Shown: positions 1-64,000 of the stretch, piece by piece | How the letters are laid out: each line of letters starts with the position of its first letter | Numbering within the stretch: position 1 is the stretch's first letter | Assembly: GCA_009781395.1 (NCBI GenBank) | Contig: WQYG01000001.1 | Span: 3,526-67,525, forward strand | Source: Candidatus Bathycorpusculum sp. | GTDB taxonomy: Archaea > Thermoproteota > Bathyarchaeia > Bathyarchaeales > Bathycorpusculaceae | Length of the DNA: 64,000 bases | Direction: 5' to 3' | Translations under genes and position numbers: made by a program | Notes under the pieces: model-generated | Databases searched by the model: none | What the model was told of the DNA's origin: nothing | What the model saw: only the letters and a program-made list of their open reading frames with translations

Positions 1-1530
1 CCAACTCATGAGGATGTAAATCGACTAAAAATAAAAGTAGCCGCCAAATACCACCTACCTAAAATGATTTCCAACGCCGACTTAATTGCCATATTAACCC
101 CCAAAGAAAATAGCCAATTATTACCCATACTACAACGCAAAACAACACGCACCATTAGCGGCGTAACAGTCATTGCAACAATGACTGAACCTTACCCTTG
201 CCCCCAACCTGAACCCTGTGCTTACTGCCCCGGCGGACCCACTCAAGGCTCCCCTCAAAGCTACACAGGACATGAACCCGCCGCCATGCGAGGCAGCCAA
301 AACAATTTCGACCCCTACCTACAAGTAAAAAGCCGCATCGAACAACTTACAGCCATCGGACATAAAGTAGACAAAATAGAACTCATCATTATGGGCGGAA
401 CCTTCCCAGCAACACCCCCTGAATACCAAACACACTTCATCCAACGCTGTCTTGACGCCATAACAGACAAAACATCTGCCAACTTGGAAGAAGCAAAAAC
501 TTTTGCTGAAACAAGCAAAATGCGCAATGTCGGCATAACAGTTGAAAGCCGCCCCGACTGGGCAAAACAACCCCACATTGACGACATGCTCAACATGGGC
601 GTAACACGCATTGAACTTGGCGTACAAAACCCCTGCGACGAAATCTATAAAATAGTTGGCCGAACACACACCGTTGCTGACGTAACCGAAGCAACCCAAA
701 TCGCAAAAGACGCCGGCCTAAAAATCGTCTACCACCTAATGCCCGGCATGCCAGGATCTAACCCTAAAAAAGACATCAACACTTTTAAAACAATCTTTTC
801 CGACCAACGATTTAAACCTGACATGATAAAAATCTACCCCTGCCTTGCAATCGACGGCACAAAAGCCTACCAATGGCTACAACAAGGCAAATACCAACCC
901 TACAACACCGAACAAGCCGCTGAAATAATCGCAGAAATTAAAAAATTCATACCCAACTGGGTCCGCATCATGCGAGTACAACGCGACATCCCCGCAAAAC
1001 TAATCCTAAATGGCGTAAAAAAAAGCAACCTACGCCAAATAGTCCACGAAAAACTAAAAACCCAAAACATAAAATGCCAATGCATCCGATGCCGCGAAGT
1101 AGGACACCGCATAGAAACCGACAACATAAAACCTAACCTCAAAAACATAGAAATCCTAACCCAACAATACACAGCATCAAACGGCACAGAATACTTCATC
1201 TCAGCCGAAGACCCCAAAAACAACATACTACTAGGATATCTACGCCTCCGCATACCCTCACCAAACGCCCACCGCCCAGAAATCACAAAAACCCCCACAG
1301 CCATCATCCGAGAACTACACATCTACGGCCCCCTAGTACCAGTTGGACACCACACAACAAACGCTTGGCAACACAAAGGCTACGGACAACAACTCTTACA
1401 AGAAGCAGAAAACATAACAAAAAAAGAAAACCTAAAAAAACTACTCATAATAAGCGCCTTAGGCACAAAACAATACTACATGCGAACAGGCTACCAACAC
1501 GACGGCCCCTACATGTCAAAACACCTATAA
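1..1530 (+). CDS. elp3: Elp3-family tRNA U34 acetyltransferase (radical SAM + GNAT), 5'-truncated by the window edge
   Basis: CPQPEPCAYCPGG radical-SAM-type Cys motif, KIELIIMGGTF, ESRPD, RELHIYG and WQHKGYG GNAT motif. The frame is open from base 1 (PTHEDVNRLKIKVAAKYHLPK), so the real start lies upstream of the window. Confidence 0.93.
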   Translation, partial: PTHEDVNRLKIKVAAKYHLPKMISNADLIAILTPKENSQLLPILQRKTTRTISGVTVIATMTEPYPCPQPEPCAYCPGGPTQGSPQSYTGHEPAAMRGSQNNFDPYLQVKSRIEQLTAIGHKVDKIELIIMGGTFPATPPEYQTHFIQRCLDAITDKTSANLEEAKTFAETSKMRNVGITVESRPDWAKQPHIDDMLNMGVTRIELGVQNPCDEIYKIVGRTHTVADVTEATQIAKDAGLKIVYHLMPGMPGSNPKKDINTFKTIFSDQRFKPDMIKIYPCLAIDGTKAYQWLQQGKYQPYNTEQAAEIIAEIKKFIPNWVRIMRVQRDIPAKLILNGVKKSNLRQIVHEKLKTQNIKCQCIRCREVGHRIETDNIKPNLKNIEILTQQYTASNGTEYFISAEDPKNNILLGYLRLRIPSPNAHRPEITKTPTAIIRELHIYGPLVPVGHHTTNAWQHKGYGQQLLQEAENITKKENLKKLLIISALGTKQYYMRTGYQHDGPYMSKHL

Positions 1531-1703
1531 CAAAACACACAAACCCAACCCACAACCTACAACCCCCCCGATACATCACCTACCTAACTACCTAACACAA
1601 CCCATCCACACTCCACACCCAACTAATAACAATAGTTTTCCAATGCTAAAAAAACATAGTTTATTAGGGAGTTCACAGATTGTTGCACTACAACTCACAC
1701 TAT

Positions 1704-1780
1704 GCGGGAATAGTACAGCTTGGTTAGTACATAGGCTTGCCAAGTCTAGGACTCGGGTTCAAATCCCGGTTCCCGCACCA
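1704..1780 (+). tRNA. tRNA-Gly(GCC), CCA encoded
   Basis: Cloverleaf: acceptor GCGGGAA/TTCCCGC, anticodon arm TAGGC-TTGCCAA-GTCTA, T loop TTCAAAT, ends ACCA. Confidence 0.95.
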
Positions 1781-1844
1781 GCTATCTGAGTATAAAGCCA
1801 TTCCTCCTTGTTCTGGTTTAAAAACTCTCAAAACCAAAAGCATC

Positions 1845-2334
1845 ATGAAACCCCTAACTCAAAATTTAGTTCTACCCCCAACGGTAATTGATGAGCCTGT
1901 GCATAATTATCAACAGCGACTTGACCGATCTCGCCACAACATAGCCTCACTGCCACACAGCGAAATAAGTCTCCAGTTTCTTGATCATCTAAGCGCGCTT
2001 GGTCTTTCTGTAGGTAGAGTATCAAAATACGCTTCACATTTACCCACTTTACTGCGCATAATAGGTGATGATGTTAAGGGAATGTCGAAAATTAAAGTGG
2101 ACAATGCACTCAGTGAAGGTATGTTGTTGCTCCATTAAGATTTCAAAAAAATGTCAAATTTATTTATCGACAATCCCTAAACTTAAAACTCTAACTAAAG
2201 CCGATGCAGAACGAATTGTTGCCGCTATAAATGCTAGACCAAATAAAGCCTCAACCAAATCTGATAACAAACTGCTTTTGCGTAAACTGGTGCAATATGC
2301 CAAAAAAGGTAGCTGCTCCAAACAAATCTCATAA
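1845..2334 (+). pseudogene. Remnant of a tyrosine integrase N-terminal (core-binding) region, interrupted by a 100-bp MITE and truncated before any catalytic domain
   Basis: Lies directly downstream of tRNA-Gly. FLDHLSALGLSVGRVSKYASHL...LTKADAERIVAAIN...STKSDNKLLLRKL resembles archaeal integrase N-termini. The two ORF halves join in frame when 2078-2180 is removed. Confidence 0.65.
2078..2177. mobile_element. 100-bp MITE with imperfect terminal inverted repeats and a TAA target duplication
   Basis: Starts GGGAATGTCGAAAA, ends TTTATCGACAATCCC; TAA at 2075-2077 and 2178-2180; excision restores the host ORF. Confidence 0.85.
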
Positions 2335-2481
2335 AGTGAACTTTCATTGAAGTGCAATGGAAAATCCAGTTTGCCCTGCTACTAACCTTTACCTTTTACC
2401 CTGCCAACTTTTAAAATGAAAAACCCTTTATCACAATTAATAATTGTTAAATATGTGCAGTACCATTAAAAGTTGAGGCTT

Positions 2482-2691
2482 ATGGCAACTGAAGCAGAGT
2501 TTAAGGAACTAAAAGATACTGTGGCAAGTCTTGTAAAAAAAGTTGACAGCATGAGTGAACTGTTAACGAAGCGGTTGATTGAAACGGTGGAACCTTTGCC
2601 TGATGAAATTGAAGCTACACAGCAGTATCAAGAGGATAAGAAAAACAAAACAATAGAATTCATACCTTTGGAAAAATTGCAGAGGCAATAA
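2482..2691 (+). CDS. Putative antitoxin of a RelBE-type pair
   Basis: Small protein with acidic C-terminal half (ETVEPLPDEIEA) whose stop lies 3 nt before a RelE-like gene. Confidence 0.65.
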   Translation: MATEAEFKELKDTVASLVKKVDSMSELLTKRLIETVEPLPDEIEATQQYQEDKKNKTIEFIPLEKLQRQ

Positions 2692-2694
2692 TTT

Positions 2695-2964
2695 TTGTCC
2701 TCAAGCACAAAAGTTATTGTTAGTCAAAGAGCAGAAAAACAATTTTTCTGTCTCCCAAAAGATATTCAAGACAGAGTGTTTTGTGCTTTACGTGTTTTAC
2801 AAAATGAAGGTCTGTATGGAGAACTTGATGTACAAAAACTACAAGGGTCATCTAATCTTTTTCGGATTAGAGTTGGTACATATAGAATTCTTTTTGAACT
2901 TTGCTCTAAAAACGTTATCAAAATCTATGCAATATTGCCCCGTAAAACCGCATACAAACTTTAA
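2695..2964 (+). CDS. Type II toxin, RelE/ParE family
   Basis: 89 aa; RAEKQFFCLPKDIQDRV, KLQG, FRIRVGTYRILF, typical RelE motifs. Confidence 0.88.
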   Translation: MSSSTKVIVSQRAEKQFFCLPKDIQDRVFCALRVLQNEGLYGELDVQKLQGSSNLFRIRVGTYRILFELCSKNVIKIYAILPRKTAYKL

Positions 2965-2986
2965 CACAGTAAATTATACGAAAACC

Positions 2987-3100
2987 CGTTTTCTGGAAAA
3001 AATTGGTTTAAAAATCGCTAAAGACGTTTTAGACTACGCATTACATTCAGGCCGAAAAACAATTAAAACCAAAGATATAGAGTTAGCCACTAAAAAATAA
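2987..3100 (+). pseudogene. 3' half of an archaeal histone gene
   Basis: RFLEKIGLKIAKDVLDYALHSGRKTIKTKDIELATKK matches the histone-fold helix2-L2-helix3 signature (H-x-GRKT-x-K-x-x-DI); no helix 1 or start codon upstream. Confidence 0.75.
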
Positions 3101-3402
3101 TAAACAACGGCCTAACATTGTAAAAATTACTGCTATAATTATTGACCATAAAACTTTCAATGAGCAGCTGTGTATGTTAACCTTCTTTTTCATGGCCAAC
3201 ATTTTCTGTTCCTTAGATAAGTTTTCAATTGCATACCATACTCCACTTGAGATATAACTGCTTATTTTTCACAACATACGCTAACACTTCATCAAGTATT
3301 TTTCTACTTCAGCGTTCAATAACAAACTATGGCCTTTCTACACCAAATATCATCAACAAAGAGAAAATCATCATAGCAAATTTTTCTTTAAACTTCCTCT
3401 TA

Positions 3403-3479
3403 GGGAATATCGGAAATTAAAGTTAACAGTACCTCAACGTAAACATGTTGATGCTCCATGAGGCTTTATCGACAATCCC
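3403..3479. mobile_element. 77-bp MITE related to the 2078-2177 element, TTA target duplication
   Basis: Starts GGGAATATCGGAAATTAAAGT, shares ATGTTG(A/T)TGCTCCAT, ends TTTATCGACAATCCC; TTA at 3400-3402 and 3480-3482. Confidence 0.8.
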
Positions 3480-3552
3480 TTAGTACAAAAAATAATAAGG
3501 TGTTAAGGTTTATTTATTTAGCATAACGTGTTTGATGACTTTGGCGGTAGCG

Positions 3553-4623
3553 ATGTCAAGTAAGAAAAGCTCTCAAGATAATAGTACGGTTCGTATACGT
3601 GATAGTACTGCAGAATTTTTAACGTTTGCATACCAAACGGGTGGTGATGGTGTGGAGGTGCGTGTGCAAGATGACACCATTTGGCTCTCACAAAAAAACA
3701 TGAGCCAATTATTTGTTACAACCTCAGATAACGTTGGTCTTCATTTGAAAAACATTTATGCTGATGAAGAGTTATCAGAGTTGGCAACTGTTGAGGATTT
3801 CTCGGTAGTTCAACAAGAGGGTCAACGTGAGGTTCAACGCAAAGTCAAACATTATAATCTTGATGCTATTATTGCTGTGGGGTATCGGGTTAATTCTAGG
3901 CGGGCTACGGCTTTTCGTCAGTGGGCTACTGGGGTGTTGCGGGATTATACTTTGAGGGGGTATGTGCTTGATCGGAAGCGTATGGAAAATGGTGTGTTTC
4001 TTAATGAGGATTACTTTGAACGTTTACTTGAAGAAATAAGAGAGATACGTCTCTCAGAGCGGCGGTTTTATCAAAAGATTACCGATATTTATGTGATGGC
4101 TATGGATTATGATAAAGATTCGTCTGTTACGCAAGAGTTTTTTGCAAAGGTGCAAAATAAGTTGCATTTTGCAGTTCATGGTCATACGGCTGCAGAGTTG
4201 ATTTATGAGCGTGCGGATGCTGCAAAAGACCATATGGGCCTAACCAATTGGAATAATAGTCCAAGAGGGCGTATTGTAAAAAGTGACGTTAACATCGCCA
4301 AGAATTATTTAACTGAGGTAGAGTTGCAAAATCTGGGTTTGTTGGTTAATGCTTATTTGGATTTAGCGGAGCGCCGTGCAAGAGGTCGTGTTCCTATGAC
4401 TATGGAGAGTTGGGTAGCGCATCTTGATTTAATTTTACAGGCGGATGGTAACGAATTGTTGTCTAATGCGGGACAAATTAGTGCTCAAATAGCTAAAGAA
4501 CATGCCGAAAGTGAGTTTGAAAAATATCGTATCGTGCAGGATAAATTGTTTGAAAATGATTATGATAAACAATTAAAAATGCTTGAACAGCAAGCAGCCT
4601 CTGCTGACACCGAAGACAAATAG
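3553..4623 (+). CDS. RhuM-family (virulence RhuM-like) DNA-binding protein
   Basis: IWLSQKNMSQLF, HYNLDAIIAVGYRVNS, FRQWAT, IREIRLSERRFYQK, VQNKLHFAVHGHTAAE. Confidence 0.9.
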   Translation: MSSKKSSQDNSTVRIRDSTAEFLTFAYQTGGDGVEVRVQDDTIWLSQKNMSQLFVTTSDNVGLHLKNIYADEELSELATVEDFSVVQQEGQREVQRKVKHYNLDAIIAVGYRVNSRRATAFRQWATGVLRDYTLRGYVLDRKRMENGVFLNEDYFERLLEEIREIRLSERRFYQKITDIYVMAMDYDKDSSVTQEFFAKVQNKLHFAVHGHTAAELIYERADAAKDHMGLTNWNNSPRGRIVKSDVNIAKNYLTEVELQNLGLLVNAYLDLAERRARGRVPMTMESWVAHLDLILQADGNELLSNAGQISAQIAKEHAESEFEKYRIVQDKLFENDYDKQLKMLEQQAASADTEDK

Positions 4624-4671
4624 ATGTGAACCTGTTTCTCCTGATAATGTGATTTGTAAAAGTGTCATGCA

Positions 4672-4843
4672 GTGCAACCTAAATTTTTATTAGGTTTGTC
4701 ATGATTAAAAAACGGTTTTTTGTATGTTAATTTTTCCCGTATGTGTCAAAATGAGCCCATATACGAAAAAATAATGCTATACGTCCATCATTTTCACCAT
4801 ACAACTCGTATGTGCACAAAACACTGCAGAATTTAGGTTACAC
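4672..4843. repeat. 172-bp non-coding segment bounded by a 14-bp imperfect inverted repeat
   Basis: GTGCAACCTAAATT (4672-4685) vs AATTTAGGTTACAC (4830-4843), one mismatch; no target duplication seen. Confidence 0.45.
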
Positions 4844-5242
4844 AATCCCTTATTTGCTTCAAATATTGTTCATGTTTGTGTTTTGACTTGAAGTTTCTTC
4901 GTTTTTAAATACTACTGTTAGGGCAAAAAATTTTTTAGGGGTTGTTTCTGCATCAAATAATTTTTGTTGTTTATTTGTGTGATGTATTTTCTGTGTACGC
5001 TTTCTTGTTGAATTATAGCAACATTAATTCATATTAACGCAAATAAATGTGCAGAAAAGTAGTTTTAGTCTGTGTCTGATGTCAAAGCATGGTGTACTCA
5101 ACGGTATTAAACTAGTTGGAATAGCAGATACGTGTCAATGTCATTTAATGTTGCTATACTATTCATGGAGGTTTTAACATGTTGTGTTGGTTTTAAAAAT
5201 GTTTGAGAATGGGGTTGATGATAAAAAGGGGTTGTTGGTAGT

Positions 5243-6058
5243 TTAGGTTGGTGTTGTGTTTGTTTGGGTGGTTTGGAGGGTGTGCTCGCATTGTTTGCAG
5301 TAATTGGTGTTGGTGTTGTTTTCGGTTCCGCATTGGCTGCAGTAGATTCTGTCAATGTTTGGGGGTGGGGTGGTTGTGTATGTTGGGGTGTTGTTGGTTG
5401 TTGTGGGGGTGGTGGGTTGTGGTTGGATTTGTTTGTAGCTTTTTGCGGCAAAGATCCATCCTATCCAGTTTATTAAGGGTATGATTGAGCCTATTAGGAA
5501 GAGTAGTCCTGTTGTTTTGAATGTTTCAATGTTTGTTTTTTCGCTGAGTTTGTTGAAGGCTTGCCAGTAAAGGATTCCGTTGATTATTCCAAAGATTACT
5601 AGTATGCCTATGATTGTTGCGTAAAGTGTTATGATTTGTGTGATTGTTGAGAAATTGTTTTCTATGGGGAGTTGCATTGTAGGGTTTGTTGTTGTAATAA
5701 GTGTGGTTGTTGTTATGATGGCAGATATTATGCTGGTTATTATGGCGCCGATGGTTGTGAGTAATAATCCGTATAGAATGTTTCTAAATATTGCCGGTTC
5801 TTTGTAATAGTTGGCTAGTTTGTGCATTGCTAAGAGAAATAGAATAAGTGCACTGATGCCTGCTGCGCCCATGATTATGCTGGTGCCTATAAGTGCGCCA
5901 CCTAAAAATGTAGAAAATAGATCGATGGTTGGGTTGACTAGTATTTGATGAAATAGGGCTGCAAATAAGCCTAAAGCCACTATAATTCCTATTACGGGCA
6001 ATATGATGTTTATCATACTTGCTGTGTACCCGTATTTTTTAGCTGATTCAAGAGACAT
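5243..6058 (-). CDS. DUF996-like membrane protein with C-terminal zinc ribbon
   Basis: Several TM helices, LLAMHKLANYYKEPAIF, FKTTGLLFLIG; C-terminal CSQCG...CKQC. Confidence 0.75.
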   Translation of the reverse strand: MSLESAKKYGYTASMINIILPVIGIIVALGLFAALFHQILVNPTIDLFSTFLGGALIGTSIIMGAAGISALILFLLAMHKLANYYKEPAIFRNILYGLLLTTIGAIITSIISAIITTTTLITTTNPTMQLPIENNFSTITQIITLYATIIGILVIFGIINGILYWQAFNKLSEKTNIETFKTTGLLFLIGSIIPLINWIGWIFAAKSYKQIQPQPTTPTTTNNTPTYTTTPPPNIDRIYCSQCGTENNTNTNYCKQCEHTLQTTQTNTTPT

Positions 6059-6293
6059 GTTTTAACCTCTAATAGTAATTATTATTATGTTTACTAAATA
6101 AATCTTTGTAGTGTAACAAATTTACAGTTGCGTTATAGTTATGATGCTAAGGCTGTTATTTTTATTGTTAGAGGTTATTTATGTATTTGAGGGTTCATCG
6201 CATAGCAAGAGTTTTGGGGTTTAATGATCATCTTAATCTTCATTTTTTCGCCCAAAATAAATTGCAAAAAGACGATTGTGCAAATTATACAAA

Positions 6294-6761
6294 TTATTTC
6301 ACTTTATTTTTCCGAAACTGTGCTATGGTATAAACGTCGTCAAGTTGCTGAGCAACTGTTATGTTCATAGTTACGGGTATAAATTGCATTGTCTTGCCCA
6401 TTGGTTTTGCATTTTTGATTAATTCTTTTGTCTCCTGACTGATGGGTAGGTTTTGCAGTTCAGTTTGAACACTGGTGGAGAAGAAAAATGAAATCCTAAA
6501 AAAGCCCTCCCATATTGAAAGCCAAAAGATTGGTTTTACTTTATTTGTTCCTCGCGTCGTTGTCCACTTGTATTCCCCCTTTGTCAGCCACGCTTTGCCG
6601 TCATTATAGAATCGCCAGTCCATGAGCGTAATGTCATAGTTTCTCAATTCATTAATGAATTCAGAATAAGTTTCGTAGGCTGCGCCAAGCCCCTCTGCGA
6701 TAACTTTGTTTGTCGGTTCAATGTTGAAGTCGCGTAATAATTGTTGTTCTTTCAAATCCAT
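6294..6761 (-). CDS. DUF3788-like protein
   Basis: WRFYNDGKAWLTK and FWLSIWEGFFRISFFF motifs, as recalled for this mostly bacterial family. Confidence 0.65.
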   Translation of the reverse strand: MDLKEQQLLRDFNIEPTNKVIAEGLGAAYETYSEFINELRNYDITLMDWRFYNDGKAWLTKGEYKWTTTRGTNKVKPIFWLSIWEGFFRISFFFSTSVQTELQNLPISQETKELIKNAKPMGKTMQFIPVTMNITVAQQLDDVYTIAQFRKNKVK

Positions 6762-6991
6762 TCTATCCTCTGTTTTATAGAAGAATAGGCACCATGTTTT
6801 CTACGTCTAAGCTTTGTCTTATATAGGTTTTATCACCTAATACCTGCAGAGTAGTAGATGAGATCTTTCACCTGCTATGTTGTTGCTTAGTAAATAATTG
6901 AGTTATAGCTGTTGGAAAGAAATAACAGCCTTATGGTTTTGTATAGTGCGACCTTAAAGTTAAAGGTGGTTGGAGGTTTGGGTTTTGGTTG

Positions 6992-7444
6992 TTATTTTTT
7001 CCATTTGCCTTGAGACCATCGGACAAAGGCTGTGGGGGTTATTTTGACGATGGGTAAGTCTCCCTCTTTCCAGCTGCCTGCTTCTGTTTGATATTCCGGA
7101 AATTTTTCTCTAAGCATGGAGTGGGCGTATTGGTATTCTTTGCCTTTCCAAAGGATTTCTGCTTCTCCCTGAATGCGAACACCTCGTATCGTTGACCAGT
7201 TATTTTTGTCATAATCATCAAAAACTACCGACACCTGCGGGTTAGCCTCTATCTGTTCAAGTTTAGGCGTGTCGGGGTCAGAGGCGAAATAAATAAAGAC
7301 ACCATCAAAAACTGACCACACTGGACGCACTACGGGTTCACAGTCTTCAGTTGCAGTTGCTAGACGGCAAACTGGTAATTGTTGTACAAAGATTTTATCG
7401 GATTTTGTAAGTCTAATTCCCATTTTCATCAACATGACCAGCAT
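6992..7444 (-). CDS. Pyridoxamine 5'-phosphate oxidase-like split-barrel flavin/F420-binding protein
   Basis: RLATAT...PVVRPVW...IYFASDPDTPKLEQIEANPQVSVVFD...RGVRIQGEA. Confidence 0.85.
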   Translation of the reverse strand: MLVMLMKMGIRLTKSDKIFVQQLPVCRLATATEDCEPVVRPVWSVFDGVFIYFASDPDTPKLEQIEANPQVSVVFDDYDKNNWSTIRGVRIQGEAEILWKGKEYQYAHSMLREKFPEYQTEAGSWKEGDLPIVKITPTAFVRWSQGKWKK

Positions 7445-7736
7445 GTATTGTTAATGTTAATGTATTCTGACCATAAATAGTCAATATAAACCTTTATGGA
7501 AACATCAAGCCATCAAATAGTTCTACAAGGCACTGCCTTGTTTCACTGCTATTTCTGTTAAATCCACTTGGGTAACAGTCTATCAATTGCCAAAAACATT
7601 TTCAAACATACCCTCCATTGAGGATACTTGCAGTACAAAATGACATTTTGGAACATACTGTTTTTGTCGTCAGAAAGGTTTAATTTATCTATAGCAATAT
7701 GATTGGCTAACTTGTTAGCATAAACAGTTAGTGCGT

Positions 7737-7823
7737 GCGGGATTCCCCAAGCCTGGTATGGGGCAGGCCTGCTAAGTCTGTGGTCGAAAGGCCACGTGGG
7801 TTCAAATCCCACATCCCGCGCCA
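7737..7823 (+). tRNA. tRNA-Ser(GCT), long variable arm, CCA encoded
   Basis: Acceptor GCGGGAT/ATCCCGC, anticodon arm CAGGC-CTGCTAA-GTCTG, variable arm TGGTC-GAAA-GGCCA, G discriminator. Confidence 0.95.
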
Positions 7824-8063
7824 ATTTTCCTCTTAAACATTTTACCTATTACTTACCTTCAACTTTTCCGTGCCTCTTAAAATTTCAATTTGAGTTTGGA
7901 ACTGCGTGAAAATAATGAATTGATTTTTGCTGAAATGATGTGTTGGATAAGGTTGAGGCTTTAAGTGTTTATGCTGGTTTGTCTTCTCTTGTAGTGCTGC
8001 TACAAGGGAGACATTGTTAAAAGGAGGGAGAGTTTTTGAAAGTTACAAGAGAGGGTTTTGTTG

Positions 8064-8801
8064 TTAGGGGGTTTCTTTTGGGGTTGGGTTTTCTATTTGG
8101 AGGTTGTTGTTTAGGATTTGTAGTTTTTTTGTTGTTGTGGGTATTGTTGCGATTGTTATTTTTGTTATAGTTTGCGGTTGTTGTTGTTTTGTGTGTATTG
8201 CGTTTTTGAGGCATGTGATGGCTAATTCTATGGTTTGGTTAAGGGTCATGTTTTCTTTGTATTGTTCGGTTAGTTGGGTTTGCACGGTTTCTCTTCCTGT
8301 GCCTAATGCGATTGCTTTGTAGGCTTTGTAGGTGCCACTTTGATGTGTACAGAAAAGATGAGGTCCCGTTTTGTCAACGCCTCCTATGATTAAAACCGCT
8401 CCAAAAGGTCGTCCGCCTCCATGTTGAGTGAATACTTGTTGAGTGTTACTACATTTTTTAGTTATAGTTTCCACATCAACAGGTTCATCATACGTTAATT
8501 GGTTACTTTGAGCTTCATGTCGAGCATTTTGAATTAACACTCGCGCATCTGAACCTAAACCTACAATAGCTGCCCCAATATGCTCCTCTATTTGAAAAAT
8601 TTTTAATGAATGATCTGACTCTTCAAGAGGATCCGTGATTTCTTCTGAAGCTAACACTACCCCTTCAGGACATTTAATACCTAAAATAGTTGCCCCCCTA
8701 TTAACCAACTCCATAGTGTACTCAACTTGATATAACCGCCCATCAGGCGAAAACACTGTAGCGTTATAATCATACGTTCCCGGTTTTGCAAATGCCGACA
8801 T
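8064..8801 (-). CDS. psmA: Proteasome subunit alpha (divergent, possibly a second paralogue)
   Basis: YDYNATVFSPDGRLYQVEY alpha signature, GGGRPFG, ALG. Confidence 0.9.
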   Translation of the reverse strand: MSAFAKPGTYDYNATVFSPDGRLYQVEYTMELVNRGATILGIKCPEGVVLASEEITDPLEESDHSLKIFQIEEHIGAAIVGLGSDARVLIQNARHEAQSNQLTYDEPVDVETITKKCSNTQQVFTQHGGGRPFGAVLIIGGVDKTGPHLFCTHQSGTYKAYKAIALGTGRETVQTQLTEQYKENMTLNQTIELAITCLKNAIHTKQQQPQTITKITIATIPTTTKKLQILNNNLQIENPTPKETP

Positions 8802-8961
8802 ACTTTTTACACTCTACCTTTTCTCTGTTATGAAATTACATTAGGCAACTTTAGGTGCATATAAGGTTACGCTACTTAACTCAATATTTGAAAGCACCTA
8901 ACAATGAATATTACCTTTCATGACAGTAACTCAAACTTGACAACTGATGAAAAACGGGCGG

Positions 8962-9330
8962 TCATGCCTGTTTACTCTTTTTGATATCTGCAACTGATGT
9001 TGATGTTTGCGCTATGAAATCTAGGGCAAATTTGTTTGCGTTTTTTTCTGTACCTTTATGTATTTTATCAACATTTCTGCATCTTAAATGATGATAAAAT
9101 TCGTGCAGAATAACCAAAGGATTACTTAACAAATCACTATTCAAAACACTTATAGTTTCAGTTTTCGAAGTGTAACAACCATAAGCTAACGCTTTACGCC
9201 CCTTAGGCAACCCAACTCTAAGCTTAGGCGTCCTTACATTATACTGCTTAGCAAGCAAACTTAGAGCCTCCTCAGGCTTACCCTCCAAAATAAGCAACAC
9301 CACCCCAGATTTAAAATCATCCATACACAC
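8962..9330 (-). CDS. Small conserved protein with HExxH (zincin-like) motif
   Basis: VILHEFYHH, followed by EKNANKFA (downstream Glu as in zincins). Confidence 0.6.
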   Translation of the reverse strand: MCMDDFKSGVVLLILEGKPEEALSLLAKQYNVRTPKLRVGLPKGRKALAYGCYTSKTETISVLNSDLLSNPLVILHEFYHHLRCRNVDKIHKGTEKNANKFALDFIAQTSTSVADIKKSKQA

Positions 9331-9495
9331 CTTTAACCTATATACTATTTATTAAGTTACTGCTAAACTACTGTTTAATGCATGACGCTTCACGGTTAGC
9401 GTGCCCTTTTTCTAACATATATCAATTTCTGACGGTAACTTTAAATATGAAAAAACGCACAAAGATAACTCATAAAAAATGGAGAAAATAAAAAA

Positions 9496-12039
9496 TTGAA
9501 AATCTTTAAAAACAAATCTATACTTTCAACGATGGCAATACTGATGGTACTCTCTTTTGCAGTATCTATGCTGGCAATGCCAAATGCAAACGCACAAACA
9601 TACACGCCAACAAAGACTTATCCATTTGTTGACGCTGTTCCAATGATCGCTGGTGTCGGACAACCAGTTCTAATTAACTGGGGTTTACTAAACTTTATCG
9701 GCACAACTAACGATGGCTTTAACGCAACCGTAGTAATTACTCATCCTAACGGCAAAGTCGAAGAAATCACGGCAAAAACATGGTCTACTGGCTCAATCGG
9801 CAGAAAACTGTCCTTTTCAGAACCAGGAAACTATACATTACAATGTGTTTACAAAGAAGAAAATGCTACATTCCGTACATCAGCTACTGGAGCCTGGCAG
9901 TATCGACAATTTTTAGCAAGTGAAAGCGAAAACGTTACCTTACAAATAATTGAAGGCTATTGGAAGGCTGATTATCCAGGTCATTCACCCCCATCTGAGT
10001 ATTGGACTAGACCAGTTGATGCACAACTGCGTGAATGGTGGTCCATTATGGGCAGTTGGGTAGTTAAACCATTAAACTTGTATGCTCCTCATAATGCTGC
10101 ACCTGAAAGTGCACACGTTTTATGGAGTATGCCAATTGGCGATACAATGGGCGGTTTAGCTGGCGGAGACAACTGGGAGATACCTTTCCAAGGTGGAGAT
10201 GCTTATGAAGGTAAATTTGCAGACTCTGTCATCATTGCAGGTGTCTTATACTTTAACAGATATCCATCTACAATGTCTGGTGCTTCATACAAACAAACAG
10301 TTGTTGCAGTTGACTTACATACAGGCAAAGTGCTCTGGGAACAAGACTTTAACACAGGCCTTACTGGCACTTCTGTTACCAGTGGAAGAATTACACGCGG
10401 ACAAATACTTACATTCATCAACGAAAACAATCGTGGTGCATGGGCTTATCTTTGGTTTACTAACGGAACAACAATGCATGCAATTGATCCAATTACAGGT
10501 GTTCTCAGATACTCAATGACAGGCGTTCCAAGTGGGACTATCTACATTGGTCCAAGTGGTGAACTGCTAAAATACTCAGTTACTAACGTCGGAACAACGT
10601 CTGCTCCAAGTTATGTTGTGCGTCAATGGAACTCTACATACATTGTTATGCGTGGAGTAAACCTTGATGTCGGTGGTACAGGCGATGCTTGGGGTCCAAG
10701 AACTACTAACAGACAATCGTACAATGCAGCCTTTTACGATCAAGAAGTTGCAATACCTGGTATGACAATTGCGCCGGGAACATTAATTGCGGCATTTCCA
10801 GGCGACCGATTAGTCTATTCAACCACTGCTTCAGCAACCAATGGTATATTCCTTACAGGAATTAGCCTTGACCCAGAAAACTTTGGATTCATGCTCTTCA
10901 ATAGACGCGAGTTTAAAGCGCCTGACGAATGGGAAGGAATGACTCTAGGTGGTATTGGTCAAGCAGGTTGGGCAGCTGTTAGTCAAGAAGACTATAGAGC
11001 TGTTTTCTGGACAAAAGAAAACAGAGTAAACTATGTCTTTAACCTAGAAACAGGTAGACTTGCATGGCAATCAGAACCACAAATCTTTGCAGATGCATGG
11101 AGTGACACAGTTACCTCTTTCGGTCCAGAAAAAATCTTTGCATACGGTAAACTCTATGAAGCAAGCGTTGGCGGTATCGTATACTGTTATGATGCCAAAG
11201 ACGGTGAATTACTTTGGACATACGAAGCAACAGACAAATACAACGAATCCTACCACAGAGAAAATTGGTGGCTAGTTCCATTGTTCATCTCAGACGGCAA
11301 AATCTACCTTGGTCACATGGTACACTCACCACAAGTGCCCATTTCAAGAGGTGCACCGTTCCTTGCACTAGATGCAGAAACTGGTGAAATTGTTTGGGAG
11401 ATTAACGGAGCGTTCCGTCAGACTCGTTGGGGTGGACGCGCAATTATAGGCGATAGCATCATTGCAACATATGACTACTATGACCAGCAAATCTATGCAA
11501 TCGGCAAAGGTCCAAGCGAACTAACAGTTTCAGCACCTAATATTGCTGTTACAGCAGACACAACCGCTTTGATCACTGGAACAGTCATGGACGTTTCACC
11601 AGGTACACAAAGTGATAATCTACGACTCCGATTCCCTAATGGTGTTCCAGCAGTCGGCGATGAAAGCCAAAGCGAATGGATGCTCTACCTATACAAACAA
11701 TTCAGCGCACCAATGGACGTAACAGGCATTGAAATCACAGTGTACGCATATGACGGCGAGAACGTAATACCTATTGGCACAACAGAAAGTGATGCACGCG
11801 GTCAATACGCAATAACATGGAAACCAGACCGAGAAGGTACATATGAAATCTGGGCATACTTTGAAGGCACAGCATCATTCTACGGCAACGACGCAAAAAC
11901 CACAATGGCAGTATCAGCAGCACCAGAGGTAGTAGAACCAGAACCAACACCACCATACGAATGGTACATCGTTGGCATGGGCATTGCAATCATTGCAGTA
12001 GTCCTCATAATTGGTCTGTTGATTCTCAAAAAGAAATAA
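9496..12039 (+). CDS. Secreted, C-terminally anchored PQQ-like beta-propeller surface protein (paralogue 1)
   Basis: Signal peptide ending ANA-Q; repeats VAVDLHTGKVLW, YCYDAKDGELLW, ALDAETGEIVW; Pro-rich linker, TM helix, KKK tail. Confidence 0.85.
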   Translation: MKIFKNKSILSTMAILMVLSFAVSMLAMPNANAQTYTPTKTYPFVDAVPMIAGVGQPVLINWGLLNFIGTTNDGFNATVVITHPNGKVEEITAKTWSTGSIGRKLSFSEPGNYTLQCVYKEENATFRTSATGAWQYRQFLASESENVTLQIIEGYWKADYPGHSPPSEYWTRPVDAQLREWWSIMGSWVVKPLNLYAPHNAAPESAHVLWSMPIGDTMGGLAGGDNWEIPFQGGDAYEGKFADSVIIAGVLYFNRYPSTMSGASYKQTVVAVDLHTGKVLWEQDFNTGLTGTSVTSGRITRGQILTFINENNRGAWAYLWFTNGTTMHAIDPITGVLRYSMTGVPSGTIYIGPSGELLKYSVTNVGTTSAPSYVVRQWNSTYIVMRGVNLDVGGTGDAWGPRTTNRQSYNAAFYDQEVAIPGMTIAPGTLIAAFPGDRLVYSTTASATNGIFLTGISLDPENFGFMLFNRREFKAPDEWEGMTLGGIGQAGWAAVSQEDYRAVFWTKENRVNYVFNLETGRLAWQSEPQIFADAWSDTVTSFGPEKIFAYGKLYEASVGGIVYCYDAKDGELLWTYEATDKYNESYHRENWWLVPLFISDGKIYLGHMVHSPQVPISRGAPFLALDAETGEIVWEINGAFRQTRWGGRAIIGDSIIATYDYYDQQIYAIGKGPSELTVSAPNIAVTADTTALITGTVMDVSPGTQSDNLRLRFPNGVPAVGDESQSEWMLYLYKQFSAPMDVTGIEITVYAYDGENVIPIGTTESDARGQYAITWKPDREGTYEIWAYFEGTASFYGNDAKTTMAVSAAPEVVEPEPTPPYEWYIVGMGIAIIAVVLIIGLLILKKK

Positions 12040-12069
12040 ACAACCAACAACAAAACCAAAAACAAACCC

Positions 12070-12087
12070 TTTTTTCTTTTTTTGTTT
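12070..12087 (+). terminator. Oligo-T archaeal terminator
   Basis: TTTTTTCTTTTTTTGTTT 30 nt after the stop codon. Confidence 0.55.
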
Positions 12088-12309
12088 AATCTTAAGTATT
12101 CGTTATTTTAAGAGATTCCGTCGCATTTCTTGTTGTCTTAACCAAGCACCCTGACTAATCATAATGATTTAGGTGGTCTTTTGTCAGTTTGTATTAGGGT
12201 GAAGGGCGTAAGTGTGGGGTGGGTATTGGTTGTGTTATTTGTTCATATTGTTTTTTAGAAGGAAATGGTTTAATACTGGTGCAAAGAGATATGTGGGTTG
12301 TTGGTATGT

Positions 12310-12387
12310 GGGCCGGTCGTCTAGCCTGGTTAGGACATCTGCTTGACGTGCAGAAGGTCGCCGGTCCGAATCCGGTTCGGCCCACCA
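12310..12387 (+). tRNA. tRNA-Val(GAC), CCA encoded, atypical T loop (TCCGAAT)
   Basis: Acceptor GGGCCGG/TCGGCCC, anticodon arm TCTGC-TTGACGT-GCAGA. Confidence 0.92.
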
Positions 12388-12396
12388 TTATTCTAT

Positions 12397-12792
12397 TTAT
12401 GTTGTGTTTATGATTGCGATTTTTATTTGGGTTATTTGTTCGTTTTGGCGTAGGTTGTCTATGAATTTTTTTATGAGTTTGCCTTGTCCTCTTAGGATTA
12501 TTACTTCTAGGCAGTATCCTTGGTGTATGTGGGTGTGTAGGAAGGTTGTGACTAGTCCGCTGTGTAGGTGTTGGGTTTCGAGTAGGCGTTGTCTGTTTGC
12601 GTTTTCTTTGTAGATGAGTGTTGCTGTGGCGGTTGTTTCGTTGTTTATGTTTTCTATGTTTGGGTCTTCGGTTAGGTAGTGTCTTAGGGCTTGGCGGGTG
12701 ATTTCGGATCTGCTGGCGTAGCCTTTTTCTTTTATGGTTTGGTCGATTTGGGTTACTAGTTTGTCGGGGATGGATAGGCTTATTATTGTCAT
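12397..12792 (-). CDS. NikR-family ribbon-helix-helix metalloregulator
   Basis: IISLSIP...GYASRSEITRQALR RHH domain; QH...HTH...CLE metal ligands as in NikR. Confidence 0.85.
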   Translation of the reverse strand: MTIISLSIPDKLVTQIDQTIKEKGYASRSEITRQALRHYLTEDPNIENINNETTATATLIYKENANRQRLLETQHLHSGLVTTFLHTHIHQGYCLEVIILRGQGKLIKKFIDNLRQNEQITQIKIAIINTT

Positions 12793-12866
12793 GTTTTTTC
12801 TGATTGTTAATATGTGTTTGTCTTGTTAATAAATTTTAATATGTTTTAGGTTTAACGGCCTAATTG

Positions 12867-12894
12867 TTATTAATAAATTAAATAACTTTAATAA
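12867..12894. promoter_or_regulatory. Candidate NikR-type operator TTATTA-N16-TAATAA
   Basis: Inverted hexamers 16 bp apart in the divergent intergenic region; AT-rich context lowers significance. Confidence 0.35.
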
Positions 12895-12915
12895 TGTTGG
12901 TGTGTTAAAACATCC

Positions 12916-13911
12916 ATGAATAGAACTCAAAAAATCTTCCTAACAAGTCTCACCCTAATTACCCTAATCGCCCTAGTTGTTTTCATGGCATACACAGTAA
13001 CAGATACTCAAAGCGTATCATCAAATGATAAATTAAACATAGTTACTACCATTTACCCTTTAACTTATTTAACGCAACAAATAGGTGGTGACTATGTGAA
13101 AGTGACTCAGCTCATACCTAACAATGTTGAAATTCACAGTTGGGAACCCTCCGTTTCACACATAATGGCAGCCGAAGATGCAAACATTATCTTTTATAAC
13201 GGCGCAGATGCTGATCACTGGTTGGAAGAAGACATTTTACCTGCCTTATCAACCTCAAACAATAACCGAATTATTATTGAAACAACCGCCAACTTACCCC
13301 TTATCCCAATCACCGAACCGCATGAGCATAATGGAGACAACCACTCTGCCCATGATCACGGTTTGTATGACCCACACACTTGGTTAAGTCCCTACATGGC
13401 AAAACAACAAGCAAAAAACATTTACGATACCCTAATCAGAGTTGACCCTCAGCATGAAAAATATTACACACAAAACTGGCACAAACTAGAGCAACAACTT
13501 GAACAATTAGACAACCTCTACCTAAACAGTCTTACCAACAATAACCCAAACAAAAAGGTCATCTTTGTTTCCCATGAAGCATACGGATACTTGGCAGACC
13601 GATATGACTTCACACAACATGGCGCAATTGGCCTTTCCGCAGATCAACAACCCAGCATCACAAGTCTAAGCAAACTGATTAACGAAATGAAAGAATACCA
13701 AACCTACACCATATACTTTGACCCTGTCTACTCAGACAAATACATACAAACCATAAAAAACGATGTCCAAACCCAAACAGGACAAACCGTCACCATACTA
13801 AAACTATACCTACTTCTAGGCCCCATAGACAACTTGGATTACTTGGAACAAATGCAAACAAATCTTGTCAATTTACAAACAAGTTTAGAAACACCCAACA
13901 AAAATAAATAA
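12916..13911 (+). CDS. znuA: Zn/Mn ABC transporter substrate-binding protein (ZnuA/TroA family)
   Basis: EIHSWEP, His-rich loop HEHNGDNHSAHDHG, DPHTWLSP, SHEAYGY. Confidence 0.9.
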   Translation: MNRTQKIFLTSLTLITLIALVVFMAYTVTDTQSVSSNDKLNIVTTIYPLTYLTQQIGGDYVKVTQLIPNNVEIHSWEPSVSHIMAAEDANIIFYNGADADHWLEEDILPALSTSNNNRIIIETTANLPLIPITEPHEHNGDNHSAHDHGLYDPHTWLSPYMAKQQAKNIYDTLIRVDPQHEKYYTQNWHKLEQQLEQLDNLYLNSLTNNNPNKKVIFVSHEAYGYLADRYDFTQHGAIGLSADQQPSITSLSKLINEMKEYQTYTIYFDPVYSDKYIQTIKNDVQTQTGQTVTILKLYLLLGPIDNLDYLEQMQTNLVNLQTSLETPNKNK

Positions 13912-13938
13912 TAATCAACACACCACGATGAAAATAGT

Positions 13939-14730
13939 ATGACGACGCAAAATAATCCTGTTTTGGAGATAAAAAACCTCAAAATAACTCGTAACGATGA
14001 AACCATAATTGAAGATGCAACGTTTACAATTAACAAAGGCGACTATGTCGGCATAGTTGGACCCAACGGAGGCGGAAAAACCACCCTTCTAAGAGCCATC
14101 CTCAACTTTTTACCCTACACCCAAGGCTCCATACAATTATTTGGCCTAGATTCAACTAAATTTTCAGCATGGCAAAAAATCGCATACATCTCCCAACAAG
14201 CCACAAACTTTGAAGACCAATTCCCCTTAACTGTACGCGAACTGGTCTCTTTAGGCTGCGTAACAAAAGGCCATTTAGGCAGAAAATTTACCCCTAAAGA
14301 CTGGAAAAACGTAGATGATACCATTGAATTTATGGGATTAAGCGATGTGGCCAACCGACGAATAGGACAACTATCCGGCGGACAAAAACAACGCATGTTT
14401 GTCGCAAAAGCCTTAACCCATAAACCCGAATTAATCCTACTTGACGAACCCATAGTAGGCGTAGACTCAAATGCACAAGAAAAATTTTACAAAAAACTAA
14501 GCGACCTAAACCTTAAACACCAAACAACCATACTAATTGTCACCCACGACTTAACCTCCGTATTCTGCCGTATGTCAAAAATATTATGCATCAACAAAAA
14601 CATCGAACTCGCAAACATCACCCAAGACTTAAACCCAAACCAACTCCTCAAACGAGCCTACGGCGAACATTTCCATTTTGTATTCCACCAACACAACTGC
14701 AAAGGAGCATTCACCCCAAATGAGCCTTAA
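13939..14730 (+). CDS. znuC: Zn/Mn ABC transporter ATPase
   Basis: GPNGGGKTT, LSGGQKQR, ILLDEP, THD. Confidence 0.92.
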   Translation: MTTQNNPVLEIKNLKITRNDETIIEDATFTINKGDYVGIVGPNGGGKTTLLRAILNFLPYTQGSIQLFGLDSTKFSAWQKIAYISQQATNFEDQFPLTVRELVSLGCVTKGHLGRKFTPKDWKNVDDTIEFMGLSDVANRRIGQLSGGQKQRMFVAKALTHKPELILLDEPIVGVDSNAQEKFYKKLSDLNLKHQTTILIVTHDLTSVFCRMSKILCINKNIELANITQDLNPNQLLKRAYGEHFHFVFHQHNCKGAFTPNEP

Positions 14731-15532
14731 CATGCTTCACCTCTTTGAATACCAATTCTTCCAAAACGCCCTCCTAGGCGGCATAATCGTTGCAATAGTC
14801 TGCGGCTTAGTAGGCCTCTTTCTAATCCTTAAAAAAGAAGCCATGATAGGCGATGGCCTCTCACACACAGCCTTTGGCGGCATAGCCATAGGCCTCCTAC
14901 TGGGAATAAACCCTCTAATAACAGCCCTACTTACCTCCATTTTAGCCGTCTTTACAATATCCTATATGAGACGAAAAAAAATCGCCACCTCCGACTCCGC
15001 AGTAGCCATAATGCTAGCCCTTGGCTTCTCAACAGGACTAATCATCGTAAGCATAGCTGGAGGCTTCAACATTGAACTATTCAACTACCTATTCGGATCC
15101 ATACTAACCATAACCCTCTCAGACCTACTTCTAGTATCAGCCCTAAGCACCATTGTCCTAACATTCATCGGATTTTACCGACGAGAACTCCTCTCAATGA
15201 TATTTGACGAAGAAGACTCAAAAATAAGAGGCATACCCACAAACCGCCTAACAATAATCTTTGACCTCCTCACCGCCATCACAATTGTACTCTCCATCAA
15301 AGTAATCGGCACCATCCTCGTAGTAGCCCTCCTAGTAATCCCCGGACTATGCGCCCTAAAACTAAACCTATCCTTCAAAAAAACCCTACTCACAACAATA
15401 CTCTTCAGCACAATAAGCACCACCACAGGCATAATGGTCTCAGCAATATTTAACATAGTCACCGCAGGCATCATCGTACTAGTACTAGTCACATTCTTCA
15501 TAATCACCCTCATATACAAAAAACTCGAATAA
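14720..15532 (+). CDS. znuB: Zn/Mn ABC transporter permease
   Basis: IGDGLSHTAFGG, YLFGSIL, KVIGTILV. Confidence 0.92.
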   Translation: MSLNMLHLFEYQFFQNALLGGIIVAIVCGLVGLFLILKKEAMIGDGLSHTAFGGIAIGLLLGINPLITALLTSILAVFTISYMRRKKIATSDSAVAIMLALGFSTGLIIVSIAGGFNIELFNYLFGSILTITLSDLLLVSALSTIVLTFIGFYRRELLSMIFDEEDSKIRGIPTNRLTIIFDLLTAITIVLSIKVIGTILVVALLVIPGLCALKLNLSFKKTLLTTILFSTISTTTGIMVSAIFNIVTAGIIVLVLVTFFIITLIYKKLE

Positions 15533-15546
15533 ACACTATGCACGGG

Positions 15547-15562
15547 TGATGCTTTTGTATAC
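15547..15562 (-). repeat. 16-bp dispersed motif GTATACAAAAGCATCA, copy 1
   Basis: Exact match (TGATGCTTTTGTATAC on the + strand). Confidence 0.85.
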
Positions 15563-15752
15563 CACACAACACCCAAATACTCCACAACAAAACTTGCAAC
15601 AACACATTTTTTACATTGCACAACCTATAATGTACAAGCCCTTCAAAGTGTACATAAAAATATGTAACACATCTTCAACAGAACAAAAATTAAATACATT
15701 TGCCAACGAAACTAAAAGGATAAATGCCGAAAACAAAAACAAAGTGGAGTAA

Positions 15753-16726
15753 ATGGCTATGACATTTGATGATTCTGAAATCGTCATCTACCAGACTGAA
15801 GATGGTCACACAAAAATCGATGTTCACATAGAGAAAGAAACTGTTTGGCTAACACAAGCATAAATGGCTAAACTTTTCCAAACAACAAAACAAAACATAA
15901 GCCTCCACATAAACAACGCCCTCAAAGAAGGTGAAATAGACTTACTTCAGTTGTCAAGGAATACTTGACAGCTCAAAGTATTACAATCTTGATGTGATTA
16001 TTTCGGTTGGTTATCGTGTGAAGTCGCTTCGGGGTACGTAGTTTAGGGGTGGGCTTTGGGCGTTTTGTGTGAGTATCTTGTTAAGGGTTTTTCGATGATG
16101 ATGATTTGCTGAAGAAGGCGGGTGGGGGGTAATTATTGGCTGGAACTTCGTTCTAGTGAGAAGGTTTTTTTATCGGTAGGTGCTTGATCTTTATGCTACA
16201 AGTGTGGACTATGATCCGCGAACGTCGGAGTCTTTAGAGTTTTTTAAAATTGTGCAAAATAAGCTTCATTTTGCAGCACATGGCCATACTGCTGGTGAAA
16301 TCATTGCTAAACGTGCTAATGCTGAGTTGCCTTTTATGGGTTTAACGGTTTTTTTGGGTGAGCAACCCGTAAGAGGTGAGGTGGGTATTGCAAAGAATTA
16401 CTTGTCTGAAGTGGAGCTTGCTATGTTGAATCGTATGGTTTCTGCGTTTTTTGATCTTGCTGAATTGCGGGCGATGCAGCATCAACCGATGTATATGCGC
16501 GATTGGGTATAGTAGAATTGGACGATTTTGCTAAGCGCTATGGTAAAGGTGTTTTTTTAAATGCAGGGGTGGTTAGTCATCAAGTGGCTCTTGAAAAGGC
16601 AATGCTTAGTATGAAAAGTATCGTCAAAAAACTTTAGGTGAGCTATCATTTGTTGAGCGTGATTTTCTTGCAAACATAAAAGATGCGCAAAAGAAACTGG
16701 GAGTAAAGGATAAGCGTTCAAAATAG
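15753..16726 (+). pseudogene. Second RhuM-family gene, decayed
   Basis: WLTQA*MA, KYYNLDVIISVGYRVKS, VQNKLHFAAHGHTAGE; stops at 15861, 16039 and 16177, plus frameshifts and deletions. Confidence 0.9.
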
Positions 16727-16864
16727 TTCACAAAAGATGGTTGTGGAGTGTTTATCTGAAATTTAAAATCTGCTCACTCCACGTTTTGTTCTGTTAAATT
16801 TGTTTTTTAGAAAAGTATATATTATGCAAAAAAAAAAAAATAATCTGTGGAGATGATGATAAAT

Positions 16865-18166
16865 ATGAGAAAAATCTTACTCTCTATAGTAGTTGTATTC
16901 TTTATAAGCGGTCTATTTATAGCGGTATTTAGTTCGGGTTTAGTTTTAGCAGAGTCAGTTGGGGATTCTTGGAATTCAAAATCTTCAATGCCGCAGGCTA
17001 GGGGTGGTTTGGGTGTTGTGGTGGTGGGTGATAAGATTTATGCTGTTGGTGGTAAAACTGTTGAGGGGTTTGTTGGGTCTAATGAGCGGTATGATCCTAA
17101 GCTTGATACGTGGGTGACTTTGGAGTCTATGCCTACTGCAAGGGCGTATTTTGCTATAGCTTCCTATCAGAATAAGATTTATTGTGTAGGGGGTCTTAAC
17201 GCTGCTGGGATCTCGTCGGTAACTGAAGTTTATGATACGGCCTCAGGTAGTTGGAGCACTAAGGCTTCTTTGCCTGTTAAGGGAAAAAATTTACAGGGAC
17301 ACGTAGTGGATGGGAAAATTTTTGTTATAGAGGGCTACAATTTGTTTATGTATGAACCAAACACTGATGTGTGGACTAAAAAAACTAGCATACCTGCTAA
17401 CTCTTTGGCTGGTTCCGTCTATGTTGCATCGGCTGTTATAGATAGCGATATAGTGGTTACAAGTAAAACAAAAGTTATGATATATGATGCCAACACTGAC
17501 ACGTGGCGTGAAGGCACTAAGCCTCCATCTGAAATTAGCCAAGGAGTTAGTGGCGCAACAACTGGTGTTTGTGCACCTAAAAGAATCTATACCATAGGAG
17601 CAATCACTACAAAAGAGGAGTGGTGGCAGCACGGATATAACTCTCAGGGTTCTGAGCGGGAGGGGCAGATTTCGCCGGGTTATGTGACTTCTATAGTGCC
17701 TGTTGTGATGGTTTATGATCCTGTAAAGGGCACTTGGTCAAATGTTAATATGGGTATGAATCGTGTAGATTTTGGGGTAGCCGTTATTGATGATATCTTG
17801 TATGTGATTGGAGGTTACATGATATTAATTGGAGAAACTAGTGTAACTGTGGACGTGAATGAATTTGTGGCAGGTGTTACTTATTGGGGGGAATATAGGG
17901 TGGTGTCTAAACAGTTTGTTGCGCCGGAGTCGGTTGTTGGTGAACCTTGTTCTTGGAATTGGCAGTATGTACCAGTTGGCTACAAGGTTACAACAGCGGG
18001 TAATGTTGTATCTCCATCAAACCACTCACCCGGTGAGTCGGCAGGGGTTGAGCTTTCTTTAACTGCACCTATTATAGCAGGTTTAGTGTTAATAGTTGGT
18101 ATTGCTACAACAGGATTATTTTTCTATTTCCGAAAAAACACCTTAAAAAATGGAACATCTGCCTAA
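16865..18166 (+). CDS. Secreted kelch-repeat beta-propeller with C-terminal TM anchor (kelch 1)
   Basis: KIYAVGG...ERYDPKLDTW, KIYCVGG, ILYVIGG repeats; signal peptide; TM helix plus basic tail. Confidence 0.88.
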   Translation: MRKILLSIVVVFFISGLFIAVFSSGLVLAESVGDSWNSKSSMPQARGGLGVVVVGDKIYAVGGKTVEGFVGSNERYDPKLDTWVTLESMPTARAYFAIASYQNKIYCVGGLNAAGISSVTEVYDTASGSWSTKASLPVKGKNLQGHVVDGKIFVIEGYNLFMYEPNTDVWTKKTSIPANSLAGSVYVASAVIDSDIVVTSKTKVMIYDANTDTWREGTKPPSEISQGVSGATTGVCAPKRIYTIGAITTKEEWWQHGYNSQGSEREGQISPGYVTSIVPVVMVYDPVKGTWSNVNMGMNRVDFGVAVIDDILYVIGGYMILIGETSVTVDVNEFVAGVTYWGEYRVVSKQFVAPESVVGEPCSWNWQYVPVGYKVTTAGNVVSPSNHSPGESAGVELSLTAPIIAGLVLIVGIATTGLFFYFRKNTLKNGTSA

Positions 18167-18176
18167 AACACTAATG

Positions 18177-18233
18177 ACCTATCTTTAGATAGGTTTGCTT
18201 CGAAAGGTGTTATCGCCCAAGAAATGGGTGATA
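18177..18233. terminator. Two hairpins between convergent genes
   Basis: ACCTATCT-TT-AGATAGGT and TATCGCCCA-N5-TGGGTGATA. Confidence 0.45.
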
Positions 18234-18248
18234 GGGTGGGAAAGGTGT

Positions 18249-18527
18249 TTATTTTTTTCTTTCTGTAATTATGGCTCTGCATTTATCTGCATATTGGCAG
18301 TATGATAGGCAGGCTGCGTTTTCGTCGGGGCGTTTCCATTCAGCTCCACAACTGGTGCATGTTGTTTGATCTTCATCGCTCCATACTTCAAGCTCGGTAC
18401 CGCAAACATGGCAGTTAGTATAGGAGGGTTTTGGTTGTAAAAAATCTTTCAAACCTGGACAAGTTTCCGGATTTTTTTGAAGTTTATCATCGGAATTACC
18501 ATTTAAGCTCAATGCTTTCACCTCCAA
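18249..18527 (-). CDS. Small Cys-rich zinc-ribbon protein
   Basis: CPG, CHVC, CTSC, CLSYCQYADKC; start codon uncertain. Confidence 0.7.
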   Translation of the reverse strand: MEVKALSLNGNSDDKLQKNPETCPGLKDFLQPKPSYTNCHVCGTELEVWSDEDQTTCTSCGAEWKRPDENAACLSYCQYADKCRAIITERKK

Positions 18528-19146
18528 CCTTTACTTCAATTTCTCGAGTTAACACAGCTTTACCGCAATTTTCTAATGCCTTATTTACTACCCATTTTAA
18601 ACCTGTACAACAGGGCACTTCCATGTGAATTACCGTGATGCTAACTATATTGTTTAGTTTTACGATTTCTGACAATTTTGCAGCATATGCTTGGGCATCA
18701 TTAAATTTAGGACACCCTATGATTATCTGCTTTCCACTTGTTAGGGTGTGAAAATTTTTAAGCACCACAGGTGCACAATCAGCAACAAATAAAATGTTTG
18801 CATTTTCAAAAAACAGTGCTTTAGACGATATAAGATCTATTTTTATAGGCCATTGAACCTTGTTCTGCAAAGTTTCATTGGATCTTGGTTGAGGAACAGC
18901 GGTTTGGTTATTTACTATGTATTTATGTACCTCTTTTTGATCAAACGCCTCAGCTTCACGTTCAATTATAGTGATTGCCCCTTGAGGACAATGCCCTAAA
19001 CAAGCCCCAAGTCCGTCACAATAAATATCTTTAACAATTTTTGCTTTTCCATCAACAATTTGTAACGCCTGCTCTACACAACTTGGAACACATTGCCCAC
19101 AACCGTTACATAAATGTTCATTTATATGTACAATTTTTCTCTTTAT
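18496..19146 (-). CDS. 2x[4Fe-4S] ferredoxin-domain protein with a non-canonical ATA start (or 5'-damaged pseudogene)
   Basis: The frame upstream of the listed ORF reads IKRKIVHINEHLCNGCGQCVPSC...CDGLGACLGHCPQ; ATA is preceded by GGAGG; paralogue of 39777-40493. Confidence 0.8.
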   Translation of the reverse strand: MKRKIVHINEHLCNGCGQCVPSCVEQALQIVDGKAKIVKDIYCDGLGACLGHCPQGAITIIEREAEAFDQKEVHKYIVNNQTAVPQPRSNETLQNKVQWPIKIDLISSKALFFENANILFVADCAPVVLKNFHTLTSGKQIIIGCPKFNDAQAYAAKLSEIVKLNNIVSITVIHMEVPCCTGLKWVVNKALENCGKAVLTREIEVKVGGESIELKW

Positions 19147-19693
19147 GCTAATTCCTCCATTTGCCTTCCCATAGGGGAGGGTTGTTAAAGTGGGGTCTGT
19201 CCGTTTTTAAAATCGTCATCTTTTTTCAATCAGACTGGGACGGCGACATCATCCCCCATATTAATGCGTTGTCTCCATTAAATAAAGCTATCATTTCCAA
19301 AAATTATTTCACCATAAGACTCGTTACTGATTTCTCATTACTTACAAGTTAAACACTTTTGCGATTAATCCCAACCAAACCTCAAAACACATCTTACAAA
19401 CAAGCACCTAAAACTTCTCAAAACTACAACAACAAGCTTTCAAACCTCCCCGAAACTCAATGTAAAAAGCACGCTCCTTCCCCACCTTCTAATAGTTAAC
19501 CGAGCGATTCACCCAAAACCTGCACAATACCTACTTTAAAAAACAACTCAAACCCAGTGCTCCGCAAAAACCATAAGCCTATTCAACTCTTTTTGAATTG
19601 ATGTTGGCGGGATTTTAATCATACCCTATACTGTTGGCGGGCATCCATTAAATAAAAAAGGAGTGCAAGACTACCAAAGAACAATTATGTAGC

Positions 19694-20020
19694 CTATTTT
19701 GTTGTTGTTTTGTATTCTTTAAAGAAGGCCAAAGTTTCTTTTATGGAAGTGATGACTCTTTTTTCTATATCATTTAGAGTTATTATGGGAATGTTTTTGG
19801 GGTCTATTTCAAATTGTGTAAATGCTTCCATATTTGGGGCATCAAAAATTGCATATGAGGTATGTCCTGCACGATCGGTCCATACGCCAACAACTTTTAT
19901 GTCATATTTAGCAGTCAAATTTTCAAGGGTTTCAAGCCACTGTATCATCAAATCCAAGTTTTTAGGATTACCTAAAGGGCAACTTTCAGGCGAATGCCTC
20001 ATTATTTGTAGAATAAACAT
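19694..20020 (-). CDS. Small alpha/beta-barrel-like hypothetical protein (GYD/DUF3303-like)
   Basis: MRHSPESCP...IKVVGVW...HTSYAIFDAPNMEA. Confidence 0.55.
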   Translation of the reverse strand: MFILQIMRHSPESCPLGNPKNLDLMIQWLETLENLTAKYDIKVVGVWTDRAGHTSYAIFDAPNMEAFTQFEIDPKNIPIITLNDIEKRVITSIKETLAFFKEYKTTTK

Positions 20021-20157
20021 ATTAGATCTTTAACAAAAAATGTACTTATTGTAATAAACCTTAGGTTGCAGTAGCTACTAAATTATTCTTTAAATGACAC
20101 TTGTTACTACGTGTGTTACATACTGACGCTTTTTTAAAAAAGGAAAAGAGGGGGTGT

Positions 20158-20322
20158 TTAGATCTTTTTCTTGTCTAAAACTTCTCTAAAGTTTTTACCG
20201 CAACATTCATACAAACCAATGGTTAGTTGGGTACGTTTCCCTTGTTTATCGGGTTTTCCTGCCATTGTCCAGGTTTTTTTTGCGTCTTTAACTTCTTTTC
20301 CACAAATTGGGCATTTTGCCAT
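20158..20322 (-). CDS. Cren7-like small basic chromatin protein with a Cys4 site
   Basis: KKTWTMAGKPDKQGKRTQLTIGLYECCGKNFR parallels Cren7 (KVWALAPKGRKGVKIGLF...GKYFR); CPIC plus CC. Confidence 0.65.
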   Translation of the reverse strand: MAKCPICGKEVKDAKKTWTMAGKPDKQGKRTQLTIGLYECCGKNFREVLDKKKI

Positions 20323-20466
20323 TGATGATTCCTCTAACATATGTTATCGTACGTTTTTATTTAAAAACATTTTTGATTTATAGATCAAAAATTTTAAACT
20401 AAGCTCAAAACAGGGTTATTTTACCTGAATTTTTAAAGTGCCGCATGTTGAGCACTTATTTTTTGC

Positions 20467-21018
20467 TTAAAAAATCTGCTTTGCAGCGGTCAAATAAACC
20501 TCAAACAGTTGCTCAGTATAGAGAACCATTACAACTTTTTCTACACTCTGCTCTTTTTCAAGAAAATTTTTCATAACTCTAAAAGCCACTTGACTAGCTT
20601 CCTCTGCGGGGTATCTATAGGCACCGGTACTAATTGAGGGAAAAGCAACTGTTTTAAGCCCTTTTGCAACGGCAAGTTTAAGCGAGTTCCTATACGCCTG
20701 CTTTAAAAGCTCTGCTTCACCTTGAAGCCCCCCATGCCAAACAGGACCCACCGTATGAATAACCCATTTAGCCCTCAAATTACCCCCCAAAGTTATTACA
20801 GCATAACCCGTGGGTAACCCATCAGGCCAAATAGTTGATCTTATCTTTTTACACTCCTCCAAAATTTCACAACCCCCCTTACTATGGATAGCTCCATCTA
20901 CACCTAAACCACCTAAAAGCGTCGAATTAGCCGCATTAACAACAACATCAACCTCCATATCCGTTATGTCGCCAACAATTAACTGCACAACAGCTGAACC
21001 AACTTTAAACTCAAACAT
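20467..21018 (-). CDS. Macro domain protein (O-acetyl-ADP-ribose deacetylase, YmdB-like)
   Basis: GDIT, VVNAANSTLLGGLGVDGAIH, VIHTVGP, AFPSISTGAYRYP. Confidence 0.92.
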   Translation of the reverse strand: MFEFKVGSAVVQLIVGDITDMEVDVVVNAANSTLLGGLGVDGAIHSKGGCEILEECKKIRSTIWPDGLPTGYAVITLGGNLRAKWVIHTVGPVWHGGLQGEAELLKQAYRNSLKLAVAKGLKTVAFPSISTGAYRYPAEEASQVAFRVMKNFLEKEQSVEKVVMVLYTEQLFEVYLTAAKQIF

Positions 21019-21038
21019 TCGCTCTTTCAACCTACCTT

Positions 21039-21683
21039 TTATCCTATTAACGTAAACACTGACATTAAAGCTGAACCTATAAAATAGGTACCAAACAACA
21101 AAAAGACCCCTACACAAAACAGTGTAATTCCATAACGTACCCGTGGAGTCCAAAATTTCTGAGATTTAAAAACTAATAAACCAACAAGAGAATACCACAA
21201 AAAATCAATAGACCAATGAACACCTGCAAAAATGCCAAACCCAACAACTCCAAATAGTTGAGCGTTCAAAATTAAAGCCGTACCAATGGTTAACCACCAT
21301 AAAATAAAACCCGCGTTAACTGCAGTAGTCCAAACACCTGAAAACAAAGAGTCACGCTTCAAACTTGTAATTGAATGATCCTCTTGACGATTACGATTTT
21401 TAAATGCTCTAACACCCATAAACAACATCAAAGCACCACCTACAATCCCAACAGTCATCTGCACCCAATTAGGAATCGCAAACTGACTAAGCAAAACATA
21501 AATCAGAATCATCAACGGAAACTCTACAATACCATGGCCTAACGCAATTAACGCGCCTGCAATTTTACTTTTAGCTGATTTTTGAAGGGTAATTGCAAAT
21601 AAAGGACCCGGCATTAAAACACCGCTCAAAGAAATCAACATAACCGAACCTAAAAACACGTAAAAACTTGAAACAAACTCCAA
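21039..21683 (-). CDS. LysE-family translocator
   Basis: SGVLMPGP, ALGHGIVE, WWLTIG; about six TM helices. Confidence 0.85.
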   Translation of the reverse strand: MEFVSSFYVFLGSVMLISLSGVLMPGPLFAITLQKSAKSKIAGALIALGHGIVEFPLMILIYVLLSQFAIPNWVQMTVGIVGGALMLFMGVRAFKNRNRQEDHSITSLKRDSLFSGVWTTAVNAGFILWWLTIGTALILNAQLFGVVGFGIFAGVHWSIDFLWYSLVGLLVFKSQKFWTPRVRYGITLFCVGVFLLFGTYFIGSALMSVFTLIG

Positions 21684-21738
21684 ACAACATACCCTCCTAT
21701 TAATTAGTAAAACATGTTTTGTAAGAGTTATAAATGGT

Positions 21739-22308
21739 TTACTTGCGGTTAGACATAGTTTCTAATAATATTTTTTGCATTTTTACAATATCTTCACTAT
21801 CTTTAGCCGTAACATATTGGTCAAGAAAACGTTGGTTTAACTCAAAAAACGTGTGACCCCACGAAAAAATCCCAAGCATCTCCTCTGCTTCAGCTTTAAA
21901 TCCTGCAATATACAAAGAAGCAGCTAACGCTTCAGCAGTAGTAAGTTTGGTTAATTTCCCAAAATTTACCGGGTTGCTTGCAATTAAAATAGGCAAACAT
22001 CTACTGGTACCTCTAACATGCTCCCCTAACACTTTCTGAGCCTGCTCCCAACTACAATCCAAAGCCGCTAAACCAAAATTTTCAAGACGTTCCCTATCTG
22101 CAGGAGAAAAAGCAATTTCACTGAAAGGATTAAGCACTATAGCCCGTTTAGGCAAAAAACGGATTTTTTTAACAATACGCACAAACCCCCGCCGACTCAA
22201 CCGTAACGCTGTATTCTTTTTAGGATCATCCTGCGCTGCATGATAAACACTAACCCTAACAGCCAAATCATGATTTGGCGCATCGTTGTTATTGTTGCCT
22301 GTCTCCAT
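21739..22308 (-). CDS. tsr3: SSU rRNA aminocarboxypropyltransferase Tsr3
   Basis: QDDPKKNTALRL, LDCSW, RCLPILIASNPVNFG, LTTAEALAA, FSWGHTF. Confidence 0.93.
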   Translation of the reverse strand: METGNNNNDAPNHDLAVRVSVYHAAQDDPKKNTALRLSRRGFVRIVKKIRFLPKRAIVLNPFSEIAFSPADRERLENFGLAALDCSWEQAQKVLGEHVRGTSRCLPILIASNPVNFGKLTKLTTAEALAASLYIAGFKAEAEEMLGIFSWGHTFFELNQRFLDQYVTAKDSEDIVKMQKILLETMSNRK

Positions 22309-23853
22309 TTATTGTCGCACCTTTAAATGATCCATAGGATTAACAAATACTTGAGGGATCCACTCCAAAAGATCGGATGCAAGCATGTGAGAACCTATGT
22401 TAGATGCTACAAAATCACCACAAGCCCCATTCACAAACGCACCCGCAACAGCTGCCTCAAAAGCATCTGCTTTTTGCGCTAACAACCCCCCCACAATACC
22501 TGCAAGTACATCCCCCGTACCCCCAACAGTCATACCCACATTACCCGTAAAATTCAACTTTACCCGCCCAGTAGAACTACAAATAATATCCGGATTACCC
22601 TTAACAAGCAAAACAGCCTTTAACTCTTTAGCAGTCTTTTGAATCATAACAATTCTATCTTCAAGACTTTCCGGAAGCTTTTTTCCCGTAAGAATACTAT
22701 ATTCACCACTATGAGGGGTAAGCACTAAAGACGTTTGCAGAGGCCGTTTAAACTGTGCAAACGCCTTCAAACCATCCGCATCCAAAAGCAACGCCTTACC
22801 CGCTTTCTCCACCCGCTCAACAAACAATTTTACAAACTCAAAAGTCTCACCCTGCAAACCCAACCCAGGCCCTAACACAACAGCATCCACAGACGCTAAA
22901 TAAGGCTCCAAATCCACCACATTACCGGGAGTAAGATTATCACCCAAAAGTTTTATTGAAATTAAATCAGGAGACAATGACGAAATAGCCTGAGCTGTTT
23001 TCTCAGGAGCAGCCGTATAGACAACATCATTACCCGTTCGCAAAGCCGCCATAGATGCAAGAGCAGGAGCACCACAAAAAACACTACTACCACCCACAAC
23101 AAGCAAACGCCCAAAATCACCCTTATGCACCCCCAAAACACGCTTCTTACCCACCAAACCAACATCGCCCGGCCCCGAAAACCGCTCAAACTCTAAAGGC
23201 AAACCAATATCACAAACAACTAACTCCCCAACAAACCCCATAGCCTTACCCAACCCCACCTTAGACTTATAAAACGTAACCGTCAAATCAGCCTTAACAG
23301 CCACATCTAAAACCTCACCCGAATCCGAATCTACCCCTGTAGGCACATCAACAGCAACCTTAAACCCATTCAAAGAATTAATAAACTCAACCATCTGCAA
23401 AACAGGCGCCCTCAACACCCCCTTAGAACCCGTACCCAACAAAGCATCCACAACAACATCCGCCTCAACCAACAAAGACATAGAAAAACTATCCGAAACC
23501 TCAACAACCTGAACACCCCTACAACAACCCTTAACATATTTTAGAGCATTCCAATTCTGCAATGCAGATGAATGATGAATATCTTTACTTTTTCCAACTA
23601 AAACAACCATAACCTGATAACCGCACGCTAAAAGATGACGCGCCGCAACAAACCCATCCCCACCATTCCCACCCAAACCACAAAAGAAAACAACCCTCTT
23701 CGCACTTGGAAAACGCCTCTGAATCTCCACAGCAACACACCTACCCGCATTCTCCATAAGCTGCAACAAACTCACACCAAAATACTCCCCATTAACCTCT
23801 ACAGCACGCATTCCACGACTGGAAATCGAAAGAGACCTATTTCCTGCTTGCAT
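22309..23853 (-). CDS. nnr: Bifunctional NAD(P)H-hydrate epimerase/dehydratase
   Basis: LMENAG, GNGGDG, VDVPTG, HKGDFG, DADG, LTPHSGE, GGTGDVLAG. Confidence 0.93.
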   Translation of the reverse strand: MQAGNRSLSISSRGMRAVEVNGEYFGVSLLQLMENAGRCVAVEIQRRFPSAKRVVFFCGLGGNGGDGFVAARHLLACGYQVMVVLVGKSKDIHHSSALQNWNALKYVKGCCRGVQVVEVSDSFSMSLLVEADVVVDALLGTGSKGVLRAPVLQMVEFINSLNGFKVAVDVPTGVDSDSGEVLDVAVKADLTVTFYKSKVGLGKAMGFVGELVVCDIGLPLEFERFSGPGDVGLVGKKRVLGVHKGDFGRLLVVGGSSVFCGAPALASMAALRTGNDVVYTAAPEKTAQAISSLSPDLISIKLLGDNLTPGNVVDLEPYLASVDAVVLGPGLGLQGETFEFVKLFVERVEKAGKALLLDADGLKAFAQFKRPLQTSLVLTPHSGEYSILTGKKLPESLEDRIVMIQKTAKELKAVLLVKGNPDIICSSTGRVKLNFTGNVGMTVGGTGDVLAGIVGGLLAQKADAFEAAVAGAFVNGACGDFVASNIGSHMLASDLLEWIPQVFVNPMDHLKVRQ

Positions 23854-23913
23854 ACTTTATACCTATAATATTAAACGGTTTTTACCAAATAAGGTTATCC
23901 ATCCAACAACACA

Positions 23914-23941
23914 CCGTATACAAAAGCATCAACAAAACACA
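23914..23941 (+). repeat. 16-bp motif copy 2, within a 28-bp perfect inverted repeat shared with 27509-27536
   Basis: CCGTATACAAAAGCATCAACAAAACACA. Confidence 0.9.
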
Positions 23942-24678
23942 CAAAAACCCAACAACTTACAAAATTCCCCAACCTATACCGAGACATTCTTTAACAAAAT
24001 TTCCATGACCCACTAGGACAAACACCTTTTTACAAATAACCTAAAAACCTGCCACCCAACTCGACAAAAAAATCACAGTACAACCACATTTAAAAAAAAC
24101 AATTTCGAAGTACAACGAACCTTATATAATCATACCTCACAAAAAAACTAACAAAACAACTAAAAACAAAAAATATGAGGTTAACAAAATCACCAAACCA
24201 AAAAACTTCAAAAACAACCCCAAACACACATCTAAACACCAAAAACAACAACAAAAAAACCTTTTTAGACTTAAAACATCCTACGCACAAACAATTTTAC
24301 AGACGTAGGATCTGTAAAAACAGTAACTTGTAATGTTTTAGAAGTAAAATAGGTCGTTAACAGTACAAGTTATTCTATTACAGTTCCTTATGCGTGTTTA
24401 CATAATTTTTGTTTGTACGAAAAACCTTCGAATGGAAAACTTTTACAACAAACAGTTAAATCAACAAAACACTTAACCCATATTTAGCCTTTTATATCTA
24501 AATTTACTTGATTTTAGCTGTCTCGGTATATTCTTGTGTCCGAAAAAACGAAACCATGTTTGTAGAGCAACTGTGATATTGTAGACCAGACTGGTTTTCT
24601 ACAACAATAGTAAACACGTACTGGAACACAAATCTGGCACTTATCGACTGCTTTAAATAAGGTAAAGGGTAATGTTTT

Positions 24679-26130
24679 ATGGGTATAGTTATGTTTAGAA
24701 GTAAACAGATTTCTTTGAGGGGTATAAAATTTTTAGTAACTATAGCTTGTATGTTGTTGTTTGTTGTTGGTTGTTTTACTACTATGCCTTTAATGGCAAA
24801 CTCTACAGAGTTAGCTGAAGATTCTTGGAATACAAAAACGCCGATGTCCAATTATCCATGGGGGAACCCTGAAATTGTTGTTTTGGACGGTAAAATTTAC
24901 ACTATAGGAGGTGGTGATCTTCAGGGTAACACAACAAATTCTGGTTATGTGGAATGCTATGAACCAAAGATCGATACCTGGACCACTTTAACGTCCATGC
25001 CTACACCAAGAGCTGATGTTAGCATCGTTGTGTATCAAGGCAAGATTTACTGCATAGGCGGATATGTCTCTAATTCAGGCTCAATACCCATGATTCGCTA
25101 CACAGATATAGTTGAGGTTTACGATCCCAAAACTGATAGTTGGAGTAAAAAAACATCCGTGCCAATTGAAACCAGGACACCCATACAAGCTTGTGTGGTG
25201 CGTGAGCAACTTTTCGTCATAGGCCTAAATGGCGAATTATGTTTATATGACCCAGCTGCTGATAGCTGGAGCCATAAAGCTTCCTTAGTAGTTGAAATAC
25301 CCTCCAAACAATTGGCACCGTATAAACACGGTTATGCCGTAAATGGACAACTTTTCGTCCTAGTCCAAAAAGGACATCGTTTAGAGATGTATATGTATAA
25401 TTCTGACGCAGATCTATGGACAAAAAAAGACAATCCACCCATAGAAAATGATGCATATGTAACTACTGTGAAGGGCAGGACTGTTGTGGTGGACAACAAG
25501 CTAATAATTCCAGAATGGAATGGGGTTTACCAGAATATTGCCCCATCAAACCAGGATACCACTGGCATAAACAGTGACAAGTATAGTGGTTTAACTATGA
25601 GAACCAAGGTTATTGGTGTTACGTGGAAGCTTTGGATTTATAATTCAAAAACGGATAGTTGGAGTGAAGGAAAAACAAGTCCTATGTTTACAAACTCGGG
25701 CGACCAAATTTTTGGAGTAACATCGGGTGTTTATGCACCTGTAAAAGTTTATGTTTTTGGATACACCCAACTTGATCTGGATACTGTCCAAGCAGTTACT
25801 TGGGTTTATGATCCTGCAAAAAATGTTTGGTCAACCGCAAACGCTCTGCAGATGGACCGGCAGGTGTCTACACAAAGTTTTGACAAGTTGGTTATTGCTG
25901 ATGACATTTATTATCTGATGGGGAAGGGCGGTCTTAACGAACAATATACTCCAATAGGGTACTCACCTGAGACGGGCCATCTGCTATACAAGTCATCAAG
26001 CACTGGTAGAGATCAATCATTAAACATCACTGCCATAGTTACAATAGTTCTGACAATTAGCGTTGTTACTGTATGCTTATTTGGTTATTTCAGAAAAAAA
26101 CGGAAAACGGGTAAAGGAAAAATGTTTTGA
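24679..26130 (+). CDS. Secreted kelch-repeat protein with C-terminal TM anchor (kelch 2)
   Basis: KIYTIGG...YEPKIDTW, KIYCIGG...YDPKTDSW; TM helix plus RKKRK tail. Confidence 0.88.
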   Translation: MGIVMFRSKQISLRGIKFLVTIACMLLFVVGCFTTMPLMANSTELAEDSWNTKTPMSNYPWGNPEIVVLDGKIYTIGGGDLQGNTTNSGYVECYEPKIDTWTTLTSMPTPRADVSIVVYQGKIYCIGGYVSNSGSIPMIRYTDIVEVYDPKTDSWSKKTSVPIETRTPIQACVVREQLFVIGLNGELCLYDPAADSWSHKASLVVEIPSKQLAPYKHGYAVNGQLFVLVQKGHRLEMYMYNSDADLWTKKDNPPIENDAYVTTVKGRTVVVDNKLIIPEWNGVYQNIAPSNQDTTGINSDKYSGLTMRTKVIGVTWKLWIYNSKTDSWSEGKTSPMFTNSGDQIFGVTSGVYAPVKVYVFGYTQLDLDTVQAVTWVYDPAKNVWSTANALQMDRQVSTQSFDKLVIADDIYYLMGKGGLNEQYTPIGYSPETGHLLYKSSSTGRDQSLNITAIVTIVLTISVVTVCLFGYFRKKRKTGKGKMF

Positions 26131-26149
26131 TATCGTGAGTGTTTAGTTG

Positions 26150-27232
26150 TTAGATTAAGAAGTCTTGGAGTCGTAGTTGGCCGCTCTTTTTTGGTGGTAT
26201 GACTATTTTTTTTAGGTTCTCTATCAAGATGTTTAATCTTTGATCTGTAATTAAATTGGCAAATGCGGTGATCATTTCTTTGTATTTTTCTTCATTTCCT
26301 AGTTTTAACATTTTTATGTACTGGGTTCTTTCGGTTCCTAAGAATAATAGTCGGGGATATCCGCTTCTGTTTAGCATGTAATTAAATATCTCTCGACCGA
26401 CTCTTCCGTTTCCGTCTGTGAAGGGGTGTATCATTTCAAAATGGTAATGAAATAGTGCTGCTTCTTCAAAGGGGTGGTTTTCTTTTTCGATGGCTAAGTA
26501 GTAATTGTGTAGGATTTCTTTTAGTTCTGTTTCGATAAGTTCTGCGGGTGTTATGGGTAGATCACAGCCAGCTATTGCTAAGGCATCTATACGTCTGAAA
26601 TGTCCTGCTGAATTGTAGTCTATGTTGTTCATTATTAGACTGTGGAGATCTTTTATGAAGTCTAAGGTTACTTTTCCTGTGTGTTTGTCTCTACATTTTT
26701 TTACTTTTTTAAAATTTTGAACTTCGTTTATTTCTCGTAAAGTTTTGTCGTTTGGGGGTATTTCGTTTACCAGTAAATCGTGTGCTTGGCTAAGTGTTAG
26801 AGTGTTGCCTTCTATAGCTGTTGTTCCTTGCACGTATTGTATTTCAAAATTTTGTTCATACACTTGACTTTCGTCGGCTGTTAACAGTTTGGCATATTTT
26901 TTGTAGGCGAATCTTGTGGTTTCAAGTAGTCGTAGTTTTTCTTTGTCTAAATAGTTTGTTTTTAGAAAACTTGTGCTTAACTCAACTTCTTTTTCTATTG
27001 CTTGAGTCTCTATCTCATAGGCGTATTGTTCTGATAATTTTTGAAGTTCTTCGGTGGTTGGTTTTTGTTGTCCTATGAATTTTCGCACGTTTATTTTTTT
27101 GTCATTAACTTTTACATCTTTAACTAGGTAATAGGCGTGTTTGTTGGTGGGTGAAACGCGGTGTTCAAGACGATAGGGAATGTTTGTTTTTGAGGTGGGC
27201 ACAGTGTTCTCCAACTTCCAATATGGGACCAC
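26150..27232 (-). CDS. Fic-family protein (putative AMPylase) with an N-terminal extension
   Basis: Canonical HPFTDGNGRVGR motif and inhibitory-type TAIEGN motif. Confidence 0.92.
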   Translation of the reverse strand: MVPYWKLENTVPTSKTNIPYRLEHRVSPTNKHAYYLVKDVKVNDKKINVRKFIGQQKPTTEELQKLSEQYAYEIETQAIEKEVELSTSFLKTNYLDKEKLRLLETTRFAYKKYAKLLTADESQVYEQNFEIQYVQGTTAIEGNTLTLSQAHDLLVNEIPPNDKTLREINEVQNFKKVKKCRDKHTGKVTLDFIKDLHSLIMNNIDYNSAGHFRRIDALAIAGCDLPITPAELIETELKEILHNYYLAIEKENHPFEEAALFHYHFEMIHPFTDGNGRVGREIFNYMLNRSGYPRLLFLGTERTQYIKMLKLGNEEKYKEMITAFANLITDQRLNILIENLKKIVIPPKKSGQLRLQDFLI

Positions 27233-27505
27233 CTTTATTAATTTTTTTAATTTAAGGGGTCACCAAATATACTTGCACATACTGGACAATTTTAGTAATC
27301 AACTATAAAACAATTACACCCAAACACCTAATCAAACACGCTTCTATAGGCCTCTTAAAAATAGTGAATTTGTCTCTGTTTAGAACAGCCCCTAAAAACA
27401 CAAGTAACCTTTTTGTCAACGGATAAAAATTCAAGTGTAAACCTTCACCAAATCCTTATTGTTATTAACTGTCGGCTCAAGTAGCAGGAGTGTTTTTTCG
27501 TTTAG

Positions 27506-27536
27506 AACTGTGTTTTGTTGATGCTTTTGTATACGG
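27506..27536 (-). repeat. 16-bp motif copy 3 (extended)
   Basis: AACTGTGTTTTGTTGATGCTTTTGTATACGG; 29 bp identical to 32965-32993. Confidence 0.9.
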
Positions 27537-28489
27537 GTTTTGGTTGATAGCTATCACCAGTAAAAATCAAAAATTCTGTAAGGGTATTTTTGAAAGCATA
27601 ACAAGTAGCCTTGAGGGCAGTTTATTGTTTTGTGGCAGGTATGTTTAAACTTGTTTTTTAGGCAAGTTTGTCTAATTTTGCAAAATTTTTCAAACTTGGG
27701 GAAAATATGTCTAACTTGACGTTTTGTTGTTGATTTGCAAAAAAACAGTCAAACGCTGCAGAATATTTGTAACTTAAGGTTCAACGTTTGTACGTGTGAC
27801 TTGTTTGTTTAAAAAGACTGTTTTTTACGGGTTTTTTGTCAATATGTTTGTTGTTTGTTGTTGTTTTATGTCGAATTGCTGTTTGGGGAATTTTTGCTCG
27901 ATTTTTTCACCTAAACACAAAATAAAAAACCTCTATAAACACCTAAAATGTGAAAATAGGTGCGGTTTGGTCTTGTTTGACCTGTCCCTAGGGGTCATGT
28001 ATGGACAATATCGGAGCCTCTTAAAAGTACCGTCGAAAATCTACGTACGAAGGAAAAAGGGGCTTCTTCGAAAACTGTTCGAGGTTTTGGGTCACAAATA
28101 TCTATGCTTGGGCTAAAAAATCAGAAGTGAGAATCTTTGACAAAAAACATACAAACTTTGGTAGAAACAAATCAGCGAATCTTTGTCTATATGGCGTGGT
28201 TATTGTTTTGGTTTGTGGTGTGGGGGGTTGTTTGTTTTTTTGTGGGGGTTATCGGAGATTTGTTGTTGTTGGCTGTGTTTTGTTTTGGGTTGTTTTGTTG
28301 TATGTTGTTGTTTGTATTTTTTTGTTGTTGGAGAGTAGAGTGTTGTTCTGTGTTTAACAGGCCCAAATATGCTGTTATTTTGTTTGTTTTTACATATGAG
28401 AAATACTGTTGTGTTGTATTGGTTGTATTGGTATTTAATGCCACCAATATTCATCACCAGTACACACCAGTTTTTGGCGGGTTTAGTGC

Positions 28490-28505
28490 GTATACAAAAG
28501 CATCA
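28490..28505 (+). repeat. 16-bp motif copy 4
   Basis: Exact GTATACAAAAGCATCA. Confidence 0.85.
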
Positions 28506-28583
28506 CCCAAACACAATTGCCGCAGTCGTGTTAACAAACATTTTATCCTGCCTAACCCTAAAGATTGTAAAGGTAATAGTTTA

Positions 28584-29063
28584 ATGAGTAAAGACTTTGA
28601 TAGAGTAAAGCTTCGTCGATGGCGTAAACGTGGATTCTACAGTGAAGCCGCACTGGTAAAGTTACTCAAAAAGAAAGGCTACAACGCCGTAAGAGTCCCC
28701 GTAAGCAACCCCAGCCTAAACCCCCTACCCGATGTCATTGCACGCAAAGGCCAACACACATACGCCTTTGAAGTAAAAAACGCCACCTACTACGCCTACT
28801 TTCCCAAAGTCCAAATCGACAAACTATTCCAATTCCTAGACCAATTCATACCCACCGACAACAAATACAAACACGCCGTCGCAGCAGCCCACTTGGGAAA
28901 AAAATGGCTCTTTAAAGAAATCACCTGGACCGACTGGGAAAAAAACAAAATCCCCGAAAAAGTCCGAATCCTAAAACGCGACCGAGGCAACCTAAACCCC
29001 GACAAAACATACCAACAAGAAAACACACCACCACAACCACCCAACACTGACAGGGACACTTAA
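28584..29063 (+). CDS. Hjc-like PD-(D/E)xK nuclease (Holliday junction resolvase-like)
   Basis: RGFYSEAALVKLLKKKGYNAVR...PDVIA...AFEVK; the longer ORF from 28137 is a low-complexity extension. Confidence 0.8.
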   Translation: MSKDFDRVKLRRWRKRGFYSEAALVKLLKKKGYNAVRVPVSNPSLNPLPDVIARKGQHTYAFEVKNATYYAYFPKVQIDKLFQFLDQFIPTDNKYKHAVAAAHLGKKWLFKEITWTDWEKNKIPEKVRILKRDRGNLNPDKTYQQENTPPQPPNTDRDT

Positions 29064-30281
29064 CCATGCAGCAACATCAAGTAAAATCGCAAACAGAGGT
29101 GCCAAAATCCCTGCAGATGCGTTAGAAGGCGCATTAGTTACCACCTTACCTTGCAGATAACTAATGTCATAGTTGTTATACCCTTGTTTAAATGGGGCTG
29201 TCCACTGCTTGCCCTTTATCTGCTCATTGTACACCTTGTCATGTACGGGCAACCTATCACATGCTGCAGAAGCGCTATTGTTTGAAAAAACTACTGACTT
29301 ACTAACTACAAGCTTTCTAAATTCTGCTATGACATTAGTGTTAGTAACCCAAACTCCACCACCATCACCCGCTGCTACATTACCCAAAATCATACCCCCC
29401 AACAAATCAACCTGACCACTGCTAATGTACACCCCACCACCATTAGTAGCCCTGTTATTTGAAATAACACAAGAATCACCTACCATACTAAACGTATCAA
29501 AACTATTACACACCCCACCACCCCATTCACGGGCATTATTGCTATCAAGCATGCCACCATACATAACAAAAATTTTGTCGTTATCTACCCCACCACCCGA
29601 AGTAGCTGTATTATTGGCAATCTTGCCACCAAACATCTCAAAAACACCAACATTAAACACCCCACCACCAAGACATTCCGCAATGTTACCCGAAATTTCG
29701 CCTCCAAACATGCTAAACGTACCATGATTTTGTACTCCCCCACCACTAGCAAAAGCTTGATTATTGTCGGAAATTTTGCCACTGTTCAAGATAAGTCTAC
29801 CACCAGCATCAACAAACACCCCTTTACCTATCACACCTGACGCATGAGTCACAATAATACCATCAAGCGTTAACACTCCACCCCCCTCAACAGCAAGAGT
29901 TGCATAACCCAAAGTAAGATGACCACTTGCACCAAACAATTTAAAAAAACTAGACCCATCACTTGTTAACGTAATGTTTGCACCGGTAGAAACGTTAAGT
30001 GTGGACTCTGTAAGATAAATATCTGCAGTAAACACAACAACTACAGGCTTACCAACCACCCCCACAGCTTGCCTAAGTTCAACCTCATTTTTAACATATA
30101 CACCAATAACCTCTTCTAAAGAAGAACCATCATCACGGCCTACCGCTAACATACAAGACGATAAAGAAGAAAACAATAGCCCAAACAAAAGAAAAACAAC
30201 CAATAACCCTCTACAAAAACTGCTAAACTTAAACTGGGCCTTAACACTCACAACCATACAACATCTACCACAAATAAGCAT
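28992..30281 (-). CDS. Secreted beta-helix adhesin-like protein with GGGVxN repeats; C-terminus may be truncated
   Basis: Signal/TM N-terminus; GGGVQN, GGGVFN, GGGVDN, GGGVCN, GGGVY, GGGVW; the 3' end overlaps the Hjc-like gene. Confidence 0.75.
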   Translation of the reverse strand: MLICGRCCMVVSVKAQFKFSSFCRGLLVVFLLFGLLFSSLSSCMLAVGRDDGSSLEEVIGVYVKNEVELRQAVGVVGKPVVVVFTADIYLTESTLNVSTGANITLTSDGSSFFKLFGASGHLTLGYATLAVEGGGVLTLDGIIVTHASGVIGKGVFVDAGGRLILNSGKISDNNQAFASGGGVQNHGTFSMFGGEISGNIAECLGGGVFNVGVFEMFGGKIANNTATSGGGVDNDKIFVMYGGMLDSNNAREWGGGVCNSFDTFSMVGDSCVISNNRATNGGGVYISSGQVDLLGGMILGNVAAGDGGGVWVTNTNVIAEFRKLVVSKSVVFSNNSASAACDRLPVHDKVYNEQIKGKQWTAPFKQGYNNYDISYLQGKVVTNAPSNASAGILAPLFAILLDVAAWLSVPVSVGWLWWCVFLLVCFVGV

Positions 30282-30386
30282 TAACCATTATTTATAAGCC
30301 ATTTCACTCTTTTTTTACTCAACCTAACACACCAACTTCTAAATCCCAAAAATAATGTCAAAATAAACACATAAAAATGAACCTCA

Positions 30387-31544
30387 TTATTTCTTTCTTC
30401 TTTTAACTGCTAAGGCTATGACGGCTGACACAGTCATAATTGCTGTTAGTCCAATTGTTATGAGGGCAATTCGGTTAAGCTCAAAAGTTGTCTGAGTAGT
30501 TTTATGGGGAATTGATAGAAACTGTTCAGGGGTTTTAGCCGTATGGTCATAGTCACTTGGTACATATTGCTCATTTATAGCAACTTTAGTAACTGGTGTT
30601 GTTCGGGAGTAATGGTTTAAAAGTTCATCAGAAGTGTACCCTCCAATTACATACAAAACATCATCAACCACAGCCACGCCAAAACCGTCTCGAGCGGTAG
30701 GCAGAGGTTTGATAGTTGACCAAGTATTACTTATAGGATCATAAACTGAGTTATAAAATGTCAAAGTATCAAAGTCATATCCCGTGCCTATGATATAAAT
30801 TCTTTGAGGCACATAAACCCCCGAGGTTACAACAGCAAGGGTGCCTCCATGAGGATCTACTTGTCCTTTGTTCCATTGATCATTTTTTGGGTCATAAATC
30901 ATAACCTTCTGCGCAGTATCTGTATCTGCACCAAAATTGTAGGCGTCAACAACCACTAATTTATTGTCCATCACAACTGTGAGATAGCTTGGTGACCTGT
31001 AAAAGTTAGGCATACTAGATTTTTGAATCCATGAATCAGCAGCTATATCATACATAAACAAATCACCGCCATAGGTAAAGAAAATTTGGCCATCTATAGC
31101 ACAGGGGCGTATTGTTGTTCCTCCCCTACGGGGCATAGACGTTTTAGTACTCCAACGGTTAGTAACTGTATCATAAACCTCAACCGCTAACAACCCGTAT
31201 TCAGTGCTATATGAGCCTCCTATACAATAAATTTTGTTTTGATATGCGACAATCCCAAAGTTTGTTCGTGGTGTAGGCATAGCTGTCAGAGTAGTCCATG
31301 TGTCCGTTTTAGGATCATAACACTCATTAGTACCTACTACTGTACCATCAATTGTGCTACCGCCAATGGCATAAATTTTGCCATCCACTGCAACAACCCC
31401 TAACCCACTTCGTGCCTCGCTCATGGGGGCTTTTGTATTCCAAGAATCCTCAACCAATTCTGACGATAAAACAGGATTAACCCCTATTATAAAAAATCCA
31501 CATATGATGAAGATAAGCAGTATGAGGGACAAGATTTTTCTCAT
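30387..31544 (-). CDS. Secreted kelch-repeat protein with C-terminal TM anchor (kelch 3)
   Basis: KIYAIGG...YDPKTDTW, KIYCIGG, VLYVIGG; TM helix plus KRRKK tail. Confidence 0.88.
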   Translation of the reverse strand: MRKILSLILLIFIICGFFIIGVNPVLSSELVEDSWNTKAPMSEARSGLGVVAVDGKIYAIGGSTIDGTVVGTNECYDPKTDTWTTLTAMPTPRTNFGIVAYQNKIYCIGGSYSTEYGLLAVEVYDTVTNRWSTKTSMPRRGGTTIRPCAIDGQIFFTYGGDLFMYDIAADSWIQKSSMPNFYRSPSYLTVVMDNKLVVVDAYNFGADTDTAQKVMIYDPKNDQWNKGQVDPHGGTLAVVTSGVYVPQRIYIIGTGYDFDTLTFYNSVYDPISNTWSTIKPLPTARDGFGVAVVDDVLYVIGGYTSDELLNHYSRTTPVTKVAINEQYVPSDYDHTAKTPEQFLSIPHKTTQTTFELNRIALITIGLTAIMTVSAVIALAVKRRKK

Positions 31545-31643
31545 AATCATCAACTATAGATAATTGTTTTTTTTTTTGCATAATATATACTTTTCTTAAA
31601 AATAAGTTTTACAGAGCAAAATGTGTGGTGGGCAGGTTTTGTT

Positions 31644-32351
31644 TTATTGTTTTTGGTTTAGGTGTTCAAATGTTTTGGGGTATGTTTTTAGTTGGTGTAT
31701 GTGGGCGGGGAGTTGGTTTAGGAAGTTTTGTAGTTGTAGTATGGGGACTATGGGGATGTTGTTGTAGAATTTGGTGTTGTTTTGTGTTAGGGAGAGGATT
31801 GTGGGGATGAATTGTGCGTTTTTCCATTTGGTGCATTCGAGTTGTAGTTTGGGGTTTGGGAGTGTTTCTGTTAGGGCTTTTGTGCGGTTTGCTTGGGTGG
31901 TTGCGATTTTTTTTAGTGTTAAGGGTGAGATGGTGTGTCCCCAGTGTTTGCAGTCTATGCATATGACTATGGGGTGTTTGCAGCCTATGGCGTCGATTTC
32001 CCATTTGCGGTTTGGTGTTTTGAAGTGTACGTTTTTGTAGACTATAAAGTCGTTGTTGTGTAGGGCTATGGCTGTGATTTCTTCGAATTCTTGCCAGCAT
32101 AGTGTGTTGCTGACGTGTTCGATGTCGGCGCCTAAGGTGACGGCTTTTATGGCTAGTTTTAGTCGGTCATTGGTTGAAACGTTTATTGTTTCGTTGGTTA
32201 GGTTGAGTAGGTCTTCGGTTTGTAGTTTTTCCAGTAGGGTGTGTATTGTTTCGGTGGGTAGGTTGGTGTTGTTTTTAATGTGTTTGGTTAATGTTGTGTT
32301 TTTTTGGGTTAGTTTTAGAAGTGAGAGTATAAAGTTGCGTTCGATGCTCAA
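31644..32351 (-). CDS. Winged-helix plus restriction-endonuclease-like (Mrr/NERD-type) protein
   Basis: WQEFEE...EIDAIG...CIDCKHW PD-(D/E)xK pattern. Confidence 0.7.
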   Translation of the reverse strand: MSIERNFILSLLKLTQKNTTLTKHIKNNTNLPTETIHTLLEKLQTEDLLNLTNETINVSTNDRLKLAIKAVTLGADIEHVSNTLCWQEFEEITAIALHNNDFIVYKNVHFKTPNRKWEIDAIGCKHPIVICIDCKHWGHTISPLTLKKIATTQANRTKALTETLPNPKLQLECTKWKNAQFIPTILSLTQNNTKFYNNIPIVPILQLQNFLNQLPAHIHQLKTYPKTFEHLNQKQ

Positions 32352-32388
32352 GGTGAAGCCTCTTTAAGTGTATGTTAGAGGGTGTTTG

Positions 32389-32993
32389 GTATACAAAAGC
32401 ATCAACCGAACATATTTTTTGTGCTTATGGTTTTTTCTTTTTTTGTAAAGGGTCATACTGATTTCCTAAGCGTTGTATGGTTGTTGTATGTGGTGTTGTT
32501 GAAAATAATTCTTTCGTTAGGGGGTGTTTTTTGTTAGGGGGTTTTGTTGGCTTCGTTAGTTGTGGTTGTTTTTTTGGTTGGTGATGGGCGAATTATTGTT
32601 GTTTGTGTTAGTTATTTGTTGTTTTGTTGTTTGTTTTTAACTGTTTAGTGTAAAAAATGTTTGTTCGAATTTTTTTCGTTATTGTGAAACGGCAAAGTTG
32701 TCTAAAACGTTATATAATCGCGGTTAATTGTGTGCTGTAAGGGAAAAAGTTGTGGTGAGTCGGGTTGTTTGAGGGTTTTGAGGGGGTTGTGATTGAGTTT
32801 TGGCGAGGTTTTAAGTGTTTTAGGGTTTGTTTTTCTTTTTTGACGCTATTTTTGTTTATGTTTTGGGTGACAAAAATTGTTTTTGTTTTTTGTAGGGTAT
32901 GATTATATAAGGTTCGTTTGTTTTCGTTTTATTTTTGGCATTTGAGGTTTTAGATTTTAGTGTTAACTGTGTTTTGTTGATGCTTTTGTATAC
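32389..32993. mobile_element. 605-bp non-coding element bounded by 18-bp perfect inverted repeats (motif copies 5 and 6); MITE-like
   Basis: GTATACAAAAGCATCAAC at 32389 and GTTGATGCTTTTGTATAC ending at 32993; interior is G/T-rich with no credible ORF. Confidence 0.6.
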
Positions 32994-33042
32994 AAGCATG
33001 ATCAAACTTTGTTAAAATGCGCCATTTGCCAAGAAAAAAGAG

Positions 33043-33732
33043 TTAGTAAAAAGGCAGCTGCTTTTTTTGATGCTTACCCGGCGGTTTTTGTTTTCTTTGA
33101 AGCCACAGCGTTGCTCGCTTAAACTCTAAAGGCGTGTTTATGCTAAAAAATGAGTGCAACTCGGGATCTATTTGTTTAATAACAGACATTGAAATATACC
33201 TCACCCCCCTAAGTTTTTCAACAATTGCCCACAAATCCGCGGTCATCACCCCTTCGTCAATTACGGTTTGTTTTGCGATTTCCAAAACAGTTTTTGTTTG
33301 ATATACCGCACATAAAGGTTCAATTTCGTTGTCAGGGGTTCGTGAAACAGCAGCTGTTTTGCCCATAGCCAAATCTATTAGAAACTGGGCAAGATTTTTG
33401 TTAACAAACGGGGCATCATAGGACAGCAAAAGCGCATATTTACCCTGCGCAGCTTCAAAACCCGCTATAACCTCACCTACAACGTTAGTTGTTTGTTGAT
33501 TGTCAATTGTGAATTTGACGGTTTTAGGTAAAAATTTAGCATACCTATCTGCACGCTCTTGCGTATTAGTCACAATTATTACTTCATCAACTAGAGCGTT
33601 AACGATATCAAAAACGTGTCTAATCAAAACTTTATTGTCTAGAAGCATTGTGCCTTTATCGTCTGGGAAGCCTTTTGAGGTTCCACCTGTAAGTATAACA
33701 GCTGAAATGTCTATTGTCAATCTTTTTTTCAC
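33043..33732 (-). CDS. MobA-like NTP transferase (divergent)
   Basis: AVILTGGTSKGFPDDKG, SYDAPFV, EPLCAVY, SINTP. Confidence 0.75.
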   Translation of the reverse strand: MKKRLTIDISAVILTGGTSKGFPDDKGTMLLDNKVLIRHVFDIVNALVDEVIIVTNTQERADRYAKFLPKTVKFTIDNQQTTNVVGEVIAGFEAAQGKYALLLSYDAPFVNKNLAQFLIDLAMGKTAAVSRTPDNEIEPLCAVYQTKTVLEIAKQTVIDEGVMTADLWAIVEKLRGVRYISMSVIKQIDPELHSFFSINTPLEFKRATLWLQRKQKPPGKHQKKQLPFY

Positions 33733-33789
33733 AGTCTAAATAACAAGTCACCATAGCCTTAAGGCTGCTGGCTGTAATTGCTATTATAA

Positions 33790-34578
33790 TTATGTGACTT
33801 CATTTTTTTCAATTTTAGACGCCATTTCAGCTATTATTTTTGTGAAGAGATGATCAGGTTTATCTTGTGGAAAGAGGAATCTGCCTTCAGCTTCTTTGAC
33901 GTCACAAAAACATGGCAACACCCCAAGCAGAGGGACTTTATAGTCTTCTTTAACCACTTTGGCTAATTCCGCATCATCATCGTTTTTGTTTGAACTACAC
34001 GTGACTTTATTTAATACTAAACCCGTTTTCTTTTCAAACATGCTGTAAAAATCAGCTAACATACGTTTAGTTCCATTTACATCTGAACAGTCACCTGTCG
34101 TGGTTACAACCACAAAATCCGCAGTTACAATAGCATTTAAAGAAGAATATTGCAAGCCGGGACTAGTGTCAAAAAAGATGTAGTCAAACTTTTGTTCGAC
34201 AATAAGAAGTTTTCTTAAATCCAATATACGACCAAGAGCACGCATTTCCCATTTACGATCTTTTGTTGTCATATCCTGCATAGCCTGCGTAGAAGGATTT
34301 GCCAACCCTGCATAAAACTTACCCGCATTAGGTATTCTTTCACTTAAGTCAATTAAAACCTGACCTATCTCACATTTACCATTTAAATAATCATTTAACC
34401 ACGTTTCAACTTTCTTACAGTCATGATTTAATATAGCAAAAAGACTTGGCGCTCTAAAATCTAAATCACATATAGCAACTTTTTTACCTTGCTTAACAAA
34501 GGTAGCGGCCAAATTAACGGATAAACTAGTTTTTCCCGTTCCACCTTTGTATGAGTGCGTAGCTACAATTTTACCCAT
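33790..34578 (-). CDS. MinD/ParA-family ATPase
   Basis: Deviant Walker A SYKGGTGKT, DLDF, FDTSPG, LVLNKV. Confidence 0.9.
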   Translation of the reverse strand: MGKIVATHSYKGGTGKTSLSVNLAATFVKQGKKVAICDLDFRAPSLFAILNHDCKKVETWLNDYLNGKCEIGQVLIDLSERIPNAGKFYAGLANPSTQAMQDMTTKDRKWEMRALGRILDLRKLLIVEQKFDYIFFDTSPGLQYSSLNAIVTADFVVVTTTGDCSDVNGTKRMLADFYSMFEKKTGLVLNKVTCSSNKNDDDAELAKVVKEDYKVPLLGVLPCFCDVKEAEGRFLFPQDKPDHLFTKIIAEMASKIEKNEVT

Positions 34579-34951
34579 AACTTTCAACCTTCCCTCTATC
34601 AAGATAAAAACATGTTTTTCGACCTTTACGCATTTTTTTAATATAACCCATAGTTACCAACTGGTTTAGATAAGAACTTTCAACTGCTCTAGCACGATTT
34701 GTTTGCTCAGCAATTTCCTCTGCAGTGGCACGACCGGTTCTACATATAACTATAGCTGTTTTTCGTAAGTGATCAGGCATGTTAAGCAATGTCATAACAT
34801 CAAGAGAATTCTCAGGAACCATTGTATCTCTATGACTAGATTTCTGAACATTAATAACAACATCCATTTTATTGTTGAGCGTTTCAAGGTTCTCCTTGAT
34901 CTTCTCTAGTAAACTGTATGTTCTTTTCCCTACACCTACTTCTCTGCTCAA
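34571..34951 (-). CDS. Coiled-coil plus winged-helix DNA-binding protein, translationally coupled to the ParA/MinD ATPase
   Basis: ATAEEIAEQTNRARAVESSYLNQLVTMGYIKK wHTH; 8-nt overlap with the ATPase start. Confidence 0.75.
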   Translation of the reverse strand: MSREVGVGKRTYSLLEKIKENLETLNNKMDVVINVQKSSHRDTMVPENSLDVMTLLNMPDHLRKTAIVICRTGRATAEEIAEQTNRARAVESSYLNQLVTMGYIKKMRKGRKTCFYLDRGKVESYG

Positions 34952-35090
34952 CCAGTTTCACCGAACTTACTCAATTAATTGTTCATCAAGTATACACGTC
35001 AACCTAAATATTAACTCTTCGGAAAAAACAGTCCAACAACAAACAAGAGAAAACAAAAAGATTTTTCAAAAATATACATAACAATAGCAG

Positions 35091-36101
35091 TCAAATAGGC
35101 GGCTTATAGATGACTTTATTGTTAAGAGTTTTTGTCCAAAGCTGAAATTTTTCTGAAGGCTGAAACAACTCATAAAGATTTTTACGCCTAGCTTCCAAAA
35201 ACTGATTGTCTTGTCCCATAAACTCTGCAGCCGTCAAGAGTCTATGATCACTACGATCTGCACAATCTTTAACAGAAGCAATTTTTTGTTTGAAAAACTC
35301 ATCTCGAAGAGTGTGATGTTCCAAAATTGTAACTGGCACCGTTTCAACAATAGTTTCAAGATTGTTTACAGCATTTTGTACTAAAGCTTCGTTTAACTGA
35401 GAACCCGCAAGATAAAAAGGCGGACCTCCAAGCATAAGTAGAGTGGGACAAGTTTTCAAAATTAGTTGCTGAGTATAATTAGACATGGGCCCTTGGATGT
35501 CAGGGGCAAACATGAACCGCTCATCTTGATAGACTATAGTAGTCATTATTACATACCCCCTTGTAGAGTTGTCTTCGCCATGAGGAACCGCTTTAGAACA
35601 AAATATTTCAGTGTTACCATACATGAAAACCCGGTCATCTACTTCTTGCACCACTTTAGCATGCTTTGCACCTGTTTTTAGAAACATTTCAGCACGTTCC
35701 CGTTGACTAGAGTTAATGTTTTCTTTTGGACTTTTGATAAGTAACGTTTTGTCTTGATAAATTTGACGTGCCGTTTCCATTTTGGCGGTCCAGTTAACTA
35801 ACCAATCTTCAAAAGAAGGTGTATGATGATCATAATGATAATGACTAAGGGTTATGATTTGAGCTTTATCTGCAGCAGAGGCAATTTTTTCTCGAAGAAC
35901 CTGTATAGTTTGAAATTCAATTGGATGAGGCGGCAGGTTGAATCGCCAAGGACAAAGAGAAAGACCCGCATCTAAAAGAATGGTAACATCCGGTGTTTGA
36001 ACAAGAGTACACATCGAACGAACACCAAAGCTCTCCGCTGCTAAAGGTGTAACGTAAATTTGTCTAAGCGGATTCATTTGACGACTCATACCATTCCTCA
36101 A
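35091..36101 (-). CDS. Metallo-beta-lactamase-fold hydrolase (UPF0282-like)
   Basis: PLAAESFGVRSMCT, LSHYHYDH, VPHG, DIQGP, LEHH. Confidence 0.85.
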   Translation of the reverse strand: MRNGMSRQMNPLRQIYVTPLAAESFGVRSMCTLVQTPDVTILLDAGLSLCPWRFNLPPHPIEFQTIQVLREKIASAADKAQIITLSHYHYDHHTPSFEDWLVNWTAKMETARQIYQDKTLLIKSPKENINSSQRERAEMFLKTGAKHAKVVQEVDDRVFMYGNTEIFCSKAVPHGEDNSTRGYVIMTTIVYQDERFMFAPDIQGPMSNYTQQLILKTCPTLLMLGGPPFYLAGSQLNEALVQNAVNNLETIVETVPVTILEHHTLRDEFFKQKIASVKDCADRSDHRLLTAAEFMGQDNQFLEARRKNLYELFQPSEKFQLWTKTLNNKVIYKPPI

Positions 36102-36331
36102 ATATAGTTTACCAAGGAAGTAATAAAATATGCCGTCTTTGACAATAAACCTTCAAAAAAAGAAAGCCCCAAAAAAAGGAAGAGGCTTGTTTGGAGCTGT
36201 TTAGACGATGATTAGTTATTGGAAATCTTGTAACATCTTTTATAAGGTTGATTTTTTCATAAAACTTTATGGAAGCATCATACGCCTATTAATTTACTAA
36301 TAATAGGATTTGAAGCTAAAGGTGTCTTACA

Positions 36332-36904
36332 ATGTTAGAAACCGCCTCATCAAGTAAAGCAGCAGATCAGTTGCTAAAGGAAATTGCCGATATTGCCGTT
36401 GTAGAATTCCTTCCAATTGTTGGACCCGCCAGAGGAAAAGTTTTAAGTGAAGAAACAAAAAAAGCCAAACCAAAACGAGTTCTTGAAATAGGCACCTTCA
36501 TTGGCTACTCCACAATTCTAATAGCCCGTGAATTGGAAAAAAATTCCCAACTCATAACCATAGAAGAACATTTAACAGAAACAGAAGTAGCAAAAAACAA
36601 CCTTGCACAAGCCGAACTTGATGTTAACGTACAAATAATCAACGGCGACGCAATTGAAATAATCCCAACCCTAACAGACAAGTTTGACTTTGTCTTTCTT
36701 GACGCCGCCAAAGAAGAATACTTTCACTACCTTCAACTAATAGAAGACAAACTTGAAAAAGGCGCCATACTTGTAGCCGACAACGCAGGCAAATTTGCCA
36801 CCGAAATGAAAGACTACCTAGACTACGTCCGCACATCAAACAAATACCAAAGCCACTACATAAGCATAAGCGACGACGGCCTAGAAATCAGCACCAAACT
36901 CTAA
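36332..36904 (+). CDS. Class I SAM-dependent O-methyltransferase
   Basis: VLEIGTFIGYST, GDA, FDFVFLDAAK, VADNA. Confidence 0.9.
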   Translation: MLETASSSKAADQLLKEIADIAVVEFLPIVGPARGKVLSEETKKAKPKRVLEIGTFIGYSTILIARELEKNSQLITIEEHLTETEVAKNNLAQAELDVNVQIINGDAIEIIPTLTDKFDFVFLDAAKEEYFHYLQLIEDKLEKGAILVADNAGKFATEMKDYLDYVRTSNKYQSHYISISDDGLEISTKL

Positions 36905-37128
36905 AAACATAATAGAAAAAAGGTCTTGCTCGTTAGTTAACCTAAAGGTTTTTAATGATTCAAAAGAGTATATTTGATTGGTGGGCTATGACGATTCTGG
37001 CCCCGTAGACAATAGGATGATATGGATCTTGAGTGCGACACACCATTACCTTAATCATCAGATTAAGCCGATAATGGCACGAGCCCACCACCTCTAAGAT
37101 AAAAACAAAGGAATACGGGGAATAAAAT

Positions 37129-37962
37129 ATGGTACATTTAAGTAAAAAAATTGCAGTAGTGTCTATTCTTGTGTTAGTTATGTTAGGAGCACTTTTAGTT
37201 GAGTCTTGTGTAGCACCTATAGTGACACCTACTAATCCTAAGGCGGCACCTGAAGTTATCTCCGTAGTGATACATAATAATCCTGTTTGGGAACCTCCAA
37301 TAACTAACACTAACCCCTATACTGGAGAAGTTATATCTACCCAACCAGGTTACTGGATATACAATGGATCTATAGAAATAACCCTTAAGAACCGTCCTTT
37401 CACAGCCTACACTGACGAAAACGGCAACACCATAAACACGTACTATTGCATCTTTTACAAACTCCTTAACTCTAACTTTGGATGGCTAGGTACATCTCCA
37501 GGAGGCGGTGTTAGTCTGCCCATTGCAATATACCAATCAGACACTGCCCATACAGTTATACCCTTTAAATATGGTGATGAATCTGGGTGGGGACTTGTTG
37601 GTGATGTAAGTTTTCGTATTCAAACTGTAGAGGAAGGGTATTTTATTCATAATCAGATTTATGAGGGTGTGGGAAGTGTATGGACCGAATTCACAATAAC
37701 TATACCTCAGGGAGATCATACCTCTAGTATTTTAAAACCTACTATAAAACCCACAACGGTTATGCCTTCAACTTCTGATTCTAACATTTTGCCCCCTTCT
37801 AATCCTTATAGTTCTTGGCTATCTTATCTTGTCATTATTCTTGTTGCAGTATGCATTATTGTAATTTCTGTAGGGGTTGTTGTATATTTTAATAGGCAAC
37901 ATAGAAAAACTATACCTCTAAATGGTTCGGCAGGGGTTGTTTGTGAGGTGAGTGCAGTATGA
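37129..37962 (+). CDS. Secreted/membrane-anchored hypothetical surface protein
   Basis: Signal peptide, Thr/Pro/Ser-rich linker, C-terminal TM helix and basic tail. Confidence 0.7.
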   Translation: MVHLSKKIAVVSILVLVMLGALLVESCVAPIVTPTNPKAAPEVISVVIHNNPVWEPPITNTNPYTGEVISTQPGYWIYNGSIEITLKNRPFTAYTDENGNTINTYYCIFYKLLNSNFGWLGTSPGGGVSLPIAIYQSDTAHTVIPFKYGDESGWGLVGDVSFRIQTVEEGYFIHNQIYEGVGSVWTEFTITIPQGDHTSSILKPTIKPTTVMPSTSDSNILPPSNPYSSWLSYLVIILVAVCIIVISVGVVVYFNRQHRKTIPLNGSAGVVCEVSAV

Positions 37963-38131
37963 CTGAGCAGCAAAGTGTTGAGGTTTCTTCTGTTGTGTAG
38001 TAGGTTTTAGGTAAGTTGAATGTGTGTATGGTAGATTAAATGGAATAAATAAAAAAAGTATGATGGTTGATTTGTTTATTGTTTTCTTGATTTTGGTGGT
38101 TTAAACTGTTTGGTTGCAGTAAGGTTGGTGT

Positions 38132-39742
38132 TTATTTTAGTATTTTTTGTAGGTCGTTTTCTGGTGTGGTGATGGGTGTGAGGTTGAATTTTTCTGTGAG
38201 TGTTTTTAGGATGTTTGGGGATATGAATGCGGGTAGGCTGGGTCCTATGTAAATGTTTTTTATACCTATGGATAGTAGTGTTAGTAGGATGCAGATTGCT
38301 TTTTGTTCGTACCATGAGAGTATTAGTGTTAGGGGTAGTTCGTTGATTGTGCAGTTGAAGGTTTTGGATAGGGTGAGGGCGATTTTTATGGCGCTGTAGG
38401 TGTCGTTGCATTGGCCTATGTCCATTATTCGTGGTAAGCCGTTAATTTCGCCTATGTTAAGGTCGTTGAAGCGGTATTTTCCGCATGCTAGTGTGAGTAT
38501 GATGGTGTTTTTGGGGGTTTGTTTTACGAGTTCTGTGTAATAGTTTCGGTTTGGTTTTGTGCCGTCGCAGCCGCCTACGAGCAAAAAGTGTTTGATTGTT
38601 CCGGTTTTTATGGCTTTGATTATTTTGTCGGCTATGGATAGTATGGTGTCTTTTGCAAAGCCGGTGGTTAGGGTGTTGCCGCCGTTGATGCCGGTTGTTT
38701 TGTGGGGTTCTTTGTAGCCGCCAAGTTCTATGGCTTTATTGATTAAGGGGGTAAAATCTTTATCATCATCTATGTGGGTTATGTTTGGATAGGATACTGT
38801 GGATGTTGTGAAGATTTTGTTGGTGTAGGTTGGTTTTGGGGGCATGAGGCAGTTTGTTGTAAATAGTATGGGTGCGGGTATGTTTTCGAATTCGGTTTGT
38901 TGGTTTTGCCATGCGGTGCCAAAGTTGCCTTTGAGGTGGGGGTATTTTTTTAGTTCGGGGTAGCTGTGTGCGGGGAGCATTTCGCTGTGAGTGTAAATGT
39001 TAACGCCTTTGCCTTCGGTTTGTTTTAAGAGCAGTTCTAGGTCATGTAGGTCGTGGCCGGAAATTATTATGAAGGGTCCGGGTTCGATGGTGTAGCTTAC
39101 GTTTGTAGGGGTGGGTTTTCCGTAGGTGTTGGTGTTGGCGGTGTCTAGTAGTTCCATGCATTTCAAGTTGACGTCGCCTAGCTCCATTATGAGTTCAAAT
39201 AGTTTGTTAGGGGTTTGTTCTTCGGTGCCAAGGGCTGTTAGGGCTTTGTAGAAAAAGCTGTTAACGTCATCATTGTTGCTGTAGCCTAAAACTTGTGCGT
39301 GGTGGGCATAAGCTGCCATGCCGCGCAGGCCAAATAGTAGAAGAGATTTTAGGGAACGTATATCTTCATTGTTAGCGTTCCAGAGTTGCGTCATATCATA
39401 TCGGTCAGTATTTTTCAAACCAGTTGAAAGACAATTGTTATGGTTGCTGTCTAGTTGTACGAGTTTTGCTTTTTCTGTTTTGATAAGTTCAATTTGTTGA
39501 CGTATGGTTTCGTCATTAAAGTTTACATTTGTTACTGTAGTAAACAGACTGTCAATTACGTTTTTATGAGTGCTTTTAGAGGGGGCTGTTGTTGTTTTAT
39601 TAATGATTTTTGCAAGTTCTATTAATTCGCCGGTTAGTGTGTCTTGAAGGTTTGCGGTGAGGGCTTTTTTGCCACATACACCGTTAACTGTGCAACCGGT
39701 TCCTTTTGCGGTCTGTTCACATTGAAAACAAAACATTGACAT
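38132..39742 (-). CDS. hcp: Hybrid cluster protein (hydroxylamine/NO reductase)
   Basis: MFCFQCEQT...GCTVNGVCGK, SGHDL, HSEMLPAH, GGCDG, ACGK, DIGQCND, SWYEQK. Confidence 0.95.
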   Translation of the reverse strand: MSMFCFQCEQTAKGTGCTVNGVCGKKALTANLQDTLTGELIELAKIINKTTTAPSKSTHKNVIDSLFTTVTNVNFNDETIRQQIELIKTEKAKLVQLDSNHNNCLSTGLKNTDRYDMTQLWNANNEDIRSLKSLLLFGLRGMAAYAHHAQVLGYSNNDDVNSFFYKALTALGTEEQTPNKLFELIMELGDVNLKCMELLDTANTNTYGKPTPTNVSYTIEPGPFIIISGHDLHDLELLLKQTEGKGVNIYTHSEMLPAHSYPELKKYPHLKGNFGTAWQNQQTEFENIPAPILFTTNCLMPPKPTYTNKIFTTSTVSYPNITHIDDDKDFTPLINKAIELGGYKEPHKTTGINGGNTLTTGFAKDTILSIADKIIKAIKTGTIKHFLLVGGCDGTKPNRNYYTELVKQTPKNTIILTLACGKYRFNDLNIGEINGLPRIMDIGQCNDTYSAIKIALTLSKTFNCTINELPLTLILSWYEQKAICILLTLLSIGIKNIYIGPSLPAFISPNILKTLTEKFNLTPITTPENDLQKILK

Positions 39743-39776
39743 TACATATTTTCCTCCTTCTTTTTTCTTTTTAGGG

Positions 39777-40493
39777 CTAGTTTTTTAAAATTTTGCCATC
39801 TGTAGAGATGACTATGATTTGGCAGGGTATTGTTTTTCCACAGTTTTGGAGTGCGGTTTTTACAGCGTTTTTAATACCATTGCAGCAGGGAACTTCTATT
39901 TGTGTAACTGTAACGGTTTTTATGTCATTTGTTTTTAGAATGGTGGTTAGTTTTTTGGAGTAGTCTTCTTCGTCAAGTTTTGGGCAACCGATTAGGGTTA
40001 TCTTGTTTTTCATGTATGCGTTATGGAAGTTGCCGTAGGCGTAGGCTGTGCAGTCGGCTGCTACAAGTAAATTTGCATTGTTAAAGTATGATGCGTTTGG
40101 GGGTACAAGTTTAATTTGTATAGGCCATTGGTTTAGGTGGGTTTCTGTTGATGGTGTTGGGGTTTGGTTTGGGTTTATTGTTTCGGTGGGGTTTTCGTGT
40201 TTGATTGCGTGTGCTTGTGTGCTGGGGCAGTTGCAGTCTGTAGGTGGGGGCGGGTTGTTTTTTTGGTTGTTTTTTACGGCTGTTTTGTTGTATTCTGTTG
40301 CTTCTCTTTCTTCAAAGGTGATTGCGCCGGTGGGGCATACGGGTAGGCAGTTTCCAAGGCCGTCGCAGTAATCGTCACGTACTAGTTTTGCTTTTCCGTT
40401 AACTATGGCGAGTGCTCCTTCGTGGCAGGCGGATATGCACAAGCTGCAGCCGGTGCATTTTTCATTGTTGATTTTGATAATTTTTCTAATCAT
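39777..40493 (-). CDS. 2x[4Fe-4S] ferredoxin-domain protein associated with hcp
   Basis: CTGCSLCISAC, CDGLGNCLPVC, QWPIQI, ADC, GCPKLD, EVPCC. Confidence 0.9.
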   Translation of the reverse strand: MIRKIIKINNEKCTGCSLCISACHEGALAIVNGKAKLVRDDYCDGLGNCLPVCPTGAITFEEREATEYNKTAVKNNQKNNPPPPTDCNCPSTQAHAIKHENPTETINPNQTPTPSTETHLNQWPIQIKLVPPNASYFNNANLLVAADCTAYAYGNFHNAYMKNKITLIGCPKLDEEDYSKKLTTILKTNDIKTVTVTQIEVPCCNGIKNAVKTALQNCGKTIPCQIIVISTDGKILKN

Positions 40494-40547
40494 GTTGTGT
40501 TCCTTCTTTGGCTGGTTAATGTGTCTTTTTCTGCGATATAAACAATA

Positions 40548-40581
40548 CGTATAAAAACAACGTGCGTGTTATAAAAACAAC
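40548..40581. promoter_or_regulatory. Candidate Crp/Fnr (HcpR-type) operator
   Basis: TATAAAAACAAC twice, 20 bp apart; the second copy forms the quasi-palindrome GTTAT-N4-ACAAC. Confidence 0.4.
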
Positions 40582-40593
40582 AAAGGTGAGGTT

Positions 40594-41259
40594 TTGAAAA
40601 AAATCTTTGAAACAGCAAAAAACAACCCCCTACTACAAGGAATCGCCTTCAGCGACTTTGAACAAATGATGACTTGCCTATCAGCAAAAACAACCACCTA
40701 CAAAAAAGACGACACCATCCTACTAACCGGCAACACCATAAACTTTGTAGGCATAATCCTATCAGGCAGCATAAAAACCCTAAAAGAAGACCCAAACGGC
40801 CAAACCACCCTCCTAACCCAACAAAACGCCCCCGAACTCTTCGGCGAAACATACGCCTGCGCCGGAATCGACCACAGCCCCATCACCATACAAGCAACAG
40901 AAAACAACACAGAAATCCTCCTCATAGACTACAAACGAATCAACACCTCCTGCACCTCAGCCTGCCCCTACCACAGAAGACTAATCAAAAACATGCTAAA
41001 AATAATCGCCACAAAAAACATTATCCTAAACCAAAAAATCGAAATACTCACCAAACGCACAACCAGAGAAAAACTAGTCACATACCTAAACACACAAAAA
41101 GGCCCAACAAAAAAATTCACCATACCCTACAACCGAAAAGAACTAGCCCAACACCTCTGCGTAGACAGAAGCGCCATGTCAAATGAACTATGCAAAATGA
41201 GAAACGAAGGACTAATAAAATTCAACAAAAACACATTCGAAATAATACAGCAACCCTAA
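40594..41259 (+). CDS. Crp/Fnr-family regulator (HcpR-like)
   Basis: GIILSG, FGETYAC cNMP-type domain; RKELAQHLCVDRSAMSNEL HTH; divergent from hcp. Confidence 0.9.
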   Translation: MKKIFETAKNNPLLQGIAFSDFEQMMTCLSAKTTTYKKDDTILLTGNTINFVGIILSGSIKTLKEDPNGQTTLLTQQNAPELFGETYACAGIDHSPITIQATENNTEILLIDYKRINTSCTSACPYHRRLIKNMLKIIATKNIILNQKIEILTKRTTREKLVTYLNTQKGPTKKFTIPYNRKELAQHLCVDRSAMSNELCKMRNEGLIKFNKNTFEIIQQP

Positions 41260-41285
41260 AAATAAAAGAAAACAGGGAAATATTA

Positions 41286-41867
41286 TTAGCGATCTTTTGC
41301 AGGCGTTTCCCATAACTGCATTTTTTCTTTCTTCATTTCAGTACGCTTACGTTGAAGAAATTTGTAAACAGATTTGTGTTCACACCCTTCAATAATCATT
41401 TGAACCGCATGCCTAGCTGCATCAGCCTCTTCATAACTACCGATAATACCTATAGTATGACCATAGACAGTAATATTTGCCTCAGTTAACTCCTCAATTA
41501 AACGTCGAGTCTTACCCTCAGCACCAATAATACGCCCTTTTATACGCTTAATATCCGAATCTGAACGCCCAAAAACAAGACGCAAATCAACTAGATCAAA
41601 CACATCATCTTCATTTCGAATTAACCTAAAAGCCACTTCAGGCGCAAAACCCCGACCAATTGCGGTAACAAGATCTTTAGCACGCAAAAGCATAGAGGGA
41701 TCAGTTTGCTCTTCAGTTAACACAATAGCGATACCACCGTCCTGGCTATCTACTTCAAGTTTAATTTTCAAACGGGTTTCAAGGTAAGTCTTTGTTTTAC
41801 CTTCAGGACCTACTAATATACCTATACGATCTCTTGGAATTCGAACGAAAGAGTCAAGATTTGGCAT
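41286..41867 (-). CDS. KH-domain pre-rRNA processing protein (Dim2/Pno1-like)
   Basis: RIGILVG, AIGRGF, KGRIIGAEGKTRR. Confidence 0.92.
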   Translation of the reverse strand: MPNLDSFVRIPRDRIGILVGPEGKTKTYLETRLKIKLEVDSQDGGIAIVLTEEQTDPSMLLRAKDLVTAIGRGFAPEVAFRLIRNEDDVFDLVDLRLVFGRSDSDIKRIKGRIIGAEGKTRRLIEELTEANITVYGHTIGIIGSYEEADAARHAVQMIIEGCEHKSVYKFLQRKRTEMKKEKMQLWETPAKDR

Positions 41868-42654
41868 GTTTCTTTCCAACAACCTGCTTATGCAATTCTT
41901 CAATAGGAATAACATCTACACTTAACTTATTAAAGAACCTATTTAGATTATTCAAATCTCTCATCAACATAAACTCAGCCATAGGATGCTCAATAGAAAC
42001 CGATTGAGACATATCAATAATAAGCGGCTTACCCTTCCACATCAAAACATTATACTCACTCAAATCACCATGAACTAATCTGGCCTTTTGATAAAGCCGC
42101 CTCAAATTAGTAACCAACAACCTGTACACCTGCACAGGATTTTCAGGAAGGCACTCTTTAAGAGAAGGCGCACTTTTACCATCTTTACCTATAAACTCCA
42201 TAACTAAAACATTACTCTTAACCACCAAAGGCTTAGGCACATTAACCTTTGCCTGACAAGCCTCCTCTAAATTACGAAACTCCTTTTGAGCCCACACCGC
42301 AAAAAGAGAACGCGTATCACGCTTAACATTTTTAAAACGAGGATCACCCTCAATATACTTAAGAATCCCCTTCTTAAACTCTGCCGAGGAAGTTAAATAA
42401 ATTTTCACCGCCAAATCTTTATCTTCCCTAGTTTTACCCCAATAAACCCGCGCTTCCTTACCACTACTAACCACCCCATTAACCTCATGAAGCACACCCG
42501 TTTTAAGCAAATTAAACACAACAAGACGCGTAACCTGATCAAAAACTTCCTCAACAGTAGCACGCTCATTTGCCCTATCGCGATTCAACATTTTATCTCT
42601 ACGTTCTAAACGCTTTTCATTATGCTCCAAACGCTCATGAGCTTTACGTGTCAT
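41854..42654 (-). CDS. rio1: Rio1 serine kinase
   Basis: VSSGKEARVY, AVKIY, NVLVMEFIG, LVHGDLSEYN, IIDMSQ. Confidence 0.94.
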   Translation of the reverse strand: MTRKAHERLEHNEKRLERRDKMLNRDRANERATVEEVFDQVTRLVVFNLLKTGVLHEVNGVVSSGKEARVYWGKTREDKDLAVKIYLTSSAEFKKGILKYIEGDPRFKNVKRDTRSLFAVWAQKEFRNLEEACQAKVNVPKPLVVKSNVLVMEFIGKDGKSAPSLKECLPENPVQVYRLLVTNLRRLYQKARLVHGDLSEYNVLMWKGKPLIIDMSQSVSIEHPMAEFMLMRDLNNLNRFFNKLSVDVIPIEELHKQVVGKKHAKS

Positions 42655-42948
42655 AGTAGTCTACCCGATAACAGTATCCGAGTATTTAAAAACATTTAAA
42701 CAAAAAACAATTAATGCGCCCAATTGGGACAACCATTGCATGGAATTCTATCATAAGCACTTGCCGATCAAAAGGATTTACAAAATTAGTGCAAATATCC
42801 AACCAAGGCAATAATGAGGTTGAATAGAGTGACACATGACACAAGTCTTATGATGAATGATTTCTGTAAATGATACACATGGAAAAGCTGGGATATATTT
42901 ATTTAGATGTACGTGTTAAGCGTTGGCTATAATGGAGAAAAAATAAAA

Positions 42949-45450
42949 ATGAAAGTGTTTAAAACTAAAAATCTATACACAACTTTTGCAATACTTATGA
43001 TACTATCATTTACTATATCAATGCTTACAGTACAAAATGCAAACGCACAAAGTAGAGATACTAAAACGTATCCATTTGCTGACGTAGCACCAAAAACAGT
43101 CGGTGTGGGGCAACCTGCTCTAATTAGTGCTGGTTTGATGGCCCCTTTAAATAATAATAATGATGGCTGGAACATGACTATTTACGTCACTGATCCTGAC
43201 GGTAAAGTTGAAACTTTTCAGCGTAAAACTTTTGCCACAGGCTCAGTAGGCTTCTACTATGCTCCAACAAAAGAAGGAAACTATACAATATACGCTACCT
43301 TTGAACGTACAGAATACCGTGGCGCTTGGTATGCATCAAGTGAAAGCGATAATGCCACATTAACCGTATTAGCAGACTTTTGGTATCCAAGTCATCCAGG
43401 TCATAAGCTTCCAACAGAATATTGGACAAGACCAATTGATGGACAACTACGCGAATGGTACCTAATTGCAGGAAGCTGGGTATATAAACCAAAAAATCTG
43501 TATGCACCATATAATGATGCACCTAAAACTGCACACATTTTGTGGAGTATGCCAATTGGCGACACCCTAGGTGGTCTATCAGGCGGAGAAGCTGGCGCCG
43601 TTGGATTCCAAGATGGAGATGGATACGAAGGTAAATTCTTAAACTCTATTACTATCTGTGGAATTTTGTATTATAACAGATACGTAGCGGCTTCACCACA
43701 ACAAACAATTGTTGCAGTTGATTTACACACAGGAAAAACACTCTGGGAACGATCATACTCCTTTGGAGGCAGCAGAGTTGCACATGGACAAATTCTTGTA
43801 TGGGATTTTGCCAGTAGCCATGGAGCATGGTCATACGTCTGGATGGTTAGCGGTAGTACATGGTATGGTCTTGATGCTGCGACTGGTGATCTTAAATATA
43901 ACATGACTAATGTTCCAAGCGGAACTATTTATCGTGGTTCAAACGGTGAAATGCTAAAATACCGTATGTATAACTATGGAACTGCAGCTAATCCAAATTG
44001 GTATTTGCAGCAATGGAACTCTACATTTGTTGTGAATAATGGTACTCGCATAGGTACAGCTGATGCTTGGGGTGCTAACGTTCAAGGCAGATCATATGAT
44101 GCAACACGTTTAGGTTTTGACCGTAACGTGTCAATTGCAGGGTTAACATTTGTGCCTGGTCAGGCCAACAATCCCAGCGCTGGAGCTACAGTTACACCAA
44201 TAATGGCATATGCCGAAGATAGAGTAATTTTTGGCAACGTTTCAAGAGCAGGCGTAACTCTTACAGTGCTTAGTCTTGATGAAGAAAATCTAGGATATAC
44301 ATTGTGTAACAGAAGAACATGGGATTCACCGGCTGAATGGCAAGATGTTAGTGTAACCGGCAGTCAATCAGGTTGGGCAGGTTTTAGTAAAGAATACAAA
44401 GTAGCTGTTTATTGGACAAAGGAAAACAGAGTTAACTATGCTTTTAGCACAGAAACAGGCAGACTTTTATGGCAAACAGAACCACAAAGCTATGCAGATG
44501 CATGGGGTGGAGTTTCTACTTCCAGAGATGTTCCGGAAAAAATCATTGTAAACAACAAGCTTATTGAAGCAAGCGTTGCAGGTATTGTATACTGCTATGA
44601 CGTAGAGACAGGTAAATTGCTTTGGACACATGAAGCAACAGCAAAAACTACTGATTATCAAGTTATGACAGGAAACTGGTGGTTAATTCCAGTAATTGCT
44701 ACTGATGATATAGTCTATTTTGGTCACCATGAACACTCTGCTGCAACACCTAAAAAGAGAGGTGCACCATTCTTTGCACTTGACATAGAGACTGGTGAAC
44801 TTGTTTGGGAAATTGAGGGTGCATTCCGTCAGACTCGTTGGGGTGGTCCCGCAGTCATTGGCGATAGCATCATTGCAACAATGGACACCTATGATCAACA
44901 AATCTACGCAATAGGTAAGGGTCCAAGTGAATTAACAGTTTCAGCATCTAACGTTATAACCACTTCTTGGCAGCCAATTAAAGTTTCAGGAACAGTCATG
45001 GACGTCTCACCCGGCACACAGCAAGACAATCTAAAACTCCGATTCCCCAATGGTGTACCCGCAGTCGGCGATGAAAGCCAAAGCGAATGGATGCTCTACC
45101 TCTACAAACAATTCGAACAACCAATGACCGTAAAAGGCATAGAAATTACAGTGTACGCATTTGATGGTGAAAATGTAATAGATATCGGAAAAACAACAAG
45201 CGACTCACGGGGCACATATGCAATAGACTGGATTCCAGAAAAAGAAGGCAAATACGACATATGGGCATACTTTGAAGGCACAGAAGCATTCTTTGGCGAC
45301 GACGCAAAAACAGAAGTATCCGTATACGCACCAGCGCCCACACCAGAACCAGAACCAACACCACCATACGAATGGTACATCATCGGCATGGGCATCGCAA
45401 TCATTGCAGCAATCGCTATACACCTACTCATAACTCTTAAAAAGAAATAA
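42949..45450 (+). CDS. Secreted, C-terminally anchored PQQ-like beta-propeller surface protein (paralogue 2)
   Basis: Collinear with 9496-12039; same propeller repeats and PEPTPPYEWYI-TM-KKK end. Confidence 0.85.
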   Translation: MKVFKTKNLYTTFAILMILSFTISMLTVQNANAQSRDTKTYPFADVAPKTVGVGQPALISAGLMAPLNNNNDGWNMTIYVTDPDGKVETFQRKTFATGSVGFYYAPTKEGNYTIYATFERTEYRGAWYASSESDNATLTVLADFWYPSHPGHKLPTEYWTRPIDGQLREWYLIAGSWVYKPKNLYAPYNDAPKTAHILWSMPIGDTLGGLSGGEAGAVGFQDGDGYEGKFLNSITICGILYYNRYVAASPQQTIVAVDLHTGKTLWERSYSFGGSRVAHGQILVWDFASSHGAWSYVWMVSGSTWYGLDAATGDLKYNMTNVPSGTIYRGSNGEMLKYRMYNYGTAANPNWYLQQWNSTFVVNNGTRIGTADAWGANVQGRSYDATRLGFDRNVSIAGLTFVPGQANNPSAGATVTPIMAYAEDRVIFGNVSRAGVTLTVLSLDEENLGYTLCNRRTWDSPAEWQDVSVTGSQSGWAGFSKEYKVAVYWTKENRVNYAFSTETGRLLWQTEPQSYADAWGGVSTSRDVPEKIIVNNKLIEASVAGIVYCYDVETGKLLWTHEATAKTTDYQVMTGNWWLIPVIATDDIVYFGHHEHSAATPKKRGAPFFALDIETGELVWEIEGAFRQTRWGGPAVIGDSIIATMDTYDQQIYAIGKGPSELTVSASNVITTSWQPIKVSGTVMDVSPGTQQDNLKLRFPNGVPAVGDESQSEWMLYLYKQFEQPMTVKGIEITVYAFDGENVIDIGKTTSDSRGTYAIDWIPEKEGKYDIWAYFEGTEAFFGDDAKTEVSVYAPAPTPEPEPTPPYEWYIIGMGIAIIAAIAIHLLITLKKK

Positions 45451-45460
45451 AAACCAACCC

Positions 45461-45490
45461 TCTTTTCTTTTTTTACTTTTTTTACTTTAT
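45461..45490 (+). terminator. Oligo-T terminator
   Basis: T-rich tract just after the stop codon. Confidence 0.5.
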
Positions 45491-45569
45491 TTGGGTGTTA
45501 AGAGAAACCAAACCTTATTCTGTAACTGTGCCTCATATAAGAAAGATATGGAATACCGTAGGCGGGTAT

Positions 45570-46427
45570 ATGACGACCTCTAATGAAAAAGATGTAAAAT
45601 TCAAATTTAATCCTGTTTACTTAGTACCTATACTTGCAAGTATGTTTTTTGGTCTTGGCTGTGCTTGGATTCTAAGGCCTCAACAAGGACCTTATGCACC
45701 TGTATTACCCCCTGTCACCCCCTTTCCTGATGACACCATGTCAGGACCATTGGGTAACGCAATTTTTTTTGTTATCCTAGTTGCGATAAGTGCCACAGTA
45801 TTCTATTTCTTACTTAAACAAAATAAAGTAAAATTCATAAAAATAGCCATTTTATCAGTTATGACTCTTGCCACACTGTTACTCTCCATAATTTACCTCT
45901 CAACACTTTTAGCAAACACCCCCTTTTACAGTCTCCCCTTAATAGGCGCATTAACTATAGGGATAACAATACTGTTTGACTTAGCCATATTCAAATACAC
46001 TAAAGCCCAAAACATAGCAGTCATAGCGTTAGGCGGCGCCTTTGGAGCTCTATTTAGCTTTCTACTACCCCCATACAGCGCCATAGCCATACTAATTTTT
46101 CTTGCAATCTATGACATATTTGCTGTTTACCGTGGACCTGTAGGAAAAATTGCTCAAAACGGAATAGACCAACTAAGCGGACTAAGCTACTCCTTCAAAG
46201 ACATACAAATGGGATTAGGCGATTTATTCTTCTACACCGTACTAGTGGGTATAATGTTTTTCAACTTTCCAAACAGCATACTACCCACAATCATGTCCAT
46301 CATTGGCATCTGCATAGGCTCAATAATCACATTTTACATGCTTGACAAAAAAGGAATCTTTCCAGGACTACCCTTCCCCATCGCCATAGGACTACCCCTC
46401 GGCTTTATCACAGCCCTACTCATCTAA
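45570..46427 (+). CDS. Presenilin/SPP-like GxGD intramembrane aspartyl protease
   Basis: AIYDIFAV (YD), MGLGD (GxGD), PGLP (PAL-like); multiple TM helices. Confidence 0.88.
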   Translation: MTTSNEKDVKFKFNPVYLVPILASMFFGLGCAWILRPQQGPYAPVLPPVTPFPDDTMSGPLGNAIFFVILVAISATVFYFLLKQNKVKFIKIAILSVMTLATLLLSIIYLSTLLANTPFYSLPLIGALTIGITILFDLAIFKYTKAQNIAVIALGGAFGALFSFLLPPYSAIAILIFLAIYDIFAVYRGPVGKIAQNGIDQLSGLSYSFKDIQMGLGDLFFYTVLVGIMFFNFPNSILPTIMSIIGICIGSIITFYMLDKKGIFPGLPFPIAIGLPLGFITALLI

Positions 46428-46451
46428 AAACAAACAAAAGTTTAGTTGAAC

Positions 46452-46928
46452 CTAAAGAATATACTGTTCAACATAAACGGTAGGCACACCCATACGAGCA
46501 GCAGTTTCAGCTACCGATAAACCACTGCTAATAAATCGTTTAACAACAACCCCCATATCTTCACCAACTTCAATAATATGACGATCGGGGTCATAGAAAC
46601 GAATAGCACGTTGCCCCCAAGGATGTTCATACAACAAATGAACATAACATATATCCCCTCGTTGACTTAACAGATTACAGAAAGAGTCAATATCTCTTGT
46701 TTCAAAACACAACTCTCCAGCATTATTTCCAAAAAGGATGTTATCTTCACTTTTTTGAATAAACCCTTTCCAAGTGTCAAGAGTTTGAAGAGCTATTCCA
46801 CCCGTTAAAGTTACATTTGCACCCAAATCCGATTCAACCTTAAGACCAAGAACCTCTTTGTAAAACCGTTTGGACACCTCAATATCCTTAACAGAAATCA
46901 ATACACCCAAATATTTCATTTTACACAT
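46452..46928 (-). CDS. VOC/glyoxalase-family protein
   Basis: ISVKDIEVSKRFY, ELCFE, HPWGQRAIRFYDPDRHIIEVGE. Confidence 0.88.
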   Translation of the reverse strand: MCKMKYLGVLISVKDIEVSKRFYKEVLGLKVESDLGANVTLTGGIALQTLDTWKGFIQKSEDNILFGNNAGELCFETRDIDSFCNLLSQRGDICYVHLLYEHPWGQRAIRFYDPDRHIIEVGEDMGVVVKRFISSGLSVAETAARMGVPTVYVEQYIL

Positions 46929-46940
46929 CTCAACTTTTTA

Positions 46941-47531
46941 CTAACTTTGGGTTAACCCCACATTGGGGTAATGTTCTACAAAGATGTCACGGATTTGTTC
47001 AGGTTTCTCAATAACATGCATACCCGTCATTTGCTCAAGTTTACGTACTTGCTCAGCTTCTTCTTTGCGTACCTGAATTTTTATGGTTTTACCGTTAGGT
47101 ATTACTGTTTCAACAACACTTTCTTTATAATCCGTGGGCAAAACATAGACTTCCCCAAACGCTTTCAAACTCATAATAACCGAGTTAGTGATTAGGGTAT
47201 CTCCAATACTGTTAACAATTTTAGCAACTGTATTAGAACTCGTTGGAGCAACAAGCATGAAATCATATTTCCCACTTTGTAACCAAGACGCCAAAAACGG
47301 TGCATTAGCATTCATTTCAACTCTAAAATTAGTAAACTCTTGCTTCAAAATTTCAAACTGTTTATAAAACCTAAGCATAGTCTCACCATTCTTAGAAACA
47401 AACACATGAATATCCACTTTTGAAGCATACTGCTCCTTAAGCTCAAGCATCACCTTGACAATCTCAACAATTTTATCGCCACCACCAGTTATACCCCAAG
47501 CAACTTTATGCTTTTTTTGTGTCTTACTCAA
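46941..47531 (-). CDS. Archaeal flavoprotein (AfpA/HFCD family)
   Basis: AWGITGGG, VAPTSSNTVAKI...DTLIT. Confidence 0.8.
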   Translation of the reverse strand: MSKTQKKHKVAWGITGGGDKIVEIVKVMLELKEQYASKVDIHVFVSKNGETMLRFYKQFEILKQEFTNFRVEMNANAPFLASWLQSGKYDFMLVAPTSSNTVAKIVNSIGDTLITNSVIMSLKAFGEVYVLPTDYKESVVETVIPNGKTIKIQVRKEEAEQVRKLEQMTGMHVIEKPEQIRDIFVEHYPNVGLTQS

Positions 47532-47714
47532 TTACTTTCACCTATACTATAATACCCCTACATTCTTTTAACTGTTTCATCTTAATTTTAAATATACAAA
47601 CCATTTACATCCATAGATAATGTCGGATAGGCTACAAAAATCAAATATTAAATAAAAATATTCAAAAATTTTAAATAAAAAAATAAAAATTAAAGAAAGA
47701 AGAGTTGTTTGAGG

Positions 47715-49928
47715 TTATTCTTTTTCAAAGTATTCTTCTGGTTTTGGTGGAACTGCTGGTAGTCCTTTGCGTTCGCGGATTTCTTTGATTATTTCTTCTT
47801 GTAGTTGTTCTGGAATTGGTGCCCAACGGCTGAATTGCGTTGCCCAGAATGCGCGTCCTTCGGTTGAGCTTCTAAGTTCGTCTGCGATACCAAAGCTTTC
47901 AGATACGGGCATTTCTGCTTTGACTGTTATCATGTCTTCTTCGGAGGGCATGTCTATGATTTTGCCGCGTCGTTTGTTTACAGTTGCTAGGACGCTGCTG
48001 ACGAAGTCTGAGGGGACTTTGCATTCAAAGCTTATGAGGGGTTCAAGTAGTTTGGGTTTGCTTAGTAGAATAACGCAGTATATGGGTCTCCAAGTCATGG
48101 GAATGGCTTGTGCTGGGCCTCTGTGGACGGGGTCTTCGTGTAGGGTGATGTCTTCTAGGTTGATTTTTAGGCCGTGTGCTGGTTCTCTTGTGAGGGGGGA
48201 GGTTTGTACTGCTTCGCGGAAGCCTGTTTTTATGTGGTCGATGATTTCTTCTACGTATTGTCGTCCACGGATGCGGTTGACTAGGATGTTGCATTCTTCA
48301 ATTGCGACTGCGCCTTTTGCTTCGTCGGGTGACCAGCCTAGACCTTTGAGGACTTTGGCTCTTTCGTCTTTGTTTTGTAAGTCAGTAATTTTTTCTAATT
48401 TTATTGCTTCTATGATTTCTTCATCGAGTTTTTCGATGGTTATCCAGAGTTTGTTGTGTTTGTTGGGGCTTTTACCCATAACTGATGGACCGGTGTAGTC
48501 GTGGTGGATGGTTTCTCTGTAGATGACAATGGGTTTGCTGAGTTTGACTTTGAGGCCTGCTTCTTGCATTCGGTAAGCTGTGATTTCAAGGTGAAGTTCA
48601 CCCATGCCTGAGAGGAGAAATTCGCCTGATTCTTTATTCATGACAAAGCGTATGCAGGGGTCTTCGGTTGTGAGTTTATGCATTACTTTGTCAAAGAGGG
48701 GCAGGTCTTTAACGTTTTCTGGTTCAACAGCTACAGTAACTACTGGGTCAGACACATAGGTTAAGCCTTCAAAGCTGTGAATTTCACAATTTGCCTCGCC
48801 TATGGTTTCGCCAATACGCATAGCAGGTAAACCTGAGACTGCGCCAATGTTGCCTGCGGGTACACAGTCAACAATAACACGATCAGTTGCCATGCTCATG
48901 AAAACTTGTTGAATGGTGCCTTTGCGTTGTGAACCAACTAGTTGTACTTCTTTACCTTTAGTGATGGCGCCACTGAAAATTCTGCCAATGGCAACAGTAC
49001 CGCTGTGTGGATCTACATCAATTGTTGAAATACACATAAGTAGAGGAGCCTTAGGATCAACTTTTGCCATGCCAACACCAACGGGTGAATCTGCATCGCC
49101 TGGCCAAATCTTTGTTTGACGATATGGCTGAGCGACTAGGGGGCTTGGCAAGTGTTTGCAAAACATGTTAAGAATTGGTTCGGGTAGAGGTGCTTTCTTG
49201 CTTAATGCACCTACTTTCTCGTTAACCTCATCAGGATCACCAGTATATGCGTCGATGATGTCTTGGAAGCTAATTTGTTTTTGTCTCATATAATCAAGGC
49301 TTAAGCCCCACTTGTGAAGGGCTGAACCAAAAGCAACAGTATCTTCAATTTTAATTTTCCAAGTTTCTTTATATTCTGGTGGAGCGTGTTTCTCAATTAG
49401 ATTGTTAATTTTTGTAAGAACCTTTGCAAATTTTTTCTGAATTTCTTGTGGAGATAACTTTATTTCTTTGATTAATCGGTCAACTTTATTGATAAATAAA
49501 AGTGGTTTAACTCTTTCTTTTAGTGCTTGCATGAGGACGGTTTCTGTTTGAGTCATTGGGCCTTCTACAGCATCAACAACTACAAGTGCACCATCAACAG
49601 CTCTTAAACTTCGGGTAACTGCGCTTGAAAAGTCAATGTGCCCTGGAGTATCTATAAGGTTAATCAAATGTTCTGTATTCTCATATGTGTGAACCAAACT
49701 GACGTTTGAAGCAAATATCGTAACGCCTCGTTGTTTCTCAAGAATGTAACTATCAAGGAACCGTTTTTGGCCAGCAGCATCTGCACTGATAATGCCTGCA
49801 TGTGCCAAAAGACTATCCGACAAAGTTGTTTTACCATGATCAACATGAGCAATAATGCTGGTATTACGGATGATTTTTGGGTTCTCCATCAACTTAGTAA
49901 TTTCATCATTTTGTCTAAAACGTGCCAT
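47715..49928 (-). CDS. fusA: Elongation factor 2 (aEF-2 or its paralogue)
   Basis: AHVDHGKTT, RGVTI, DTPGH, NKVD, GMGELHLE, HEDPVHRGPAQ (diphthamide His present). Confidence 0.93.
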   Translation of the reverse strand: MARFRQNDEITKLMENPKIIRNTSIIAHVDHGKTTLSDSLLAHAGIISADAAGQKRFLDSYILEKQRGVTIFASNVSLVHTYENTEHLINLIDTPGHIDFSSAVTRSLRAVDGALVVVDAVEGPMTQTETVLMQALKERVKPLLFINKVDRLIKEIKLSPQEIQKKFAKVLTKINNLIEKHAPPEYKETWKIKIEDTVAFGSALHKWGLSLDYMRQKQISFQDIIDAYTGDPDEVNEKVGALSKKAPLPEPILNMFCKHLPSPLVAQPYRQTKIWPGDADSPVGVGMAKVDPKAPLLMCISTIDVDPHSGTVAIGRIFSGAITKGKEVQLVGSQRKGTIQQVFMSMATDRVIVDCVPAGNIGAVSGLPAMRIGETIGEANCEIHSFEGLTYVSDPVVTVAVEPENVKDLPLFDKVMHKLTTEDPCIRFVMNKESGEFLLSGMGELHLEITAYRMQEAGLKVKLSKPIVIYRETIHHDYTGPSVMGKSPNKHNKLWITIEKLDEEIIEAIKLEKITDLQNKDERAKVLKGLGWSPDEAKGAVAIEECNILVNRIRGRQYVEEIIDHIKTGFREAVQTSPLTREPAHGLKINLEDITLHEDPVHRGPAQAIPMTWRPIYCVILLSKPKLLEPLISFECKVPSDFVSSVLATVNKRRGKIIDMPSEEDMITVKAEMPVSESFGIADELRSSTEGRAFWATQFSRWAPIPEQLQEEIIKEIRERKGLPAVPPKPEEYFEKE

Positions 49929-50274
49929 CTTATTCATTCTCCACTTTAGCATTTATAATATCATTGTTAGTTTTATTTGAATACACCATATTTATAAACA
50001 TTTTACGCATATGGAAATCTCTCAATAATAGAGTAAACAACATGGACATTGAATTTGTAGCCTATTAACTTTATGGCAATAAACTATAAACCTCAGCGAA
50101 AAACACGCATAATCAAAAAACAAACCAAATCACGATAAGTCTAACCTAAACCTTCCACCAACTTCAACCAACTTGTGAACCTTTTTGGTTTTAGATGTAT
50201 GTTGTTCTTACAGGTTTAAGTAGCATTTAAAAGATTAAATGTAACATAGTTTATTTACTAAAGGAAGCTTGTTT

Positions 50275-51549
50275 ATGCCTACTTTCCAGACTGTTCGTGG
50301 AATGCGAGATTTACTTGACAAAGAAGCCCAAACCTTCACTTATACCATGTCTAATGCTCAAAAGGTTGCTTTGCTTTTTGGGTTTAAAAAAGTGTTTACC
50401 CCTCATGTTGAATCTTTAGAATTGTTAAGTGCAAAATCAGGCGATGAAATACGTCAGAGAATGTTTATATTTGAGGATTTAGGCGGACGAAAAGTTGCTT
50501 TGCGTCCAGAGTTTACTGCCTCCATTGCACGTTTATCCACATCAACCCTAAAAAATGAGCCTAAACCATTAAAACTATTCTCAGTAGGCACTGTTTATAG
50601 GTACGATGAACCTCAACGTGGCAGATACCGAGAATTTTGGCAATCAAACTTTGAATTAATAGGCTCAAACAAGCCTGAAGCCGACACAGAAATCATACTA
50701 CTCACAAATCAGCTCATGCAAACCCTTCAACTACAAGATTACGTTTTCAAAATTGGACACATAGGCATCATTCGAGGCATCCTAAGTCAAGATGGGGTAG
50801 ATGAAAAAACTCAAAATGCCATATTACAACGTATGGACAAAAAAGAGTATGAATTAGCCCTCAAACTTGTTGATTCAGAAAAATGTCGCCATACACTGCA
50901 AAGTTTAATTGACCTTAAAGGTGATAACTGGCGTGGTATTATTGATCAAATTAAGGTTTTAGTAGCTGATTATGAGCAAGCGAAGGTTGCAACAGAGAAC
51001 CTCTTAGAAATACTCTTGTTAGTTACATCAAGCACAGAGATTTCTTTAACTGTTGAACCTGCTTTTGCTAGGGGACTTGAATATTATACTGGACTTATTT
51101 TTGAGGTCTATATCCCACAGCTTGAAATTGCTCTTGGAGGGGGAGGTAGATATGATCGTTTAATTGAAGCCTTTGGAGGGGAAGCTACCCCAGCAGTTGG
51201 TTGTGCTCATGGAATTGACCGCATAGCAATTGCTCTGCAAACTCAAAACGCAAACTATTCCATGTCTTTGGGGCGAAAAGTTGTGGTAATTCCCATTACC
51301 GATTCAGTAAAAGTTGATGCGTTAAAGATTGCCCAGTTGTTGCGGGTGCAGGGGGTTTCTGCAGAGTTTGAGCTTATGGGTCGTAAAATGGGTAAAGCTT
51401 TAGAGGATGCAGATAAGCGTGGTCTGGATTACGCGGTTATTGTTGGTGAACGTGAGCTTAAAGAGGAAACTGTGGTTATTAAAGATCTTAAAAAGCGTGA
51501 ACAAGTAACTGTGCCTCTATCAGAGTTATTTGAAAAGATCAAAAACTAA
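50275..51549 (+). CDS. hisS: Histidine--tRNA ligase
   Basis: RGMRD, LRPEFT, RYDEPQRGRYREF, RGLEYY, GGGRYD. Confidence 0.95.
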   Translation: MPTFQTVRGMRDLLDKEAQTFTYTMSNAQKVALLFGFKKVFTPHVESLELLSAKSGDEIRQRMFIFEDLGGRKVALRPEFTASIARLSTSTLKNEPKPLKLFSVGTVYRYDEPQRGRYREFWQSNFELIGSNKPEADTEIILLTNQLMQTLQLQDYVFKIGHIGIIRGILSQDGVDEKTQNAILQRMDKKEYELALKLVDSEKCRHTLQSLIDLKGDNWRGIIDQIKVLVADYEQAKVATENLLEILLLVTSSTEISLTVEPAFARGLEYYTGLIFEVYIPQLEIALGGGGRYDRLIEAFGGEATPAVGCAHGIDRIAIALQTQNANYSMSLGRKVVVIPITDSVKVDALKIAQLLRVQGVSAEFELMGRKMGKALEDADKRGLDYAVIVGERELKEETVVIKDLKKREQVTVPLSELFEKIKN

Positions 51550-51599
51550 AAATATAATAAGGGTAGCATAAGCCAAAAGCTTATTTTTATTTGTTGCTT

Positions 51600-52967
51600 T
51601 TAGAGTCGTTTGATGTAGCGGTTTACTTCCCATTCGGTTACTTGTAGGCGGTAGGCGTCCCATTCGCGGCGTTTTTCTTTTAAAAAGTTTTCAAAGGCTG
51701 TTTCGCCTAGGGTTTCTTTCATAAGCTCGCTTGTTGCAAGTTCGTCTAGGGCTTCTTTTAGGGATTCTGGCAGGGAGACTATGCCGCGTTCTTTGCGTTC
51801 TTCATAGCTCATGTGGTAAACGTTTAGTTCCACGGGTTCTCCTGGGTCGGTTTTGTTTTTAATACCGTCAAGACCTGTGGCTAGTAGTACTGCAAATTGT
51901 AAGTATGGGTTGCCTGCGCCGTCTGGACAGCGGATTTCACATCTTGCAGCGCTTTTTCTGCCGCCAAAGTTTGGTACACGGATAAGTGGGCTGCGGTTTT
52001 TGTGTGCCCATGCAATATAGACAGGGGCTTCATATCCGGGAACTAGGCGTTTGAAGCTATTTGGCCAACTGTTAAGTATGGCACACATTTTGCGTCCGTG
52101 TGCGAGCTGTCCGCCGATAAAGTTGCGTGCAATCTCTGAGAGGTAGCCTTGTTTTTCGTCTTTTTCGGAGAAGAACATGTTTATTGTGCCATCGAGGTTC
52201 CATAGGCTTTGGTGGATGTGCATGCCACTGCCGTTTATGCCTTGGAAGGGTTTTGGCATGTATGTTGTTAGGTATCCGGCTCTTGCGGCGACGACTTTTC
52301 CACACATTTTTAGGGTGATAGCTCGGTCGGCTGTTTCTAGGGCTTCGCCGTATTTGAAGTCAATTTCGTTTTGACCTAGGGCGCTTTCGTGGTGGCTGAT
52401 TTCGATGTCTATACCAAAGGCTTCGGCGGTGTCGGCTATTTCACGTCTTAAATCATCAGTTAAGTCGCCTGGATGGAAATCAAAGTACCCCGATAAGTCT
52501 ATGGGAGTGGGTAAACCGCCGTTTTCAGATTCTTTTACTATAAAAAATTCAAGCTCAGGTGCACACATGAATTTATAACCCCCTTGACAGGCTTTTTCGA
52601 TTGTTTTTTCAAGGATGTAGCGGGGGTCAGCATCGTAGCGTTTGTTTTGTGGAGTATAGATGTCGCAGAGAAGTCTACAAGAAGATTTTTCTTTGGGCCT
52701 CCAAGGCAAGATTGCAAAAGTTGTTGGATCAGGATATAAAACCATATCAGATTCTTCAACAGGTCCATAGCCTGTAATTGAAGAACCATCAAATGACTGC
52801 CCATTCTCAAAAATACTTTCAATATTTTTTGAACTCACCGCAAGATTCTTTAACATACCATTAATGTCAGTAAACTGCAACCTAACAAATTTTATGTCAT
52901 TTTCACGGATAGTTTTTACAACATTAGTTACATTTTCTTTCCAAACAACATCATTGAAATTTTTCAT
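51600..52967 (-). CDS. glnA: Glutamine synthetase type I
   Basis: FDGSS, HHE, PKPFQGINGSGMHIHQS, RLVPGYEAP, NRSPLIR, NPYL. Confidence 0.95.
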   Translation of the reverse strand: MKNFNDVVWKENVTNVVKTIRENDIKFVRLQFTDINGMLKNLAVSSKNIESIFENGQSFDGSSITGYGPVEESDMVLYPDPTTFAILPWRPKEKSSCRLLCDIYTPQNKRYDADPRYILEKTIEKACQGGYKFMCAPELEFFIVKESENGGLPTPIDLSGYFDFHPGDLTDDLRREIADTAEAFGIDIEISHHESALGQNEIDFKYGEALETADRAITLKMCGKVVAARAGYLTTYMPKPFQGINGSGMHIHQSLWNLDGTINMFFSEKDEKQGYLSEIARNFIGGQLAHGRKMCAILNSWPNSFKRLVPGYEAPVYIAWAHKNRSPLIRVPNFGGRKSAARCEIRCPDGAGNPYLQFAVLLATGLDGIKNKTDPGEPVELNVYHMSYEERKERGIVSLPESLKEALDELATSELMKETLGETAFENFLKEKRREWDAYRLQVTEWEVNRYIKRL

Positions 52968-53068
52968 TTAATTGCCTTCTACTCTGCTTGTAAATTTTAT
53001 CTTCTTCTATTTTTATGTGTTATGGCTACAGTTTTAAGGTAAACTGTTAGAGGAAGGTTAATAGTGTG

Positions 53069-53572
53069 TTATGTTTTGCGTTCTCGGCGTAGAAAGTCGC
53101 CTATATCTAATACGTTTGCTACAGCGGGCATATTTTTGTCAGTTTGGGGTTGTTGTTGTGTTAATTCAGTTAAAACTCTGCCAAATCCAAGGCATTCTCC
53201 AAATTCGTTAAATATTAAAACGTGACAGTTTCGTTGAATTCTGCCATAGGTTTGTACTATGCCTTTCTTAAAAATGTCGCGTCCACAGATAAATAACCAT
53301 CCTGCTTTTTGGTCAACTATTATTTTGTTAGCTTTCTGAGTTGCAATTATTGAGAGTAAATTAAAGCTTGGGAAAAACTTGTTTGCTCGAATTTTACCTA
53401 AAAAGATTCCTGCATAAAAAAAGTCGCCTTTAACCAGTAGCGGTTTAATTTGGTTGTTTAGCAAGAAAATGCGTCCATCCCGTTCAACTAGGAGGTTTTC
53501 GTTAAAGGTGAGTTTTACGCCAAATTGCAATGCAAAATCTACAACTGCTTTAATTTTCATGTTGAGGGGCAC
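53069..53572 (-). CDS. nip7: Nip7-like PUA-domain ribosome biogenesis protein
   Basis: AGIFLG, FFPS, FICGRDI, GECLGFG, DIGDFLRRE; coupled to an m5C methyltransferase gene. Confidence 0.8.
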   Translation of the reverse strand: MPLNMKIKAVVDFALQFGVKLTFNENLLVERDGRIFLLNNQIKPLLVKGDFFYAGIFLGKIRANKFFPSFNLLSIIATQKANKIIVDQKAGWLFICGRDIFKKGIVQTYGRIQRNCHVLIFNEFGECLGFGRVLTELTQQQPQTDKNMPAVANVLDIGDFLRRERKT

Positions 53573-54447
53573 CTCACAAGTTTACATACAAAGAAGCCCT
53601 GTGTTTGGTCAGGCCAGAACCTGCGGCAATGTACAATTGAGGGGTCTAATTGTTTTCCAAAAACGTTAGTTAACCCCAAAGTGCCCGGACAGTTAATTTC
53701 AGCTATCTGCAGATTTAATCGATGTATGGCCCAGTCTATGTTTAACTCGTTTTCTTCAGGTTCTAAAGAGCAAGTTGAGTAAACAATTTCTCCGTTCTCT
53801 GTTAGGCATTCGGCGGCTTTCATCAATATTTCTCGTTGCACCCTAGCGTTACGTTCAACATCTGTTAGGGTGCGATTTTGAAACCATCTAGGATCCGAAG
53901 CAAAATTTCCACTACAGGGGGCATCAACAAGGATACGATCAAATTTTAAACCCATTTTTGGACTGTTGCGTGCGTCAAGTTGATAAACAATAGTGTTTCT
54001 AACATGGCATCGTTCTAAATGGTTAGACAGCGCCGTTAACCGTTGTTTACTTATATCTAACGCAACTATACTGCCCGTGTTATCCATATCATTTGCCAAC
54101 TGGACTGTTTTTCCACCCGGCGCAGCTGAAGCATCAAGCACCCGCTTACCTTTAAGATTGGAAAATAAGGTTACAGGAACCTGCGCGGCGGCCTCTTGAA
54201 TAGAATACAACCCAAGCAAATACTCCGCGGTAGCACCCGCTGAAACCTTGGAATTACAAACCCAGTAACCTTGAGGCAAAAAACTAATCTTTTCCAAAGT
54301 TAAACCCAAACTCAAAAGACGCAAAACCAAAGCTTGCTGATTTCCATTATTAATAGTATGATTGAAACGTATGGCTTGTCGTAACTCTACGGGGCGATAC
54401 TTCCAACCTAACTGCTCGTAACGGCTCACAAAAAACTCTTTTCCCGA
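53557..54447 (-). CDS. RsmB/NOP2-family RNA m5C methyltransferase
   Basis: VLDASAAPGGKT, ILVDAPCSG, VYSTCS. Confidence 0.92.
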   Translation of the reverse strand, partial: SGKEFFVSRYEQLGWKYRPVELRQAIRFNHTINNGNQQALVLRLLSLGLTLEKISFLPQGYWVCNSKVSAGATAEYLLGLYSIQEAAAQVPVTLFSNLKGKRVLDASAAPGGKTVQLANDMDNTGSIVALDISKQRLTALSNHLERCHVRNTIVYQLDARNSPKMGLKFDRILVDAPCSGNFASDPRWFQNRTLTDVERNARVQREILMKAAECLTENGEIVYSTCSLEPEENELNIDWAIHRLNLQIAEINCPGTLGLTNVFGKQLDPSIVHCRRFWPDQTQGFFVCKLVRCPST

Positions 54448-54562
54448 CATCACCTTAAAAAGAAAAAACGAAAAATAAAAACCTTCCACAAAAAATAATC
54501 AAGCCGTCTAATGCCGTAAATCCTAAAAAGCACCGTGCATGATATAATAGGAGGAAGTTTTC

Positions 54563-55033
54563 TTGAAACGCATAGAAGCTCGTATTAAAACAATGTTTGG
54601 CGAAATTGTCATAAAAAGCGATAGCCCCCAAGAACTCTTAAATATGCTGGAAACTGTCCCAGAAAATTTTGTAGAAAAAATATCTGATTTTGTTTCAGAT
54701 CGTCTAACACTTTCAGGGGCACAACTAAAAGGTATTGTTGAATCAACCACCGAAGGTCCAGTTATTGTAACTCGAGAAAACTTAACACACTATGAAGCCG
54801 TAGGCCTAATTCTCTACGCGTCCGAAGAACATAAAAACACAGCGGCTCAAGTACAAAAACTGTTAGAATCCAGCAACATCAAAAGCATGGTTCCCGCACG
54901 CCTAAACGAAATGACCAAACGAGGACAAGTCTTCAAACCCGACCCAAACAAACCCGAATTTAAACTAACCATACAAGGCGAAAAATGGATTGAAGACGAA
55001 GTGTTAAAGACTCTTAAAGAAAAAACAGGTTAA
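54563..55033 (+). CDS. Conserved hypothetical protein with a probable C-terminal winged helix
   Basis: 156-aa ORF with protein-like composition; helix-helix-helix-strand-strand pattern at the C-terminus. Confidence 0.6.
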   Translation: MKRIEARIKTMFGEIVIKSDSPQELLNMLETVPENFVEKISDFVSDRLTLSGAQLKGIVESTTEGPVIVTRENLTHYEAVGLILYASEEHKNTAAQVQKLLESSNIKSMVPARLNEMTKRGQVFKPDPNKPEFKLTIQGEKWIEDEVLKTLKEKTG

Positions 55034-55157
55034 AAACAAAAAATATTTATAAAAAAATAAAAAGCTAGACTATGCAAAAACGAGTTTTAAAGTACATTAA
55101 CACATAAAAATTCAACAAACAACAACTATAAATACAACATAAAGCAAACAATCATTA

Positions 55158-55610
55158 TTGATGTTGAATATTATGCGTTACAAAGAAGGATTTAACAAAT
55201 TTTTGTTTTGTTTGGTGTTGTTATTATGTTTAGTGATGTTTATGGGTTGTTTTGTTGGTTTAGTAAATGCTCAGACATTTGGTTCAACTATTACTATTAT
55301 GCCGGATGGTAGTGTTGGGCGAACTGATCTGATTCAGCGGAACGGAGATGTTTATACTTTAAAAGGAGATATTTTTGGCACAATATCGGTTAAAAAAGAT
55401 GGCATTACAATTGATGGTGCCGGATATGCAATTAAAGGAACGGGAAACGGAATAGATTTACGAAAGAATTCTATGGCCATTCCGCCTGCGCATAGTAATG
55501 TTGTGGTGAAGAATGTTCGTTTTTGTGATAATAGTCTCATTTTTACTTCTGCGTGTAGTAACAGTTTCATCAACTACACGTCGATTGAATCGGTATTACT
55601 GAAGAATTAA
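55158..55610 (+). pseudogene. Truncated secreted beta-helix (NosD-like) protein
   Basis: Signal peptide; ITIMPDGSV...GDVYTL...ITIDGAGY; ends after about 150 aa with no TM anchor, just before a repeated hairpin. Confidence 0.6.
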
Positions 55611-55615
55611 ACACT

Positions 55616-55720
55616 AATTTTGTGGGTTTTTGGTGTGGTGTGTCCTTTTGTGGGGACAAAGACCACGCCAGCTTTGGTTATTTTTAGTTGGACGTGTTTG
55701 TTTGTGGGGTGCGGGTGTGA
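55616..55720 (+). repeat. About 105-bp repeat copy A containing a conserved hairpin
   Basis: Shares TTTTGGTGTGGTGTGTC, CAAAGACCACG and TTATTTTTAGTTG with 58895-59000. Confidence 0.75.
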
Positions 55721-55941
55721 TGTCAAGATTATTTACTCAATGATGACATCCATGGTGGCATGATGTGGTCATGTCACGGCATTAATCGGGTTGAAAGAGT
55801 TTTTATTTGTTTTCTTTGTTAGATGGGTTGTTGTGGGTGGGATTTGAATTGTTTGGTAAAGCTGTTTAAGTTGTCTTGTAGTAACAATGGGTGTGCTCCA
55901 AAAATAGGAGAGGTTGGTTTCTGAGAAATCAACAAACCCAT

Positions 55942-56868
55942 TTAAACTATGGCAGAATTAACTATTTTTGTTGTAGACTGTTTTTGTTTTTGCTTTTTTA
56001 AACGATAAAAAAACAAACCAACAACAACAGCAATAGCAACCGCTCCTGCGATAGGTAAAAGATAAGACTGCTCACCACCAGTCATAGGTTCGACAAACAC
56101 GTCTTCTTCCTCGACAAATACGTCATGACCTTCACCACTTAACGCTGTATTCAAAGAAAACTCTACAGATTTACCCATTTCAAAAGCAACCGTACTATAC
56201 ACACCCCCACCCTTATTAACAGCAGTATTATCCAAAATACGACTACCCCCGGAATTCACGGATAAGTCACCCTTATTGTAAACTCCACCCCCATTCTCCA
56301 TAGCAGCATTATTGGAAATTATTCCATCCCAGCCACCAACACCTCCATACATATAGAAAATGCCCTCATTGTACACTCCACCACCATAATCAGCAGCATT
56401 ACCAGAAATCACTCCTCCATAAAAGTCAAATTCGCCACCACGCTCAACATACACCCCACGACCAGTAGCACCCTTTGCATGTGTCACAACAATACCTCCA
56501 TAAAGCTTCAAATACCCACCCGACCTTACAATAATAGTGTCCATACCATCAGCTCCAACCAGAGAAACACCACCATCCTCATACGATACCAAGACAATTC
56601 CTTTGCCATCAGAGATTTCAAGAGGATTTTTCAAAAAAATGCTCTCCATAACATAAATTATGCACCCATCACTACCTGAAGTGTCAATAGCCTTTCTAAG
56701 GGCTGTCTCAGTTTTAACCTGAACATCTACATCCAACCATACACCACTAACTTCGGAAGTAAAAGGTGAAGAAAATAATGTTATTATGAAGAGTAAAGAA
56801 ATGAAGGTTAAAGTTTTTTTACTGAGAAATTGCTGCTGATTAAATTTAGGTTTAACAAACACGGCCAT
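55942..56868 (-). CDS. Secreted beta-helix adhesin-like protein with GGGVYN repeats and a TM anchor
   Basis: GGGVYN twice, GGGVYS; C-terminal TM helix plus RLKKQKQK; paralogue of 28992-30281. Confidence 0.78.
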   Translation of the reverse strand: MAVFVKPKFNQQQFLSKKTLTFISLLFIITLFSSPFTSEVSGVWLDVDVQVKTETALRKAIDTSGSDGCIIYVMESIFLKNPLEISDGKGIVLVSYEDGGVSLVGADGMDTIIVRSGGYLKLYGGIVVTHAKGATGRGVYVERGGEFDFYGGVISGNAADYGGGVYNEGIFYMYGGVGGWDGIISNNAAMENGGGVYNKGDLSVNSGGSRILDNTAVNKGGGVYSTVAFEMGKSVEFSLNTALSGEGHDVFVEEEDVFVEPMTGGEQSYLLPIAGAVAIAVVVGLFFYRLKKQKQKQSTTKIVNSAIV

Positions 56869-57173
56869 ACAAATACGTCCTCTTTAATTTGATAAATGTA
56901 TTATTGTTGTTATTATTTTTTTTGCCATATTTCTCATGAAAACATTTTTTATTTTCGTGGTTCTTCCAGCATCGGCGCAGCCGATGGTGTGGTCTTCCAT
57001 GAAAACATTTGTTGGGTTTCATAGTTTGTCTATCATCGGCTCGCCGATGGCGTATTTTTCTATGTTTACTAATTTTTGGTTGATAAAGAAAAAGAGGGTT
57101 GTGTTGTGTAGTATTGCTGTGTTCTATTTGAAGATCATTTGTCATTATTGTTGCTGCGGGTTGTTTTTCAGTG

Positions 57174-58559
57174 TTAGAATACGCGAATTGCATCAAAATA
57201 TACATCTCCTACGGCGTTCCAGTCGTTAACGACAACTATGGTGATATATTTAAAATTGGACACATAGCCCAAAACGAGGTCATCTGCGCCAGATTGGTTC
57301 TGAGGGTGGGTACAATAGTTTGTGTCTGCAATTGTTGTCCAGTTGATTTTGTCGTTAGATACTTTGACTATTAAATGGGTTCCAGTTGTTGCTGTGTATC
57401 CATACATTTTAATAGTGCCACTTAATGAAGTGCCAGGATTGTTTATGTTATGCATGTTCGCATATATTACTGCATAGTCATAATAGAGTGGACTGTACCA
57501 GTAGCCCGAATGCAAATAAACGTACTTTTTGTCAACCAAAGCGCCCGTTATGCTCTTAGAATCGACGACACTTCCGTATCTTATGAATTCAGAAGTTGCG
57601 CTTAGAGCGTAGCCTTTTACATCATATCGAACTCGATTTATCCAAAGGTTGGTATCGCATGTAGAGCAATAGTGTGTAGCGTGACCTTTACAAGAAAAAC
57701 ACATGATGCAACATGAAGATGATGATGGATTATGTGCTTGGTCGTTACAACCGAACAGGTGTGATAGTTCATGCTGGACAAGATTAATAATGGGTCCATA
57801 TTGGATGGCGTATCCTACACGTATTACCGCACCACTACCATGACCGTCTCCTTTACCGTCATAGTCCCAGCCATATCCAACACCAGGGTTGCCACCACTT
57901 TCAAGTTGATTTGTCAATAGTATTACTATGTCACAACCTGAATTTTTTACAAAATTTTCGTTCAATAAGGCGCTTAACAAAGATGAGTACTTTGTTAGGT
58001 GATTGGGTGAATTCCATGTGTCATTATAGGCATGCATGTTAAACGTAATGTCGTAATTGTCATCCAAATTGGCTGAGCCATCGGCTAGAACTAACGTAGC
58101 CCAATTGTACAGGTTGGATGCAGGCATATTCATAGGGTTCAGTTTGCTCCAGAAGTCTCGGGCTTCTTCATCAATAACCACCATTACTTTTACGTTTGCT
58201 TTTGCGCGTGAGCTTTGTCTGCCTTCGTTTTCCTCTTCTTGAGGGGAGGGCTGTTTAGGTGTAACGTATTCTGGGATGTGTGCAAATCTGGCTATGTCTT
58301 CTAAGGTAAAATTTTCTGCTCCAGGTAGGGGTGGTGGCGGGGGACAACTACGTCCTTCACCGTATGCATTGCATCCGAAATGGTTGTCATTGTGGGTGTG
58401 TTCTTCAGTGCAGTATTCGTCTAAGCAGTTTTCGTTGTTGTTTTGTAGCGGGTTTTCGGCTATGGCGGTTTGGATTGGTTGCATTATGCCTGTGCCTAAT
58501 AAAACTAAAACAGCACAGACCGTCATGCTGAGTATTAATTTCTTTTTAAACACGTTCAT
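57174..58559 (-). CDS. Secreted metzincin-type (reprolysin-like) zinc protease
   Basis: Signal peptide, Cys/His-rich pro-region, KVMVVIDEE, HELSHLFGCND, CCIM Met-turn; C-terminal VSNDKINW. Confidence 0.72.
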   Translation of the reverse strand: MNVFKKKLILSMTVCAVLVLLGTGIMQPIQTAIAENPLQNNNENCLDEYCTEEHTHNDNHFGCNAYGEGRSCPPPPPLPGAENFTLEDIARFAHIPEYVTPKQPSPQEEENEGRQSSRAKANVKVMVVIDEEARDFWSKLNPMNMPASNLYNWATLVLADGSANLDDNYDITFNMHAYNDTWNSPNHLTKYSSLLSALLNENFVKNSGCDIVILLTNQLESGGNPGVGYGWDYDGKGDGHGSGAVIRVGYAIQYGPIINLVQHELSHLFGCNDQAHNPSSSSCCIMCFSCKGHATHYCSTCDTNLWINRVRYDVKGYALSATSEFIRYGSVVDSKSITGALVDKKYVYLHSGYWYSPLYYDYAVIYANMHNINNPGTSLSGTIKMYGYTATTGTHLIVKVSNDKINWTTIADTNYCTHPQNQSGADDLVLGYVSNFKYITIVVVNDWNAVGDVYFDAIRVF

Positions 58560-58894
58560 AAAATTTCATCCTTTATTTTTTTACACTATTTTGTGTGTCT
58601 GTATATTGTTACCAGATGTTTATATTAGTTTCTTAAAATCACCCTTCTATAGACATACATTTAAATACAGCGTAATACTTGTAGAGCCAAATTCTAAAAA
58701 AACACATCTTATAAAAACCAAAAAACTATCTAAACCAAACTATAAAGAAAACAAAATCTCACAGCCACAAACCCTACGAACACACACCACCAAAAACACA
58801 ACTACTTAAAACAGAACCCTCACAACCCCCTCTTCTAAAAACTTTAGAGATAAATTACTGATTCAATCAGCAGTATATGGGAGACTATAAAGCC

Positions 58895-59000
58895 AAATTT
58901 GGAGGTTTTGGTGTGGTGTGTCAGCTTTTTTGGGCTGGCAAAGACCACGTTAACTCACAGATTATTTTTAGTTGAATGTGCTGGTGGGGGTGTGGGTGTG
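58895..59000 (+). repeat. About 105-bp repeat copy B containing a conserved hairpin
   Basis: See copy A; inner stem differs with pairing retained. Confidence 0.75.
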
Positions 59001-59003
59001 TTT

Positions 59004-59315
59004 TTATTTTCGTGTGGGTGGGTTTTCTTTGTAGTATGCGCCTGCTAGAAATATTAGGGTTAGGATGTAGGGTTCTAGGTGGTTGATTGTGTGTTTTGCT
59101 TGTTTGATGTTTTTTGTTACGTTTTTTAGTATGTCTGTGTTGGTTTCGTGGTCGTAAAAGTCTTTTTCTATGTTGTTTAGGTGTTCGAGGATTAGGTTTT
59201 TTATTTTTTCGTCGCTGTCGGCTAGTTCGTTTATGCCTTCGCTTATTTGTAGGGCTTCTACTGTTGGGTTGTAGACGGTTGTTGCTTGGGTGTTTTCGGG
59301 TTTGAGTTTGAACAT
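59004..59315 (-). CDS. Hypothetical helical protein (probably proviral)
   Basis: 103-aa ORF, divergent from the packaging operon. Confidence 0.5.
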   Translation of the reverse strand: MFKLKPENTQATTVYNPTVEALQISEGINELADSDEKIKNLILEHLNNIEKDFYDHETNTDILKNVTKNIKQAKHTINHLEPYILTLIFLAGAYYKENPPTRK

Positions 59316-59540
59316 TTGGTTTATCCCTTGTAATGTTGTTTGTGGTTGAGGTATTTTTGTGTTTGTTTGTTGTTATTGCAAGTTTTTCAGGGGAAGTTGT
59401 GGTGTTTCTTGTGGAAAACTTTTAAATACCCCTGGCGCCCTCAACTATTTTGTAATATTATTACGTTTCAGGTTTCCTCATTCCGCGCCTAAACCTATGG
59501 TTTATCCCCTGCGGGGGACGTATGGAGTGTCATACTATTT

Positions 59541-59915
59541 ATGCCCCACCACCATTCTTTAAAACAATACACCCTATATCTACAACGTAGAGAGTCTGCA
59601 AAAAAATATGCACTATCCCTACTTAGTGATCTTGCACTATATGATTTAGAAGAACACGAACAAATAAACACCCTGCTGCAACCAACTGATTTCTCCAACG
59701 CCTTAACAAATCAGTACCCAAACGTAGACGCAGACACAATACTACCCGAGTTGCCCCCTGATTCTTTAGAAAAAGGCTTAGTCTTAAAAGACCGCTACGG
59801 CAGAGGCGCCCTGCAGCAAGACGACAAACCCAACAAAACCTTAACCGTAGATCAATGGCGCGAACAATTTCGCCTACAACTCTATCAAACCACTAAACGA
59901 GGGGTAACCATGTGA
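59541..59915 (+). CDS. Hypothetical proviral protein
   Basis: 124-aa ORF with ATGTGA overlap with the next gene. Confidence 0.6.
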   Translation: MPHHHSLKQYTLYLQRRESAKKYALSLLSDLALYDLEEHEQINTLLQPTDFSNALTNQYPNVDADTILPELPPDSLEKGLVLKDRYGRGALQQDDKPNKTLTVDQWREQFRLQLYQTTKRGVTM

Positions 59916-60211
59916 CAGAAAAAGCCGCCGTCATGAGTCAAGACGACTCTTTACTCTCACGCATAAACGCCATAGAAATCGCTCAACTTTTAACCTACAA
60001 AGAACACATCCAAACAAACTTACTAGACCGCATTGACAAAATCGAAAAAACCCAAACAACCCAAACCACGCAACTTGAAGAAATAAACCTGCAATTAACC
60101 AAACACATATCCGTCCAAGAATCTTTGACAAACCATTACAAGGCACTCTTAACAGGCGTCTTTGGCGTCATAGGCGGCGCAATCATCACCTACCTCCTCC
60201 AAACACTCTAG
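59912..60211 (+). CDS. Coiled-coil protein with a C-terminal TM helix (XhlA/holin-like)
   Basis: Heptad region LLDRIDKIEK followed by ALLTGVFGVIGGAIITYLL. Confidence 0.55.
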   Translation: MTEKAAVMSQDDSLLSRINAIEIAQLLTYKEHIQTNLLDRIDKIEKTQTTQTTQLEEINLQLTKHISVQESLTNHYKALLTGVFGVIGGAIITYLLQTL

Positions 60212-60221
60212 GTTTTCACAG

Positions 60222-60905
60222 GTGAACAAACAAATGTTTTCCCCCCCAAAACCTACTCAACAAACCCAACTCTTCCCCACCCAAAAAAAAGAGTTGGAAA
60301 ACACAAAAGAAACAATATTTATAGAAAACACTGTTAAACCCCGACGTCAAAGTCTTTATCGCGGTGGCGCCAAATGCTTCCGTGTCCCCTCTGTGGAACA
60401 AACTAACCTAAACGGTGGCATTGTTCCGGCAAACACAAAGCCTCTTCCCGTTAGTGTGGTTGACAAAAATAAGCCTACAGATTTTATACGCAAAGCCCGA
60501 ACTAGAGCGTTAATTAATGGTTTATTAGATTTTAAAAGTTTAAACCAAGTTGCAGTAGAATTAGGTGTTGCCCGCGTTACCTTACTACGCGACTTCCACA
60601 GGTGGGCTAAAAAACATAACATGGCGTTTGTTGAAACAGAATGGATGGAACGCTACCAAAAAATGAAAAAAACCAATGAAGTGGTATCGTTTAACGCTTT
60701 AACAAACATCTATAGACAATTAATTGCAATCCAAGCCAAAGTGAATGTTAATGTTACAAACCAAATCCTTAGCATTAACCGAGCCGCTTCAGACACTGAA
60801 CTTGCAAAACAACTTGCCATGTACCAAAAACTCGTTTACGGAACAGTTGCAACAGAAACAGTTGTTGAAGTGGAAAATTTTCGAGCTCTCAATTCTGCAC
60901 AATAA
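60222..60905 (+). CDS. Putative terminase small subunit (HTH)
   Basis: SLNQVAVELGVARVTLLRD HTH; overlaps the start of the large terminase. Confidence 0.6.
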   Translation: MNKQMFSPPKPTQQTQLFPTQKKELENTKETIFIENTVKPRRQSLYRGGAKCFRVPSVEQTNLNGGIVPANTKPLPVSVVDKNKPTDFIRKARTRALINGLLDFKSLNQVAVELGVARVTLLRDFHRWAKKHNMAFVETEWMERYQKMKKTNEVVSFNALTNIYRQLIAIQAKVNVNVTNQILSINRAASDTELAKQLAMYQKLVYGTVATETVVEVENFRALNSAQ

Positions 60906-62127
60906 GTACATCCCTTGGAAACCTACGCCTAAACAGTGCGAATTTTTGTTGCGTGATGAGCTGGAGGTTTTGTTTGGAGGTGCAGCAGGTGGGGGAAAGA
61001 CAGCCGGTACTGCTATGGCAGCCTTGCAGTATGTGGGGGAGCCTAATTATCGGGCTTTAATTCTTAGACGGCAGTTAACCGACGCCAAACTTTCAGGGGG
61101 CATCAGTGAGGTTTTGGATGATTGGTTGACTAATACGGATGCTAAAAAGGTGGGGGATGCATGGTATTTTCCCTCAGGCGCTATTGTGCAACTGGGGTAT
61201 CTAAAGTCGCCTCAGGATATGTACCGCTACGACAGTAGCAGGTTTGATGCAGAATTCTTTGAGGAATTAACCCATTTTCTTGAACTGCAGTATCGTTACA
61301 TGATTGCCCGTGTTAGGCGGGCTCGTAACAGCAACATTCCTCCAAGAGTGTGGAGCACCACAAATCCCGGGGGAAAAGGGCATCATTGGGTAAAAGCCAA
61401 ATTCATTGATCACAATCATGACCCAACCTGTAAATTTGTCCCTGCCCGTCTAAAAGACAACCCCTACATAGACCAAAAAACCTACATTTCAAGTTTAAAC
61501 AAACTTGACCCCATAACCCGAGCACAAAAACTAGACGGCAACTGGATAGTATCCTTAGCTGACTCATTGTTTAAACGTGAAAAAGTCCAAATAATTCCCC
61601 AGTTACCTCAAGGTTTAAAGTTTGTGCGGTACTGGGACAAAGCCTCAACTGTGCCGAAAAAGAATAATCAAGACCCTGACTACACGGTGGGGGTAAAGCT
61701 TGCTGAACAACAAGGCATATACTTTTTTGTTGATGTGGTGCGGGTGCGCAGAACTAGTGCGGATGTTCAGGCCTTAATTGCGCAAGTTGCGCAATTAGAT
61801 GGGGTGGCAACTAAAATTTATATGGAGCAAGAACCCGGCAGTTCAGGGGTTGATGTCATCAACTATTACGCCCGAGAAGTGTTAAAGGGGTATAGTTTTT
61901 ATGGGGTAAAAACGACGGGGTCAAAAACTGATAGGGCTGCGCCTTTGTCTGCTGCCTGGGATAATGGCAATGTTCGTTTGCTTTTAGCGTCGTGGAATAC
62001 GGAATTTCTTGATGAGTTGGAGCTTTTTCCACAGGGTGCACATGATGATCAGGTGGATGCGGCGTCAGGTGCGTTTGAGCAAATACGCATCAAAACCGCA
62101 GCCCCCCCAGTATTCAAAATACACTAA
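60862..62127 (+). CDS. Terminase large subunit
   Basis: PTPKQ, Walker A GGAAGGGKT, Walker B FFEELTHF, STTNPG, RNase H-like WDKA...DYTVG...HDDQVDA; TTG start inferred. Confidence 0.93.
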   Translation: MLKWKIFELSILHNKYIPWKPTPKQCEFLLRDELEVLFGGAAGGGKTAGTAMAALQYVGEPNYRALILRRQLTDAKLSGGISEVLDDWLTNTDAKKVGDAWYFPSGAIVQLGYLKSPQDMYRYDSSRFDAEFFEELTHFLELQYRYMIARVRRARNSNIPPRVWSTTNPGGKGHHWVKAKFIDHNHDPTCKFVPARLKDNPYIDQKTYISSLNKLDPITRAQKLDGNWIVSLADSLFKREKVQIIPQLPQGLKFVRYWDKASTVPKKNNQDPDYTVGVKLAEQQGIYFFVDVVRVRRTSADVQALIAQVAQLDGVATKIYMEQEPGSSGVDVINYYAREVLKGYSFYGVKTTGSKTDRAAPLSAAWDNGNVRLLLASWNTEFLDELELFPQGAHDDQVDAASGAFEQIRIKTAAPPVFKIH

Positions 62128-62157
62128 CAACAAAAACAATAAAAATTAAAAGTTTGG

Positions 62158-63714
62158 TTGAGGAAAAAAAGTTTGTCTGTGACTCGGTTTGGTGCAAAAG
62201 TTACTAAGGATGGGGGGTTAATTCTGCATCCTTCCTTAGCGGTAGTAGGGGATATGGGTGATGTGCGGGGTCAGGATGTTTCAGCTGACACGGATGCGGG
62301 GTTTGGGCAGCCCATATCGGATAGTGAACTCTCGTTTGCTGCTTGCCGTGAACCCGTTGCTCATTTTTTGACTTATGGGGTAGCAGCTGATGTGACTGAT
62401 AAATGGTTCTACGTTGATGACTTAGACACCAAAAACCCCGATGTCGAATTAGATAATAATGTGCAGATGGCTTTAGATGAGATAGATTTTCGCGAAGTGT
62501 TAACCGAAGCCTTAATCCAAGCTCGCATTTACCGCAAAAGCCTAATTGTCTGCGCCTTTGATGATGCCAAAGACGTTTCCGAACTAAAGCAGCCAAGAAA
62601 GGAAGGCGCCAAGCTTTTACAGTTTGAAACCTACCCTAAAACTGAGAATAGCCAAAAACTCTTTCCTTACTCTGTGGACAAAAAAGATGACGACGTCAAA
62701 AGCTTACGGTATGGTAAACCTGTACTTTACCGTATAGACCGAGGTGGGGGGAACGTGCTTTTAGTGCATTTTTCACGTTGCATTGAGGTGGATAACAAGT
62801 TTTCTGTTTTAGCGCCCATCTTTGATGATTTAGTCTGTGGACGCAATATACGTTGGGGAGCTGCTCAGTGGCTCTACCGCACAGGTGGTGGTTTTCCTGT
62901 TTTGGGTTTTCCACGGGGGACTCCCTTGGAAGATTTGGAAAAGTATTGTGCCTCAGGGGCTTTTAACGATTTGATGAATCGTAGTTACATTACTTTAGCG
63001 CAGAACAGTAAAGACGAAAACGACGGCATGACCATAGATTTTAAAGGCGCCGCCAACACCACCCTAAACCCTGTCCCCTTCCTAAAAAGTAACATTGAAC
63101 AAATCAGCATCGCAACCGGTATCCCTCAAGCAAAACTTGTAGGTGCCCAAGCAGGCGCCCTAACAGGCAGCAACGTAAACATGCAAGACTACTTTAAAGT
63201 CATAAGCCGCATACAAAACGGTCTGCCCACAAAAATTGCTAAACAAGTAATCCTCTGGCTAGCTGAGAGCGGCCAAATCACCCGCCTAAAAACCATAGCT
63301 CAAACAGATAGTTTAACCAGGCAGTTTATTAAAAAATTCCACAGAGGCGACTATCGTAAAAAAATTGTGCAACACTTTGCCATAGTTTGGAACAGTGCTT
63401 TTGAGCATTCAGAAATAGATAAAGCAAAAATTGAACTCGACAACGTCCGCAGCAACCAAGGAAAACTAGACTATATGACTATAGACGAAGTTCGAGCAAG
63501 CGAAGACCTAGACCCCTTGCCAAATAAAGAAGGCGAAAAACTAAAACGTTCAAGTTTAAACGAACTCTTCACTACCCCACCTTCTTCCTCAAACACCAAA
63601 GAAAACAGTAGTACACCTGAGCAGCAGTTGCAACAAGCCGACAAATTCCTACTAGTCGACTTAACCCCCAAACCCCCTCAACCACCAGCTTTTCACTCCG
63701 ACGATGCAACTTAG
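62158..63714 (+). CDS. Phage portal protein (DUF1073/HI1409-like)
   Basis: Follows terminase; RYGKPVLYRI, ISIATGIPQAKLVGAQAGALTGS, DYMTIDEVR. Confidence 0.85.
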   Translation: MRKKSLSVTRFGAKVTKDGGLILHPSLAVVGDMGDVRGQDVSADTDAGFGQPISDSELSFAACREPVAHFLTYGVAADVTDKWFYVDDLDTKNPDVELDNNVQMALDEIDFREVLTEALIQARIYRKSLIVCAFDDAKDVSELKQPRKEGAKLLQFETYPKTENSQKLFPYSVDKKDDDVKSLRYGKPVLYRIDRGGGNVLLVHFSRCIEVDNKFSVLAPIFDDLVCGRNIRWGAAQWLYRTGGGFPVLGFPRGTPLEDLEKYCASGAFNDLMNRSYITLAQNSKDENDGMTIDFKGAANTTLNPVPFLKSNIEQISIATGIPQAKLVGAQAGALTGSNVNMQDYFKVISRIQNGLPTKIAKQVILWLAESGQITRLKTIAQTDSLTRQFIKKFHRGDYRKKIVQHFAIVWNSAFEHSEIDKAKIELDNVRSNQGKLDYMTIDEVRASEDLDPLPNKEGEKLKRSSLNELFTTPPSSSNTKENSSTPEQQLQQADKFLLVDLTPKPPQPPAFHSDDAT

Positions 63715-63991
63715 CAGCCTAATTGGCGCCATACGCTTAATCCAAATGGGGGATAAGCGTTGGATTCCACAGCAGTTGCGCGGGTATAGTTTTTTTAGTA
63801 AACTTGATGAGTGGGGTTTTCAGTCAAGTGAACACCAAAACATGTGCATTACATGTGAGGACTTTAATGGCCAAGTTTTTGCAGGCGATGAACTACGCCG
63901 CACTTTTCCCTATTTAACTGTGGAATCTAAAAACACAATTTCCCCCAATGTGCATCCCAACTGCAAATGCACCCTACAAAGAGAAAATTAA
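63704..63991 (+). CDS. Short head-morphogenesis (Mu gpF/SPP1 gp7-like) motif protein
   Basis: CITC...NGQVF...VHPNCKC (HxNCRC-type motif), overlapping the portal stop. Confidence 0.7.
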   Translation: MQLSSLIGAIRLIQMGDKRWIPQQLRGYSFFSKLDEWGFQSSEHQNMCITCEDFNGQVFAGDELRRTFPYLTVESKNTISPNVHPNCKCTLQREN

Positions 63992-64000
63992 ATGTACGTA

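What the first reader, a model, noticed from the sequence alone, without database searches (positions are those of the whole stretch)
1..64000. Sawtooth G+T / A+C strand skew that resets every few kb, independent of gene orientation
Seen: the + strand repeatedly drifts from G+T-rich to A+C-rich and then jumps back to G+T-rich. Examples: AC 11700-12070 then GT 12200-12790; AC 13200-15950 then GT 16000-17150; AC 22400-24290 then GT from about 24650; AC 28650-30380 then GT 31620-33000; AC 36450-36920 then GT 37900-39400; AC 58670-58850 then GT 58900-59400. Jumps occur at convergent (about 12100), divergent (about 24400) and co-directional junctions, so coding-strand bias does not explain them. 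Genes on either strand tend to be G/T-rich near one end and A/C-rich near the other, and this reaches the proteins: V/G/F-rich Nnr N-terminus versus T/N/Q/K/P-rich stretches in the DUF996 protein and Elp3. Established: C>T and A>G deamination of exposed single strands gives keto skew, and an abrupt AC-to-GT jump is the replication-origin signature. Inference: a dense set of bidirectional initiation points (many origins or recombination-dependent replication), pervasive divergent transcription from intergenic DNA, or a strand-specific mutator is shaping this genome at kb scale.
Basis: partly seen in the sequence, partly recalled or inferred. Interest (0 to 1): 0.75.

Follow-up and report, generated by a model that had tools for sequence, protein, structure and literature searches.

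The report
Kilobase patchwork of one-strand mutation bias
In this uncultured archaeon the DNA is divided into gene-sized blocks in which one strand has lost most of its C and A at every freely changeable position, a footprint far stronger and finer than known replication or transcription skews, which has also reshaped the proteins.

Summary
The skew is real. It sits mainly at third codon positions. Gene-level coding-strand G+T minus A+C there (k3) runs from -0.98 to +0.89 genome-wide (SD 0.36; sampling 0.06; E. coli sample 0.07). It extends about 100 nt into flanking non-coding DNA and shifts amino-acid composition.

It is not one skew per gene orientation, and not a replication signature. Persistence is about 1 kb. 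Of the sharpest upward jumps, 75% lie at gene ends (chance 29%), and junctions inside operons show none. Abrupt downward flips are nearly as common.

Polarised substitutions on this lineage show one process, C>T plus A>G. It acts on the coding strand in G/T-type genes and on the template strand in A/C-type genes.

The skew is lineage-specific: SD 0.36 here, 0.28 in the sister species, 0.20-0.22 in other congeners.

tRNA genes anchor it. The strand running away from a tRNA gene is G+T-rich on both sides, whatever the neighbour's orientation.

Best reading: single-strand deamination tied to local transcription polarity, including divergent and read-through transcripts. Which strand is exposed, and a replication-like alternative, remain open. 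No RNA or read data could be reached.

The parts
1..1600 (+). A+C block over the Elp3 gene (+ strand gene, A/C-type, k3 -0.70). It strengthens towards tRNA-Gly, with neutral-site skew going from -0.5 to -0.94.
1704..1780 (+). tRNA-Gly(GCC). The block upstream of it is A+C-rich on the tRNA-sense strand.
5200..6060 (-). G+T block on the + strand over the DUF996 gene (- strand gene, A/C-type, k3 -0.65).
7737..8450 (+). tRNA-Ser(GCT) followed by a G+T block (+0.5 to +0.6) that covers the 3' part of gene 8064-8801(-). The block ends with a flip inside that gene at about 8451 (D -0.86).
11000..12075 (+). A+C ramp at the 3' end of the 847-aa gene 9496-12039(+), ending in an upward jump at about 12076 (D +0.89).
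12165..12850 (+). G+T block containing tRNA-Val(GAC) 12310-12387 and, antisense to it, the NikR gene 12397-12792(-). NikR has k3 -0.98: 130 of 132 called codons (stop included) end in A or C. NikR's stop lies 9 nt from the tRNA 3' end.
12826..15950 (+). Downward flip at the divergent junction (D -0.95). An A+C ramp then runs from -0.1 to -0.9 across the co-directional genes 12916-15752(+).
16000..18400 (+). Upward jump at about 16000, then a G+T block over a RhuM fragment and a kelch gene (+ strand genes, G/T-type).
20600..24350 (-). A+C block on the + strand, growing to -0.85, over the macro-domain, Tsr3-like and Nnr genes (- strand genes, G/T-type; Nnr k3 +0.70) and about 500 nt of non-coding DNA. 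It ends abruptly near 24400.
26150..27232 (-). G+T block on the + strand over a 361-aa gene (A/C-type, k3 -0.54).
28600..30380 (-). A+C block on the + strand over a PMP-repeat surface-protein gene (G/T-type, k3 +0.47).
31626..33000 (-). Upward jump (D +0.93), then a G+T block over the NERD gene 31644-32351(-) (k3 -0.89) and about 650 nt of non-coding DNA carrying copies of the repeated motif.
37600..40500 (-). G+T block on the + strand over the hybrid-cluster protein and ferredoxin genes (A/C-type, k3 -0.64 and -0.67). It is strongest at the 3' end.
40551..42700 (+). The sharpest flip in the window (D -1.33), at a divergent promoter region. An A+C block follows over the Crp-family gene 40594-41259(+) (k3 -0.88) and decays over the next 1.5 kb.
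47701..48600 (-). Upward jump (D +0.99), then a G+T block confined to the 3' third of the 746-aa gene 47715-49952(-).
51600..52400 (-). G+T block confined to the 3' part of gene 51600-52967(-), at a convergent junction.
55151..56870 (.). Upward jump at 55151 and downward flip at 56001. An A+C block covers the adhesin-like gene 55942-56868(-) (G/T-type).
58976..60211 (.). Upward jump (D +1.01), a G+T block over gene 59004-59315(-) (k3 -0.94), a flip, then an A+C block over genes 59541-60211(+).

Best explanation
The window, and the whole genome, is a patchwork of blocks about 1 kb long. In each block one DNA strand has been driven towards G+T by an excess of C>T and A>G changes. This is the classical footprint of deamination of DNA that is left single-stranded. 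Shown here: the blocks are bounded by transcription-unit edges. They spill about 100 nt into flanking non-coding DNA. The same two transitions act on the coding strand in some genes and on the template strand in others. The pressure has altered amino-acid composition. It has been amplified in this species, less so in its sister, and barely in other members of the genus. Also shown: tRNA genes, which are strong, untranslated and of known direction, are flanked on both sides by DNA whose strand running 5'->3' away from the tRNA gene is G+T-rich, whatever the orientation of the neighbouring gene. Inferred: the exposed strand is the non-template strand of local transcription. The sign of each block would then record the net transcription polarity: sense minus antisense, including divergent transcripts from symmetrical promoters and read-through past gene ends. 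The average 5' G+T to 3' A+C gradient of genes would come from sense transcription fading along the gene while antisense or read-through transcription enters from the 3' side. A baseline preference for C- and A-ending codons would oppose the G+T drift in expressed genes. Some change in this lineage, in repair, R-loop handling, temperature or a deaminase, has raised the single-strand-specific rate well above the symmetric background.
For: The skew is at the DNA level, not the codon level. Third-position k3 has SD 0.356, against 0.06 from sampling. GC skew and TA skew at third positions co-vary (r 0.83). Intergenic DNA of 60-400 nt has skew SD 0.24, against 0.08 expected, and correlates at r 0.5-0.6 with flanking third positions. 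The skew decays within 100-150 nt after stop codons. Amino-acid drift relative to orthologues tracks k3 (r 0.72), while ancestral protein composition does not predict k3 (partial r 0.00). Polarised 4-fold spectrum on the G000 branch: G/T-type genes show C>T 0.62 and A>G 0.22; A/C-type genes show G>A 0.49 and T>C 0.32; neutral genes show C>T 0.37, G>A 0.21, T>C 0.11 and A>G 0.08. Links to transcription units: co-directional neighbours with a gap <30 nt correlate at r 0.53, those with a gap >150 nt at r -0.04. Operon-internal jumps average +0.04, against +0.26 to +0.39 at junctions that contain a gene 3' end. Of extreme upward jumps, 75% lie at gene ends, against 29% by chance. tRNA anchoring: on the tRNA-sense strand, skew is -0.33 at -500..-100, decays to 0 by -1.5 to -2 kb, and is +0.14 over the 1 kb downstream; the control at protein-gene starts is -0.02/+0.05. 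Co-directional upstream genes have k3 -0.49+-0.10 (n 15) and divergent upstream genes +0.30+-0.085 (n 13). Lineage-specificity: k3 SD is 0.356 (G000), 0.28 (G006), 0.22 (G017) and 0.20 (G003). The tRNA effect is -0.29, -0.18, -0.01 and +0.03 in the same order, and the gene gradient scales the same way. Divergent transcription from near-symmetrical promoters is reported across the domains of life (PMC10268837, which cites Warman et al. 2021 for bacterial and archaeal promoters).
Against: If the non-template strand is the exposed one, about half of all genes must see more antisense than sense exposure. These include likely well-expressed genes that are A/C-type: thermosomes -0.4, RNA polymerase A' -0.35, TFB -0.82. 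Divergent promoters do not on average show the expected upward jump (-0.04 to -0.15), and several show sharp opposite flips (40551, 12826). A/C-type genes slightly more often have a TATA-like box upstream (54% against 40%). The downstream tRNA effect is only about 3 standard errors. Neighbour orientation class explains almost none of gene-level k3. The ribosomal-protein operon is neutral. No repair gene loss specific to the skewed genomes was found: UDG, RNase HII and NucS are present, and EndoV is absent but is also absent from the weakly skewed G017.
Confidence: 0.45

Rival explanations
1. Transcription is the cause, but the strand that gains G+T is the template strand. Sense transcription makes the coding strand A+C-rich, increasingly along the unit, for example through repeated transcription-coupled excision and error-prone resynthesis of the template strand. 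G/T-type genes would then be those dominated by antisense transcription.
For: The average gene runs from about +0.08 at the 5' end to -0.20 at the 3' end and resets just after the stop. Convergent junctions jump up, divergent junctions slightly down. Likely well-expressed genes are A/C-type. TATA-like boxes are somewhat commoner before A/C-type genes.
Against: Around tRNA genes this model needs transcription converging on the tRNA from both sides, including antisense through divergent neighbours. It gives no reason why that transcription would be stronger there than elsewhere. The region -100..0 before tRNAs is neutral. C>T plus A>G is the established signature of the exposed non-template strand, not of the hybrid-protected template strand. 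The ribosomal-protein operon is neutral.
Confidence: 0.17
2. Many local starts of DNA synthesis, either R-loop-primed or recombination-dependent replication or long repair synthesis, occur at tRNA genes and gene 3' ends. Each A+C-to-G+T jump would be a small origin-like site and the skew would map fork or synthesis polarity.
For: The geometry at tRNA genes and at junctions holding a 3' end is the origin signature, with the strand leaving the site G+T-rich on both sides. The spectrum equals that of leading-strand skew. The sign is independent of the neighbour's orientation at tRNAs. There is a weak excess of + strand autocovariance at about 5.5 and 11 kb.
Against: It needs on the order of a thousand or more initiation sites in 2.1 Mb. 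Abrupt G+T-to-A+C flips (86 against 103 upward) would need fixed termination points. Co-directional genes separated by >150 nt are uncorrelated while operon partners correlate at 0.53. The skew stops about 100 nt beyond stop codons and starts at gene starts, that is, at transcript borders. No large-scale skew is seen in 400 kb of a closed congener.
Confidence: 0.12
3. Strand-polar biased repair or gene conversion. Mismatch processing that sees only some mismatches (archaeal EndoMS/NucS acts on G/T-type mispairs) during recombination or patch repair would write kilobase tracts enriched in one base class on one strand.
For: The persistence length of about 1 kb is similar to conversion-tract lengths. 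NucS is present. Skew travels with genes rather than with synteny.
Against: NucS is present in all 17 of 18 congeners that gave a hit, including weakly skewed ones. Nothing explains why tracts would end at transcript borders or be oriented on tRNA genes. No recombination signal was tested.
Confidence: 0.08
4. Selection on codons or mRNA composition: two translation regimes (NNC/NNA genes against NNU/NNG genes) or selection on mRNA structure.
For: The skew is strongest at third positions and largely confined to gene bodies. Congeners show a mild general preference for A/C-ending codons, with mean k3 about -0.1. Thermosome and RNA polymerase genes are A/C-type.
Against: The skew extends into intergenic DNA. 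It changes amino acids in step with third positions. Ribosomal-protein genes are neutral. The tRNA set is the ordinary GNN/UNN/CNN set. Genes beside tRNAs take the sign set by the tRNA's orientation, not by their own. Orthologue k3 correlation decays quickly: 0.66, then 0.45, then 0.31.
Confidence: 0.04
5. Artefact of assembly, polishing or binning.
For: The genome is a 163-contig metagenome-assembled genome, and raw reads could not be inspected.
Against: Open reading frames are intact with strong Pfam matches in both classes. The pattern respects codon positions. An independently assembled sister species shares it gene by gene (r 0.60-0.66). Blocks alternate within single contigs.
Confidence: 0.01

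Closest known systems
Transcription-associated mutational strand asymmetry (coding-strand C>T in enterobacteria; A>G/T>C and C>T/G>A asymmetries in vertebrate genes: PMC2927911; reviews PMC10030826, PMC2031905)
   Same: It is confined to transcribed DNA. It has the same two transitions. It is visible at silent and non-coding transcribed sites. In both cases it is explained by exposure of one strand.
   Different: Known cases have one polarity relative to the coding strand and small amplitude. Here both polarities occur in about equal numbers. Third positions reach 90-99% of one base class. Polarity can change inside long genes. Proteins are visibly remodelled.
Replication-associated skew, and codon usage split by leading/lagging strand (Borrelia-type; e.g. 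Lawsonia, PMC2671203; review PMC3269012)
   Same: One strand is G+T-rich through C>T and A>G change. Codon and amino-acid usage fall into two complementary classes.
   Different: Those domains are replichore-sized with one switch at the origin and one at the terminus. Here the sign changes every 1-3 kb, follows transcript borders and is anchored at tRNA genes. No large-scale skew is seen.
Human skew N-domains and bidirectional asymmetries starting at CpG islands (PMC2817419)
   Same: There are upward jumps at fixed sites with decline between them. The polarity is bidirectional around promoter-bearing sites. The same ambiguity between transcription and replication exists.
   Different: The scale there is up to 1 Mb (PMC2817419); here it is 1-5 kb. 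The amplitude here appears far larger (my knowledge, not measured here), and abrupt downward flips are common.
[quoted passage not shown]
   Same: There is a gradient along genes. It affects 4-fold sites and amino acids and extends into promoters and 3' UTRs. It is attributed to phases of transcription.
   Different: The polarity is opposite: fungi are C-biased at 5' and G-biased at 3', whereas here genes are G/T-rich at 5' and A/C-rich at 3'. In fungi it is a uniform pattern. Here the gradient is a minor part of a much larger gene-to-gene variance of either sign.
Strand asymmetry of animal mitochondrial DNA; strand-coordinated deaminase mutation clusters (my own knowledge, not tested here)
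   Same: One strand is nearly depleted of C and A by single-strand deamination. The tracts are of kilobase length.
   Different: Mitochondrial skew has a single polarity tied to the replication mode. Mutation clusters are somatic events, not an equilibrium state of a whole genome.

Membership tests
Replication-associated strand asymmetry | Polarity switches only at origins and termini; domains of replichore size | tested here: not met
   The + strand neutral-site autocovariance falls to zero by about 1.9 kb. There are 189 extreme switches genome-wide. 20-kb means in a closed congener are about 0.
Replication-associated strand asymmetry | G+T-rich strand produced by excess C>T and A>G | tested here: met
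   Polarised 4-fold spectrum on the G000 branch
Replication-associated strand asymmetry | Jumps coincide with origin elements (ORB boxes, cdc6/orc1) | not tested
   No origin model was searched. The jumps lie at tRNA genes and gene 3' ends.
Transcription-associated mutational asymmetry | Confined to transcription units, with borders at promoters and terminators | tested here: met
   Start and stop meta-profiles. Operon partners correlate at r 0.53, against -0.04 across gaps. Junction classes. Enrichment of change points at gene ends.
Transcription-associated mutational asymmetry | One fixed polarity relative to the coding strand | tested here: not met
   k3 is symmetric around -0.03, from -0.98 to +0.89. 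The E. coli sample is +0.13 with SD 0.07.
Transcription-associated mutational asymmetry | Amplitude scales with transcription level | tested here: inconclusive
   Flanks of tRNA genes are strongly affected, but the ribosomal-protein operon is neutral and there are no RNA data.
Translational codon selection | Restricted to codons; strongest in ribosomal-protein and other highly expressed genes | tested here: not met
   Intergenic extension. The L3-L4-L23-L2-S19 genes have k3 about 0. Amino-acid drift tracks k3.
N-domain type sawtooth (fork-polarity gradient) | Abrupt upward jumps only, with linear decline between them | tested here: not met
   86 abrupt downward against 103 upward extrema. There are plateaus with sharp flips, e.g. 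38200-40500 then 40551.
Fungal 5'/3' gene skew | Coding strand C-biased at the 5' end and G-biased at the 3' end | tested here: not met
   Here genes are G/T-rich at the 5' end and A/C-rich at the 3' end (deciles +0.08 to -0.20).

The most novel reading that the evidence does not exclude
In this Bathyarchaeia-like lineage, tRNA genes and gene 3' ends are preferred start sites of an origin-independent DNA synthesis, primed by R-loops or dependent on recombination. The kilobase skew would then be a map of where and in which direction the chromosome is copied or re-copied. It would be a genome-wide evolutionary record of a replication mode so far known only from mutants and a few origin-less archaea.
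Probability: 0.1. Interest if true: 0.9.

Novelty: new variant of a known kind. Interest (0 to 1): 0.72.

Why it matters
If the blocks record net transcription polarity, DNA composition alone would give a time-averaged map of sense, antisense, divergent and read-through transcription in an organism that cannot be grown. That map would extend to other uncultured lineages where unchecked notes of this scan report similar patterns.

The finding also shows that a strand-specific mutation pressure can override codon preference and reshape a proteome gene by gene: V/G/F-rich against T/N/Q/K/P-rich versions of ordinary enzymes. This matters for phylogenetics (compositional attraction), for codon-based expression and gene-transfer predictors, and for gene calling.

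The difference between this species, its sister and other congeners offers a natural comparison for finding the responsible repair, R-loop or deaminase function.

Tried and rejected
1. Wrong-strand gene calls as the source of G/T-type genes: rejected. Both classes have strong Pfam matches.

2. Expression-linked codon selection: rejected. Ribosomal-protein genes are neutral and function lists of both extremes are ordinary housekeeping genes.

3. An unusual tRNA repertoire: rejected. The set is the ordinary one.

4. Neighbour orientation class, gene length, flanking gap sizes or operon position as predictors of gene-level sign: negligible effects.

5. Nearest-neighbour (Ising-like) coupling: rejected. 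Third-position autocorrelation is flat from 1 to 40 codons.

6. Seeding by protein composition, or a runaway from pre-existing skew: rejected. Partial r is 0.00, and the regression slope of G000 k3 on G017 orthologue k3 is 0.77, below the 1 expected for amplification of pre-existing skew.

7. Loss of synteny as the driver: rejected. Orthologue correlation is about 0.6 whatever the neighbour conservation.

8. Promoter, Shine-Dalgarno or terminator motif differences between classes: small and confounded by the skew itself.

9. Loss of UDG, RNase HII or NucS: rejected, all are present. EndoV is absent but is also absent from the weakly skewed G017.

10. No GGCC lies within 200 nt of the upward jumps.

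11. rRNA operons as a second natural experiment: not possible, since there are no rRNA genes in this assembly.

12. Periodicity: only a weak 3-sigma excess at about 5.5 and 11 kb. The spectral peak is broad and partly a detrending effect.

13. Literature searches for a described prokaryotic precedent found none in the held library.

Full report
**Material and method**

The window is C1:3526-67525 of a 2.13-Mb, 163-contig genome assembled from a metagenome (a MAG; 39.6% G+C; 94.7% complete). Elp3, DUF996, NikR and an archaeal tRNA set mark it as an archaeon, and another note of this scan calls it Bathyarchaeia-like.

No gene caller was on hand, so I wrote a hexamer-score caller. It finds 1,887 genes covering 81.5% of the genome. 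I measured keto skew, (G+T-A-C)/N, by codon position in the coding frame (k1, k2, k3). On the + strand I measured it at 'neutral' sites, meaning third positions plus intergenic DNA.

Only 'GT from about 24650' is flat.
- The 500-nt windows span -0.51 to +0.53.
- The root-mean-square (rms) skew in 300-nt windows is 0.21 genome-wide. It is 0.058 for random sequence, 0.12 in a closed genome of the same genus (G003) and 0.075 in 50 kb of E. coli.

**Where the skew sits**

It is strongest at third codon positions. In the window, k3 runs from -0.98 (NikR, 12397-12792, - strand) to +0.70 (Nnr, 22309-23853, - strand). Genome-wide, 1,656 genes of at least 100 aa have mean k3 -0.03, SD 0.356 and range -0.98 to +0.89. 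Sampling alone would give SD 0.06, and 43 E. coli genes give 0.07.

Both extremes are real genes with strong Pfam matches:
- A/C-type: Elp3, DUF996, NikR, NERD, hybrid-cluster protein, ferredoxin, Crp.
- G/T-type: Nnr, kelch, RhuM, macro domain, glyoxalase, Tsr3.

GC skew and TA skew at third positions move together (r 0.83). In the A/C decile, 80-87% of two-fold NNY codons end in C (Phe only 51%), and 95-97% of NNR codons end in A. In the G/T decile, 79-93% of NNY codons end in T and 48-65% of NNR codons end in G.

**It is a DNA-level pressure, not codon choice**

- k1 and k2 follow k3 (r 0.76 and 0.49). V, G and F rise in G/T-type genes; T, Q, I, P, K, N and H rise in A/C-type genes.
- The change of k1 relative to G003 orthologues tracks k3 (r 0.72). 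Protein-level composition (k1 and k2) of the G017 orthologue, used as a proxy for the ancestral state, does not predict k3 (partial r 0.00).
- Intergenic stretches of 60-400 nt have skew SD 0.24, against 0.08 expected. They correlate at r 0.5-0.6 with the third positions of the adjoining gene ends.
- After stop codons the skew of A/C-type genes falls from -0.67 through -0.30 and -0.18 to about 0 within 150-200 nt.
- The ribosomal-protein genes L3-L4-L23-L2-S19 are neutral. Other genes taken as likely well expressed do not share one sign: thermosome (-0.4) and RNA polymerase A' (-0.35) genes are A/C-type, while aIF5B is +0.42. The tRNA set is the usual GNN/UNN/CNN set.

**Shape**

In every quintile of genes, coding-frame k3 is lower in the last tenth of the gene than in the first. 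The all-gene deciles run from +0.08 to -0.20.

Mean + strand jumps at junctions are:
- +0.39 at convergent junctions
- +0.26 at co-directional junctions with a gap of at least 100 nt
- +0.04 inside operons
- -0.04 at divergent junctions

This average is a small part of the variance, with junction SDs around 0.5. Third-position autocorrelation inside genes falls from 0.18 to 0.055 at 300 codons and to 0 at 600. The field therefore persists for about 1 kb, and long genes can differ between their two ends.

Among the sharpest changes (|D|>=0.8 over 400 nt each side) there are 103 upward and 86 downward. Of these, 75% and 47% lie at gene ends or intergenic DNA, against 29% by chance. So the pattern is a patchwork with a sawtooth tendency.

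**Transcription units matter**

- Co-directional neighbours with a gap under 30 nt share their skew (r 0.53). Those more than 150 nt apart do not (r -0.04).
- Across convergent junctions the + strand skew is positively correlated (r 0.25 gene-wide, 0.41 for the last 300 nt). Across divergent junctions it is not.
- The orientation class of the neighbours explains almost nothing of a gene's own sign.

**Comparison with relatives**

k3 SD is 0.356 here, 0.28 in the sister species G006, 0.22 in G017 and 0.20 in G003. G006 and G017 are about 85% and 83% identical in protein to G000. Their tree is ((G000,G006),G017).

- Orthologue k3 correlates at r 0.66, 0.45 and 0.31 respectively, regardless of conserved synteny.
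- Elp3 has k3 -0.70 here, -0.48 in G006 and about -0.15 elsewhere.
- 4-fold sites are 58-60% identical between G000 and G006, so they are not fully saturated.

Parsimony on 24,113 shared 4-fold sites of 238 gene triplets gives the G000-branch spectrum in the coding frame:
- G/T-type genes: C>T 0.62, A>G 0.22, G>A 0.15, T>C 0.04.
- A/C-type genes: G>A 0.49, T>C 0.32, C>T 0.15, A>G 0.03.
- Neutral genes: C>T 0.37, G>A 0.21, T>C 0.11, A>G 0.08.

So the same pair of transitions acts on opposite strands in the two classes. The G006 branch is near baseline for the same genes. Multiple hits make these numbers qualitative.

**tRNA genes as a natural experiment**

The 38 tRNA genes are strongly transcribed, untranslated and of known direction.

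- On the tRNA-sense strand, neutral-site skew is -0.33+-0.05 at -500..-100, -0.26 at -1000..-500, -0.16 at -1500..-1000 and about 0 beyond (+0.03 at -2000..-1500, rising to about +0.1 further upstream).
- It is -0.07 in the last 100 nt before the tRNA.
- It is +0.11 to +0.13 for 1 kb downstream.
- The same profile around 837 protein-gene starts is -0.02/+0.05.
- Genes just upstream take the sign set by the tRNA, not by their own strand. Co-directional ones have k3 -0.49+-0.10 (n 15, p 1e-4) and divergent ones +0.30+-0.085 (n 13, p 0.004).
- The upstream effect is -0.29 in G000, -0.18 in G006, -0.01 in G017 and +0.03 in G003. It therefore scales with each genome's overall skew.

In the window:
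- tRNA-Val (12310-12387) sits in a G+T block that covers the whole antisense NikR gene.
- tRNA-Ser (7737-7823) is followed by a G+T block reaching into gene 8064-8801.
- The A+C skew of Elp3 rises towards tRNA-Gly.

**Interpretation**

What is shown is a strand-asymmetric transition pressure that is local, bounded by transcripts and amplified in this lineage. What is inferred is that the exposed strand is the non-template strand of whatever transcription crosses a site. Block sign would then reflect net polarity, including divergent transcripts from symmetrical promoters and read-through past gene ends. Promoter bidirectionality is described across the domains of life (PMC10268837, citing Warman et al. 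2021).

This reading fits:
- the tRNA data, where tRNA genes act as sources in both directions;
- the sharp onset near intergenic sites and the slow decay;
- the positive + strand correlation across convergent junctions;
- the established chemistry.

It fits less well:
- the missing upward jump at divergent promoters;
- the sharp opposite flips (40551, 12826);
- the A/C type of probably well-expressed genes.

A baseline preference for A/C-ending codons (mean k3 about -0.1 in congeners) may mask sense-strand G+T drift, but that is conjecture. The mirror model, in which the template strand gains G+T, explains the average gene profile more simply but not the tRNA data. A replication-like model with local starts at tRNA genes and 3' ends has the right geometry. 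However, it needs a very large number of start and stop sites that coincide with transcript borders.

I found no gene loss that tracks the trait. UDG, RNase HII and NucS are present. EndoV is missing from G000, G006 and G017 alike.

**Known parallels and novelty**

The known parallels are transcription-associated asymmetry, replication skew with two codon classes, human N-domains and CpG-island asymmetries (PMC2817419), and the fungal 5'/3' gene skew (PMC3315797). Each shares features with this case. None has both polarities at kilobase scale with third positions near saturation.

Searches of the held literature found no prokaryotic precedent. Earlier unchecked notes of this scan report similar patchworks in other uncultured archaea and bacteria. 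That suggests a recurrent phenomenon. I used those notes only as leads.

**Limits**

- The gene calls are home-made, and starts are taken as the longest open frame.
- Parsimony was applied to partly saturated sites.
- The samples of relatives are partial (0.4-0.8 Mb each).
- No RNA or read data were available.
- The caps on genome letters and on scripts were reached.

Noticed in passing
window 1-64000: GGCC is about two-fold under-represented: 73 sites against 148+-13 in dinucleotide-preserving shuffles. This may reflect restriction avoidance. No GGCC lies at the upward skew jumps.
   Followed up: partly
window 15534-15562, 23915-23941, 27506-27534, 28489-28515, 32388-32414, 32965-32993; also 24114-24146 / 32886-32918: Copies of a GTATACAAAAGCATC-type motif occur in both orientations at the ends of strongly skewed non-coding arms. 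There is also a 33-nt inverted repeat (94%) with a TATA-like box (CTTATATAATC). The non-coding arms 23900-24400 and 32400-33000 look like inverted copies of one element and carry opposite skew on the + strand.
   Followed up: partly
window 16765-16838 and 31567-31640: A 74-nt inverted repeat (86%) lies just upstream of two kelch paralogues (16847-18166 + and 30387-31553 -). It is probably a shared promoter or leader. One paralogue is G/T-type (k3 +0.33) and the other neutral (+0.11).
   Followed up: no
whole genome and 17 congeners: Endonuclease V (PF04493), which repairs deaminated adenine, is absent from G000 and its nearest relatives (G006, G017, G052, G018, G062). It is present in nine other species of the genus, one copy carrying a stop. 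Its absence does not track skew strength.
   Followed up: partly
whole genome, contigs of at least 15 kb: The + strand neutral-site autocovariance shows weak bumps at about 4.5-6.5 kb and 10.5-11.5 kb (about 3 standard errors). This hints at a preferred block spacing near 5.5 kb.
   Followed up: partly
window 38132-39742 (-): The hybrid-cluster protein is only about 50% identical to those of species of the same genus, while Elp3 is 73-84% identical. It may be a divergent paralogue or a transferred copy.
   Followed up: no
G000 contigs C25:3247-4026, C40:14117-15154 and others: A/C-type genes carry low-complexity T/N/Q/K/P/H runs inside otherwise conserved enzymes (e.g. TTTTNHNNNEN in an ABC ATPase, HHLLLLQHNNNNNSD). 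G/T-type genes carry V/G/F runs (e.g. VVVFEVVVLRVV). These look like by-products of the mutation pressure.
   Followed up: no
whole genome: No 16S or 23S rRNA gene is present in the assembly, as is common for metagenome-assembled genomes.
   Followed up: yes

Follow-up and report, generated by a model that had tools for sequence, protein, structure and literature searches.

A 16-bp word present in six exact copies within 17 kb of the window (the whole 64,000-nucleotide stretch of Candidatus Bathycorpusculum DNA analysed here) is the invariant 5' core of an asymmetric element of about 28 bp, G[T/G]ATACAAAAGCATCA-aC-aaAaCaCAgTt, which may be the archaeal counterpart of a bacterial replication-fork trap. 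The element is conserved across an archaeal order, clusters opposite orc1/cdc6-1, and is oriented with respect to the replication axis. The reading that we tentatively adopt, with its chances a little below even, is that of a polar protein-DNA barrier analogous to Tus-Ter and RTP-Ter, some copies of which would also act as promoter operators. The copies, here called c1 to c6, and the features around them are as follows.

15535..15562, minus strand (16-mer at 15547-15562): c1, operon-end class; abuts the stop codon (15530-15532) of a ZnuA/ABC/ABC-3 operon and is directed into the operon 3' end.
22309..23853, minus strand: nnr, a bifunctional gene for NAD(P)H-hydrate repair; first gene of the conserved flank nnr-tsr3-lysE-macro.
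23916..23943, plus strand: c2, outer-left cluster copy; 5' end 63 bp from the nnr start.
24114..24136, plus strand: second copy of a 23-mer, 198 bp inside c2.
24679-26130, plus strand: Kelch-repeat gene.
26150-27232, minus strand: Fic gene.
27507..27534, minus strand: c3, inner-left copy; positional orthologue of the YjbQ-promoter copy in relatives.
28490..28517, plus strand: c4, inner-right copy; located 94 bp ahead of the start codon of hjc.
28584..29063, plus strand: hjc, the only Holliday-junction-resolvase homologue in the genome (Pfam Hjc, 4e-14).
28992..31553, minus strand: PMP-repeat-like gene and Kelch-repeat gene; relatives have an ABC/FtsX pair here, after hjc.
31644..32351, minus strand: gene for a winged-helix + NERD (restriction-endonuclease-like) protein.
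32389..32416, plus strand: c5, inner copy of a convergent pair of about 600 bp; 5' end faces the start of the winged-helix + NERD gene.
32896..32918, minus strand: 23-mer AACGAACCTTATATAATCATACC, BRE/TATA-type promoter-like block within the convergent pair, aimed at c5 and the NERD gene.
32966..32993, minus strand: c6, outer-right cluster copy; the promoter-like 23-mer lies sixty bp further in.
33790..34951, minus strand: small winged-helix gene (34571-34951) and, overlapping it, a gene for a ParA/MinD-type ATPase (33790-34602).

The first-pass annotation had reported the six exact 16-mers at 15547 (minus), 23916 (plus), 27519 (minus), 28490 (plus), 32389 (plus), and 32978 (minus), and all were recovered there; a scan of the window at up to two mismatches found no copy beyond these. 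Chance alone would give 0.08 copies, and six were reached in none of 100 shuffles. The genome-wide count that it had suggested yields eight copies at up to one mismatch in the 2.13-Mb assembly, six of them in the window and the others at C17:9957 (plus) and C74:181 (plus). Its placement of the copies outside credible genes also holds, as c1 begins 15 bp past the ABC-3 permease stop codon and is overlapped only by spurious ORFs. Likewise, c3 and c6 do have 29 bp in common, and the 23-mer does occur twice in the window; in relatives it appears as a conserved, promoter-like BRE/TATA-type block (consensus tCGAAAa..AgCGAAcCTTAtATAatCATg in 14 species). After the copy of the 23-mer at 24114..24136 come roughly 150 CA-rich nucleotides and then a hairpin (approximately 24280-24310).

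Across 53 instances, each position of the core is 92-100% invariant, except for the second base, which is T in 85% and G in other families. Conservation continues for about 12 bp on the 3' side of the 16-mer and is absent from its 5' side, and the flanks diverge. The element consists of a strong half, ATACAAAAGCATC, and a weaker half that repeats it directly, ACAAAACAC, the repeats being 13 bp apart; its sole palindromic part is the hexamer GTATAC, which becomes GGATAC in other families. The exact 16-mer is found in 67 of 301 Bathyarchaeia genomes, all belonging to one order (Ca. Bathycorpusculum and kin), and is absent from approximately 210 genomes of other orders, with a count of 0-1 for the reversed-word control. 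In more than 80 species of several families the element occupies orthologous, syntenic intergenic places, at 2-13 copies per genome and with just 2-3 in many. This pattern supports, in kind, a putative site for a sequence-specific DNA-binding protein. The earlier suggestion of a protein-binding site is thus sustained, but not in the form of an origin or partition site, as orc1/cdc6 is distant, there is no AT-rich unwinding element, and the element is asymmetric, unlike parS.

In six closed genomes the cluster lies at 0.477-0.500 of the circle from orc1/cdc6-1, offset from the antipode by 0.02-2.3%, and the corresponding fraction is about 0.49 in two further genera; orc1-2 lies at about 0.2 of the circle from the cluster in closed genomes. 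Matches to Cdc6_C in the window's own genome are on contigs other than that of the window. We infer that orc1-1 marks a single origin. The origin axis was sought from sampled gene-strand bias in an unbiased scan of 40 axis positions in three genomes (G003, G040, and G328), and the best axis fell on the sample adjoining orc1-1 in two of them (G003 and G040); in G328 it was one step (96 kb) off. The replichores differ in gene strand with p=0.003 in G328, 0.024 in G003, and 0.2 in G040, where the signal is weak and noisy. The cumulative gene-orientation curve of G003 peaks at 942-962 kb, and its cluster is at 963-971 kb. In the two genomes of the genus that were sampled, gene orientation switches from plus to minus near the cluster, with genes converging, beside it in G003 and about 100 kb away in G328; G040 is noisy. 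No ordinary GC skew is visible, leaving gene orientation as the sole axis signal, a point that, together with its weakness in G040, counts against a barrier.

Most copies in a chromosome belong to a single cluster at the terminus. The others are found along the arms, for the most part close to the origin, and are directed at the origin in 17 of 17 cases in five closed genomes, although the effective number behind this figure is nearer 10 because orthologous sites are not independent and origin-symmetric inversions keep orientation. Six more copies on large contigs point likewise to the origin. About 10 distinct loci are represented, half with a neighboring gene co-directional with the motif and half with one in the opposite direction. 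Within the cluster the genus pattern is + - - + + -, in which the four inner copies fit the replichore polarity rule and the outermost, c2 and c6, are reversed. Other families retain a divergent pair as the unit, with a spacing of 240-270 bp; its members in the window are c3 and c4, which lie 971 bp apart here, the distance in relatives being about 268 or about 960 bp.

If the element is a polar barrier, a fork reaching its weak 3' end first would pass, and one reaching the invariant 5' end first would be held. Conservation, anatomy, the position opposite orc1-1, the gene-orientation axis, and the polarity are observations; protein binding, fork arrest, and the choice of blocking face are what we infer. 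On the barrier model, forks converging on the divergent inner pair (c3/c4 in the window) could enter the interval but could not leave it. Copies on the arms would stop forks running back to the origin, several of them behind co-directional operons (ZnuABC here and ribosomal-protein operons in relatives), and those in the promoters of hjc, nnr, and the NERD gene probably double as operators, just as ter sites do in the promoters of tus and rtp. The fuller reading, that this is the first fork trap described in Archaea, with convergent polar terminators fixing termination opposite a single origin and shielding co-directional operons from backward forks, and with the only Holliday-junction resolvase gene wired to one of the sites, is possible, with the balance leaning against it. 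The polarity of c2 and c6 is a difficulty for a barrier, as these copies would stop forks on their way in, a behavior not predicted for a trap of the E. coli type. So is G297, a genome of the same order in which the NERD gene lies 184 kb from orc1 and the exact motif is absent from the genome. The archaea studied to date also weigh against it, as archaeal termination is thought to occur by free fork collision, and Sulfolobus, the one system studied, shows no Ter sites (PMC3020120).

Neither Tus nor RTP appears among the Pfam matches of 30 proteins, 25 from the window and five from the loci of relatives. One candidate for the binding protein is the winged-helix + NERD protein, whose gene is linked to the motif in four families (f1, f2, f7, and f11). 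A second candidate is the small winged-helix gene with its ParA/MinD-type ATPase partner, a pair that flanks the cluster in three genera.

The main alternative is that an ordinary transcription factor uses the element, as an operator or an upstream activating site, to control a small set of genes (hjc-ABC/FtsX, yjbQ, isochorismatase, nnr, the NERD gene, lon, gdh, mtnP-apt, and others), with terminus location and polarity arising as by-products of synteny and origin-symmetric rearrangements; we consider this unlikely, though a serious contender. All copies are intergenic and usually lie within about 100 bp of a start codon, and different families have copies upstream of the same orthologous genes (yjbQ, ABC/FtsX, hjc, and NERD). 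The product of hjc retains the catalytic E..D..E-x-K residues. Of 80 species, 72 have a copy at -91..-115 from this sole hjc gene, or about 100 bp ahead of it, and a TATA-like word follows at +44..+60 in 93% of 61 hjc copies, after a variable spacer of about 20 bp. In the window a BRE/TATA-like sequence, aacaaacattttat, follows the c4 element at about 20 bp. A placement fixed near -100 and a fixed TATA spacing resemble a transcriptional operator and argue against a barrier. The spacing does not extend beyond hjc, however, being found at 14% of 168 other copies, which equals background. At c2, a TATA-like box of nnr lies 8-20 bp from the 5' end of the copy, and the 3' side, leading to isochorismatase in relatives, here leads to the CA-rich stretch and then the Kelch gene, the Kelch and Fic genes (24679..27232) together holding the place of the isochorismatase and YjbQ of relatives.

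Several copies directly follow the stop codon that closes an operon and are directed into that operon, an architecture that c1 has in common with copies at the ends of ribosomal-protein and S3Ae-DUF47 operons in relatives, and one copy in G003 lies between two convergent 3' ends; both positions count against an operator. Orientation, moreover, has no fixed relation to genes but is fixed with respect to the origin in all 17 outlying copies, the gene set lacks a functional theme, and a nonpalindromic core of 16-18 bp that is identical within and between species is unusual for a regulon operator. Even as an operator, the element ranks with the best-conserved cis-elements found so far in uncultured archaeal lineages, and a regulon centered on hjc would be defined by it.

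An improbable alternative is a chromosome-organisation site without barrier activity, such as a matS/MatP-like terminus or segregation mark, a point where condensin is loaded or unloaded, or a centromere-like site that the neighboring winged-helix and ParA/MinD pair would read. A terminus cluster with extra copies near the origin would suit such a role, as would the presence of that pair beside the cluster in three genera. The pair is unlinked in most species and in other families, however, many genomes make do with just two or three copies, and the element is asymmetric and strictly polar, whereas parS and matS are palindromic.

We regard as very improbable a site for site-specific recombination, whether of the inversion/shufflon type or dif-like, used by a tyrosine recombinase or Hjc. 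The segment of about 9 kb between the outermost inverted copies is indeed inverted in three genomes (G014, G005, and G015), the breakpoints coinciding with the copies, small integrase-like genes adjoin copies in family f7, and the terminus location recalls dif. The inversion is, however, a single ancient event, the three genomes forming one clade (98/98 support) and requiring one change among 15 species, and the inner segments are never seen inverted. Having several copies, some direct and some inverted, would be dangerous for a dif site, and no recombinase is consistently linked. A full palindromic dif-like site, GATGCTTTTGTATACAAAAGCATC, had no match better than three mismatches in 41 genomes, and the four matches at three mismatches are ordinary half sites in which the other arm is similar by chance.

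Origin recognition boxes of a second origin are less credible still: long, asymmetric, conserved boxes do form an inverted pair around an interval of about 250 bp, but no orc1/cdc6 gene is nearby (in closed genomes orc1-1 and the cluster are roughly half a chromosome apart), the interval enclosed by the divergent pair is not AT-rich (0.588 versus 0.583 for the locus, with a maximum 40-bp window of 0.73 versus a background of 0.72), genes converge near the cluster in G003 and G328, and outlying copies would make no sense. The first-pass proposal of a MITE or IS630/Tc1-like terminal repeat is effectively refuted, for although inverted copies bracket 3.6 kb (c2/c3) and 0.6 kb (c5/c6) and the GTATAC palindrome could conceal a TA duplication, only about 28 bp is shared, target duplications are lacking, the copies hold orthologous positions throughout the order, the interiors are mutually unrelated yet conserved between species, the supposed cargo consists in relatives of ordinary conserved chromosomal genes, copy number shows no expansion, and neither the linked transposase (in the clusters) nor the empty sites (in relatives) suggested earlier were found. 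A structured or known RNA was rejected: Rfam matches in the window are three tRNAs only, four cluster loci had no match at E<=1, and RNAalifold on 21 divergent-pair interiors returned zero consensus pairs.

Archaeal upstream activator sites (Ptr2 of Methanocaldococcus, the GvpE UAS of Halobacterium, and TFB-RF1 of Pyrococcus) are degenerate and promoter-bound and have no replication polarity. The hjc copy resembles them in being bipartite and a short distance upstream of a BRE/TATA, and in both cases sites are shared by divergent promoters, but many copies here lie outside promoters. Like dif/XerA, the element is 28 bp long and located at the terminus, with hjc adjacent and a small tyrosine recombinase in some families; unlike dif, it has many copies per genome and lacks inverted arms or a full palindromic site. 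Eukaryotic rDNA fork barriers (Fob1, Reb1/Sap1, and TTF-I) are polar, stand behind heavily transcribed units, and bar head-on forks, and copies here similarly stand behind ribosomal-protein, S3Ae, and ZnuABC operons and are directed into them. The proteins and sequences are different, and here the same site marks the terminus and sits in promoters.

The RTP-Ter system of B. subtilis (the inverted pair TerI/TerII) likewise places two opposed, close sites at the terminus beside a small gene, each site being made up of a stronger and a weaker half. RTP belongs to the winged-helix proteins, and winged-helix candidates are present here. In the element the two halves form a direct repeat at a distance of 13 bp, and the pair is spaced by about 250-270 bp (971 bp in the window), compared with 59 bp in RTP-Ter. 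The half-sites of RTP are B, which is strong, and A, which is weak, and a fork that meets the strong one first is arrested; Tus binding is also asymmetric and polar; and ter sites lie within the tus promoter (terB) and the rtp promoter, rtp being autoregulated (PMC10331603). Like E. coli Tus-Ter, the element has few long, asymmetric, strongly conserved sites (6-13 here versus 10), and one site in a promoter; on the arms and among the four inner cluster copies, polarity is also uniform per replichore and switches at the terminus opposite the origin. The differences are that sequence similarity is lacking, most copies lie within about 10 kb rather than being spread over hundreds of kilobases, the two outermost cluster copies have the "wrong" polarity, the arm copies are mostly near the origin, and the host is an archaeon with an MCM/GINS replisome. 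Fork traps are known solely from two unrelated bacterial systems (PMC10331603). If the barrier reading is true, its 28-bp site and short list of candidate proteins would allow study of how a polar barrier halts an MCM-type replisome, and the element would provide a sequence marker of the terminus for Bathyarchaeia metagenome-assembled genomes, aiding read-depth estimates of growth rate. It would also add to Tus-Ter and RTP-Ter a third independently evolved polar system, in an abundant uncultured archaeal class, making fork traps a recurrent solution.

The first-pass annotation reported six exact copies of GTATACAAAAGCATCA and a 23-mer shared by two sites, and all of these were found in the window at the positions and strands listed here.

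15547, minus strand: c1, the copy at an operon end
23916, plus strand: c2, one of the two outermost copies of the cluster formed by c2 to c6
27519, minus strand: c3, one member of the divergent inner pair
28490, plus strand: c4, the other member of the divergent inner pair
32389, plus strand: c5, one member of the ~600-bp convergent pair
32978, minus strand: c6, the other member of the convergent pair and the other outermost copy
24114-24136, plus strand: 23-mer, promoter-like block located behind c2
32896-32918, minus strand: 23-mer, promoter-like block of the convergent pair

The chance expectation for the window is 0.08 copies, six were reached in 0 of 100 shuffles, and a scan of the window at up to two mismatches gave no additional matches. 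Searching the 163 contigs of the full 2.13-Mb assembly, in which the window is C1:3526-67525, with one mismatch allowed adds only two copies, C17:9957 (+) and C74:181 (+), each on another contig. Oriented alignment of the copies shows that conservation is absent 5' of the 16-mer and continues more weakly 3' of it, giving an asymmetric element of ~28 bp. Its consensus across 53 instances from many genomes is G[T/G]ATACAAAAGCATCA-aC-aaAaCaCAgTt, in which the first 16-18 bases are nearly invariant, and it contains the half-repeats ACAAAAGCA and ACAAAACAC in direct orientation, spaced 13 bp apart. The genus Candidatus Bathycorpusculum belongs to the Bathyarchaeia (“Bathy-6”), with MAGs of relatives from fens, soil, and the guts of termites and millipedes, and each of its 25 genomes searched carries 2-13 copies, mostly inside 5-20 kb and in alternating orientation. 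In other families of the order the word is GGATACAAAAGCATCA, frequently as a single divergent pair. The exact word occurs in 67 of 301 class genomes sampled, every one in the order of the window, and in none of ~210 genomes of other orders; the reversed word, used as a control, gave 0-1 matches. A literature search found no paper with the motif sequence, and three papers naming the genus mention no cis-element. The 16-mer observation is confirmed, and what it marks is a conserved functional site in the DNA.

Pfam scans and ORF clustering across species gave a conserved map of the cluster, in which M> and <M are motif copies with their direction and NERD is a gene for a winged-helix and NERD protein (31644-32351 in the window):

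[macro, lysE, tsr3, nnr]<- M> isochorismatase-> <-yjbQ <M (<M) M> hjc-> ABC-> FtsX-> <-NERD M> [~600 bp, strong BRE/TATA-like block] <M

In 14 species, the promoter-like block of the convergent pair is conserved with the consensus tCGAAAa..AgCGAAcCTTAtATAatCATg, and the 23-mer corresponds to it. The Holliday-junction resolvase gene hjc (28584-29063) is the only Hjc homolog of the genome. In the window, a Kelch gene and a Fic gene stand where relatives have isochorismatase and yjbQ, neither of which was found in the whole window genome, and a PMP-like gene and a Kelch gene stand where relatives have ABC/FtsX. Replacement genes at 16180-18166, 24679-27232, and 28992-31553 comprise three Kelch-repeat genes, one Fic gene, one PMP-repeat-like gene, and a RhuM fragment. 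In other genera of the family, LonB-type protease and GNAT acetyltransferase genes lie between motif copies (loci L122, L123, and L124), a place taken by ~1 kb of non-coding DNA in Bathycorpusculum. Both 23-mers are followed by long CA-rich stretches without ORFs (24136-24320, plus; 32400-32896, minus), possibly non-coding transcripts or leaders that lack structure; the first stretch closes with a hairpin (cctacg...cgtagg) at ~24280-24310. The divergent pair, 240-270 bp apart, is the sole unit retained in several families. The stretch of ~250 bp that separates the divergent copies beside hjc keeps its length (~268 bp) across families (L050:2147-2398 and 20 orthologous loci), as well as the short words GTGTAGKCTAA, GAATG, GGTATTAC, and TCACCAG..CTCCAGA..CACCA.

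Extreme local strand asymmetry is seen at 13000-33000 of the window and across the whole assembly, in blocks of 1-4 kb where (G+T)-(A+C) reaches ±0.58 per 250 bp, with a polarity independent of gene direction. Among 848 ORFs, keto skew at third codon positions spans -0.9 to +0.8 (sd 0.34); it is +0.70 in nnr and -0.89 in NERD, whose orthologs in other species are near zero. This looks like a lineage-specific and strand-specific mutational bias of the deamination type. The Kelch genes are without the strand skew seen in their neighbors, which suggests that they are recent acquisitions.

Terminus location and replication polarity are the most informative new facts about the element. The distance from the cluster to the best Orc1/Cdc6 gene (orc1-1, taken as origin marker) is 0.491, 0.484, 0.493, 0.495, 0.500, and 0.477 of the circle in six closed circular genomes, an offset of 0.6-67 kb from the exact antipode, and about 0.49 in large contigs of two further genera. 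Ordinary GC skew gave no usable ori/ter signal in the relatives G003 or G040, and third-position GC skew was rejected as an axis marker because it is confounded by gene strand. Gene orientation was read from forty windows of 20 kb in each genome, and 40 axis positions were scanned without bias, which placed the origin in a sample neighboring orc1-1 in G003 (2178 vs 2166 kb) and G040 (108 vs 114 kb) and one step from it in a third relative, G328 (2052 vs 2148 kb). The replichores differ in gene orientation with p = 0.003 in G328, 0.024 in G003, and 0.2 in G040, and the cumulative curve of G003 peaks at 942-962 kb, adjoining the cluster at 963-971 kb. An origin at orc1-1 is consistent with the grouping of replication and ribosomal-protein genes around it; RFC subunits, a GINS-like gene, MCM, PolD DP2, and ribosomal-protein operons all lie within ~50 kb (L213, at ~2.22 Mb of G003, and L205, at ~2.09 Mb of G328). 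An exception to the antipodal rule is G297, of the same order and a single contig that is perhaps not closed, whose NERD gene is only 184 kb from orc1-1 and which has no exact motif copy.

Outlying copies are directed to orc1-1 along their own replichore in 17 of 17 cases in five closed genomes, as are six more on large contigs, with one too near orc1 to call. Most retain the 3' extension and are therefore considered genuine. They represent about ten distinct loci, with the adjacent gene running with the motif at half of them and against it at the other half, so the polarity follows replication rather than transcription. This layout, with few asymmetric sites, one polarity per arm, and a switch at a divergent pair in the terminus, is that of polar terminators, and our tentative preference is to read the element as a Ter-like polar barrier. 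Many outlying copies are within 10-80 kb of orc1-1. The outermost cluster copies, c2 and c6 in the window, have opposite polarity and are a misfit for a simple trap. Another role in chromosome organization is improbable in our estimation.

The alternative that survives best, though we consider it less likely than the barrier, is a plain transcriptional operator. The hjc start has a motif copy at -91 to -115, in constant orientation, in 72 of 80 species, and footprinting of this promoter across species gives the element, ~20 variable bases, and then aaCAatTTTTAT at +46..+58. TATA spacing is present in 93% of 61 hjc copies versus 14% of 168 others, the background level; the hjc copy looks like an upstream operator, but a “UAS at a fixed distance” fails as a general rule, as the spacing is true of hjc alone. 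Copies near nnr (50-63 bp) and the NERD gene (~90 bp) instead have the 5' end turned toward the gene start. A further group lies directly 3' of an operon's last stop codon and points into the operon:

c1, in the window: behind the ZnuABC permease gene
Ribosomal-protein copy: behind S19, at the end of the L3-L4-L23-L2-S19 operon
Contig C17 of the window genome, and G328: behind the S3Ae-...-DUF47 operon

One G003 copy sits between two convergent 3' ends. Genes adjoining copies across families (hjc, NERD, yjbQ, ABC/FtsX, lonB, gdh, mtnP-apt, mazG-like, thiDN, argG, and leuC) have no functional theme in common.

All remaining readings together carry a slim probability, and a slightly smaller share is left unassigned. 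The MITE or transposon proposed in the first-pass annotation is wrong, as the copies keep orthologous positions across a whole order, without duplication and without a transposase; alignment of the six flanks shows that shared sequence ends at about 28 bp, and the segments between copies are unlike one another, yet conserved from species to species. The protein-binding site proposed alongside it was right in kind, except as an origin, since orc1/cdc6 is far from the cluster and the interior of the pair, which is not AT-rich, has no AT-rich DUE. An RNA element was rejected for lack of an Rfam family or a consensus fold: Rfam searches of the window and four cluster loci returned only tRNAs, and RNAalifold found no pairs in 21 divergent-pair interiors. 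No conserved ORF was found inside the divergent pair. A dif site was rejected because no palindromic full site occurs in 41 genomes, and integrases are numerous, with none consistently adjoining motif copies. An active inversion switch was also rejected, with one change only on a 15-species tree: in G014, G005, and G015, the ~9-kb segment bounded by the outermost inverted copies is flipped as a whole, with motif copies as breakpoints, and these three genomes form one clade (support 98/98), indicating a single event. This inversion leaves the motif pattern unchanged because + - - + + - is symmetric. It is ancient and is visible in loci L014, L025, and L030 relative to L013, L015, L016, and the window.

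Besides Hjc itself, three candidate binding proteins are listed. The NERD protein is a candidate through linkage only, its gene and the motif being linked in four families. It retains the PD-(D/E)xK motif, and its model (pLDDT 83) combines a winged helix with a restriction-endonuclease-like domain; its Foldseek hits, which have low TM-scores, are wHTH domains of IclR/MarR and the nuclease domains of Can2, VC1899, and R2. The phylogenetic profile does not mark it as a motif-specific partner, because it is single-copy in 239 of 301 class genomes, motif-less orders included. The second candidate, a small wHTH protein (34571-34951 in the window), is encoded beside a ParA/MinD gene, and in three genera this pair lies at the flank of the cluster. 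The third is an ArsR-like protein of 89 aa whose gene adjoins the origin-proximal copy in relatives.

As a Ter-like polar barrier, the element would let a fork pass that reaches its degenerate 3' half first and would hold a fork arriving from the side of the invariant 5' core. Normal forks would then pass every arm copy, and the divergent pair would admit both forks and let neither out. Backward forks would be halted before head-on entry into ribosomal-protein or ZnuABC operons, and the promoter copies at hjc, nnr, and NERD could double as operators. We infer binding, arrest, and the mechanism as a whole from this arrangement, and the proposed logic is the same as that of Tus-Ter and especially RTP-Ter. 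The RTP-Ter site consists of a strong B half and a weak A half, an opposed pair of sites adjoins the terminator gene, and the promoters of both tus and rtp contain ter sites (PMC10331603).

Follow-up and report, generated by a model that had tools for sequence, protein, structure and literature searches.

A probable temperate head-tail provirus in the genome of Candidatus Bathycorpusculum, an archaeon of the termite gut

Toward the right end of a 64,000-nucleotide stretch of Candidatus Bathycorpusculum sp. DNA (GCA_009781395.1, WQYG01000001.1:3526-67525; the window), genes between positions 59,004 and 64,000 resemble the packaging module of a head-tailed virus. Do these genes belong to a whole virus, and is it a long-settled resident or a mobile one? 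The host had been taken for a member of the Bathyarchaeia, rightly so: its EF-2 is 96% identical to that of Ca. Bathycorpusculum terrae. In the literature searched, we found no described virus of Ca. Bathycorpusculum. We conclude that a complete temperate head-tail virus (Caudoviricetes) of this termite-gut archaeon very probably has its left third in the window; the tail type and virion production of this virus are putative.

The packaging genes

Every ORF named in the original prediction lies where it had been placed. The first of three small ORFs (59004..59315, minus strand; 103 aa) has no assigned function and is without a conserved counterpart in relatives. The second, a 124-aa conserved viral ORF also of no assigned function (59541..59915, plus strand), shares 39% identity with its positional counterpart in the related contig L005. 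The third (59912..60211, plus strand) encodes a coiled-coil protein of 99 aa with a membrane helix at its C terminus, 29% identical to its L005 counterpart. This protein had been called XhlA/holin-like; the matches behind that label are present but weak (phrog_1193, XhlA/hemolysin, E = 1.2e-4; phrog_689, holin, 6.5e-3), and we regard it as a candidate lysis factor.

A 227-aa HTH (small-terminase-like) protein follows (60222..60905, plus strand), its ORF overlapping that of the large terminase, TerL. The ORF is real, but the predicted HTH domain finds no significant family match in the protein itself; a weak HTH_11 match appears in the counterpart from contig L003. In L005, a 40% identical counterpart likewise precedes TerL, and the 124-, 99- and 227-aa ORFs keep their order. 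Position, the L005 identity and the HTH_11 match together make this protein a candidate DNA-binding small terminase.

TerL itself (60745..62127, plus strand) matches Pfam Terminase_6N (5e-11), Terminase_6C (7e-15) and phrog_979 (3.5e-105). Its start is probably downstream of 60745, because public annotations predict a protein of 392 aa and alignments with homologues begin near residue 45. The ATPase and nuclease motifs are intact, as had been claimed: K85 (the Walker A lysine), E174, D298, D434 and D435 all occupy invariant columns of a 22-sequence alignment. Hence, the protein carries both the ATPase and the RNaseH-like nuclease domain by which a Caudoviricetes terminase is recognized. The 518-aa portal (62158..63714, plus strand) was correctly assigned to the DUF1073 type, now Phage_portal_3 (Pfam, 1.8e-16; phrog_146, 1.5e-27), and is at most 20-24% identical to any deposited phage portal.

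The last ORF of the window (63704..63991, plus strand) encodes a 95-aa stand-alone protein with the C-terminal zinc motif of Mu F (CxxC...HPNCKC). It matches just the C-terminal end of Phage_Mu_F, at an E value of 4.5e-4 that falls under Pfam's cut-off. Is it a truncated head-morphogenesis gene? The ORF closes with a genuine stop within the window and is therefore not cut by the window's edge. A 104-aa counterpart lies between portal and protease in the IMG/VR contig L120, which shows that the short form has been conserved and is no remnant. Hence, the protein is indeed short, as had been noted, but this is no oddity of the present copy. A 120-aa paralogue lies at L002 15261-15623.

The ends of the element and the split host gene

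Where does the element begin? The start had been put at 59004; the left end in fact lies 3.4 kb further left, at 55575. From there the element runs to the end of contig C1 and on to position 18704 of contig C32, and the integrated form is 43,220 bp plus a number of CAAA units left indefinite. C1 terminates in (CAAA)28 and C32 begins with (CAAA)30; the join runs through this microsatellite without a read or contig known to span it, which weighs against our best explanation. Logan depth is equal on the two contigs (25-27 in X1, 5-6.5 in X3).

The element splits a gene for a secreted surface protein of the beta-helix (PbH1) type. The relative G027 has an intact homologue of 337 aa, whose residues 16-161 align with the N-terminal part of the split gene (55158..55574, plus strand); the C-terminal part of the split gene is C32 18705-18896. 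Past 55574 the split frame continues for 11 codons inside the element to a stop at 55610. When the host flanks are joined, they align colinearly, at 70%, with the intact G027 ORF. A 6-bp core, ATCAAC, is duplicated at the junctions, as attL at 55569..55574 (TTTC-ATCAAC-TACACG) and as attR at C32 18705-18710 (GCTT-ATCAAC-AACATC). The G027 gene holds one ATCAAC, at the matching spot (TTTC-ATCAAC-AACAC); it serves here as an empty site in the sense of a family member, syntenic orthology being unproven. An IS-like repeat lies 190 bp beyond attR, outside the element.

The integrated form is represented by Logan contigs in X1 and X2 that span attL and attR. A junction of the two ends, of the kind suggested as a check, also exists: a 492-nt Logan contig of X3/X4, recovered from both sides, joins the right end to the left through one core (GCTT-ATCAAC-TACACG). 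Its source is another termite-gut metagenome, of which X3 and X4 may be one data set deposited twice. Such a contig could equally come from a circle, a concatemer or a tandem copy (tandem double lysogen). It runs from the right end directly into a palindrome (CGATTGAATCG) and the first copy of a hairpin module (55575..55720, plus strand). A second copy, about 75% identical, lies at 58906..59000 (plus strand), and a third at C55 14288-14502.

The integrase and att repeats that had been proposed as a further check are likewise present. A recombinase ORF of 382 aa begins 53 bp from attR. Its product gives no direct match in Pfam; homologues at 37-44% identity carry PF00589. A 201-aa paralogue matches Phage_integrase at 4e-4. 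The element shows what is expected of an integrated temperate provirus: a site-specific recombinase beside one end, a core repeated at each junction, a relative with an empty site, and a joined-ends form.

Might a free virus or a bacterial phage have been misjoined to an archaeal contig during assembly or binning? The MAG has 163 contigs, the element is spread over two of them with a G+C content 3 points above that of the genome, and many bacterial MAGs hold TerL relatives at 41-47%. However, both host-virus junctions are spanned by single contigs in the independent Logan assemblies of two runs, and they coincide exactly with the break in the host gene, which the joined flanks restore. Bathycorpusculum-type contigs supply the nearest relatives of TerL, the capsid protein and neighbouring ORFs, and the matching CRISPR spacers described below sit in a chromosomal array. 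We consider an artefact very unlikely and treat the element as an integrated provirus.

A search of CRISPR spacers, also recommended in the original prediction, gave matches. Three spacers of the MAG's own array, which sits amid archaeal ribosomal-protein genes, match the provirus, two of them perfectly (spacer 10, 37/37; spacer 31, 38/38; spacer 9, 33/38), with the 5' flanks CCT, CCA and CCT. Array and provirus could reside in different cells of a composite MAG, which would accommodate perfect self-targeting. From the two perfect spacers and their consistent flanks it seems that the population met the element's DNA recently.

Long residence, which a host-like skew had suggested, finds no support in these data: at 42.0%, the G+C content of the element exceeds the 39.0% of the genome, no hallmark gene is damaged, two spacers are perfect matches and the element's ends are found joined. 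The distribution of TerL is patchy, with 7 of 61 relatives carrying it, all of one genus. We conclude that the element is recently mobile. Read coverage could be compared as proposed, and gave a virus-to-host depth of about 1 (25-27 against 19-31 for host contigs), without sign of active replication in X1 or X2.

Capsid, neck and replication genes

A complete virus should continue to the right of the packaging genes, and on C1 it does. We found there a DUF2213 prohead protease (2e-13), scaffold-like and decoration-like ORFs and a capsid protein of the HK97 fold, together with a 2267-aa repeat protein and more virion genes; one ORF resembles XM1 gp53. The 295-aa capsid protein matches Linocin_M18 (2e-24) and phrog_264. 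Its AF2 model (pLDDT 80.5) has the HK97 fold expected of Caudoviricetes, and Foldseek aligns it with shells of that fold and with viral capsids (E values 1e-15 to 1e-24); no match to the protein was found among 50,697 phage records.

Perhaps the capsid-like gene encodes a cellular encapsulin nanocompartment, or the cluster is a domesticated system akin to a gene transfer agent? Type-1 encapsulins account for the capsid's only matches in Pfam and among PDB sequences and for its best matches by fold. Their shell proteins, such as those of Myxococcus xanthus (EncA) and Quasibacillus thermotolerans (6NJ8), are its closest solved relatives by sequence profile (E 2e-26) and make up all of the top 50 fold matches (TM 0.80-0.82). 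A type-1 nanocompartment, however, pairs its shell with a cargo enzyme bearing a targeting peptide and has no packaging genes; here the capsid gene adjoins no cargo enzyme and stands in the packaging and maturation operon of a mobile virus, with portal, terminase, prohead protease and scaffold as neighbours. Moreover, Linocin_M18 signatures have been documented in the capsid proteins of viruses (PMC13669383). A gene transfer agent would be a small head-tail cluster that lacks replication, integration and mobility of its own; this element has a PrimPol-D5 replication protein, methylases, a recombinase, att sites and the joined-ends contig. Both ideas are thus improbable in the extreme, and we read the gene as that of a viral capsid.

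About 2150 residues of the 2267-aa protein hold some 20 Flg_new (Listeria-Bacteroides) repeats and two inserts of about 190 aa, with an adaptor-like domain behind them. This domain, the last 100 residues or so, is known also from stand-alone proteins of 89-133 aa, one of which matches Pfam Phage_Mu_Gp36 over the cut-off (28.7 bits) and Phage_connect_1 weakly; its profile finds the Mu gpJ structures in the PDB at an E value of 0.012. By this transitive route, the domain may be a head-tail adaptor of the Mu gp36 (gpJ)/HK97 gp6 type, though the assignment is weak. Here it is fused behind the repeats and inserts; we know of no described adaptor with so long an extension.

The part of the element on C32 carries a PrimPol/D5 primase-helicase (phrog_864, 5e-83), DUF5131, a Cas4-like nuclease and two DNA methylases (C5, 5e-80; MT-A70, 3e-29).

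Is the provirus nonetheless defective, able to integrate and excise but not to form infectious virions? Capsid and further virion genes follow the packaging module as had been expected, but family searches recognised no tail tube, sheath, tape measure or baseplate among the element's ORFs, and a tail module might be incomplete. The sole tail-related match is the weak adaptor-like domain described above; the 154-, 168-, 184- and 975-aa ORFs match neither a family nor a PDB entry. The depth ratio near 1 would also suit a cryptic provirus, as would local genome decay, of which the IS-like repeat outside attR is a sign. Against this, every hallmark gene is uninterrupted, and the order from the small ORFs through the giant protein to the 154-aa ORF is conserved in independent contigs. 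The two perfect spacers with consistent flanks indicate recent exposure, and the junction of both ends exists. We therefore think a defective provirus unlikely and retain the reading of a complete temperate virus.

Relatives and a possible life cycle

To which viruses is the element related? Its terminase falls outside the classified genera. The best deposited viruses are Methanobacterium virus psiM2 and Methanothermobacter psiM100 (order Methanobavirales), with TerL identities of 45% and 44% over 88% of the protein. Like the element, they belong to the tailed viruses of anaerobic archaea and are temperate or derived from temperate forms. Beyond TerL, however, nothing is common: portal and capsid have no match to them, their genomes are 26-31 kb against 43 kb here, and the host phylum differs. 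Membership in Methanobavirales was rejected on the ground that TerL alone matches and the structural module is not shared. The suggestion of a new lineage thus stands, and the provirus is a new lineage of a known kind, the head-tailed viruses.

Closer relatives are metagenomic. ERZ27257344 k141_2183132 (36 kb; L003) and WRCG01000033 of Ca. Bathycorpusculum terrae (L031/L005) are Bathycorpusculum-type contigs and have the TerL most similar overall (66-69%). They share the order of small ORFs, HTH protein, TerL and giant Flg_new protein; the last ends in the same C-terminal domain (43%) and is followed by a homologous ORF of about 150 aa (34%). L003 has genes for DUF5131 and a C5 methylase as well. 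In contrast, these contigs have a portal, a full-length Mu-F protein (267 aa), a fused protease and scaffold, and a capsid protein (321-334 aa) that all belong to other families. The element's head module is instead common to IMG/VR contigs such as L120 and to P0122/P0124 (capsid 75-78%), whose TerL would be about 56% identical if they share contigs with P0011/P0013, as the equal lengths of their longest contigs suggest. Because the head module and the TerL/giant-protein module have different closest relatives, the lineage is mosaic.

Two families of Caudoviricetes from the class Bathyarchaeia, Fuxiviridae and Kunpengviridae (ICTV 2025), both have a Cas4-like nuclease (PMC10848311), as does the element, and Kunpengvirus also has an integrase. 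Judged by their descriptions (exemplars PP467601 and PP467599), they appear to stand apart from it: their hosts are of other orders, Bifangarchaeales and Jinwuousiales, in hot springs and hydrothermal vents, and Kunpengvirus has its own family-B polymerase and MCM-like helicase in place of PrimPol-D5.

How might such a virus live? The divergent tyrosine recombinase would integrate and excise the genome at the ATCAAC core; the primase-helicase would replicate the circle, and the C5 and MT-A70 methylases would modify it. The small-terminase-like protein and TerL may then package DNA through the DUF1073-type portal into a prohead built of the encapsulin-like capsid protein, the scaffold and the decoration-like protein and matured by the DUF2213 protease. 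The adaptor domain of the 2267-aa protein would set its repeats at the neck as adhesive fibres, and the 975-aa protein is a likely receptor-binding or tail protein. Finally, lysogeny may equip the cell with a surface protein of the adhesin-like type and with a metallopeptidase that is secreted.

Taken jointly, the provirus and its metagenomic relatives may represent a new lineage of archaeal tailed viruses, at the level of a family, that is specific to Ca. Bathycorpusculum (Bathyarchaeia of termite gut and soil). It would be marked by an adaptor extended into a neck fibre of 1400-2300 residues of Flg_new repeats, probably for sticking to gut particles or cells, and by a capsid among the closest viral relatives of type-1 encapsulins, and it would convert the host surface. 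We give this broader reading an even chance. If it is true, lysogeny destroys one surface-protein gene and brings in two cargo genes.

The first cargo gene (55942..56868, minus strand) falls within the att-defined element and encodes an adhesin-like secreted protein of 308 aa, which has PMP repeats and a membrane anchor at its C terminus (Chlam_PMP and LPXTG-anchor matches in Pfam, both weak); it belongs to a very large family of host paralogues, with dozens in the genome. The second (57174..58559, minus strand) encodes a 461-aa secreted zinc metallopeptidase of the reprolysin/M12-like type (HELSH motif; Pfam Reprolysin_5, 9e-11). It is single copy in the genome, and one Logan contig carries it together with packaging genes.

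Ends, insertion site and joined form of the provirus

The packaging genes at window 59004-64000 belong to a head-tail virus of Ca. Bathycorpusculum that is real, complete, temperate and recently mobile. The source metagenome-assembled genome (MAG) comprises 163 contigs (2.13 Mb); its contig C1 extends 16 kb beyond the window end, and positions in that extension are given in L002, the stretch from the viral part of C1 to the contig end (window = L002 + 60090). A 150-aa ORF at window 55158-55610 covers the N-terminal end of a beta-helix surface protein, with its signal peptide and initial turns, while C32 18680-18896 encodes later beta-helix turns without a start of its own. When the two halves were joined, the query aligned gaplessly with an intact 337-aa ORF of the related genome G027 (70% identity, residues 14-201). 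Both halves retain the Ile-Asn codons ATCAAC; G027 DNA has a single ATCAAC, and 46 of the 52 bases around it match the joined flanks. Because the joined flanks rebuild the gene at ATCAAC, the inserted block runs from window 55575 to the end of C1 and on through C32 1-18704. This provirus measures 43,220 bp, with a G+C content of 42.0% versus 39.0% for the genome.

Single Logan contigs from termite-gut runs X1 and X2 span each provirus-host junction, attL (window 55246-56036) and attR (C32 10008-18926). In runs X3 and X4, a 492-nt contig recovered from either end reads ...GATGCCGATAGAACCATGAGCTT-ATCAAC-TACACGTCGATTGAATCGG..., so that the right end runs through the core into the left end. This contig represents an attP junction, which may come from a circular form, a concatemer or a tandem copy. 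The X3 and X4 contigs are identical in length, and the two runs are possibly one data set filed twice. The integrase, att repeats and circular-junction reads proposed as checks in the original prediction have their counterparts in recombinases, a duplicated 6-bp core and this joined-ends contig. The true att core is 6 bp and was located via the split gene; searches of the left region against the C32 end for direct repeats of at least 12 nt, then at least 9 nt, gave chance matches only, and no tRNA was found near either provirus end. An integrase that uses a 6-bp core within a coding gene is a testable lead. A left boundary at 59,000 was ruled out by the attP contig and by a Logan contig spanning 56959-64000. 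Two hairpin modules were also considered as att sites and discarded, since they fall within the provirus and a further copy is located next to a PMP paralogue on C55.

C1 ends in a (CAAA)n tract, which elsewhere in the MAG occurs on C32 alone, at the contig start. Logan depth is equal on C32 and the viral part of C1 (25-27 in X1, 5-6.5 in X3). An apparent excess of virus over host depth in X1 (26 versus 20) was dismissed, as other host contigs lie at 25-31. The C32 half encodes a PrimPol-D5 primase-helicase, a DUF5131 protein, C5 and MT-A70 methylases, a CxxCxxCC protein and a Cas4-like nuclease and, at its right end, two tyrosine-recombinase-like paralogues (201 and 382 aa). The longer recombinase has no direct Pfam match; PF00589 is found in its homologues at 37-44% identity. 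A second recombinase at C80 3410-4354 of the same MAG, 37% identical to it, may be a sign of another integrated element. The (CAAA)n microsatellite numbers at least 28-30 units and occupies L002 19868-20000 and C32 1-121 inside the provirus; in a small membrane ORF with two helices (L002 19682-19999), which enters the tract at the C1 end, it encodes the (KQTN)n tail. Such a coding tetranucleotide tract could allow frame switching via slippage.

Several features of the surrounding host DNA were also observed. C32 closes with 120 nt from the end of an IS-like repeat that is present in multiple copies (depth 127) and breaks the host gene 190 bp past attR. This repeat of at least 120 nt, starting CTTAACTTGACCCACAATG, covers C32 18897-19016 and the starts of C59, C62, C90 and C100, thereby ending five contigs; on C62 it interrupts a PMP gene. 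It is part of a 1.7-kb Logan contig with about five times the genome's depth and looks like an IS-like element. In the related genome G008, the gene order is NOP2 methylase, beta-helix surface protein, HMG-CoA reductase; the reductase of the source MAG lies on C70, where the flank beside it (C70 1-1750) begins with an ORF of about 510 aa, truncated at its 5' end by the contig edge. Matches to orthologues of the NOP2/Sun methylase gene at window 53557-54489 are reported with one in-frame TGA in G001, G002, G010 and G012 (TAG in G003), and the source genome lacks the in-frame stop of these five relatives.

Packaging, head and tail genes

The ORFs originally listed for the packaging region were all confirmed by ORF listing and family scans. 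The large terminase gene, terL (window 60745-62127, plus strand), matches Terminase_6N/6C and phrog_979 (3.5e-105). Public gene calls place its start later, giving 392 aa, and alignments with homologues begin at about residue 45. The portal gene follows on the same strand (window 62158-63714; Phage_portal_3, formerly DUF1073), and then a 95-aa plus-strand ORF (window 63704-63991) whose sole match is the C-terminal zinc-motif end of Phage_Mu_F. Upstream of terL lie plus-strand ORFs for a 124-aa protein, a 99-aa XhlA/holin-like membrane protein and a 227-aa protein that overlaps the terL start. The order of these three is kept in a related contig (identities of 39%, 29% and 40%), in which the minus-strand 103-aa ORF has no counterpart.

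It had been proposed that the module would be refuted if no capsid or tail genes followed. Capsid genes do follow on C1; as for the tail, the provirus ORFs yielded no tube, sheath or tape-measure protein. The head genes comprise a DUF2213 prohead protease (L002 3935-4822), a scaffold-like coiled-coil ORF (L002 4937-5392), an XM1 gp53-like ORF that also has weak matches to Ig-like domains (L002 5392-5847) and a 295-aa capsid protein (L002 5849-6736). Linocin_M18 is the sole Pfam match of the capsid protein above cut-off, and a profile of 32 capsid sequences matched only type-1 encapsulins among PDB sequences. For the capsid model (pLDDT 80.5), the 50 best PDB fold matches are all encapsulins, at a TM of about 0.8, compared with about 0.66 against viral capsid models. 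In both sequence and fold, type-1 encapsulins are closer to this viral protein than any deposited capsid protein of a virus is. Encapsulin-like viral capsid proteins are rare, yet have been described before, and this one bears on the debate over the kinship of encapsulins and HK97-fold viruses (PMC13669383).

Downstream lies a 2267-aa Flg_new-repeat protein (L002 7159-13962), with about 20 Flg_new units in three blocks and two inserts of about 190 aa between them. Its last ~100 residues are kept in a 1459-aa counterpart on the related viral contig L003, and in 24 cluster representatives this C-terminal domain stands alone or follows other N-terminal domains. Stand-alone members match Phage_Mu_Gp36 above cut-off and Phage_connect_1 weakly, and the domain profile matches Mu gpJ structures at E 0.012. 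A single-sequence AlphaFold model of the domain reached a pLDDT of 40 and was left unused. From these sequence matches, we infer that the giant protein may combine a head-tail adaptor with an extended adhesive region; such an adaptor-fibre fusion is a lead open to testing.

The remaining C1 genes encode proteins of 154, 168, 88, 120 and 184 aa (L002 13981-16182), the 120-aa one being a second Mu-F-motif paralogue, and of 975 aa (L002 16531-19458). The 975-, 168- and 154-aa proteins and the recombinase had no match among PDB sequences. The provirus ORFs include no long, helical candidate for a tape measure, which hints that the tail may be short.

Host assignment

Bathyarchaeia are abundant archaea that are almost uncultured. 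The provirus flanks encode archaeal EF-2, HisRS, GlnA, an archaeal PUA protein and NOP2 methylase, with the EF-2 96% identical to that of a Ca. Bathycorpusculum terrae MAG and 80% to that of another Bathyarchaeota MAG. All runs containing the sequence are termite-gut metagenomes.

A CRISPR array at C18 12487-15323 (L145 7381-10217 in the extracted stretch) has 38 repeats of 37 nt (GGTTCAAAATAATCTCCCACTTAAAGGGAATTGAAAG) and 37 spacers, and neighbours genes for D-aminoacyl-tRNA deacylase, Spt5 and ribosomal proteins L11, L1 and L10. The suggested spacer search was productive: three spacers of the same MAG match the provirus, two of them perfectly. Spacer 10 matches the primase gene (37/37), spacer 31 the 975-aa gene (38/38) and spacer 9 the end of the 975-aa gene (33/38). 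The 5' protospacer flanks are CCT, CCA and CCT (CCW), a pattern similar to the CCN motif known from type I-A systems. Searches of the MAG, which is 95% complete, turned up no Cas1, Cas3 core or DevR-type Cas7, and Logan contigs did not resolve the array. There are two readings: an orphan array whose self-targeting does no harm, or a MAG that combines lysogens with immune cells. Under each, the virus is tied to this host population. Short stretches of the 975-aa gene that match DNA of the related genomes G083 and G085 were ruled out as spacers, as they lie outside CRISPR arrays. Three lines of evidence other than binning link the virus to its host: integration junctions placed to the single base, the target gene restored by joining the flanks, and matching spacers from an array in the chromosome.

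Relation to known viruses and cargo genes

Among 50,697 deposited phage genomes, TerL is closest to psiM2 (45%), followed by actinophages (38%), and the portal reaches only 20-24%; the capsid protein, 975-aa protein and recombinase had no match. The suggestion of a possible new lineage holds in this form: the kind of virus is known, and the lineage is undescribed and mosaic. In metagenomes, TerL shares 66-69% identity with proteins on contigs of which one comes from Ca. Bathycorpusculum terrae, and it occurs in 7 of 61 related genomes, all of the same genus. These TerL-closest contigs differ from the provirus in having another portal, a full-length Mu-F protein and another capsid protein. In contrast, IMG/VR contigs such as L120 share its head module (arranged in L120 in the order portal, 104-aa Mu-F-motif ORF, DUF2213 protease and capsid protein), and metagenome proteins P0122 and P0124 match its capsid at 75-78% identity. 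Judged by these comparisons, the lineage is mosaic, and the provirus provides a complete reference genome for what has so far been seen only in fragments.

The classified tailed viruses of Bathyarchaeia form two families, Fuxiviridae and Kunpengviridae, from hot or deep-sea orders (PMC10848311). Their descriptions set them apart from the provirus by host order and habitat. A separate study reports eight Bathyarchaeia tailed proviruses and mentions neither termites nor Bathycorpusculum; the literature searched yielded no virus linked to this termite-gut and soil genus.

Two minus-strand cargo genes lie inside the provirus, one encoding a PMP-repeat adhesin-like protein (window 55942-56868) and the other a reprolysin-like metallopeptidase (window 57174-58559). 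The 492-nt attP contig shows that they move with the virus. Lysogenic conversion of the cell surface is a lead for testing. A module of palindrome, hairpin, TTATTTTTAGTTG and GGGGTGNGGGTGTG occurs three times, at window 55575-55720, window 58906-59000 and C55 14288-14502. The two copies in the provirus flank both cargo genes, the third adjoins a PMP-family paralogue, and the module may mark the route by which cargo was picked up from the host.
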